From NCBI GenBank assembly GCA_045837725.1, contig JBEWZL010000209.1, positions 620,001 to 649,273 on the forward strand: DNA of 29,273 bases, read 5' to 3'. The DNA comes from Vermamoeba vermiformis (lineage: Eukaryota). How positions within the stretch are numbered: the stretch's first letter is position 1; each line of letters starts with the position of its first letter. The position numbers and the translations under genes were made by a program. Under the pieces are notes generated by a model. The model made no database searches and was not told the origin of the DNA. It was given only the letters and a program-made list of their open reading frames with translations. Below are positions 1 to 29,273 of this stretch, piece after piece.

Positions 1-21
1 GACAACCAAGTTATAACTTAC

Positions 22-63
22 TTTTACTTTCTTAAATATTGAGCGAGAACGAAAAGGCGGCAT
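22..63 (-). CDS. Possible first coding exon (MPPFRSRSIFKKVK) of a gene running off the left edge
   Basis: ATG at 63-61, 14 open codons, then a phase-0 GTAAGT donor at 21-16. Nothing else can be checked in the window. Confidence 0.3.
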
Positions 64-367
64 TGGTTAGTTGTGGTTCTTGGTAAAGATTCAAGTTCAA
101 AAATGATAAAACTTAATTAAATGCCGAACATAATCCGCACCACAAAGTACAATGAACCTCGAACGAATAGTCTATTCGAGAGTTACATTATTATTGCTCA
201 CTTAGCATGGAGAAACAAAACTGCAAGATCGAGTTGCAAACGAGGTGAATAGTTTACGCTTCATTTATTTTAGGAACTACTTCGATAATCAAGTCCTTTA
301 ATGATAAAAATCCTGGTAGATTCGATTGCTTTTAGTATTTTTAATTAATTTAATTAATAATTGATTT

Positions 368-1979
368 TTACATTGCTAACGAAACGATTGATAGCATTGC
401 CACGAGAAAAACATTGCCAACTCGATTAACATCACTCGCACTAACAACTTGACGTTTGGGACACACAAACGTGGCAGTGCATTGGCCTACTTGAAGTCCT
501 AATCGTTCAATATTGAGCTCGACGATCGCTTTGTCATTCGATACCTCAAAGTTGTTGATCGATGCCATTGGCTCACCACAGTTGTCGTCAACGTACTGAA
601 ACGCATCGATGAGCAGCTGCGTAAAGCCTGCTTCGTTGCACGACGTGACAGGAACGTCTTGCACACACGAAGTGACGTTGATTGGTTGCGAGAAGCACAG
701 TGGATAGCTGTAAAGGAGGTACTTCTTATAGTCGAGTTCACTGCCGACTTCTCCTACGATGACAATGTCGCTCTTGGTTCGTGCCATGTACTTCAATTGC
801 ACTGCTTCACCGGTTCCGTCGTCGTCGACAGAAATTCTTCCTCCGAACTTCCATTCGCGAGTGCTATCACGATACATCATTACCACGCTACCGCCATACG
901 GCCAGTCAGTTTCATTGAAGTTAATGGGGAAGTTGGGTGCCATCAAGAATGCCACGTCCTCATTGATCCACGTCGCTGTAGAAGCCCAACTGAAGTACTG
1001 ATTGAAGTATTCGAGTTCAAGACCAAGGTCCTCTGAGTGAAATTCCTGCACTACTTTCCACGTCTTATTCTTTTGGTACTCGGCCACGTACACTGTTCCG
1101 CTGGACCATTCTTGAACGGTGCCTCCGAGGTAGAGAACAGTATCGTTTCCATTGTAATATGGAAGCGTCTCTTCTACAAATGATTCATAGCTGGCAAAGT
1201 ACTTGCTGTCGAAGAACGCGCTCGTCATGAACAAACCAGACTTTCTCTTCGAGAACATCATTGGTATTTCCACTGTATAGTATTGTAAAACGTTCGCAAA
1301 TCCTTCAACAGAGGTATTTGTGAGTAAACTAACGTTATAGAAGTCAATGCCTTTCAAGGGCTGCACGAGTGTTCTGTTCCAGTGTCCGTCGAGATAACGC
1401 CACTCCTGAATTGAATCATCTCTACTAGTGTAAGAAAAAAAATAGCCCGTTAGAACGTCTTCTCCTGTAAATGCAGCATAATCGCAATATGAAATATCAG
1501 AGTCATTCCACTTGGTATTCAAGATCAGATTTCCTTCCGCATCCAAAGCGTAAAAAGCATAAAAACTTTCAGACGGTCCGAACACTCCCGTCGAGTAGTT
1601 GTACGCTGAGACGAAGATCCACTTTCCGTTTGTTGTAACAAAGTTGCGATCGTAGGAACAGATTTGAAGGTCGGGTAACAGCAGCATCTCGTAACTGTCT
1701 GCCTTCTTCTTAAAAATCAGGGTCGTTAGGTCACGATAGTTTGTAGCATTGTATCGACATGTTATTATATAATCATCAAATTGCCCTCCTCTCGGCTGTT
1801 GAAGTTTGAATTCGGATTCAGGACCAAAGACCAACTTCGGGCTCGTCACCTGACAATACTTTTATTAGTAATTTTTTTGACCATTAAATTCGACTTGCCT
1901 GAAAAGCGTTGTTTTGAACTGCTAGCGACAAAGCGAAAAGGAAAGCTAGGTAGATCTTCGGCTGTAAAGCATTACCCAT
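368..1979 (-). CDS. Secreted/surface protein, ~520 aa; beta-propeller-like (FG-GAP/integrin-alpha-like repeats), Cys-rich C-terminal region, hydrophobic GPI-signal-like tail
   Basis: Exon 1 1979-1899 (MGNALQPKIYLAFLFALSLAVQNNAFQ, signal peptide), 49-nt GC-AG intron 1898-1850, then the 493-aa ORF. Repeated GxVxxY/W strand motifs (GTVYVAEYQKNKTWKVVQ, GSVVMMYRDSTREWKF); C-terminus VFLVAMLSIVSLAM. Confidence 0.8.
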
Positions 1980-2117
1980 TCATAGAAAGTGTTAACGGCT
2001 GTGTGGTCGTAATTCTGCTTGTACGCTATTTTGTTTCGGTTAAAATTTACACAAATTTTTTGGTTGTTGCACTGTATTTTTGGCAACCGACAATTTTTTC
2101 AATCCGAACTCTTAAAT

Positions 2118-3339
2118 ATGAAAACCACAACAGGGTGCCTAATTATATTTTTCTTCTGGTCTGCGTCATTGGCCTTAGAGGTGCGTGTGTATTAATATTT
2201 GTTTTAATTCTAATTATTTATTTTAAAAGACTATTTACGTTGGGGATTACATTCTCCCACCGTCTTCTTACTTCCCGATACAGCTAAGGACTAGAAAATA
2301 TTCGCTATATGATGGGGTTGGTCAGGCGAATTATGCTGTGGCATCTTTTGGACCTAACGGCAATGGAATCCAAGCAAAATTCAGTGATGAAAATCGAAAA
2401 CGAACTACGGGCTCATTAATATTGAAGAATAATGATGGCACCTACAGGTCATTAGATTTGCCGTTCAATTGCAGCGATTTCTTGGGGCTTGTGGTGGCAA
2501 CAGACGGAGAGAGCTTTTTATGTGGCCGGAAGATTTTCTATCTTGGTTCTGACGACTCGATACAAAACCTGCAAGAGCTCCCGTCCGATATTAGTAATTG
2601 TATTTTTGTGAATAACAGCGTTTTGCTTGAGGCCTACAGCCAGGGCCCTAGAATTTGGTCAAACCTCACTGCCGATCACAACTGGACAGTTGCTTCTCAG
2701 GCAGATTATTCCAGTTCTTATCCCGGCCAACGACTTCGATTGTATCCCGATATGTTTGCTACTCTAGCATTTCCTAACGTCAAGTTGTATCAACGAATGG
2801 ACCTAACTTGGAATCTTGTTGAGGTTGCACAAGTTAACTACACTAATCCCAATGAACCAAACCTTACTCCTATCGTGCTATGGACTGGAGGTGACACGAT
2901 CATCGTTGGATGGTCAGCAGATAAAGTTGGTATCCACACAGTGAAGGGTGAGATCAGGATCTTCAGAAAATCTAATGGAGTGTGGAGCCTCAATAAAACT
3001 ATCACAAGCAATGATTTGGGACTTGCAGCACCTGGTGGGTTGGGAATTGGATTGTTGCTCTTGGACAAAGACACTGTGATTGTGCATGCTGTTGCAGGTT
3101 ACAACCGTTCACTCACTCTAGGTGGTGGTGTTGCCTTTGCACTTGAAAGAATCAATGACAATTGGGTCATCACAACAAAGTTTGTTCAACAAAACGATGA
3201 AGCATACTTGGTGGGTGCAATCAGCTATGATGACTCTGGTCGTTTGTACTTCTCTGCATGTCGTACTTATACTCTTGAGGATGGACGAAGATATCAACGT
3301 CAGTGTGGTGTAAAGTATGCTGTTTGGAATCGCAAATAA
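2118..3339 (+). CDS. Secreted beta-propeller-like protein, ~390 aa, likely paralog of the divergent neighbour
   Basis: Exon 1 2118-2180 (MKTTTGCLIIFFFWSASLALE, signal peptide), 49-nt GT-AG intron 2181-2229, exon 2 in frame with ORF 2338-3339. GEIRIFRKSNGVWSLNKTITSNDLGL parallels GTVYVAEYQKNKTWKVVQEFHSEDLGL in the neighbour. Confidence 0.8.
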
Positions 3340-4428
3340 ATGTATTCTGTGACAATTATCTTCTGTGCAGAGCTTCCTTTTCACTGCCAAAGTAGTGACA
3401 CAGAAACTCACTGAGATAATCGTATAATCTCCACCGCGGAGACGACACCAGAAAAAACTATGTCCTAAACGACTTACCCTAGGCTGCGATGGATGTAGTG
3501 GGTCACAACGTGCCACTACAGGTTGTAATGCCATGACGTGCACCGTGGAGTGAAAGGAAATTTCTGAATGAGCCGATTCGTTAGATGAGTTTATAAACCA
3601 CACCTGACTTACCTCATACAGGTTGCTTCGTGGTGCTTTGCCAGCAGTCCATCTACGTTCACGGAGCTTGTAAGGGTGGCCAGCAGCACTACACAAGCAA
3701 TAAAAAATTAGATGCCGCACATTCAAAAACTACGGATTTAAATTTTTATTGCTTACCAAATGCCATATACTTGCGGACTGCTACATAAAGGCATTTCCCT
3801 TTGAGCTAAGGCACGGAAGCACCAGCAGCGAGCTCGAAGAGCATTGTGTATTACCCGTGACCGATCAACTGAAAAAATGAAATATTAAGGTAAAATTAAA
3901 TATTATGCTCTGAATTATTTCATTAAAGGTTAGGCAACTTACCTCAGTGTGCTACGCACTGTACAAGCATATATATTGTGAAACAGACGTTCGATCGGCA
4001 CCCATACCTTTGAGTGCGAAAGCAGTGCGTACATCAACGCATAATCAACAAGAAAATAAAATAAATTACACGACCATTGTGGTGATCGTGTTGGGGAGTA
4101 TTTATGCAAGAACTCTGTCGCTCGTGCGTTTTTGTCTCCCGTGCCAGGATTTATCCAAGCACAAACAATTTTTTGGAAGCACGTGCTGTTCAATGCACGT
4201 TGGTTTTCCTGTCGACGCACGTCGGTTTTCAGTGGTTTTGACTAAATCAGGAAGTGACCGTTACAACTACGCCAGTTAATTCGCACACTATAACGGATCG
4301 ACCACAAGGGTCGATTTATGTATTTACAGCATATAGTAGCGCCACGGCATCAGAGAAGAGAAATGATGATAGAAAGAGTGAAATTTCATTGTGAATCTGA
4401 TGGAGAATGAGTGAAATTGCGTGAATTT

Positions 4429-4480
4429 GATTGAAATTGCATTGGAATTGCATTGATTTTGCATTGAAATTGCATCGAAT
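4429..4480 (+). repeat. 11-bp minisatellite (ATTGAAATTGC-like), ~4-5 copies
   Basis: attgaaattgc attggaattgc attgattttgc attgaaattgc atcgaatt. Confidence 0.8.
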
Positions 4481-4517
4481 TACGATAGAACGATGTTTTA
4501 GTCTAGTCACTCTTCGA

Positions 4518-4855
4518 GCGCCACAGAGGTATGAGAATAGCAAACGAAATCTCATTGGAAGTAATGCACTCTTTGAGCGCCACAGAGATATAGATTGCAG
4601 TCGATCCACGCAAAGATCCGCAATTCAAGCAAGTCCTCGTTGAGTGCCACAGAGGTGTTGATCTTCGAATTCGGTCAATTAATACAGTCATTTGAGCAAG
4701 GCTCATGTCGTGCGCCACAGAGGTCAACGATCGTTTCTCAATAACGAAATACAGTACTTTGAAGCTAATCACCTCCGGCGCCACAGAGTTATTAATTGCG
4801 TTAAATAGATGCAAAGATCTGCAATTCTAGTAAGGCATCATTGAGCGCCACAGAG
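4518..4855 (+). repeat. Phased array of six G(C/T)GCCACAGAG motifs, ~67-bp period, diverged spacers
   Basis: Copies start at 4518, 4577, 4644, 4712, 4778, 4845 (spacings 59, 67, 68, 66, 67). Confidence 0.9.
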
Positions 4856-5795
4856 TTGTCAGAGCCGTTTCAGCGCGGGTTATTTGGATCGAGAGCTGAT
4901 GCGAAAACGGTTCAGCCGTGTTATTTCGCATCAGCAATGCACCAGATCGACCACAAGGGTCGTAATATTATTTATTGTTGGATTATGAACAGCAGACAGT
5001 GACGCGCCACGGTCGCCACAGCCGTTCAGCGAGAGTTAATTGCATGAAAATTAGATGCAAACTTGGACTCGCATCAGATCAACTCCCCCTCCAAGTTACC
5101 ATTATTAGTATTGGTATAATTGATAGTCAACACGCGCCAAACGACTTCCAGCGTTGTTCCAGCACGAGACGATGAGACAGATCAACACAGCGCAAATCTC
5201 GGTGCAGCCCTGAAAAAAATAATTCCCATGCTGGAACTCCTCGCGCACATGGGACCGCCATGGAGCGGTTATTTTGACGTTAGTAGCGAACGGACCACCA
5301 TGGGTCCGTTCAAAAGTAATGTATTTTTAATGCTTCCATCGCGGCCAAGAGGCGATGGAGCGGAAATCCAGAAGAAGATCAGCGCGAGATCAGATGGCCA
5401 ACGGATCTGAGGTACTTTCGATAATAAATGATTTTTAAAAAGAAATATTATACTTATATTATACTCATATTAATGCTTGATTTATTTAGGAACATTCGTG
5501 GTCGCCCCAGGTACAAAATGAAAAAAGTTTGGTCCCGTTTTCTCCGCATCATGGCTCGTATCGAAAAGGTAGGTTCTTTATTAAAGTTTATTAATGAATT
5601 GATCAAAATCAATTTTTTAGAATTTTTGTTAGATCGCTCGACAAGATGCACGTAACTGTCAAGATCAGATGGCCCGCGGATCGGAGGTATTTTTGCTCGT
5701 ATGTGATTTTTAATAATAAATACTATTTATATGTAAATGACTAGCACGTCTTAGGCAATTTATGACAATAACCAAAATTTAGGTAAAAATTAATT

Positions 5796-6524
5796 TTATT
5801 CGTAGACTGAATACTCTTCGCCACTACATGTTATTTCATTCTTAAATTTGTAAGGCAAATTGTCATTTTTTGGTGATTTAACGGTGGTTTTGACGACCTT
5901 GGAAGTCTTCGTCTTGGATCGAGCAGTGGATTTACGTTTGGGGGCCGTTACGCTGCGCCTAATTTTGGTTAGTGCTACGCGCCCCTTGTTCTTCTTCCAG
6001 CTTGATCCAATATCGTAATCGTCATTGGCCTGTTCGTCGTTAGAAGTATTTGCGAATTCGATTTCAACGTCCTCTTCCTCTTCCGAATCGTCTGCATCTC
6101 TTATATTCAGCTTTGGCTTTGAGTAGTACTGACGAGTGACTTTTTGGCCTGGCGACAAGAAAGCGTTGTGATCCATCATAAAGACTATCGACTTGCGTTG
6201 TCCTTCTTCAAGGGCTAAATTCTCGTGAAGTAGCTCTCTCGATCTAAAGAAAATCATATCACCTGGTTTCAGTTCAAATCGTAGTTTAAGTTGTCGAAAA
6301 GCCAGATCTCCACCAGTATATTCTCCGAACGGAATAACGCAACAAAGCCCTTCAATTTCATCCTTATAACGCATAGCGTTAGTATAATTTTAATTTTTTA
6401 ACCACGTATTGCTTACCTTGCAGTCGTGGTGAGGAGTACTCGTGTGAAAATTGAGCGCGCACATCAAATAACTCTTGCCTAGAAGACGCTTTCTAGGCGT
6501 TTTGATGCCTCGGTAAGCATTATA
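5796..6524 (-). pseudogene. TET/JBP-family 2OG-Fe(II) dioxygenase, 5'-truncated (C-terminal ~225 aa)
   Basis: Exon 6524-6417 (..LMCALNFHTSTPHHDCK), 54-nt intron 6416-6363, exon 6362-5796 (DEIEGLCCVIPFGEYTGGDLAFRQLKLRFELKPGDMIFFRSRELLHEN..GQRKSIVF). HxD, distal H and RxS are intact. No credible upstream exon is visible beyond the 6524/6525 junction. Confidence 0.85.
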
Positions 6525-6594
6525 CTATATAGGAGGCTACTACAATTTAGGGTTATGCGTTCTACGGGCTGATAACACCCTTGCCTCTTATCTA

Positions 6595-6855
6595 GGGCGT
6601 AGTTTTGAGGACTACGCCCCTTCAAACCAGAACAGGGGTGTAGTCCTCGAAACTACACCCTTGCGAACCAGAACAGGGGCGTAGTCCTCAAAACTACGCC
6701 CTTGCAAACCAGAACAGGGGTGTAGTCCTCAAAACTACGCCCTTGCAAACCAGAACAGGGGTGTAGTCCTCGAAACTACACCCTTGCGAACCAGAACAAG
6801 GGCGTAGTCCTCTAAACTACGCCCTCACAAGCAAGAACAGGGTTGTAAACTACAT
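6595..6855. repeat. 41-bp tandem hairpin array (GGGYGTAGT-cctcraa-ACTACRCCC), five direct units plus one inverted unit
   Basis: Units start at 6627, 6668, 6709, 6750, 6791. The unit at 6595-6619 has the reverse-complement loop TTTGAGG. Confidence 0.95.
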
Positions 6856-7797
6856 GTGCAAAATATACATCTTATTTACCATGCTAATTCGCATGCTAAT
6901 TAGCATGCTATTTCTAAATGTGTGGGAAGCCAAACCAGAAAAGTGCAATGCGCCAGGGTTATGTTTGAGCTTACTCAGTAATGACTGCGTCAGTAACGGC
7001 AATGGCCACACCGCAGAATAAACAAAACAATTATTACATCAAAGCGGATGCGTAGAAAAGAGCGGGCAAGGCGAGGAGAGGGCACGAACGCGAAATTAAT
7101 GGTGGTGGTTTGTTGGCTCGTTGTTTAGTTTGTCTGATCTGAACCATTTTTGGCAATTACAAATTTTGTCAGCCCGTGACAGTCGACCAGGGCTTTCTTG
7201 TTTGCCGATGTGCTTGGCTACGTTCACTAGCTTGGCTGGCTAAGTGCGGCAACGAGGTGCCATAAAGCATGTTGTGCACGAAATTAACCAGGGTTTTGAG
7301 TAGCGGATCGGATCTGCTTGCTAATTATTTTTAACGTGCTCTTTAGCTTTAACAGCAACTAAGCATTGTGTCCCGCGACTAACGTTGTCTCAGATAATTA
7401 GGCTTTGACTCAACGGAGGCGGTTCCAGGTTCACCTCAGATCAACATTGTAGTTTTGCCATTATTATATAACATGACGAGATTAAGTATCAAACGCCGAA
7501 CAATAATCAGCAAGATGCAATGCGGAAACGTGGGCTTCAAAAAATAATTGGATCAAGCCGACAACTGGATGTACAATTAATTAGTATCGCTTAGTAAAAT
7601 GCCCGATACTGTTGTATCTCTCGAGACCATAAATAAAAAAAACACGCGTCAAATCTAAATTAGTACTGACGAGACGTCAATGATCACGTGCTGTTGTTTA
7701 TTTTTAGACGTCCGTAAAAAATTAATTTTTCAATCTCAACCCAACATAAACACGACGCCACACGTCGTATTTATTATTAATTACACGAGTACTGCCC

Positions 7798-8046
7798 AAA
7801 GCTCTACTCGTGTAAACCGAAGATTCAGCGCTTCCCAAAGACGTCGCTGTAATCTGAAAATCCGATCAAATCCAAAAGATTTGCTTTAATCGCAGCTATT
7901 ATATCTAAAGTATAATAATAAAGCTCTACTTTGTCGTGCAACGCAAAGGTTTCAGCGCTTCCCAAAGACGTCGCTGAATCTAAAAATCCGGGCAAATCCA
8001 AAAGATTTGCTTTAATCGCATTAATATTATATCTATAATATAATAT
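7798..8046 (+). repeat. ~122-bp tandem duplication upstream of gene A1
   Basis: AAAGCTCTACT..TTCAGCGCTTCCCAAAGACGTCGCTG..CAAATCCAAAAGATTTGCTTTAATCGCA occurs twice (from 7798 and 7920). Confidence 0.9.
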
Positions 8047-8134
8047 TGAAATTATTACGTACTCTCCACTGGCCTACGTGAATTAATTTGGCTGTCATTT
8101 TCTCGATTCAGATTTGATCGACGGAAATTTACAA

Positions 8135-10407
8135 ATGGTACGAATTTATGTGATTAAATAAATGATAATACACGTATTAATTTATTACTGTTATTTTTCA
8201 GGATCAACCGCTTCGTGTCAAAGTAGCAAGCTACATCCAGTTTTTAATGTTCGCGTGCAACCGAACACCAGCTCCAAACATCGATTCCTACGTGTCGAAC
8301 GTCTGCAAGATGATTGGGCAGTATATCAGCTCTTTCAATCGGCGTGAAGACTTTATCTTCTTCTTCTGCGTGTTCTGGTTTCACCAGATGTTGCCAGAAC
8401 ACGAAGACGGCAAGACGTACTTTCCGGCATGGTACAAGTCGTACCGCGATAAAATTACAGCCGCACTTGGAATCGACATGGGCTCTCCGGCATGGAAAGA
8501 ATTCGCCAACTTCTTTCACGGGTTTTACTCAATGTTCACGTGTGCCTTGAACATCGCCCAGTCAACCGTCAACAAGATTATCGTGCACCGGCCAGGCACC
8601 AACTATACTCAGGCTCTGCACACTGAGTACTACAAAATATGGATTGCCTTGCGTTATCATTATACTTACTGGCGTTCTGAGACCGAGCTGCGGTCACTGC
8701 TTGGCTCCGTAGACGTTTCTTTGCTTCAATGTGATTACGACCAACCATTTTTTACGAAGTTCACGTCATTCACGGTAGCACCTCTTCATTTGCCTTCAAT
8801 AGCACCGCACAGCACCGTTAGCGAGACCCCGCAACAGTACCAAAATACGCCGATGGGCTTCGTTTCTGGTTGCACAGGCTTGGGCTACGCAGCGTTTCAT
8901 CGTGCCGACTTTCTCAACACGAGCGCGCAAGCAATCTTTGTTGGGGCGAAGAGAAAGCTTGCCCAGACAGAAGAGACGACCCCGCAGCCCAAAAAACCAC
9001 GCTTAGACGTTCCTAACCCGGTGCAAGAAGATGAAAATTCACTCGTTATTTTAGAACCAGAACCACCAAGTCCAAGTCCAAGTCCAAGACCCAATTCTAC
9101 AGTGGAGCTGGTAAGCTTACTAGAGCCTAGGCCCTGATCGGCGTGTAAAAGGTCGAAGGAGTAACTAATTTGTTTCCTTGCAGGACTCTCCTCAAATTCG
9201 CGTGTCATATTCTTCGTCATCGTCTCCGTCGTCGCCAGCGTCATCATCATTTATATCCGTAGCCGAATCTGAAGGAATTTCTTTCTTGCCGGATGACTTT
9301 CAAGCAAAGTGTTCAACACTACAGGTTACGCACGACTTGTTTACCTCACTGAAGAAAAATCCAAAGGCTCTTTCCCGATATGAAAGGGTTAAATTAACGG
9401 GTTTTTCTTGTTCCTTGGCCGATCTCAACATCTTCGAATCTGCTCATTGTTGGGCTTTGGTGCTTGAAGATATGACGCTTGCTGAGCAAACTGAATGCGA
9501 ATCCATTAAACGGTATGAATTATTTATTACTTCAATATTAGGGTCTAATCTTGTCGCAGGTTGCCGCAAAAGTGTTTGGTCGTAACACCCGATCTTGACA
9601 CAAATCTCGTCCAACCTCTGTTAGCTGCCTGCCCGGACTTGGGAGCGATCCAGTTGCTAGGGATTAAGAGTTCTACTACACGGCTTGGTCTGGCGCTGTA
9701 TAACATGGCCCGCCTTCAATTTCTTCATCTAGATTCGGATGGCCACGTCACCAACTTTTACAATGCTTTCAAAGCGAAGACCTGCACTCAAGTATTGCAG
9801 GCAATATTCAAACGCGCTCCGAACCTCATTGGCTTGTTCATTCCGCTGCCAGACGAATCTGTCAGATTGGATTTGTCGTCCGTCAAATTCCCTCAGTCCC
9901 TGCATCTATTGGGTCTCAAGAGTCACGGGAGTAATTCAACAGTCGATATTCACGCTGTTGAAAACTTGAAAGTGCAGCATCTGGCACTTGTGAATCTGCG
10001 CATCGAGACACCAGAATGGTCTTACTCCGAGGATTCGGATGATTTATATGAAGACCTAGAACCCAAATATCCCTGGCTATATATTGGTGGTGACAACGAC
10101 AGATCTACCATGGAAATATTTTCGGACATAGTGCTGAATAGACCGTAAGTTGCTATTATTTTTCAACTTTTTATTTATTTAAACTAATAATTTGATTAAC
10201 AGATTTGGTTTTGAAGCACCTTCGTTGGTTCCGCAAACTCTGCTACCACTCCGGATGTTCTACGCAATTTTTTATCAAAGTGTGGCTGAAACTTACTCCC
10301 CGCAAAGCTCTCGCGCTACAGTAATTGAGCTATTTCGAACACTGCGGCCTTCGTATGAAGGATTTTACCCGGCAGTACCCTGTCGAACGTCGAACGAAAG
10401 AAGTTAA
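8135..10407 (+). CDS. Gene A1: unknown protein with helical N-terminus, NLS-like basic motifs, Pro/Ser linker and LRR-like C-terminal part
   Basis: Exons 8135-8137, 8202-9110, 9184-9512, 9560-10144, 10203-10407 join in frame through GT-AG introns. KRKL, KKPRL; LxxLxL repeats (LQFLHL, LIGLFI, LHLLGL, VQHLAL). The 3' end is uncertain because coding-like sequence continues in shifted frames to ~10616. Confidence 0.7.
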
Positions 10408-10675
10408 CTACAACCTATCACTTGCCGGCGATAATATTTTTATGGTGTTACCTCCGGACACCGCAGAGAGTGCGCGCCAAAAGTTCCTGTCGTTCAGAGG
10501 GTATTGAGCCCGCCAAATTTAACGCTCAAGCACGTGATACGCTGTGTTGGACCAATAAAATTACGGCGCCAGAGTTAAAAACGAATCTGCCCTCCTTGCT
10601 GCCTTGTCTATCTTGACACTGACTGAGTCACGTAACGCGCATTACTTCTACTACTCCTCCTATTCTCACGTTAAC

Positions 10676-13080
10676 ATGGTAAGTTTCCTGTCAAAGTAAA
10701 ATTGCACTGCTAGAGCGAATCGAATAATAGGTTTATTACTACTTAATAATGTATATTTCTAGTCGCAAAAAGATTACTTGGGCTTGGTGCGAAGCTACCA
10801 CTCTGAACGTTCTGGAGAATCTGCAAGCAACCACAACCAACCGGAGAGTGAACAGGAGTTTACTGAGGTAAGATTCGTTGCGGATTAACTACAAGCTTTT
10901 GTGGTTTAATATTTTTACATCCGTATCCAATTTAACATGTTTTTTTCCAGACTAGTACTTCTGTGCGAACGAACCCGGCACGCAAAGCCAAGGACGAATT
11001 CAATGCGTGGAGTTATTATGGTACGTCCTGAAACGATTTTTTCATCTTTTTTTGGATGCGGATTTAACATCCAATTTTAGAGTCGGATGAAGAAGTGTCC
11101 AGCAACATCTCGGCTCTTGAAGGTTTTGCTGAGCCTTCAGACAAGAAAGCAGCCAACACTAAATACTGGCTGAGCAACCCTGCCATGGAAGCGCACGATT
11201 GGAATGATCTTCACCAAACGGATGTCCCATCTGACGGGGATCTTGACTTCGTAGAAAACGACGAACAGCCTCTGCCCAACGATGAAGAGTTCATGGAGTT
11301 GGACAAGAGTGATGAGCAGGATGCTTACATGGACGAACCATCGTCCAGTGGTGATAGCGATTCCAGCTCCGACTCCAAGGCCAATGCTAGCAGCGACGTC
11401 GATTCCAGCTCTGAGGATGGTGACGACTCCAAGGCCAATGCTAACGGCAACGTCGATTCCAGTTCAAGGGATGGCGATGACTCGAAGGTTAATGCTGGTG
11501 GTGACGGCGATTCCAACTCCAAGGATGGTGACGACTCGAAGGCCAATGCTAGCAGCGACGTCGATTCCAGCTCTGAGGATGGTGACGACTCCAAGGCCAA
11601 TGCTAGCAGCGACGTCGATTCCAGCTCTGAGGATGGCGACGATTCCGGGGCCAATGCTAATGACGGAGACAATTCCAGCTCCAAGCGTGACGACTCCAGG
11701 GTCAATGCCAATGATCTTGATGGTCAACCAAATCTGCCTAAGCAAGCTCGTATGCCGCGTGGTGATGCTTCACGGCAGCGCGTTAATTCTACAACTGTAG
11801 CGCTGTCATCCCCTACCAGCCAAAAGACTAAAAGAGTTCGATTTAAATTGCCCACGATCGTGCGCACAAAAGCTCGAGACCATAAGCGCTCTTCTAAAAT
11901 ACTTCAGAAAGGTAAGTAGTCACTGCAGCAATTAATATAGATGGCTTATAATTTATTTCTAGATCGAGAAGCCTTGCGACTGAAGCGAGCGGCAAAGGCG
12001 AAGAAGCAATCTCATTACTCCGCAGGTCAGTATCAAAGTGAAATCAATTATAATTTACTAATTGTCTTTTAGAGACCAAGTGTAGCAACCTCAAGCAATT
12101 ATTGAAGGCGCAAGGTTCTCAAGAGGCGAAGGACAAGATAATTCACAAATATATCCGAGCGCTTTGTCAGAACTTGAATGTTCTAACCGAGTTCGGAGTG
12201 AATTGCTTGATAAAGGGCGAGGGCAAGTTCATTGGCTTTGGCTACAAAAAGAAGAAGTACAAACTCAAGCTTGCAAGCGGGGCAAAATCCTCCAAGCAAG
12301 GTGAAGCTGCTTGTCGGGAGGGTTCTCGTGCCACGACAACTTTGAGAACTGAAAAAGGTATTAGTTTTAAGTCAAATACCATTCTTTGACTAACAAACCG
12401 TGATAGAGCCGTCTGCTCGGGTTCGTAGTCTTCTTAACGAATGCCGTTTTCTTCGGGAGACCTACGAAAGGTTCTCGAACTTAAACAATGTCGGCTTACC
12501 TGCGGTTGCAACGACCCCAGGGCACGAGGTGCTGAGTTACTTCGTTTCTGGAGCGTTGGACCTAGAGTTCGATGAGAACGTGGACAAGGTCTCCAGTTCC
12601 ATCGATGCCCAACTTCAACTGGTCTCAAAACTTGAGCTTCGCGTTGTTGAGCTGACCGTCCTGATCAAGCTCAAGACCTTTTACATCGGTGCTCTCGTGG
12701 ATAAGCTGTCAGCTTTCTTTCGCGACAGATCGCACGCCGAAAATACGCAAGCCATGCAAGTGGAAGTGAACGACAATATCTTCAAAGTTTTGCAACACTG
12801 TGCACCTTCAAGTTTGGTTGCTGCCATGCCGGATGATCCGAACATTAAGAAGTTGGCTAGCAACGCATCCAAGTCGAACATGCAACGCAAGTTTTTCCGC
12901 CAATGGAAATTTCGGTTAAGCCGATTTTTTAGCATATGCTCAATTGAGCGAAAATTGCTTTTTACGGACTTGTCTCTCACGCAGATTGTGCGAACATTTC
13001 CGGACCCAAATTCGACAATGATTTTGTTCGATTACATTCGGACACATTCGGAAGAATATCCAGATTGGCTAACTCCTTAA
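10676..13080 (+). CDS. Gene A2: core gene 1, acidic repeat region plus conserved helical C-terminal domain; paralog of B3
   Basis: Seven exons from ATG|GTAAGT at 10676 splice in frame. C-terminus FFRQWKFRLSRFFSICSIERKLLFTDLSLTQIVRTF aligns with B3 AFRRWKSDLTKFFQLCSLKPVLLFSSLSYYFLVRSF. Confidence 0.8.
11356..11710 (+). repeat. Coding tandem repeat, 54 bp / 18 aa (DSSSEDGDDSKANASSDV), ~6 copies
   Basis: Seen in ORF 11095-11919 and in the DNA (gattccagctctgaggatggtgacgactccaaggccaatgct). Confidence 0.95.
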
Positions 13081-13086
13081 TACTAG

Positions 13087-16000
13087 CTTCGAGACATCAC
13101 CAACTCTTACCAGCAGGCAACTACCGACAATCGAAGTACGTAACTGCCTTCATGTTTACCGTAGCTAATTGTTTGTGAAAGGTTCTTCTATTTCACCTTT
13201 CAAAGTCAATTTTGATCTTCGCGAGTTCAACATGTCCGTCTGTGAAGGCAATTACGACTCAGACAAAGAAAATGCAATGGATTTTGATTTTTACAGTAAC
13301 AGTGAGTATTAATTATACATATAAATAATTCCTAACTGGTTGACGTGGTGCAGAAATGGACGATGCCGAGCTGGTTGAGGATCCGGAGTTGAAGCGACTC
13401 GAAGAAGAAGACGTTTGCACGCTTACTGGTAAGTTACAAAAGATGATATGGCGCCACTAATTATACTTCAGAGAATTGGCTAGCTGCCACCGAGTCCACT
13501 GGTCTATGTTATTTGGCACAACTTCGTGCGGCGCAGGGAACCCTTGATAGTATGTGCTGAGTCTTTTTACGAGTAGTGTTTAATACTCATTAACAGCACC
13601 TGCGTCAAAGCGTTCGACTTCGAGTAGAGTTTCTGCTCATCTGTCGCCCAACGTAGCAGAATCTCCTTCGAAGTGGCTTCGCAGCTCCCCAGTGAGCCCA
13701 AGTCAGCCACCAAGGGTGATGCCTCCCCGACGTTCAAGTCCGTTGCAAGTGCTCAATGCCACGCCTGAGCGACGATCACCAGCTCATGCGACACCAAAGC
13801 CCTCACAGCCGATTCGCACAAGCCCTATTCACTCTCCTTGTTTGTCTCCTGTGGGTTCGCCAAGCAACGACGAGGAAGACGTTGTGGGTTCACCAAATGC
13901 TTCGTGGTGCAATCACCGATCTGACGACGAAGAGTTCTCCGAAGCCTTTGTGGCCTCGCCAAGCGATGACGAAGAACTCTCTGAGAGCTTTGTGGGTTCG
14001 CCAAGCAACGACGAGGAAGACGTTGTGGGTTCACCAAATGCTTCGTGGTGCAATCACCGACCTGACGACGAAGAGTTCTCCGATGACTTCTACTCGTTGG
14101 TTAGAGACTGGCTTGCAGACGGCTCGGAGTCGAGCTTACCTGACCTGCTTCGATTCAACAAGTTGACTGATAAGGAGAAATCTGCCTTTTATACTTATGC
14201 AGAGCGGTAAGAGCAAATTTAAATTCCAGCCTGTTCGCTGACGTTTTGTTTACCAGTGATTTTATTGAGCACAGTTCGGGGCAGAAAGCTTACAAGGCTG
14301 AGTACCTCGATCGAATGCGCGCGGCACTTGAGACTGGCAGAGCTAAAGTTAGCGTCTACACTCAGCATTTGCTGCGAAACGCAAAGATCGTTAGTAGCGA
14401 CGCTGACTTTGGTTCTGATTTCGCGCGGGACATCGCTTGGATGACTTCCCAAGCCTATATTGGTCCAAGCTATCACCTCACGGCTAAGCACGATATGCAA
14501 ATCACCAGCAGCATCGACAACGATTTCATCGGCTTCGTGTTTGAAGATATTACCTTCATTAAGGTTCTAGTTGACCTTGTCTATTGCCCTGATTTTAGCC
14601 CGTCTGCAAAGCTCGACGATTGCAAGATGAAGTATGCTGGCAAATCTTTACACACCATTCCAAATATCTCGCTTGGGTAAGCGATACTTTTTGTTTGTTT
14701 CAAGCGCTGAATTATATTCTATTATTAGGTGCATTAATGAGAGTCTCTCGCTATACGTTACCTTTCCGTTCTGGGACGAGGATTGGGCGACTGTCATTCA
14801 CAGCTTTTTCAAAAGTTGTATCTATGAAGGTAACTTGGTTCGCTAAATCGATTACGACTTCTAATGTTAAATTCAGGGGTGCGCAACTCCAAACAAAACC
14901 GAACAGCACCGTTAGCGCCCTCATACGAGGTCGGTCTTAGGGTAACGCTACCCGGCATGACATTTTCGGCTAAATGTAGCACAATTAATAGTATTGGAAA
15001 AGCAATCAACGACTTCACGGAGCAAAACAAAAAGTAAGGTGCTAAACTACTAAATCCTATTAACGCTCTAATACAGGATGCAACCAGTGTTTGTAGTTCA
15101 ATATTTCGGACAAAAGGAGCCTGTTAGCCGGGCACGCGTCAAGAAAATCTACAAAGAGTTGGGCAAGTCGTTCGATATGGATATGGTGTACAATCATCGC
15201 CACGGGTCTAAAGCTTGGTTCTTCTTTGACATTGCCGAGGACTTTGCGTAAGTATAACGTTACTTTGTAACCGTATCTGTATTAATACCTTTTGTAGGTG
15301 CGGGGATCTCGAGAATGTAACGCTGTTTTTCACCCGAGAAGTCACACACTTGCTGAAAGACCGACAGCGATCCCCATTTGCGAGCTTGATGGTGCGAAAC
15401 TCGACTAAAACTGTACGAAAGCGTTCTGATGATCAATCAAAAGACTACAAAAGTTACACGTAAGTGCAGCGCGGGCATTGATTACGATTACTAATCTTCT
15501 CTTAAAGTTGCACAGAATATCCTAACTATGGGATTGGCTCGTTTGCAAGTCTAACGCTTCATTGGAAAAATCAGTACTCTCTTCTGCACAAAATTAAAGT
15601 TTACGACAAGTCGAGCGAAGTCTTCCGCCACAACTCGCCGTTCGCTGATGTCTGGCATGCAGCTCTCTCATTTCCTTTTCAGAGTGTTAAATCCTTGTTC
15701 TCTAGTGCGCCGGCTCTTTCAAAGAGACTGGAAAATCGCTTGAAAAGTGAAGAGGAGCAGGTTAGCGCTCGCACTCATTACAACCGTGCGGAGGCTTTGT
15801 ATTCTCAAGTATTGCCAGACAAAGCATACGGACCGCGAGTGGAGCTTACACTGCAAAATGCAACTTTGGAGGAGCTTACACGGGCCTATGACGCGCTAGC
15901 GGAGTTTGCAGAGGCTGTTGTATGCCTTTTCAACGTGACAAAGGCAATATATCAATGCGGTTTGGCCCCGAAAGAGATACTGCGGTGTTGCCCGATCCAA

Positions 16001-17549
16001 GCCGTGCAAACAGAAACATTATGTTCCATCCCTCGCATGTTCACGCGTAGCATTGCTAACTACTTCTACTCATTATTGCAGCATATAACGTCCGGTAAGT
16101 TTCATAATCCACTTTATTTTCGATTTTACTAACGAAAATCACAGCCAACCACTTGCAAGCATTCGCGTACAATGACCACTTTGTTCGTCTTGCATTTTTG
16201 CTGCAGGACCAATTAACTTTCATCTGGTCTGGCTCTGTTCAATCACTACTTCATCCGACGCTCTTCACTCGGTACAAGCAACCAGAAGCTGTGTTTGAGT
16301 ACGGACACTTCTACGTGAGCAAAGAGCTGCTTGTGCCTAGCCTAGACTTTGCAAAGGCTAGATTGTATGCAGTTTATCGTGAGAACGAGACCGACAACGA
16401 TGAAGTTGACCTACTCGACGTGGGCTTACCGCGCCAGTTTATTTACAAGATATTTCCGGACGCCAGCGATCAACAAACTCTTAACGAAATCTTAACAAAT
16501 GTGCGATTATGCTTGTGCTCGTCGGATGGTGTTGTGTCCCCAAAAGACAGATCCATCAGCTCGATTTTAGCTGCCAATTTGGTCAACTCTCTATTTGCGG
16601 CCTTGTTTAGTGCAGCGAACATTGTCTCGTCATCCAAGAAGGCGCAATTCGTCAAGTTGTTGCAAGGAAAGGATCGAGATGCGATCAAGTCATTTCTCGA
16701 GCGCGCTTATTTAACACAGACGAGTTCTGAGACTCCTATCGAGGTACGGAATAATTAAATGCTCGATGGCGTTTCTAACGTCTTTTTAGATACTTTTTAA
16801 AGAAGGATTACGAAGTGTTCGTGACATCGTTGACATTGCATTCCCTCTCGAGCCAACAGATCAGCCATTTAACCGCACGCCAGTGAAAGTCAATTTCGCT
16901 AAACAATGGACTCTCGCAACAAAATCCGTCATCGGGCATCTGAATGATCGCTTGAAGGTTGGCAATTTGAAAGCAGCGAAGACTTTGCAACATATTCGGT
17001 CGTACACCCACGACATCCTAACTGCGGAATCCATCGTTGCGAAAGTGCGTGGCTTGCTGTCTGACTTATCCTTGCGGTTCTTCCCTGCTTTCTCATCGCA
17101 TACTTTCTGGGGCTACAATGGCAAGTTTAAACTCACTGCAGTAGTACCTAGCTCACGACCTCGCGTTTTGCAAATCATCAGTGGCAAACCTATACTAACG
17201 GAGTCAAAACAAGTCATCGACAACGAAGCCAAACTTCGCGTAAGTTGCTAAGTCGTGTATAGCACCGTAGATTTTGCTAAGTTTTTTTCAGCTTCTTAGG
17301 TATATCTGCATGCATTCTAAGGAAGTAGAGGGCGTAAAAAGCCGATCTGAACTGCTCGCGCATTGCACGTATCACGCTTTCAGAAAGACGGACATGACGG
17401 TTAAAAGACCCAAGTACCACAACGCTGAGAGGGACTTCATTTTCGCGACTGGCTTATTCCCGTGGGTTCCTCCAAGAGCCCAGATCTTGCCCGCGCCAGA
17501 TTCGGTGTGGTTAAAAAAGTTCCGCGATATTTTTGGCAAGGAAAACTAG
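13087..17549 (+). CDS. Gene A3: core gene 2, large multi-exon protein with Rep_trans-like motifs (putative rolling-circle initiator/transposase); apparently intact
   Basis: About 14 exons splice in frame to TAG at 17549. Motifs IDNDFIGFVF (14513), FFDIAED (D at 15228), KIKVYDK (Y at 15602), GPRVELTL (R at 15836). The start is either shared A2 5' exons or ATG 13232. Coding status is well supported; the function call is inference. Confidence 0.75.
13850..14083 (+). repeat. ~93-bp coding duplication (VGSPSNDEEDVVGSPNASWCNHRxDDEEFS), 141-bp period
   Basis: Near-identical copies at 13850-13942 and 13991-14083. Confidence 0.95.
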
Positions 17550-17840
17550 TTTGTAATGCTCTGTTATTGCAGTAAACATAACTCAATATTACTCGCGCAT
17601 TCAACACGTAAGTCTCAAGCACTAAAAGCCAGAATAATGTTGATTTGTTTTGATCCGGATCTTTTCTTTTACGTTAATTTACCCCAAATTTACTTATTTT
17701 TATTTGTTTATATGTCATAAATTACGATATTAAAAATATTTGAATTAAATCATGCGAGTCAAAATCTTGCATCCGAATCCGCAATTAGTATACTATGTAG
17801 GGCTAACTTCTACTTTAGGGTTTAACTTTTAACTTTTTTT

Positions 17841-18135
17841 ACAGGGGCGTCCCCGTGACGTGGACGGGGGTCTGGTCAAACTTGGTCAACAAGGGGGCGT
17901 CCCCGTGGCGCGGACGGGGGTCTGGTCAAACTTGGTCAACAAGGGGGCGTCCCCGTGGCGCGGACGGGGGCTGGTCAAACTTGGTCAACAAGGGGGCGTC
18001 CCCGTGGCGCGGATGGGGGTCTGGTCAAACTTGGTCAACAAGGGAGCGTCCCTGTGGTGTGGATGGGGGTCTGGTCAACAACAAGTGTTCCCACGGCACA
18101 GATCAGGGTCTGGTAAAATTGGTCAACAGGAGGCG
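17841..18135. repeat. 50-bp GC-rich tandem array with CCCCGT-ggcgcgg-ACGGGG hairpin, ~6 copies decaying rightwards
   Basis: Unit aagggggcgtccccgtggcgcggacgggggtctggtcaaacttggtcaac at 17841, 17891, 17941, 17990, 18040 and a degenerate copy at 18080. Confidence 0.95.
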
Positions 18136-18243
18136 TTCCTGTCACATTAAACATCATGTAGAGGGCTTGTATTGACTTCATTTAAGTGTAAAATAAAGAT
18201 TTCATGTGCCAATACAAAGCGAGTGTTTTTTTAAGTAATCAAA

Positions 18244-18301
18244 TTTATGGCCAGCCATAAAGCTAAACAGACTGAGGATACAAATTATGGCCAGCCATAA
18301 A
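18244..18301. repeat. Two copies of the palindrome TTTATGGCC(G>A)GCCATAAA
   Basis: 18244-18261 and 18284-18301; same motif as in the 20.2 kb and 25.2 kb arrays. Confidence 0.9.
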
Positions 18302-18433
18302 AAAAAAGGAAACTGGATGAACTCTACCTTTAAGGTGAGGCAGACAAGTTCTTGAGACAATTTTACCCAAAATAAAAGAGCAAGATGTCAAAGTACAAGT
18401 CACATTTACCAAAAGACGTTTTTTATTGAAAAT

Positions 18434-19611
18434 TTACAAGGAGTAAATGTCTAAATTAATGAAAGAATACATTTGTTTAATTTGAGCAATTTTTTTGGCA
18501 CCGTTGCCTTGAAGAACCATTTTGATGAGAACAGTGACAGATACAGGAGAGGTCGGGTCATTGATGTCAAAATTAGAAGAGCAATCAAGAAGCAATAATT
18601 TCTTGCCATTTTTAATCATATCTTGCAACAATCTAAGGCATGCAGGCTTCGCAGTTTCTAAAACCCATAGATAAGGCAAAATGAAGAACAAGTCATGTGC
18701 CATGGAAGGAGTGATAATGATGGCGCTCGTTTCCCCCTATTATGACAATTAGATAAGAATTATTGAATGCAAATAGTAAACTTACCAATTGCCAGCCTAA
18801 AAGTTCTTTTGACGGTTCCTTGCGGTGAATTTTTTCTTGCAACTGCAACATTGTTGTGTTGATTGTAGGATTGCTTTTGAATAGTTTGAAGCATTCATAA
18901 ATGCCTTGAACTGTAATTGAGTTCCTGGATGAATTGATAACCTACTTGAATGGTTAATATGTAAAGGCAAGTGAAACAAAGGGCACGTACCGGAATATGG
19001 GAAATAGCTGGTTGAAAATGAGCTTGCAAGGTGTAGAATACTTTGGTAGTATCTCTAATTACAATCTTGGTGTTAGAAGACAATAAAATGCCAGAAAAAA
19101 CAACTTACGTAATATCAATAACCTCTAAGTCCAAATGTCGTTGTCTTAACAAGGAGATTGTTTTGGTGTCGCTGACCTTTGCGCAAAAAATTGAAGGGGG
19201 TTGGGCTGGTAGTGAAGGAGGCTGAAAGTTTGTTGTTGCCTTGCAGTCATCGCTCTCAAGGGCCGTTGCAGGACAACCATTTGGAGAGAAGCGCTCAAGT
19301 ACTTCAGGTTCGGAGCTTGTGTCTGCAAAACTAATGAGCTTGTGAAGGGCAAAAGAAGTAAGGGAACAAACCATCTTCGGATTGAATCTTCTGTTTGCCC
19401 ATATTGTGCACTCTTTGTACTGTAAAAACTATCAGTAAATTATAAAAATAATTATGATATAACTTACTTTCTTCTGCCGTTGGTTTGTAGCCAGCAGGTT
19501 TTCCTATTTTGCGTGCCAGATGTCAGTCAGTCACTTGTCACGAAAAAAAAGAAATGATAATAGTTACAACTTACCAGCATAAAGAAGCATTATTTTATCA
19601 GCAAGGTTCAT
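18434..19611 (-). CDS. Gene B1: DUF6939-like (NADAR-related) protein, ~285 aa, seven exons
   Basis: Spliced product ..LEVIDITDTTKVFYTLQAHF..HIPV..ITVQGIYECFKLF..LLGWQLG..FILPYLWVLE..LLLLDCSSNFDINDPTSPVSVTVLIK follows the pattern I recall for DUF6939 (IIDVTS..GIPVP..SVEGIWQGLKVF..YxPxYxWVLE..VLLDYxTNxD..PLSHA). Confidence 0.7.
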
Positions 19612-19899
19612 TTATTCAGTGATTTCTAAATTTTCTACAAAATAATTAAATAATTGGATGCGGATTTAAAGCACCAGTGAATTTGGGTAGCTGGCTTATG
19701 TACATAAATTAATAATGTAAAAATGGTTTACTTACTTTAAGTCTTTCAGGTAGAATGGCCTTCGTGGTTGTGGTACCTCGTGGAAAAAATTTTGATCTAG
19801 ACCAGAGTTTTTTTTTTGTTTTGCTTTATTTTAACTTGTAAACCCAAGTAATACCTCTTGTGGCATTTAAAAAACCAAGCCCTCACCACCGGAATTGCA

Positions 19900-22800
19900 A
19901 TGGAAGACGTGGTAAAAGCGCGCGAGATCGTACAACAAAATCTGCCAGAATTGCCCAGTGAAGTAAGTTAAAATACTAAATTTACCTGGCAAATAATTAT
20001 ATATTATACCTTGCAACCAATAAACTGGTTTGCCTTGGTTTTAACTGCTTTTTTTTTTTTTAATCCGCATCCGGATCTTTTTTTTTAAATTAAATTCTTG
20101 CCTGGCTTCAATTAGTACACCAATTATATTATTATAATTAGAATTTTAAAATTTTAGCTTAAATTAAACCAAACTGCTGGACAAAGGAACTTACGCACCT
20201 TACATTTTATGGCCGGCCATAAAATTTTTACCAGGACTAAGTCCAAAAATGCCTCAAAGGCGCAGGTTCGAATCCGGGTGGGGGCAATTTTTTTTATTTT
20301 CTTTATGGCCGGCCATAGAGTCCTGCTATATTGCCTCAAAGGTGCAGGTTCGAATCCAGGTGCGGGCAATTGTTTTTATTTTTCTTTATGGCTGGCCATA
20401 GAATTTCTACTGCACTGGAGCAGGTTTGAATCCAGGTGCGGGCAGTTTTTTTATTTTTCCTTTATGGCCGGCCATAGAGTCCTGCTATATGCCTCAAAGG
20501 CGCAGGTTCGAATCCGGGTGCGGGCAATTATTTTTATTTTCTTTATGGCCGGCCATAGAATTTTTTTATTGCAGAATTACCCTGTCTTCTTTTTTTTCTT
20601 ATGTTGGCCACCTATCCAATTATTTCTAGTATAAATCAACACATAGTTGTCTTTTTTTTGGACTTTCTGCATCGAATCTGATCCGATTCAGATGCAGTGT
20701 AGGTCATCAAACACAGTGCTAATTATATTTTTACAGACATTTGCCTTGGATACCTCACAGTACGAGGTTGTTACAGAGTTTGACACGTTAACTGACAGGC
20801 CTTGTGCAAATCCCGGATGCGCACAAACCGAGTGCTACCTGTAAGCAGCACTCCATGAAATTAACTTGTTAATTTTTTCTGCAGCTTGCCACATTTGAAT
20901 GTTTCCTTTTGCAAGCAACAGCTTCAACAGGGAGCAACAATGGTTACGTTGTCGGAGCCCTTGTACTCCAAAGGTAGCTCAATTAAAGGACGAGGGTAAG
21001 ATGACAGAAATATACATATAAGTAGATGATTATAATTCTAACAAACCTCCTTTGTTGCAGCTTTAATATTCGTGAGTTGTCCATGGATCATGTCAAGCGA
21101 CTCATGTTAATCTGCGTGCCATGGTACTCAAGCCAAGGAACTCCAACAGTCGTGCCAATACGACATAAAGAAACAAAGGAGTATGGCTATGCTGTTTGCA
21201 TTGGTATGTACTATATTTGTCTGAAGACGTCGTACTTTTTTTAATTCAATTTGCCCCAAGGACAACATCGTGCTCTTGTGGGTCATTACTTTATGCAATG
21301 GAAGTTGATTGATACAATGCAAGTGAATATTCTTTTGCCATCAAGTATGCAGGTGAGTAAAGAATTGAATGGTGTAAAAAACATGACTAAACTTCTTTTA
21401 GGACTTGTACAACAGAGGATTGGACATGCAGAAGAATGACACGAAACACTTTTTGGATCTACATGCAATGGATAAAGTGCTTCTAATCCAACAGTTATGC
21501 GACTCAATGGCTAAAATGGATGGAACCACTTACCCAGAGGCTACCCAAGCAAAGCAGAACGAGTATGTCAAAAGAGCAAATGAGGCACTCGAAAACCAGA
21601 AGCTTGGTATGCAATATATATCTTTTAATTATTTGCAAAGTACTCATTCTTTTTTTGGTACAGGTGATTGCGTGCAGTTGTTCAAATTTTTACCACGACA
21701 GTTATTCTCAGATCCAAGTGTTGTTCTGACAAGTTATCTCACACTGGCCAATGTTTTCACTGCGTAAGCTAACCACCAATTGATATTTGGCATTCTAAAG
21801 TATTGTTTTTTAGGAAAAAGCAACCATTTACTGTGAAGAACTTACTTGGAGTTGCTATTAAGAATATAGCAGAGAAAGACAAGGTGGAGCTGCTGACACG
21901 ACTAATTGAACGCACCAAAAACTACCAAAAATGGTGTATGTTGATTTTATTCCCAGATTGTGTTAAACTAATGAATATTACTTGTTAGGGCTTGATAGGC
22001 GTGAAGAAGCTCTGAAGCACTTTGCTACAACTGGCAGGAAGAAAAGTTATCTCCCTGATCAAATGAAGTGTAAGTAGTTAATTGATTAGTATTCTTACTA
22101 ATAATGACTTTTCCTCAGCCGTGCCAGAAATGCCTTCATGGAGGGAGGAGATAGTTATATGGCGTGGCAAAATGCTGCTAAAGGAGAGGTGCGTGCACAT
22201 CTTGAATCTTCCTCTTGAAGAATGGGATTCGGATTTGCACAAGACAGCAGAGAAGTTTTTTGTTGACAACCTTCAACAAGGGCTTTTGGCTAGTGAAGGC
22301 CAATACTTATATGAATCAGAATTCTCCCTGCAGCTGGGCAAGATTCCTAATTTTGCACAAGCAGTGAAGAAGTGGATTGTGCCAAGATACATGTACTACG
22401 AGCCTTCTCAAGTTTCTCAGGTGCTGGCTGAAGTTAAGAAGGGTGTTATAATCACTCTTTCTTCGTACAACCTCACTCCTGATGCCTTTACCCTGCTCTA
22501 TGGTGATCGTAACAAATTGCCAACAATCGGTAAGCTTATCTGACTTATTGTTTTGCCAGTGGTTAGTATTAATGTTAATTTCTTAGCTGTTCTACCTCCT
22601 GAAGTAGCACGTAGTGATAAGATTCGTCCATATTTCACAGCTCTTTGGATAGATGAGAATTGCGCCATTGGCATTCGTAATTTTGATTCACTGTGCAAGA
22701 CATCAGTACAGCTCAATGCATTTTTTGAGTGTGTTGCTTGGGGAGTGACAGATGGCAAACTGCTTCACAAAGAAACCAAAAAGACTGCCATCATAAATGG

Positions 22801-25118
22801 AATCCTATTCGCTGGTAAATTTTAAATCAAACTTGTATATTTTCACCTGCTTTAACTTTTTACCTGTAGTTACTTCATGCAACCAACGTAGCCAGGTTGA
22901 TAATGTGATTCTGTTTGGATTAGTTTCAGTTGGGGAGCTGAAAAACTTGCTAACAAAGAGCATTACAATTCATCATTTTGGAGATGACTGGAGCAGAGAG
23001 TTAGCTAATGTTCCCAAATCTGGCTTCGACTATGGCTTCTATGACTCACTCTGGATGGCTCATCACAAGCTTAAAGTGGAGTGGCGCCAAAAGGCAATGC
23101 AGAAAGATGTTAAGGATGTTCCCACTGAGCCCCAGTTATTTTGGGGTACATTAGATGAATGTGGGGAGCTTTTGCGAATCCAAAATGAGTACCGGTAAGA
23201 TAATTGTTGTTGAAATAACTTGCTGCATGTGTAACTTGTTTATTTAGGATCAAACCGCAATTCCCTGAAAAATTCAGTATTATCTCGGGGTCTGATTGTT
23301 ATTGGATGTCAGAAAAGCAAGTAAGGTTTTCACAATCAAATGCGCTGAAACATGCCGTTGGATTGGCAACAGGTATTTAAAAGAAAAGAAAGGGCTTTCT
23401 TCAATGTTTCTCACCAATTTATTTACAGCAAGATTACAAACCAAGTTCGATCCGCGTTACTATAGAATTCGAACAAGCAATGCATATCAGTTTTGGCATC
23501 CCTTCCCTGACTGCATTGATGTTGAAACCAATACTTTGTTTGAGATGTATGGTGAAAACTGCGCTGGAGTTCGTTGCATTGCACCTTATTTCTACAGTGA
23601 TTGGCAGATCCCTTACTCAGTAAGCTTGCTTACATGCAACACAGTGTATTCTAATCACTTGCATAGCTGTGCACTCGGTTTTTTTACCTGAAAAGCAATT
23701 TTTCTGGCTCTATCTATTGGGTTTTATGTCCTGTGTTCACGTTGGAGGAAGGATTTCATGACTTGCCAACGTGTAAGGTTTTTGTGCACTTTTTGATTGA
23801 TGCTAACCTTTTGCTAGGGGATATAAAAGAGGAACCAGACAAGTCATTGACATTTATCCGTCAAGATCCGGGTCAGACCCTCTTAATTCCGTTCAACTAT
23901 GCCTATCGGTACTGGGTTTTGCCTGATTACAATTTGGATACTCAAATTGAAATGGAATTGCATCCTCGCACTGCAACATTGTTGGAGTATTTCCATGCTG
24001 AATGGTACTGGGGCTACTCTTCTTGGGTGGGAACCAAGTTAAGTTATCAAGATTCGTTGTTGTTCCTTCTAAAGGGATCAGCAATTGATTTTGAAGGTGA
24101 TGTGGTTTCTGAGAACATTAGAACGAGTCTCCTGCCAAAGCTGATCAAGTTTGCCCTGCGAAACCCTCCTAAAGAGTTTGGAGACTTTGTTCATCAAACT
24201 GAATGCACTCGGTGTCACCGTTTAATCTCTTTGGCCTTGTTCGGAACATCGCTCAAGACAATTCATTGTTTCATGTGCGCTTTCATTGATCAAAGTGAAG
24301 ACCACGAAGGTGCTGAAAATACTGCATATGCCATGAGTGTTCTACATGGAGTCCATCCACTGCATGTTATCTTGGGAATAATACGGTATTTGTTTTTTCA
24401 ATCTAGTTAACTTTTCTAATTGTTTATTAAATACAGAGCTATTGCAAGACTTATTGAAGCTCTTCCCGACTGGAATGATGAAGAAGCAAATGCAGCTTTG
24501 AAAAAACGGCGGCAAGCTATCGAAGATATTTTGAGAAGCAATGAAGGTGATAGGCAGAATGAAGAGCGCAAGCCAATTGAGCCAAAAATTCCAAAACTGC
24601 CTTTCATTGAGCACATTCCAGGCACCAGATACAACTTGTTCATGATCCAATTTCCAGGCAACACAACAGTTGTGCCAGCTTGCGACGATGTTCCGCTTAT
24701 ATTTTCTGAGGTACTTCCTGAGCCAGTGCCTCAAACGGCAAAACAGAGCAACACCAACAAAACCACTGCATCCAAGCAGAATGTTGATCCAAAGTTGACA
24801 GAGAAGGATTCTGGTGGTCAATCTTCTAATGCAGATTCAGATGGTCAATCTTCTGATGCGGATTCAGATGAGAAATCAAGCAAAGGGACTCCAAAAACCA
24901 AACAGAAACAAACAAAATCCCCTGCAAAAAAGAATGTTGTTGTTTCAGTTGAGTCAGATTCGGAGGAGACTGATGGAGGCAAAGAAGCAGAAAAGTCTCC
25001 TCAAAAGGGCTCTGGTAAGAAGACGCCAGAAAAAGGCAAAAAGAGAAAAAATCAGGAATCGGCAGAAGAAGGAGAGCCAAAATCAAAGAAAAGAAGGACG
25101 GATCAGCCTGCCAAGTAA
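19900..25118 (+). CDS. Gene B2: ~1,200-aa, 17-exon protein; ParB/Srx-like domain + degenerate JmjC (KDM6-like) + C4 Zn finger + basic NLS tail
   Basis: Exon 1 19900-19962, 774-nt intron, then short GT-AG introns all in frame. ParB-like: NIRELSMDHVKRL..PTVV..YAVCIGQHR..DKVLLIQQL. JmjC-like: NTLF..AGV..PYFYSDWQIP..GSIYWVLCP..FIRQDPGQTLLIPFNYAY. Zn: CTRC..LF..IHCFMCA. Confidence 0.75.
20205..20559 (+). repeat. ~80-bp unit array in intron 1 of B2: five TTTATGGCCGGCCATA palindromes alternating with four Pol III B-box (GGTTCGAATCC) motifs
   Basis: Palindromes at 20205, 20302, 20385, 20461, 20542; B-boxes at 20265, 20347, 20423, 20505, each followed by a T-run. Confidence 0.95.
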
Positions 25119-25183
25119 TTTTGCGTAAATAAATTGGGCTGATTATATTAAAAAGATTGCAGTGTATCAAGTACAAAGAAAAG

Positions 25184-25450
25184 TTTATGGCTGGCCATAA
25201 AGAAAAATAAAAGTTTTGCAGCCACCAGGATTCGAACCTGCTCCTTGATATTAGCCAGATTTTATGGCCGGCCATAAAATTTTTACCAGGACAAAGTCTA
25301 AAAATGCCTCAAAGGCGCAGGTTCGAATCCGGGTGCGGGCAAAATTTTTTATTTTCTTTACGGCCGGCCATAAAATTTCTACTGCACTGGAGCAGGTTCG
25401 AATCCGGGTGCGGGCAATTATTTTTCTTTTTCTTTATGGCTGGCCATAAA
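25184..25450. repeat. Second palindrome/B-box array between B2 and B3: four palindromes, three B-boxes (first inverted)
   Basis: Palindromes at 25184, 25260, 25357, 25433; GGATTCGAACC at 25228, GGTTCGAATCC at 25320 and 25395. 25259-25450 nearly duplicates units of the 20.2 kb array. Confidence 0.95.
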
Positions 25451-25669
25451 CATTTGCTACTAGCTATGAGCTTCATATGCAATTGTTGTAAGCCTAATAG
25501 ATAGTTTCTGACTGTTATTTGTTACTGTTTGTACGTGGTGAGTTTTGACCGTCAAAACAGTTTGCCGACCAAATTTTGCACGTGAATGCACACCCCTTAT
25601 TGTGAATCTTTGTTTACTGTATTGTCAACTAAGAAATACAACTATTTTAAATTAAAACAAACCTTGGAA

Positions 25670-27766
25670 ATGGACAGCAACCCCATTGGCAGTGCTTCTG
25701 AGCGCTTATCCGACGAAGAAATGGATATTGAAGAGGTATGTAGTAATTTTAGCAGTTTTTTTGATAATGATTGTGTGCCTGAATTAGAGCAAATTTTCTA
25801 CTGCAACTTAAGCACTCAAATTGTCTTCGAAGCTGCATTTATTTTTTTTTTGTACTCGCATCTGAAAACTAAGCTAAAGCATTGGACTTCCAATTACATA
25901 TTATCCCTTTATAAAGCAATTTACAAGAGCAGCAAATTTGATATTCTATTGCAATTGGATATGATGAAAGTAACCGCACCTACAAGCATGAAGGAGGTGC
26001 TAAAATCAAAGTCAAACTGGTCGAACCACTTCTTAATCTTTTTTGCTTGCTTATGTTATAGTAAATCCAAAGAGAAAAATCTTTGGGAAACAGCTAACCC
26101 TATTTTCCTAAAATTCTTGAAGAAAAATTGCAACACTTTGTACCCAATGTACAAAGGCATAAAGAGTGAGGTAGATATCTTGTCATCAATTATTGCAATT
26201 GTTCATCCTGTGATAAAGTCCGTGCCTGTTGCAGAAGAAATTGTTTCAGGAAAGAGAAAGAGAGATGATAGTGAAAATGAAGAAGAACCGTCAAAAAAAC
26301 AAAAGACTGATGGAGAAAATGACTCACAGCGTACTAGGAGGAATGTAGGCAAAAAAGTGCCTAAAGATATTCAAGAGACTCTGCGCAGTTATAGCGAGCG
26401 ATGGAAATCTGATCAGATCCCTAATGAGGAATCCAGCAAAATGAGTGAGGAAGAGGCAGGTGAGTATCTGAGTGAGGTTGAGGAGGGAGATGAATTGGAA
26501 AGTGAGGAAGAGCAGGAGAACCAGGATCATGATTCAGAAATGGGAGGTGACAACAGCCACCTGACTGCAAGGTTAAGCAGAGCACTAGATGAGCAGCAAT
26601 TTGAGAACAGTGTGAAAAAACGAAAGAAGGTACAGTCTTCCCCAAGAGGAGATCTTCAACAATTAAATAAGTTAAAGAATACTTTGAGCAACCTCAACCC
26701 AACAATTGTCAATGCCGGTGAGTATTTGGAAGCTAAACAAGCAACAGAGATGGCAGTTGATTTAATTAGACAGTTCTCACTGTTTGGAGTTTACTTCTCC
26801 GTCAAAAAAGAAAAAGGACATATGCGAGTTACATCTGTAGGTAACATTTACACTGATGAGGAAATATCCCTTAAAGATGAAGAGAAAGCACAAATCAAGC
26901 TGATTAGGCAAACAAAAAAACCATATTCTTCATTGCTTGAAAAAGAAACCCGTAATTCTGAATCCAAGTTACTTTTTGATCTTACGCAAAAGCAGTACCA
27001 AATTCTTTCAACAGCTACTTTTGCCAAAGGAATGTTCAGGTATGTAATGAGAGGAGGAAAGAAGGTAGAAATGTCAGAAGAGTTTGCAAAATGTGCTTTG
27101 CATGTACCTGATGTTGTTCTTGCTTATTTTGAGTCCAAAGAAAAGCGGGCAGAAGTTTTTAAAGATTTGGACCAAAAGAATAAGATTAATGACAAGTTAA
27201 AGTCTATTCTTACAATTTGTGAAACATTTGTGGACCACGAGACTGAAATTATTGCTGCAAAAAAGTTAAGAATGTTTGCAATTGGTTGGTTGATGTCAGC
27301 AAAGAGTGACAAGCTAACCAAGGAGTTAGTAAACAAAGAGACACAGCGATTGCAAACAGAGAATGAAGGTAAAAATGAATTTGAAAAGCTGACAGCAAAT
27401 CAAATTAGCAAGCTAGCAAGAGACAAGGCAGCATCAGAAGTGAATGAAAAACTCGCTCAGTACCTAAAGGACACTGTTGCCAATTTGCAGTTTAAACGGT
27501 CTCTTGCATGCTCTGACCCGTCAACACTTTTGGAGATAAAGCATGTTGAAACAGATGCTAAACAAGCTTTTCGACGGTGGAAGTCAGACTTAACCAAATT
27601 CTTCCAATTGTGCTCGTTAAAACCAGTTTTATTATTCTCCTCTTTATCATATTATTTTCTTGTTCGATCTTTTGTTTCTCCAAAGGCAGTAGATGGTCTA
27701 TTTAGAGTAATGCAAGAAGAAAATTTTGAGCCCAGGTTCTGGTATCAACCAGAGCAATACATCTAG
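25670..27766 (+). CDS. Gene B3: core gene 1, paralog of A2 (~700 aa, NLS-like motifs, acidic tract, helical C-terminal domain)
   Basis: Long ORF 25586-27766, likely ATG at 25670. Shares the F+xWKxxLxxFFxxCS+xxxLLF motif, an upstream (L/E)FGV motif and a terminal WxxP with A2. Confidence 0.85.
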   Translation: MDSNPIGSASERLSDEEMDIEEVCSNFSSFFDNDCVPELEQIFYCNLSTQIVFEAAFIFFLYSHLKTKLKHWTSNYILSLYKAIYKSSKFDILLQLDMMKVTAPTSMKEVLKSKSNWSNHFLIFFACLCYSKSKEKNLWETANPIFLKFLKKNCNTLYPMYKGIKSEVDILSSIIAIVHPVIKSVPVAEEIVSGKRKRDDSENEEEPSKKQKTDGENDSQRTRRNVGKKVPKDIQETLRSYSERWKSDQIPNEESSKMSEEEAGEYLSEVEEGDELESEEEQENQDHDSEMGGDNSHLTARLSRALDEQQFENSVKKRKKVQSSPRGDLQQLNKLKNTLSNLNPTIVNAGEYLEAKQATEMAVDLIRQFSLFGVYFSVKKEKGHMRVTSVGNIYTDEEISLKDEEKAQIKLIRQTKKPYSSLLEKETRNSESKLLFDLTQKQYQILSTATFAKGMFRYVMRGGKKVEMSEEFAKCALHVPDVVLAYFESKEKRAEVFKDLDQKNKINDKLKSILTICETFVDHETEIIAAKKLRMFAIGWLMSAKSDKLTKELVNKETQRLQTENEGKNEFEKLTANQISKLARDKAASEVNEKLAQYLKDTVANLQFKRSLACSDPSTLLEIKHVETDAKQAFRRWKSDLTKFFQLCSLKPVLLFSSLSYYFLVRSFVSPKAVDGLFRVMQEENFEPRFWYQPEQYI

Positions 27767-27818
27767 AGTAATTTTCTAATTTATTTGAAAGATTATAACA
27801 TCTAACTATTATCAACAG

Positions 27819-29273
27819 AAATCCTTGGTGGAGCGGATAATATGCCACAGACTGGCCAAATTACAGCTAACTCCCACTTCTGCCCATAATCGTGCAGTTG
27901 AGGAGCGTCAGCAATGTGACAGGATGAAGAATTTCATCAACAAGGAAATCAGCATTGACACAAACCCAGCTTCAGAGGATTCGCCAAAGCAAACTCAACA
28001 AGACAACGGTAACAGCCTCCTAAACTAATCATAATTGATGTTCTAACATCTTTAATAGCAACCTCAAGTGATTCAGACGAGGAATGTGGCTCATTTGATT
28101 TATTTTCATCAATAGACGATTCAAGTGTGGCCTCTTTGAAGCTGTTTTCATCAGCAGAAGATGATTTTGAAGATTCAGTAAGCACCATCAGATATATTTT
28201 GTAGTTTGAATTAATCATTTGCAAAGGAAAATCTGGAGAAATCATGCTGGTTTGATTTAACAGAGTTGGAAGTTAATGAAGCAAATCTGCTTCGTGCAAT
28301 TTCTAGAATAACAACGTAAGATTCGTTGTAGATTTACAAAACTAATTTTTTTTTAGACAAAACAAGCTGATAAAATCTGTCTATAACCAAGACAAGGGAG
28401 AACATGTTTTAGTGAAGGTAATTAAGGGCTTTGTCAATAGCTTATTGACTTTGGTTACAGACTTCGAAGGATTTGCAGCACATTCATGAAAATCTAGAAT
28501 GGATGTCTAGCTGCAATACCATGCACTCATATGAGCACGATCCATTCAGAAAGCTTGATTACCAAATGGATTTGGATGCAACTGTAATTACCAGCTCAAA
28601 ACTGAACTTTGTGAAAAGCCCAATGCAAATGACAGTGTATCCACGAGCTAGTGATGCAATGGCAAAATCCAAACTGATTATCAATGGCTCTGCATTGCAT
28701 AAGAAGTTAAATGCTTATTTGGGGTAATGTTGATTATGAGTAAGGAAAATTATTAATTTTTTTGAATAATGAAGGGTAGGAGTATACTAGAAGAAATAAT
28801 AATCTAATGCTTTAACTAGAGTTGAGGTTCTCTTTGTAATGCAAGTGTTTGGTGACAAAATGGAGGTTAAGTCATCTTCCGAAGTGCATGCCTATCTGAC
28901 AGAGATTGAGCGCCACTTCATGCTGCCAAATCAGAACAATGATACCAAACACCAATTTTTTCAGGATATTGCAGCAGATATTGGGTAAGCCACTCTGATA
29001 ATTTGCTCTTCAGCTCTAAACAGATGCTAGGGTACATAGAAAGAAGGGAGCAAAAACAGAGTACTTAACAACCTGGAACCCATTGGTTTTGGACATTTTT
29101 CTCAATTCAGAAGCATCACCATTAAAGTCCTTGATGGGTACTGGTTCTACAAGAGCAGGGCGTGTTTCATCATACCCCCAGCTTGGGAGTGCATTGATCA
29201 AAAGTGCAATGGCTCGTTATGCAAACAGAAAAAACAATCTGTTTGAAGTGAAACTTTATTCTAGAGCCAGTCA
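27819..29273 (+). CDS. Gene B4: core gene 2, paralog of A3 (Rep_trans-like), incomplete at the window edge and lacking two exons relative to A3
   Basis: Spliced: ..MDLDATVITSSKLNFVK..VYP..GSALHKKLNAYLG|VEVLFVMQVFGDK..FFQDIAADIG|..SPLKSLM..YPQLG..EVKLYSR. A3 reads IDNDFIGFVFEDITFIK..YCP..GKSLHTIPNISLG..PVFVVQYFGQK..FFFDIAEDFA..SPFASLM..YPNYG..KIKVYDK. Three phase-2 introns sit at matching positions. Confidence 0.8.

Follow-up and report, generated by a model that had tools for sequence, protein, structure and literature searches.

Two adjacent blocks with a common left signature and paralogous gene pairs in Vermamoeba vermiformis, possible members of a dispersed DNA family with unclassified proteins

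To our knowledge, the enzyme types that move eukaryotic DNA transposons are limited in number. Helitrons encode a RepHel protein, consisting of an HUH Rep and a PIF1-like helicase, and their ends are 5′-TC and 3′-CTRR, the latter closely preceded by a hairpin. In Starships the first gene at the 5′ end is a DUF3435 "captain" recombinase. Several DDE superfamilies typically have subterminal repeat arrays. Replitrons, as described in passages of Craig (2023; PMC10288648), have a Rep-class HUH endonuclease and, at or close to each terminus, short direct repeats. Passages of Kojima (2025; PMC12730594) give 5′-CAC..GTG-3′ inverted termini and target duplications of 2–5 bp for CACTA/EnSpm (CMCT) elements, quote TAYGG..CCRTA as another transposon terminus form, and place fungal TET/JBP genes usually inside DNA transposons of many lineages.

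The sequence analyzed here, termed the window, is a stretch of 29,273 nt from Vermamoeba vermiformis. It contains two head-to-tail blocks, A and B, which we read, with a probability of about 0.4, as relatives that have diverged within a dispersed and probably mobile DNA family whose proteins are unclassified. The features at the left boundaries are:

5799–6524, minus strand: 3′ portion of a gene for a 2OG-Fe(II) dioxygenase, whose best Pfam match, Tet_JBP, is below threshold
6522–6554, plus strand: block A left signature, ATACTATATAGG-N12-TTTAGGGTT, its core CTATATAG being palindromic
6595–6842, plus strand: array of block A, 41-nt unit present 6.1 times, 73 nt from the motif start
17790–17822, plus strand: left signature of block B, ATACTATGTAGG-N12-TTTAGGGTT
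17844–18078, plus strand: array of block B, 50-nt unit present 4.7 times, 54 nt from the motif start, units opening with GGGGCGT

The 33-nt signature, ATACTATRTAGG-N12-TTTAGGGTT, has exact matches in the window only at these two places, both on the plus strand. There are no further copies in the window even when 3 mismatches are allowed, and none of 100 shuffles gives two matches. The gap between the signature halves is 12 nt in either copy; thus the left terminus with exact spacing proposed in a sequence-only reading of this DNA is borne out, although its start, given there as 6521, is off by one base. The signature is absent from JGI metagenome contigs and from IMG/VR. From motif to motif block A (6522–17789) measures 11,268 bp. 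The description "two ~11-kb blocks" is firm for A only, because B exits the window and may be composite. The signature flanks A in direct orientation, but the second copy may instead open the next unit.

The dioxygenase gene consists of exons 6524–6417, in which the H-H-D is read (the iron ligands of the Tet_JBP domain are H-x-D ... H), and 6362–5799, with an intron of 54 nt. Its frame is open only up to 6524 and is closed by a TAG at 6527–6525; therefore the N-terminal part is missing. The gene had been called a TET/JBP gene cut exactly where the first block starts. The frame does end at the signature, but the TET/JBP assignment falls below threshold, with a score of 17.1–17.3 bits against a Pfam cut-off of 34.9. 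There is no match to the dioxygenase in PDB, and no longer homologue is found among 632 candidates. The truncated gene provides a concrete locus for seeking an empty site. Block A resembles the TET/JBP-associated fungal transposons (KDZ, EnSpm/Plavaka/ESTA, IS3EU, PHISTA, hAT7) treated in passages of Kojima (2025; PMC12730594) in having a TET/JBP-like gene at its boundary and in lying in a repeat-rich region, and the subterminal repeats of A and B are reminiscent of EnSpm-type ends. However, the dioxygenase is outside the block and truncated by it rather than carried, there is no KDZ, CxC or DDE match, and the termini of A fit neither of the two terminus forms given in those passages.

The unit of the A array is a hairpin (stem of 9–10 bp, 7-nt loop) plus a spacer, with unit 1 flipped, and its DNA fold has a z of −7.1, with 0/200 shuffles folding equally well. 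The B array shows a weak 6-bp stem only, and its units fold no better than shuffles (z = −1.7, 13/200). Thus an array does lie just inside the terminus in each block, 54–73 nt from the motif start (50–70 bp in the sequence-only reading), but the hairpins of that reading are borne out in A alone. GGGGCGT is common to the units of both arrays, and 6/6 copies of this word in the window are inside them. With about nine separate arrays in 29 kb, the chance of finding one less than 100 nt after both signatures is estimated at ~0.001.

The remaining features of block A are:

8135–10407, plus strand: gene A1, 5-exon model, 677 aa, without a Pfam family
10749–13080, plus strand: gene A2 (core gene 1), ~7 exons, start codon uncertain
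13232–17547, plus strand: gene A3 (core gene 2), 13 exons, ~1250 aa, intact frame
17653–17789, plus strand: right end region, with ATCCGGATCTTTTCTTTTA at 17653–17671 and CAATTAGTA at 17782–17790 spanning the junction

Block A begins ATACTAT and ends CAATTAGT. An inverted repeat of the left end is not found in the right end region, and a blastn comparison of 6501–6950 with 17251–17830 (word size 7) shows no TIR between the ends of A, yielding the direct signature match and chance words of 7–19 nt only. There is no significant hairpin at the right end of A; 17720–17789 folds like shuffles (z = 0.50).

Known element types were compared with the blocks one at a time. For Helitrons, no HUH Rep or PIF1-like helicase match is found at E ≤ 0.1 in 52 Pfam queries, the ends of A (ATAC... 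and ...TTAGT) are not TC...CTRR, and the 3′ hairpin is lacking. For Replitrons, a Rep-class HUH match is absent in Pfam, and B5 does not retain an H-R-H present in A3. Helitrons and Replitrons are similar to the blocks in being without TIRs, in showing palindromic or hairpin-forming sequence close to one end, with direct repeats that presumably serve for binding, and in carrying genes; the short oriented motif on both sides of A may also recall the direct terminal repeats described in passages of PMC10288648. A difference is that the arrays of A and B are at the left end. For Starships, the signatures are followed first by A1, with no family, and by B1, a DUF6939 gene on the opposite strand; no Phage_integrase or DUF3435-type match is found in the exons of the window searched singly, and a captain may lie outside it. 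Cryptons and Starships also lack TIRs and show an oriented, possibly site-directed arrangement, with head-to-tail neighbours sharing one short oriented site and variable genes beside family genes. However, no recombinase motif is identified in the blocks by the single-exon searches, their family genes are at the right end and read outwards, and at 11 kb they are far below typical Starship size. For KDZ (Kyakuja-Dileera-Zisupton) elements, neither the DDE transposase nor the CxC cysteine cluster gives a Pfam match in any query. For CACTA/EnSpm the ends of A (ATAC../..TAGT) do not fit and form no inverted repeat, and for cut-and-paste DDE superfamilies in general TIRs are absent between the ends of A, the right end of B being beyond the window.

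The features of block B downstream of its array are:

18263–19611, minus strand: gene B1, model of ~7 exons
20069–20117, plus strand: right-end-like motifs, second copies, ATCCGGATCTTTTYTTTTA (20069–20087) and CAATTAGTA (20109–20117)
20204–20559, strand not assigned: tRNA-T-arm-like array, 76–82-nt units with ATGGCCGGCCAT palindromes
20692–25118, plus strand: gene B2/3, tentative model of ~13 exons, ~1300 aa, with a lysine/serine-rich tail
25664–27766, plus strand: gene B4 (core gene 1), one open frame, 700 aa
27924–29273, plus strand: gene B5 (core gene 2), first 7 exons, 323 aa, leaving the window

The two core genes are in identical order in A and B (A2-A3 and B4-B5). Residues 604–722 of B4 match 12697–13077 of A2 with 28% identity (E = 2.6e-9), and the alignment extends to ~230 aa, the C-terminal part of A2. 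The A2 coding sequence also includes an acidic 54-nt repeat. Residues 189–323 of B5 match residues 505–651 of A3 with 26% identity (E = 5e-8). All four frames are open in the gene models despite pair identities of only 26–29%. Two intron positions are common to A3 and B5, at the same place and phase; at a third candidate the alignment is not significant (75/500 shuffles score as high). B4 has no introns versus approximately six in A2, so the conserved introns of the sequence-only reading are limited to core gene 2, while its paralogous core in the same order stands. Between terminus and core the genes differ: tblastx of these stretches gives nothing at E < 0.1 except acidic low-complexity tracts (11296–11715 and 24714–25103), and B2/3 is without a Pfam family and without similarity to block A. 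Gene content in this position thus varies as had been claimed, but "swappable" is an interpretation.

B4 has one database homologue (P0001, 65% identity). A3 is homologous to B5 and to the database proteins P0002–P0017, and P0002–P0004 show 56–76% identity to an A3 exon, ending at the same intron. A profile search with A3 finds 15 clusters at E ≤ 1e-3 among 1,835,955,588 representatives, 2 of these being in the query profile. By sequence, A3-like proteins form a rare, unannotated eukaryotic family, which is of value under a cautious reading of the locus as well. The Pfam searches used 42 window ORFs/exons, as single exons, and 10 database homologues; 0/52 queries match a transposase, integrase, Rep, helicase or RT family at E ≤ 0.1. 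PDB profile and sequence searches give nothing below E 0.05, and the ESM Atlas gave nothing usable. Two AlphaFold models, both largely helical with low confidence (pLDDT 52.6 and 43.9), were likewise uninformative. No catalytic motif or fold is found in either core protein in these single-exon searches and low-confidence models. No TIR between the ends of A and no transposase-type Pfam hit are found, in line with the sequence-only reading. The broader claim, that the blocks match no superfamily, agrees with the lack of Pfam and PDB matches, but its basis is single exons and the two models.

The same evidence bears on a doubtful alternative, that the blocks are part of a group already classified, either a DDE superfamily without a Pfam model, with its catalytic core among A3's many small exons, or cargo of a much larger element whose recombinase and ends are beyond the window. 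Searches and folding covered single exons, and A3 residues 505–651 are split over three or four of them; the subterminal arrays fit DDE superfamilies; and the window ends inside B5, with the right side of B beyond it. The usual location of fungal TET/JBP genes in DNA transposons, given in passages of Kojima (2025; PMC12730594), points the same way. Against it are the Pfam and PDB results, the lack of a TIR between the ends of A and of a 3′ hairpin, and termini that are not TC..CTRR and match neither terminus form in those passages.

Copy number was assessed with contigs of a DNA run carrying the same species label (X2), aligned to the window; depths are summed over contigs at ≥85% likeness and are not copy numbers. 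An error-free contig of depth 150 spans 15671–17812 and stops 22 nt into the signature of B. With 31-letter words, this end would place the start of repeated sequence near 17783. The summed depth is 6527 at 17826, 7917 in the bin 6669–7335 and 4459 in the bin 17341–18007. Over 10004–17340 it is 136–400, about baseline, and over the 2–3.5 kb after the arrays it is moderate (430–920). Thus the signature-plus-array modules are high-copy and the cores low-copy in X2, and the data support placing the modules in a multi-copy, dispersed repeat whose left edge is sharp at the second signature. Even cautiously read, signature and arrays mark a sharp-edged repeat that can be used to annotate the genome. 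Of the earlier "mobile element family", the multi-copy dispersal of the modules and the signature and intact two-gene core kept in both A and B are supported; that the family moves, what its core proteins do and how it inserts are our inferences. Neither an empty site nor a target-site duplication nor a right end is found, which counts against mobility.

The depth pattern also suits the main rival explanation, an unlikely one though less so than the others, in which the modules are independent short high-copy repeats, non-autonomous or minisatellite-bearing, of a few hundred bases to ~3 kb. A and B would then be two subfamily copies in one repeat-rich region, and A2-A3 and B4-B5 a separate low-copy tandem gene family of the host or of another element. 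High depth is limited to the first ~0.3–3.5 kb of the blocks and the cores are near baseline, so ends and cores may not be linked. Signature and core are also 4.2 kb apart in A but 7.9 kb apart in B. However, both modules are upstream of, and co-oriented with, a paralogous core, and the right-end motif of A comes after the core, not after A1. The signature is also exact between blocks whose proteins are strongly diverged, which fits co-evolution with a recognizing protein. In autonomous/non-autonomous pairs short derivatives usually outnumber full-length copies, so the depth pattern does not decide between an element and independent repeats.

It is very improbable that a cluster of host genes was duplicated in tandem long ago, that signature and array are a site conserved for regulation or structure, and that nothing moves. 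The blocks are adjacent, co-oriented and strongly diverged, like old tandem duplicates, no insertion signature is seen, and TTTAGGG-type words can act as promoter elements. Against this, the modules are multi-copy, and at the second signature depth rises over ~40 nt from 150 to several thousand. The linkers of other copies differ. One contig, of depth 840, links 6565 to 6655 via 10 other letters, and another, of depth 535, covers 6953–7292 with ~90% identity. Segments of 97–100% identity occur at 3–6 times baseline; the A1 segment is present at such depth as contigs 1–3% different. Further, the genes between signature and core in A are unrelated to those in B, and the dioxygenase gene is truncated at the first signature.

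In the family reading preferred here, each member would open with the conserved 33-nt signature and its palindromic core, followed by a subterminal array of 41–50-nt units sharing GGGGCGT, putative repeated protein-binding sites. The full-length form, represented by A, would consist of a variable gene and then family-specific genes of ~700 aa (A2/B4) and ~1250 aa (A3/B5), whose products may supply DNA recognition and strand exchange. Shorter units keeping the ends without the core, e.g. 17790–~20200, would have been amplified more. Since the blocks are head-to-tail without inverted ends and the same oriented signature is on both sides of A, insertion would be oriented and directed to a site at or beside the signature, like a site-specific recombinase integrating next to a resident element; DDE cut-and-paste is less likely. 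A stronger version makes A and its relatives autonomous TIR-less gene-carrying elements of a new superfamily, with A3/B5 an undescribed enzyme and A2/B4 its DNA-binding partner; the enzyme would recognize the GGGGCGT-type array, recombine at the palindromic core and integrate in one orientation beside resident copies. This version is doubtful, and the new class is possible but unproven. If one family does combine oriented, conserved ends with hairpin-type arrays, carried genes and a pair of matchless proteins, it would point to a new mobilizing enzyme or an unusual non-autonomous system.

Block B may be composite. The recurrence of ATCCGGATCTTTTYTTTTA and CAATTAGTA at 20069–20117 marks a possible right end of a short unit opening at 17790, suggesting a unit of 2.3–2.4 kb ending there. 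The contig 18333–20184, which holds B1 (its exon 18440–18736 matches DUF6939 above the Pfam cut-off), has a depth of 623, ~four times baseline, and depth drops to 280 in the contig 20531–21714. The dinucleotide index inside B shifts from 1.22 to 1.51–1.55. Taken together, the depth, the recurring motif and the change in composition suggest a separate short unit at 17790–~20200; the motif and the compositional change also favour the independent-repeat explanation. Copies related to the 20204–20559 array are found at 25167–25461 and 18241–18312, the two main sets flanking B2/3. In the metagenome runs X3 and X4, loose ends similar to the pre-array linker of A are present.

Block A (6522–17789) and block B (from 17790, running off the window end) each begin with an exact ATACTATRTAGG-N12-TTTAGGGTT pattern, a 33-nt signature found by pattern search of the window at 6522–6554 and 17790–17822, both on the plus strand and 11,268 bp apart. 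There are no further copies in the window, allowing three mismatches, and two signature matches were obtained in 0 of 100 shuffles. A left terminus shared with exact spacing, as proposed in the sequence-only reading, is thus present as two exact matches with the same N12 spacing. Beyond the signature, blastn gave no alignment between the block ends. Tandem arrays, described in the same reading as hairpin arrays inside both left ends, lie downstream of each signature, with 41-nt units repeated 6.1 times in block A (6595–6842) and 50-nt units repeated 4.7 times in block B (17844–18078). The motif GGGGCGT occurs in units of both arrays and all six of its window copies are inside them. The hairpin part of the description holds for block A, where the units form strong hairpins (z = −7.1, 0/200 shuffles equally good), but not for block B, where the hairpins are not significant (z = −1.7, 13/200 shuffles).

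Contigs from X2 (a DNA run carrying the same species label), from X3 and X4 (water/aquifer metagenome runs) and from one RNA run were mapped onto positions 4001–24000. An error-free X2 contig of 2142 nt (depth 150) covers 15671–17812 and stops 22 nt inside the B signature. With contigs assumed to be built from 31-letter words, the repeated sequence would begin near 17783, at most about 7 nt from the signature. The mean X2 depth is 7917 in bin 6669–7335 and 4459 in bin 17341–18007, but 136–400 over 10004–17340 and 246–296 over 20676–24000; at position 17826 it sums to 6527, a summed depth not being a copy number. In X3 and X4, block A, block B and the dioxygenase gene at the left edge of A are present in pieces at low depth, and loose ends that precede array units there resemble the block A pre-array linker. 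Thus, from the contig depths and breaks, the end modules (signature plus array) form a dispersed, multi-copy family whose left edge is sharp; the cores are low-copy.

The first 2–3.5 kb of each block exist as several near-identical copies. One X2 contig covers 18333–20184 at depth 623 with one mismatch. For the A1 region, X2 has only contigs that differ from the window by 1–3% (depth 430–840). Another contig (depth 840) links 6565 to 6655 via ten other letters, and a further one (depth 535) matches 6953–7292 at about 90% identity with a 170-nt stretch replaced. These depths would also fit end modules that are independent short repeats; the other side of that account is that the same signature followed by a tandem array opens both blocks, each of which carries a related gene pair. 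If the blocks belong to one element family, shorter derivatives would have been amplified more than full-length members.

The window DNA is eukaryotic, with frames broken by 46–73-nt introns whose donors are of GTAAGT type and whose branch sites read CTAAC/CTAAT. Exon models were made with a simple splice-aware script and junctions were inspected by eye.

Predicted genes of blocks A and B
8135–10407, A1, between left end and core; exon model of 677 aa
10749–13080, A2, core gene 1; last two exons joined across intron 12358–12406
13232–17547, A3, core gene 2; 13 exons, about 1250 aa
18263–19611, minus strand, B1, between left end and core; one exon is the DUF6939 match
20692–25118, B2/3, between left end and core; large gene
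25664–27766, B4, core gene 1; single frame, 700 aa
27924 to window end, B5, core gene 2

B4 residues 604–722 and positions 12697–13077 of A2 share 28% identity (E = 2.6e-9), in a B4–A2 alignment about 230 aa long. B5 residues 189–323 and A3 residues 505–651 share 26% identity (E = 5e-8). Two intron positions are common to B5 and A3 in place and phase (187.7/503.7 and 242.7/560.7); at a third candidate the two exons share an LG ending in phase 2, the alignment there being not significant (75/500 shuffles). B4 has no introns and A2 about six. Apart from acidic low-complexity tracts, no other A–B similarity was found. Paralogy of the core therefore stands for both genes, but conserved introns stand for A3/B5 and not for A2/B4. 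With this restriction and that of the hairpins to block A, the four observations of the sequence-only reading are borne out; observation is largely confirmed and interpretation partly supported.

Some internal repeats were seen in these genes. A2 carries an in-frame 54-nt unit repeated 5–6 times within 11370–11708, encoding an Asp/Ser-rich tract, and A3 a 99-nt in-frame duplicate (97% identical, 141 nt apart) within 13850–14089; B4 has an acidic tract without a DNA repeat. Immediately upstream of the A1 start codon, at 7824–8020, two copies of a 70-nt segment stand 127 nt apart (first 26 nt identical, the next 44 nt at 93%); this repeat is possibly promoter-related.

At the right end of block A the candidate terminal sequence is ...CAATTAGT, the left one being ATACTAT. 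The two ends share no inverted repeat, in agreement with the claim that terminal inverted repeats are absent. A Helitron-type 3′ hairpin at the right end was rejected, as no significant hairpin was found. The window has just two copies of ATCCGGATCTTTTYTTTTA, at 17653 and 20069 (two copies in 0/100 shuffles). CAATTAGTA has just two plus-strand copies, one across the A/B junction at 17782 and one at 20109. The alignment of the last 118 nt of A with 20088–20215 is not significant as a whole (134/1000 shuffles score as high); these two short motifs alone stand out. Within block B the X2 depth falls from 623 to 280 and the (CpA+TpG)/(ApC+GpT) index shifts from 1.22 to 1.51–1.55. The repeated right-end motifs, depth drop and index shift together suggest that a short unit with a separate right end occupies 17790 to about 20117/20200 and that the B core may belong to another unit.

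GC3 is 0.50–0.54 in A genes and 0.37–0.41 in B genes. The same dinucleotide index is 1.12 in 6522–17789 and 1.51–1.55 in 20560–29273, and the flank 1–4000 resembles A; no RIP signature was found. Units of 76–82 nt at 20204–20559, 25167–25461 and 18241–18312 contain a tRNA T-arm-like sequence (GGTTCGAATCC) and a ATGGCCGGCCAT palindrome, and ARAGORN called no tRNA at them. The two larger sets, in direct and inverted register with up to 95% identity, flank B2/3 as if it lay within a nested insertion.

The left edge of block A falls within a gene. A minus-strand exon, 6524–6417, encodes ...TPHHDCK; a 54-nt intron, its branch site TACTAAC, separates it from the next exon at 6362–5799. The frame closes at a TAG within the signature, so that the gene lacks about 60 positions at the start of the domain profile. 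Tet_JBP (17 bits, cut-off 34.9) and 2OG-FeII_Oxy_3 score highest in Pfam, and the gene encodes a truncated 2OG-Fe(II) dioxygenase. The TET/JBP identity given to it by the sequence-only reading is likely but not established, as PDB gave no match, none of 632 candidates was a longer homologue, and the Tet_JBP score is sub-threshold; truncation at the signature stands.

When 42 ORFs or exons of the window and 10 homologues were run against Pfam, DUF6939 alone exceeded its cut-off (B1 exon 18440–18736, minus strand, E = 4.8e-7, 30.1 bits, threshold 27); it is the sole curated family found within either block. As had been claimed, transposase, integrase, Rep, helicase and reverse transcriptase families gave no match at E ≤ 0.1 in these 52 queries, those from the window being contiguous exons or ORFs. 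This absence is weaker than it appears, since the conserved part of A3/B5 is split over small exons and lies outside the structure models. A known enzyme, unrecognised or encoded outside the window, could thus move the blocks; set against it are the other searches. PDB sequence and profile searches gave nothing below E = 0.05. ESM Atlas gave no usable match for B4; for P0016, a database homologue of A3 similar at its C-terminus to the last A3 exon (17292–17547), the nearest were unnamed Ascomycota hypothetical clusters at 0.91 and one SPOK2_N cluster at 0.87, which are leads only. AlphaFold models were mostly helical for both P0016 (17 sequences, pLDDT 52.6, 102 of 416 residues ≥ 70) and B4 (3 sequences, pLDDT 43.9), and none of the 261 Foldseek matches to the P0016 model reached E ≤ 0.001. 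A by-eye reading of exon 23667–24383 as cupin/JmjC-like was supported by neither Pfam nor PDB searches. In the window Rfam showed no family, ARAGORN no tRNA, and there is no telomere repeat array.

B4 has one homologue, P0001, with 65% identity (7999 candidates scored). One A3 exon has three (56–76% identity, 124 candidates), whose frames stop at the same intron. When a profile built from these four was searched against 1,835,955,588 representatives, 15 proteins matched at E ≤ 1e-3, two of them already in the profile. All are frame fragments, none longer than 416 aa, with identity to A3 down to 21–26% and no names or Pfam families; a cluster look-up of 10 homologues also gave no names. The signature is absent from JGI metagenome contigs and IMG/VR, where 0 of 597 and 0 of 156 A3 pattern matches, respectively, were confirmed as relatives. 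A3 homologues do exist, as 15 clusters, but no related locus was confirmed in these two collections.

The best-supported reading is that the blocks are a family of probably mobile elements that carry an oriented signature and a subterminal array, the full-length members having A2- and A3-like genes as well. Since the same oriented site flanks A, the units are head-to-tail and the ends are not inverted, oriented, site-directed integration would be favoured over cut-and-paste. The head-to-tail order would also fit a non-mobile tandem duplication, an account to be set beside the dispersed end modules and the dioxygenase gene cut at the signature. In layout the probably mobile family has some likeness to Cryptons and Starships. 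Some likeness is also seen to Helitrons and Replitrons, and to TET-associated fungal transposons (PMC10288648 and PMC12730594, respectively). Enzyme-based membership tests, run as exon-level searches, placed the blocks in none of the groups, and a literature search for a matching element type gave nothing relevant among the records listed. That the blocks form a new class of mobile element is given about one chance in five.

The RNA run X15, also with the same species label, gave only 74 reads on this stretch and says nothing about expression; nearly all are partial matches on poly-T/poly-A tracts at 19807–20400 and none fall on genes. The left flank has long open frames at 368–1861 (minus strand) and 2227–3339 (plus strand) with many N-x-S/T sites and no Pfam family. 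Positions 4001–5334 are a high-copy repeat region (X2 depth 1775–3605 per bin, single positions to about 10,000). Many X2 contigs there link about 4319 to about 5101–5132 with 1–35 differing letters between, so that 4320–5119 is a core, variable or inserted, with conserved ends on both sides; a tandem repeat of about 67 nt with GCGCCACAGAG lies inside the region at 4508–4859.

Follow-up and report, generated by a model that had tools for sequence, protein, structure and literature searches.

Probable head-to-tail mobile elements with a shared 5' terminus and TATA joints beside an oxygenase-like gene

Two stretches of DNA in a contig of Vermamoeba vermiformis (JBEWZL010000209.1, assembly GCA_045837725.1, positions 620,001 to 649,273) begin with similar short sequences, each directly behind the word TATA. 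The whole 29,273 nucleotides analysed are referred to here as the window. The first of the two stretches, A, is adjoined on its left by a piece of an oxygenase-like gene and on its right by the second stretch, B. This arrangement raises the question of whether the shared sequence marks where a mobile element ends and, if so, by what kind of reaction one such element could be set so exactly against another.

The terminal motif and the repeat boundary

The pattern CTATRTAGG-N12-TTTAGGGTT occurs at exactly two sites of the window, 6525-6554 and 17793-17822, both on the plus strand, and TTTAGGGTT itself is found in the whole window at these two sites only. The preliminary description, made from the letters of the sequence, had counted 19 identities in an ungapped alignment of the two 30-nt sites and had noted TATA before both; the count is correct, TATA lies directly 5' of 6525 and of 17793, and the identity becomes 23/34 when these four bases are included. 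The pattern has no match in 100 shuffled windows, a test that is circular in that the pattern was built from the two sites. Shuffled windows reach a best 30-mer match of at least 19 in 132 of 200 cases, which makes the score of 19/30 unremarkable alone, and another site of the real window scores 18 against the 30-mer. The identity by itself is at chance level; the block structure, the register and the context are not. The 75 nt that precede each of two G+C-rich arrays give a local alignment score of 10.5, a score that 0.6% of 19,804 random pairs from the window attain and that spans the block TATACTATRTAGG only. To this is added the 9/9 block, which keeps the same register and whose chance is estimated in the present analysis at below 1e-3. 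The gap between the motif and its tandem array is 0-40 nt at A and 21 nt at B, the arrays starting 29-51 nt past the start of the element. Within TTTAGGGTT lies what is taken to be one telomere-type repeat unit (TTTAGGG), and each motif site has a single telomere-like unit only. Screened with the motif, JGI metagenome contigs returned 22 stretches, which were set aside as chance matches since none of the 22 has DNA or protein similarity to the window; three of them (L004, L007 and L020) are an unrelated repeat.

The contigs of a DNA sequencing run of the same organism, X1, provide an independent view of these sites. Its Logan contigs were compared with positions 5300-20700 of the window, and at least two of them match solely from 6519 rightwards, with left flanks of about 155 nt that are unlike the window and unlike each other (agreement 0.67). 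The interval 6519-6525 is thus a repeat boundary with the repeat to its right. The preliminary description had made the position of the motif at repeat boundaries the test of its conserved terminus, and the motif does appear as the conserved 5' end of repeated elements. In the other A-like copies the motif is preceded by ATTATA (from 6519) and not merely by TATA; each of the three A-like copies known has one or the other word ahead of it. Among the other copies, the consensus of the flanks closes with ...ACAATTATA, which is near CAATTA(G)TATA. Summed contig depth in X1 is 720 over the array of A and 400 over that of B, against about 22 in unique parts, and B has a depth of about 65-80. The 3' third of A is at unique-sequence depth, which leaves no second copy of at least 90% identity to fix its 3' boundary. 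Pieces of A at about 95-99% identity occur in a related organism, that of run X4.

Single X1 contigs bridge each of the two joints with 0 differences, joint 1 by a contig covering 5581-6548 and joint 2 by one covering 15589-17813. Both joints are real for this reason, and so is the stacking that had been proposed, in which A ends in TATA exactly where B starts. None of the X1 contig matches listed for 5300-20700 shows an empty site, a circle junction or an excision joint. Reads from two RNA runs numbered 55 and 24, almost all of them partial. Their depth is concentrated almost wholly in 19692-20700, with homopolymer runs of T or A as the loose ends there; none of these reads lies on the oxygenase exon or on the genes of A. 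Taken as a whole, the motif is very probably the end of a mobile element.

Elements, genes and ends

The features of the window are collected in Table 1. A and B, and probably a third element with them, follow one another head to tail on one strand, TATA standing at each joint, and the introns of the window are of fungal type (GTAAGx...CTAAC...AG, about 50 nt).

Table 1. Features of the window, with positions counted from its first letter
Feature	Position	Strand	Remarks
Piece of a TET/JBP-like 2OG-Fe(II) oxygenase gene (weak likeness)	5796..6524	-	cut off at joint 1
Oxygenase second exon	5799-6362	-	stop at 5796-5798
Oxygenase intron, 54 nt	6363-6416	-	GT..CTAAC..AG
Oxygenase exon with HxD motif	6417-6524	-	open frame, 36 codons, ending in HHD
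Joint 1, TATA, oxygenase gene / element A	6521..6524	.	X1 loose ends at 6519 in at least 2 contigs
Element A, about 11.3 kb	6525..17792	+	all long ORFs on + strand
5' terminus of A	6525..6554	+	CTATATAGG-N12-TTTAGGGTT
Subterminal array of A, about six 41-bp units	6554..6881	+	strong hairpins, GGGGYGT core, high-copy
First gene region of A, three ORFs	8181..10145	+	family matches: none
Domain of A, also present at the C-terminal end of the distant relative's 726-aa ORF	12394..13077	+	
Hallmark gene of A, several exons, last gene of A	13584..17546	+	matches P0009
Joint 2, TATA, A / B	17789..17792	.	inside 10-bp palindrome TAGTATACTA
Element B, about 2.3 kb, without hallmark gene	17793..20124	+	3' end uncertain, 20115-20128
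5' terminus of B	17793..17822	+	CTATGTAGG-N12-TTTAGGGTT
Subterminal array of B, 4.7 units of 50 bp	17844..18078	+	with GGGGCGT, high-copy
ORF in B matching Pfam DUF6939	18437..18736	-	E 4.9e-7, 30 bits, cut-off 27
Joint 3 (tentative), TATA in ATTATA/TTA	20125..20128	.	75 nt ahead of next tandem array
Distant relative of A	25586..29273	+	runs off window; candidate 5' ends 20129 and about 25149
726-aa ORF of distant relative	25586-27763	+	C-terminal end matches A 12394-13077
Hallmark-family exons of distant relative	28449-28724, 29020-29271	+	HMM E 2.5e-11, 1.7e-15

The last gene of A encodes a protein of about 1,200 aa, referred to here as the hallmark protein, which has about 64% identity with a spliced homologue, P0009 (1,236 aa); piece by piece, the matches to residues 215-1236 of that homologue are 37-67% identical. 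Relatives of the hallmark protein among 1.84 billion representative proteins number 51, all of them short fragments. The homologues P0002-P0009 are encoded on JGI contigs of up to 24 kb. Searches of Pfam, of the PDB sequences and of the ESM Atlas, profile searches included, gave no match to the family, and scans of genome contigs and viral contigs gave no relatives of P0008. One exon of the family has the invariant residues D75, D83, D85, E92, K117, K123, H126 and N130, and K, R, N, R, P, Q, W, G, N and N are invariant in its core. By eye, the protein may carry a motif like that of primase-polymerases (DxD...GKxLH...D), and also what could be taken for the pattern of tyrosine recombinases (R...HxxR...H...Y); the second pattern is lost in three distant relatives. 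The AlphaFold models of the family are unusable, with a mean pLDDT of 57.0 for P0001 (25 sequences) and 42.9 for P0008 (22 sequences), so that they point to no enzyme.

B has nothing detectable in common with A beyond the ends and short 3' pieces. The subterminal arrays of the two elements are different sequences that share a GGGGYGT core, and they differ in folding: as DNA, the units of the A array fold with z of -4.4 and -5.8 against shuffles, whereas those of B fold no better than shuffles. The 3' end of A reads ...AAATCTTGC-N11-CAATTAG, with CAATTAG at 17782-17788, and is followed by TATA. With regard to B, positions 20092-20119 read AAATTCTTGC-N7-CAATTAG/TACA and are followed by CCAAT/TATA/TTAT, so its closest CAATTAG precedes TACA and not TATA. 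A 19-nt match pairs 17653-17671 with 20069-20087. The word CAATTAGTA at 20109-20117 is identical to 17782-17790, but a 9-mer of this kind is expected by chance (E 4.4). A 3' end of B at 20117-20119 was considered and rejected, its 9-mer basis not being significant and its p of 0.016 being circular, as the site had been picked by that very match.

The right-hand part of the window contains a distant relative of A that retains the gene order of A. Its long ORF and the shared domain of A are 28% identical over about 125 aa (blastp E 1.8e-10; phmmer E 1.6e-8). The pattern ATTATAYTA, which was picked after its sites had been seen, occurs at five sites of the window against 0.43 expected, and its plus-strand copies at 6519, 20123 and 25142 each lie shortly 5' of a tandem array. 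This post hoc pattern hints at a third and perhaps a fourth TATA joint.

At joint 1 the element meets the oxygenase-like gene, whose minus-strand frame starts at the joint, a TAG codon lying immediately upstream of 6524. Its second exon is similar to the Pfam family Tet_JBP with an E-value of 0.0028 (17.3 bits, below the cut-off of 34.9) and to 2OG-FeII_Oxy_3 with an E-value of 0.007, also below the cut-off; the HHD and a later invariant H are both present. Five relatives were found, all of them C-terminal fragments. A search for longer homologues gave none, the PDB sequences gave no match to the piece, and the minus-strand ORFs scanned further right contained nothing recognisable as its N-terminal half. 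The gene is thus truncated or interrupted at joint 1, where its frame starts, the window having yielded no N-terminal half such as enzymes of this kind require, and A, as the first element, seems to break the open frame of a weakly TET/JBP-like gene. The preliminary description had placed TATA inside codons of a TET gene: the part that concerns the frame stands, as it is open on the minus strand from 6524 to the intron, while the naming of the gene is to be softened to a weak homology confined to the region that begins with the HxD motif. The break may sit within an exon or, as 6512 offers a possible AG acceptor, within an intron.

The two ends of an element are unlike, with a conserved bipartite terminus and the array on the 5' side and a different, weakly conserved sequence (...CAATTAG) on the 3' side. 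The 5' terminus has no inverted counterpart in the window, the array units are found on the 5' sides and are absent at the 3' sides, and the ends, when one is inverted, have CTA/TAG alone in common, which does not amount to terminal inverted repeats. Neither the two termini (z -0.8 and -0.2) nor the two 3' ends (z -0.08 and -0.85) fold better than shuffles. A Pfam scan of all ORFs of at least 80 aa, of many shorter ones (98 ORF scans) and of P0009 gave no DDE transposase, tyrosine or serine recombinase, HUH/Rep protein, helicase or reverse transcriptase. The Walker A motif is absent from the ORFs of at least 80 aa, from P0009 and from P0063, and Rfam and ARAGORN found nothing in the window. 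The flanks are compatible with a repeat of TA, TATA or ATTATA; for TATA, the right flank of B is TACA or TATA depending on where B ends.

Readings of the joints

The preferred reading, which is given a probability of about 0.4, is a conservative recombination of joined element ends at a joint-like site, with TATA as the crossover core. A copy of the element would excise, probably as a circle, and its joined ends (3' end-TATA-5' end) would then recombine conservatively with a site that resembles a joint. The target could be the TATA flanking an element already in place, or a similar sequence, of which GCATTATA in the oxygenase gene is an example. As the crossover core common to both partners, TATA would accordingly not be a true duplication, and a site fit for further integration would remain at either side of each new copy, which would give rise to stacks. 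The enzyme responsible may be the hallmark protein, which is specific to the lineage, or one of the other uncharacterised proteins of the element. Some targeting of the element border would be needed in any case, because A and B abut exactly with one TATA, though TATA is a very common word; untargeted insertion would be very unlikely to hit the TATA next to a resident element exactly, once and possibly twice. A weak pointer towards core recombination is found in the left flank of joint 1, in which 15 nt agree with the 3' end of A at 10/15 (p about 0.05, as estimated here), and in the consensus of the flanks of the remaining A-like copies. Against it, the scanned ORFs and P0009 contain no recognisable recombinase and the certain joints number only two; moreover, ATTATA is common to the other A-like copies, so that part of the apparent target may belong to the element. 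The uncertain 3' end of B, the unique-sequence depth of the 3' third of A and the lack of any empty site or circle junction among the listed X1 matches also weigh against it.

That these elements form a new eukaryotic class, in which an enzyme of no known family integrates them into the joint of a relative with TATA as the core, is considered unlikely. The candidate enzyme would be the same protein of about 1,200 aa, with its invariant DxD...K..H and R/N/W positions, and the head-to-tail cassette arrays that would result can be likened to integrons or tandem prophages.

Cut-and-paste movement by a DDE transposase, either an unrecognised one of the element itself or one supplied in trans, would explain the words at the joints as duplications of TA, TATA or ATTATA, and the stacking as a preference for AT-rich borders. 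A 2-bp TA duplication suits every flank (TA/A/TA, TA/B...CAATTAG/TA), TATA or ATTATA lies ahead of every known A-like copy, and one exon of the hallmark gene has invariant D, D, D and E. Furthermore, PMC12730594 describes TA-duplicating PHISTA and ESTA elements and Kyakuja elements without terminal inverted repeats in fungi that bear TET/JBP genes. Even so, this reading is somewhat unlikely, since the inverted likeness of the ends is limited to CTA/TAG and the arrays are one-sided, no Pfam DDE family matched the scanned ORFs or P0009, the ESTA consensus starts listed in the supplement of PMC12730594 are CAC, mostly CACCAC, and the precise abutment of unlike elements would require an extra targeting step. 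Asymmetric ends without inverted repeats would also be expected of rolling-circle or single-strand transposition of the Helitron, IS91 or IS200/IS605 kind, in which an element inserts beside a short word that is left unduplicated and stacks arise by bypass of an end or by targeting. Both A and B can be placed between A and T (A/CTAT...TTAG/T), their order is head to tail on one strand, the units of the A array form strong single-strand hairpins, and Helitrons carrying TET genes exist in rusts and Agaricus according to PMC12730594. Nevertheless, no Rep, HUH or helicase domain and no Walker A motif was found in the ORFs of at least 80 aa, and the 3' ends have no hairpin by the z values given above. 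Stacked units are, in addition, four bases apart where direct abutment would be expected, and the ends read CTAT... and ...TTAG instead of the 5'-TC and CTRR-3' of Helitrons, all of which makes such a mechanism quite unlikely. Membership in IS91 or IS200/IS605, towards which the preliminary description had leaned, is not borne out: ORFs of at least 80 aa and P0009 hold no HUH, Rep or helicase domain, and the termini, the 3' ends and the B units do not fold beyond shuffles.

Two further explanations dispense with independent insertion. The repeats might belong to a local array that was duplicated or recombined, in the manner of a subtelomere, or to a composite element with an internal end, the TTTAGGG being a relic or a protein-binding box. 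One telomere-type unit does lie in TTTAGGGTT, all units have the same orientation, and several distinct tandem arrays follow one another across the window. This is nonetheless very unlikely, given that A and B have no detectable likeness beyond their ends and short 3' pieces, that A-like 5' ends with unlike flanks are present in at least two other contigs, and that each site has just a single telomere-like unit. The preliminary description had also entertained the terminus as a splice acceptor, so that 6525 would be an ordinary minus-strand intron acceptor of the oxygenase gene and the likeness at 17793 would be due to chance or to a splice or regulatory signal. The minus strand is indeed pyrimidine-rich (...CCTCCTATATAG) directly before the open frame, and 19/30 alone is at chance level. 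This reading is nevertheless extremely improbable: the 34 bases recur at 17789, behind the 3' end of A rather than behind an oxygenase exon, and at least two other contigs, with unlike flanks, match on the element side only. The putative intron would moreover open with a high-copy array of 330 bp, and the ORFs scanned, 28 of at least 35 aa in 18205-25308 and those of at least 80 aa in A, include none on the minus strand that resembles an oxygenase.

Whichever of these readings is taken, the least that the window holds is a family that is new and unclassified, characterised by its defined 5' end, its subterminal array and its hallmark gene. Even on an ordinary reading, ends, arrays and a hallmark gene are now defined for a family absent from the searched libraries, and an oxygenase-like gene, of a kind that is usually transposon cargo, would here be broken by a mobile element. 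If the targeting of ends proposed under core recombination is true, the elements would lie outside the DDE, tyrosine/serine recombinase, HUH and reverse transcriptase classes. Their own ends would serve as landing pads, which would explain nested, co-oriented stacks in repeat-rich fungal regions, and the hallmark family would be a concrete candidate for a new recombinase.

Comparison with known systems

The transposons of the Kyakuja, PHISTA and ESTA groups resemble the present elements in their TET/JBP-rich neighbourhood, in the lack of inverted repeats in Kyakuja and in the TA duplication of PHISTA and ESTA, as PMC12730594 describes them. They differ in that no match to a KDZ, Harbinger or EnSpm-like transposase was found here and in that the ends are not CA..TG or CACCAC. 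Moreover, the transposons of that paper carry TET/JBP genes as cargo, whereas the oxygenase-like gene is here the target. Six short peptide words of the oxygenase have no match in the table of PMC12730594. TTTAGGGTT and its complement are absent from the first 400 characters of each consensus in its supplement, a range outside which the 3' ends lie, and CTATATAGG occurs twice within the same range, both times in one unrelated Kyakuja consensus.

Starships, which are elements of the Pezizomycotina with a tyrosine-recombinase captain, are similar in being large, in having cargo genes that point away from the 5' end, in their short direct repeats and in their site preference. A has no DUF3435 captain at its 5' end, however, and its 11 kb stand against tens to hundreds of kb. 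IS200/IS605, IS91 and Helitrons share with A and B the asymmetric ends, a possible placement between A and T, the head-to-tail order and hairpins near the 5' end of A. The HUH (Y1/Y2) transposase of IS200/IS605 and IS91 was not found by Pfam, however, and these elements have subterminal hairpins at both ends, whereas only the 5' array units of A fold well here; they also insert by a fixed word that is not duplicated; TATA or ATTATA precedes the known copies here, with no empty site among the X1 matches listed. Helitrons end in 5'-TC and CTRR-3' with a 3' hairpin. From these the present elements differ in having no Helitron-like, PIF1 or other helicase match, no 3' hairpin and four bases between stacked units.

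The search of the literature for DUF6939, or for fungal elements that lack terminal inverted repeats, stand head to tail and are flanked by TATA, found nothing. Cryptons remain as a further term of comparison. Passages of PMC3212892 and PMC13465315 describe them as free of inverted repeats, with direct repeats of 4-6 bp that reflect microhomology with the target. A likewise has no terminal inverted repeats and has at both ends a 4-bp TATA that may be microhomology with the target, and the logic of circle integration proposed for Cryptons would account for the stacking. There are differences nonetheless, as no tyrosine recombinase of the Phage_integrase type was found in the 98 ORF scans or in P0009 and the PDB profile search was null. 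Cryptons are a few kb in size, whereas A measures 11 kb, and A also differs in its long tandem array next to the 5' end and in having several large genes that belong to no known family. With the defining enzyme sought for every class considered and found for none, A and B are for that reason filed under no known class; in behaviour, they come nearest to a Crypton or another site-specific integrating element.

Possible unit joints and tRNA-like arrays

The sequence ATTATA|YTA occurs five times in the window against an expected 0.43, and the fact that its three + strand copies each closely precede a tandem array suggests that there are further joints between units. By eye, the sequence after 20129 could be read as a transition-decayed copy of the terminus, the bipartite 5' end shared by elements A and B.

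Features of the window
Feature	Position	Strand	Remarks
ATTATA|YTA	6519, 20123, 25142	+	each 19-75 nt 5' of a tandem array
tRNA-like tandem units	20204-20567, 25167-25461, 18242-18301		76-82 bp; direct and inverted copies
ORF in element B	18437-18736	-	Pfam DUF6939, E 4.9e-7, above family cut-off
Diverged relative of A	25586-29273	+	726-aa intron-free ORF, then hallmark-family exons
Tandem repeat in A gene	11370-11708		coding; 54-nt units; acidic, Ser/Asp-rich segment of the product
Repeat in A gene	13850-14089		coding; 141-nt duplication; Ser/Pro-rich linker
Repeat blocks left of oxygenase gene	4412-4859, 5387-5726
Long ORF	371-1861	-	497 aa; no Pfam match
Long ORF	2227-3336	+	370 aa; no Pfam match

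The tandem units resemble a tRNA 3' half (GGTTCGAATCC...), behind which come a run of T and the palindrome TTTATGGCCGGCCATAAA; ARAGORN and Rfam made no call on them. Their copy number is high in X1, a DNA run of the same organism, where they reach a depth of 513. These units may represent a SINE- or MITE-like repeat, or they may form the subterminal array of a third unit to the right of B.

Repeats left of the oxygenase gene

The repeat blocks on the left of the weakly TET/JBP-like oxygenase gene consist first of 11-bp units and then of six units at a spacing of about 67 bp, which have GCGCCACAGAG in common, on one strand only. A repeat pair spaced 275 bp is also found on this side, as are loose contig ends at 5610 and 5631, which mark an additional repeat boundary.

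The terminus motif and pieces of A outside the window

The terminus motif was also found in three contigs of one metagenome (L004, L007 and L020), where it is preceded by ATAT and sits inside a repeat of their own; since these contigs have no likeness to the window besides the motif, the match is probably a coincidence. Run X4, labelled as another organism, contains pieces of element A, within 8196-17593, at low depth and with an identity of ~95-99%, and no sequence of the oxygenase locus was found in it. The pieces may stem from a closely related organism, from contamination or from a transfer.

Gene content of B and of the diverged relative of A

DUF6939 is the sole family matched above threshold by Pfam across the entire window, and a literature search returned no paper that mentions it. 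With regard to the much diverged relative of A, which carries exons of the hallmark family (the ~1,200-aa protein encoded in A), the gene order is common to both, and its surroundings are more A+T-rich, with a GC content of 0.36-0.38 versus 0.44-0.50 in A.

Follow-up and report, generated by a model that had tools for sequence, protein, structure and literature searches.

A 29,273-nt stretch of the Vermamoeba vermiformis genome (hereafter, the window) carries a large gene, A3, in which an earlier note had seen motifs like those of Rep_trans rolling-circle initiators, raising the question of whether A3 encodes a DNA-nicking enzyme and, if so, of which kind. We found that A3 is a real, spliced, intron-rich protein-coding gene (Table 1). 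Its splice model contains 11 GT-AG introns of 43 to 52 nt each and aligns with an intronless full-length ortholog ORF (P0043) at 57.5% identity over 1172 residues, which bears out the earlier description of an intron-rich eukaryotic gene. Genomic fragments of a relative (P0037, P0041, and P0039) end at exon ends, whereas P0043 and P0042 continue past them, which is the pattern expected of a spliced transcript. The A3 family is unannotated and narrowly distributed: a full phmmer search against 1.84 billion representatives yielded 34 clusters at E ≤ 0.001, and the relatives recovered by word-index and phmmer searches were exon-sized fragments, except for P0002 (623 aa), P0043, and P0042, the last two being members of the P0002 cluster. 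The family peptide pattern had no match in metagenome scans, and viral contig scans were likewise empty. The N-terminal 250 residues are of low complexity and rich in Ser, Pro, and acidic residues; the N-terminal region is covered by only six sequences.

Analysis of the surrounding DNA revealed that A3 closes a one-directional unit (unit A), which is followed head to tail by a strongly diverged second unit (unit B). The C-terminal match between A2 and B3 indicates that A2-A3 and B3-B4 follow the same gene order, and the A3 paralog B4, which has a close relative (P0046), could be placed in the A3-family alignment. There are two copies of the composite word TATACTATRTAGG-N12-TTTAGGGTT, both on the (+) strand and each leading into tandem repeats, and in either unit the two end words are offset by 25 nt. 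Within the window, the end word has no inverted copy and no inverted repeats link the unit ends; metagenome scans likewise returned no match to the end word. The left end recurs in the genome, as three DNA contigs from the same organism (run X1) join at 6519/6520 with at least two different left flanks. The depth of the end-repeat bins (564 and 462 versus 22.7 in the flank) partly reflects copies inside the arrays, and A3 itself shows a single-copy depth of 22 to 28 in the organism's DNA contigs. Taken from one window and these contigs, the evidence favors a mobile unit as the context of A3. No match above the Pfam cut-off was obtained for any of 17 exon or ORF pieces from both units; two units, each longer than 11 kb, with defined repeated ends and every scanned gene region lacking a known family, make an unclassified element.

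Table 1. Positions of genes, unit ends, repeats, and motifs in the window
Feature	Position	Strand	Remarks
Unit A	6521–17788	+	~11.3 kb; one-directional; A3 is its last and largest gene
Unit A 5′ end	6521–6554	+	TATACTATATAGG, 12 nt, TTTAGGGTT
Unit A tandem repeats	6554–6881	+	41-nt, hairpin-forming; just inside the 5′ end; depth 564
Gene A2, conserved C-terminus	12886–13077	+	upstream of A3; matches B3 at 27560–27751 (tblastx E 2e-9, 36% over 64 aa)
Gene A3	13356–17549	+	12 exons, 1,221 aa; manual splice model, no internal stops
A3 exons 1–6	13356–13428, 13472–13549, 13597–14206, 14257–14676, 14729–14829, 14877–15033	+	
A3 exons 7–12	15077–15247, 15298–15459, 15508–16094, 16145–16743, 16790–17239, 17292–17549	+	
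Motif 1, IDNDFIGFVF	14513–14542	+	D341, D343; proposed counterpart of RepC D46
Motif 2, FFDIAED	15222–15242	+	D531, A533, D535; proposed counterpart of RepC D142/A144/D146
Motif 3, KIKVYDK	15590–15610	+	Y623 (codon 15602–15604)
Motif 4, PRVELTL	15833–15853	+	R701, E703
Unit B	17789 to beyond the window end	+	strongly diverged; head to tail with unit A
Unit B 5′ end	17789–17822	+	TATACTATGTAGG, 12 nt, TTTAGGGTT; directly past the A3 3′ region
Unit B tandem repeats	17817–18114	+	50-nt; inside the 5′ end; depth 462
Gene B4	28461–29273	+	distant A3 paralog, cut by the window end; read by eye; tblastn E 0.07
B4 exon pieces	28461–28724, 28820–28984, 29031–29273	+	

The sequence and the splice model confirmed that the four motifs of A3 lie where the earlier note had put them, in the same order and in a single reading frame. 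In B4, the corresponding Asp of FQDIAAD (28965) and Tyr of VKLYSR (29257) were also found as described, and LDATVI was off by one base (~28573 rather than 28572). As had been claimed, the key residues are conserved, being retained in every relative that covers them. Specifically, the DxD of motif 1 is present in 6/6 covering sequences (A-type P0037, A3, and P0048, plus B4, P0051, and P0052), the Dx[AG]xD of motif 2 in all three real rows (P0043, A3, and B4), and the K-x-Y-x-[RK] of motif 3 in 8/8 sequences, while the R and E of motif 4 are invariant in 11/11. The family patterns read K-x-Y-x-[RK]-x-S-[EQ]-x-F-R for motif 3 and G-x-R-x-E-x-[ST]-x-x-N for motif 4. The KxY block is more strongly conserved than any other motif of its region; motif 2 has no Arg at position −2.

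The RepC motifs on which the comparison had been based proved correct, as they are present in pT181 RepC and invariant in an alignment of eight plasmid Reps. Rep_trans initiators (pT181 RepC/RepD; RepDE, 4CWC; RepSTK1, 4CIJ) and the A3 family share one order of motifs, namely an N-terminal strand Asp, then D-x-A-x-D, then [KR]-x-Y-x-[KR]-x-x-[EQ], and lastly R-x-E. If residues ~330 to 720 of A3 formed the TBP-like Rep_trans fold, which we consider unlikely, D343, D531, Y623, and E703 would correspond to RepC D46, D142, Y191, and E214, i.e., to residues invariant in the eight Reps and given as metal ligands and catalytic tyrosine in PMC13107129. In this register, the A3 family has counterparts for 10 of the 18 columns invariant among the Reps (D, D, A/G, D, R>K, Y, K>K/R, E>E/Q, R, and E); at the level of sequence motifs, the candidate metal ligands D, D, and E are conserved in Rep order, and the putative catalytic Tyr has a Y-x-K/YxxK context in 8/8 sequences. 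The D-to-D distance in B4 (~99 residues by manual count versus 96 in RepC) and the unit architecture also agree with such a fold, since the units are arranged head to tail and have asymmetric ends with tandem repeats near one end that may fold into hairpins, strong ones in unit A and modest ones in unit B.

Other properties of A3 set it apart from Rep_trans. The remaining 8 of the 18 invariant residues (RepC N113, P114, R140, T176, Y178, G180, S184, and P237) are missing from the A3 family; that is, FNPN, the Arg of RxDxAxD, ETxYxG, S184, and P237 are invariant in 8/8 Reps and none is in register in the A3-family alignment. Motif spacings are two to four times longer (D-to-Y 92 and Y-to-E 80 residues, versus 49 and 23 in RepC) in a protein of 1,221 aa versus ~310, so that both caveats of the earlier note, the absent Arg and the long Tyr-to-Glu spacing, hold; in addition, A3 is eukaryotic and has introns, in contrast to Rep_trans initiators. 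The proposed check against the PF02486 HMM was negative, with no match to this or any other Pfam family even at E ≤ 10 for seven A3 exon pieces and P0043, whereas pT181 RepC, the positive control, scored 36.5 bits, above the cut-off. Profile-profile comparison with the eight plasmid Reps gave hhalign probabilities of 0.15 to 0.8% in local, relaxed, and global modes, both profiles being shallow (Neff 2.3 and 3.3); the best local match falls exactly on the Tyr motif (RFIRIYNKKQE), though with a probability of 0.2%. The A3-family profile retrieved no PDB Rep chain, whereas the Rep profile retrieved 4cwe, 4cwc, and 4cij. More broadly, A3 showed no nuclease, transposase, or Rep similarity in Pfam, PHROGs, NCBIfam, or PDB sequences.

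These negative sequence tests weigh little, since archaeal relatives of Rep_trans are recognizable only by structure according to a 2026 paper (PMC13107129). The Rep-Arvir (DUF7845) archaeal initiators described there, whose tyrosine lies in the divergent context KHYYM, provide a precedent for Rep_trans-like enzymes that are invisible to sequence methods; however, their link to Rep_trans rested on confident models and mutagenesis (PMC13107129), whereas the likeness of A3 rests on sequence motifs. The lack of any Pfam match for P0043 at E ≤ 10 extends to Rep-Arvir only insofar as the Pfam copy used includes PF25227, which it may not.

Next, we asked how often the ordered motif chain arises by chance. 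For the six-block chain, shuffles of single sequences scored as high as the real one in 49/300 cases for P0043 and 86/300 for A3; when family columns were shuffled, the observed score was attained in 62/2000 cases for four blocks, 106/2000 for three, and 212/2000 for six. The chain is thus only borderline above chance (P ~0.03 to 0.1, uncorrected, for a hypothesis drawn from the same data) and, with six blocks, does not exceed it. Among 1236 positions, the four sites proposed in the earlier note rank 6, 1, 1, and 2 for the respective blocks, motif 2 being the top-ranked site for the D142 block, and their block scores are low (−2.7, 3.8, −1.7, and 3.1 bits); when the best chain was chosen freely, different sites were taken for the D46 and E214 blocks. 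If the motifs are due to chance, A3 is a warning case, in which four ordered, conserved short motifs gave only P ~0.03 to 0.1. Of the Rep_trans-type reading, therefore, the four motifs and their order stood, and membership of Rep_trans is not established, the sequence tests being negative or borderline.

Structure prediction did not separate the possible folds. The AlphaFold2 model of P0043 residues 261 to 795, which spans all four motifs, had a mean pLDDT of 34, reflecting the lack of homologs, and that of the whole P0002 had a mean of 53; all three Foldseek searches with these poor models came back empty at E ≤ 0.001, and the PDB chains listed for P0043 261–795 included no Rep. MAFFT scatters exons of 33 to 56 aa, and the alignments used for folding (A7, 12 rows; A10, 25 rows) left out A3 exons 5 to 8 and the B4 exons. 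The C-terminal 600 residues of A3 are predicted to be mostly helical and, in a low-quality model, matched no known fold. No RNase H-like fold, which the earlier note had named as counterevidence, was obtained from these poor models, and the homologs recovered conserve all four residues.

An RNase H-like DDE transposase, with D343, D531, and E703 as its triad and the tyrosine incidental, would account for three invariant acids in the order D, D, E, as in hAT-like and other DDE transposases. In addition, the second D ends a hydrophobic stretch, hhhhD-x-[AG]-x-D, which we take to resemble the β4 motif of hAT-type transposases, and a predicted helical insert (P0002 helices 52–85, pLDDT 71 to 76) lies between the second D and the E. 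However, E703 is predicted, with low confidence, to lie in a strand rather than a helix, Pfam gave no transposase match, and the units lack the terminal inverted repeats and inverted end-word copy of such elements. A DDE enzyme also has no need of the invariant Tyr block, which it leaves unexplained. On this balance, we regard a DDE transposase as improbable.

Helitrons, whose RepHel combines an HUH Y2 nuclease with a Pif1-like helicase, resemble the A3 unit in being eukaryotic, in lacking inverted repeats, and in having asymmetric ends and forming head-to-tail arrays. A weak hairpin 13 to 16 nt before each A3/B4 unit junction is also Helitron-like but not significant, as folds of 6440–6560 and 17700–17830 did not outperform those of shuffled sequence (z −0.95 and +0.79). 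Unlike Helitrons, the A3 family has no conserved HUH, the HRH of A3 being lost in B4, and Pfam showed neither a helicase nor a Helitron domain in P0043. The HUH and PD-(D/E)xK readings were rejected because the required residues are not conserved in the family alignment, inspected by eye. A degenerate P-loop/SF2-helicase N-lobe at residues 330 to 730, in which YAGKS would serve as Walker A and WFFID as Walker B, was suggested by ESM Atlas feature searches, in which AAA_34/ResIII helicase clusters came top with a score of 0.84 for two overlapping queries. That score is at noise level by the calibration of the tool, and overlapping queries amount to one source; moreover, there is no Pfam helicase match, and the pattern [AG]-x4-GK[ST] is absent. 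This highly improbable lead was dropped on account of the Walker-A-like Lys, which other family members do not retain (AGVS in P0052 and NGSA in B4).

A3 might instead be no nuclease at all but a lineage-specific cellular or endogenised viral protein with a structural or regulatory role, the motifs being due to chance and the units having arisen when a gene cluster with a common promoter or boundary element was duplicated in tandem long ago. The unconvincing chain tests, the largely helical (albeit poor) model with no enzyme fold found, the single-copy depth, the small family, and the low-complexity N-terminus are all consistent with this explanation, which we consider plausible, if short of probable. 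Against it, the invariant residues are of polar or catalytic type, and the left end is found again beside other flanks. Furthermore, the unit proteins have diverged to ~25% identity or beyond detection, yet the 13-nt and 9-nt end words persist with equal spacing.

As the best explanation of the locus, we tentatively propose that A3 is the tyrosine-plus-metal DNA-nicking enzyme of its unit, favored by the gene model, the invariant residues, the unit architecture, the shared A2-A3/B3-B4 order, the recurrence of the left end, and the lack of Pfam matches. The same proposal is weakened by the missing similarity to nucleases, transposases, or Reps, the poor models with no Foldseek match, the helical C-terminal 600 residues, and the single-copy depth of A3. 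To our knowledge, Helitrons, with their HUH nucleases, are the only rolling-circle transposons known in eukaryotes, and a eukaryotic element built on a different tyrosine nuclease would, if true, add a further class to the known mobile DNA even if its fold is not TBP-like. In the parts of the literature searched, no paper on a eukaryotic Rep_trans element was found, and, according to PMC13107129, Rep_trans enzymes appear limited to bacteria, with archaeal cousins known only from that work. It is a stronger and unlikely claim that A3 and B4 are the first eukaryotic Rep_trans/TBP-fold tyrosine nucleases, driving rolling-circle-type copying of a new class of ~11 kb, intron-bearing, head-to-tail-arrayed elements (start TATA/CTATRTAGG, with lineage-specific tandem-repeat arrays near the start); if true, an ancient enzyme superfamily would reach the third domain.

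As the DNA-processing enzyme of its own unit, A3 would nick and join single strands, with the invariant Y623 of K-x-Y-x-[RK] as the putative nucleophile and a divalent metal presumably held by the invariant acids D341/D343, D531/D535, and E703. The nick would fall at or close to TATACTATRTAGG, the conserved word of the 5′ end, and the adjoining tandem-repeat arrays could be candidate A3 binding sites. These arrays differ in folding strength: the unit A repeats form strong hairpins as a single strand (−44.9 kcal/mol, z −11), and those of unit B form modest ones (z −2.3).

The window looks eukaryotic, with open frames interrupted by short GT-AG introns that carry CTAAC-like branch sites. A3, the last gene of unit A, joins 12 exons in a single frame of 1,221 codons with no internal stops, across 11 introns of 43 to 52 nt each. 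A cluster look-up found P0043, an intronless ORF of 1,236 aa from another organism, which shares 57.5% identity with the A3 model over 1172 aligned positions. P0043 is best read as a spliced transcript, because the same cluster holds genomic fragments (P0037, P0039, and P0041) that end at exon ends or read on into an intron. Judged from these alignments, the A3 gene model is sound, and we infer that an A3-type gene is probably expressed in at least the source organism of P0043. The region of an in-frame duplication in exon 3 is length-polymorphic, since one aquifer-metagenome contig (run X3) is without one copy, position 13849 being joined to 13991.

An earlier note had read A3 as a protein of the Rep_trans type (PF02486; bacterial plasmid rolling-circle initiators such as pT181 RepC), based on four motifs, and had named corresponding sites in B4, the counterpart of A3 in unit B. 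The sequence and splice model place all four motifs in one frame, at the coordinates and in the order proposed; the B4 sites are real, and the note describes the Rep_trans motifs accurately, with RLDLAFD, RIYNK, and WRVEIEL all present in pT181 RepC. Across eight aligned plasmid Reps, the residues D46, D142, A144, D146, R189, Y191, K193, E196, R212, and E214 (RepC numbering) are invariant; a 2026 paper (PMC13107129) assigns catalysis to the tyrosine Y191 and metal binding to D46, D142, and E214. The matching residues are conserved in every A3-family sequence covering them: DxD in 6/6 sequences that include the N-terminal motif, Dx[AG]xD in all three real rows of the family alignment, K-x-Y-x-[RK]-x-S-[EQ] in 8/8, and R-x-E in 11/11. 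Our best reading, a tentative one, is that A3 may be an element-encoded nicking and joining enzyme, whose chemistry would proceed via Y623 and a putative D/D/E metal site in a fold that is neither Rep_trans/TBP-like nor DDE.

Features of the window, with coordinates and strand
Feature	Position	Strand	Detail
Gene A3	13356-17549	+	12 exons
Motif 1, IDNDFIGFVF	from 14513	+	D341, D343
Motif 2, FFDIAED	15222-15242	+	D531, D535
Motif 3, KIKVYDK	15590-15610	+	Y623
Motif 4, PRVELTL	15833-15853	+	R701, E703
A3 exon 3 direct duplication	13850-14089		141 nt, in frame; copies 97% identical
Unit A start	6521	+	TATACTATATAGG, 12 nt, TTTAGGGTT
Unit B start	17789	+	TATACTATGTAGG, 12 nt, TTTAGGGTT
Second end word	6546-6554, 17814-17822	+	contains one TTTAGGG
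Hairpins before unit junctions	6462-6507, 17752-17772		
Repeated 25-nt word	4508-4859		six copies, CGCCACAGAG core, 59-68 nt spacing
ORF left of unit A	5796-6389	-	weak Tet_JBP / 2OG-Fe(II) oxygenase match
Tandem repeats in A2	11370-11747		five of 54 nt
Foreign-sequence junction	12813		contigs of runs X1 and X3
MITE-like repeats	20204-20557, 25167-25459		palindrome TTTATGGCCGGCCATAAA
MITE-like, shorter copies	18241-18312		
Unit B ORFs	23296-24410	+	cupin/JmjC-like by eye

The four motifs are the part of the Rep_trans identification that stood, being real and conserved; no test that was run supports membership, and several defining sequence features are missing. Pfam returned no family at E ≤ 10 for the seven A3 exon pieces scanned or for full-length P0043, PHROGs and NCBIfam gave no match, and a PDB sequence search gave no Rep match, its two hits at E 0.46 being unrelated proteins. 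Searched against the PDB at E ≤ 10, the A3-family profile hit no Rep chain; the Rep profile built here recovered 4cwe, 4cwc, and 4cij. In a profile-profile comparison, hhalign gave a probability of 0.2% for the A3 family against the eight plasmid Reps, with a best local match of 11 columns (RKCKIYYRGSE / RFIRIYNKKQE), and of 0.15-0.8% with a fuller family alignment, both profiles being shallow. In an ordered-chain test, the best ordered chain of PSSMs for six Rep_trans blocks was scored against shuffles, which reached the observed score in 49/300 cases for P0043 and 86/300 for A3 as single sequences; the best-scoring chain in P0043 does not use the sites originally named. When the columns of the cleaned family alignment were shuffled, 62/2000 shuffles attained the observed score with four blocks, 106/2000 with three, and 212/2000 with six. 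The four named sites rank 6, 1, 1, and 2 among 1236 for their blocks, with low block scores, and the free optimum favours other sites for two blocks. The main rival explanation, that A3 is a non-enzymatic, lineage-specific protein whose motifs arose by chance, has the largest single share of belief among the alternatives, still well short of an even chance.

For eight of the 18 columns that are invariant among the Reps (N113, P114, R140, T176, Y178, G180, S184, and P237), the A3 family has no counterpart. Spacings also differ, with D-D, D-Y, and Y-E distances of 188, 92, and 80 residues in A3 against 96, 49, and 23 in RepC; the D-D distance in B4 is shorter (~99 residues, counted by hand) because B4 is without A3's exons 5-6. 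Taken together, the sequence evidence for Rep_trans is at most suggestive, and the hypothesis itself came from these data. Homologs were too few for AlphaFold to supply the one decisive test, the fold: a search of 1.84 billion representatives yielded 34 A3-family clusters, all fragments, and no more than six sequences include the N-terminal motif. A model of P0043 residues 261-795, spanning all four motifs, had a mean pLDDT of 34. That of P0002, another family member (tyrosine motif to C-terminus, 25 alignment rows), reached 53 and was mostly helical, with a short strand ending at the Tyr and another bearing R-x-E. In Foldseek searches of both low-pLDDT models against the PDB and of the P0002 model against viral models, nothing scored at E ≤ 0.001, and the hits listed included no Rep chain. 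We consider a Rep_trans/TBP-like fold for A3 unlikely.

By their anatomy, the units look like members of an old and diverged element family that runs in one direction and lacks inverted ends. At least six hairpin-forming 41-nt repeats (strong folds, z -11) follow the start of unit A; unit B opens ~240 nt past the A3 stop and has its own 50-nt repeats. Both end words, which make up the same composite word at each unit start, occur only at these two places in the window, on the (+) strand only and at the same 25-nt offset, with no inverted copy in the window. B3-B4 close unit B, matching A2-A3 in order, and unit B proteins have diverged from those of unit A to ~25% identity or beyond detection; the Pfam cut-off was reached by 0 of 17 exon/ORF pieces scanned from both units. 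Three DNA contigs from the same organism join at 6519/6520, carrying at least two left flanks that differ from that of the window, and contig depth was 564 and 462 in the end-repeat bins, 22.7 in the flank, and 22-28 in A3, indicating that the left end is repeated in the genome and A3 itself is single-copy (≥95% identity). This one-directional layout without inverted ends fits a tyrosine-type or rolling-circle-type mechanism better than cut-and-paste by a DDE enzyme, and A3 as a DDE enzyme is a minor possibility. We settle on a nuclease, since the three nuclease readings (a tyrosine nuclease of another fold, Rep_trans/TBP-like, and DDE) jointly come to about an even chance, above that of the non-enzymatic reading.

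A hairpin 13-16 nt before each unit junction resembles the Helitron 3′ hairpin but folds no better than shuffles. The plant-type telomere repeat unit within the second end word may be a coincidence. Tet_JBP / 2OG-Fe(II) oxygenase genes accompany transposons in some fungi; the match in the ORF just left of unit A (E 0.0028) is below the cut-off. A 25-nt word also recurs left of unit A. Within A2, tandem repeats encode a Ser/Asp-rich low-complexity stretch, and contigs of two sequencing runs carry the same foreign sequence upstream of 12813, which suggests a second locus or allele matching only from the A2 C-terminus onward. Unit B contains ORFs that look cupin/JmjC-like by eye (e.g., TFIRQDPGQTLLIPFNYAYRYW) without Pfam support, and a MITE-like repeat family in both orientations.
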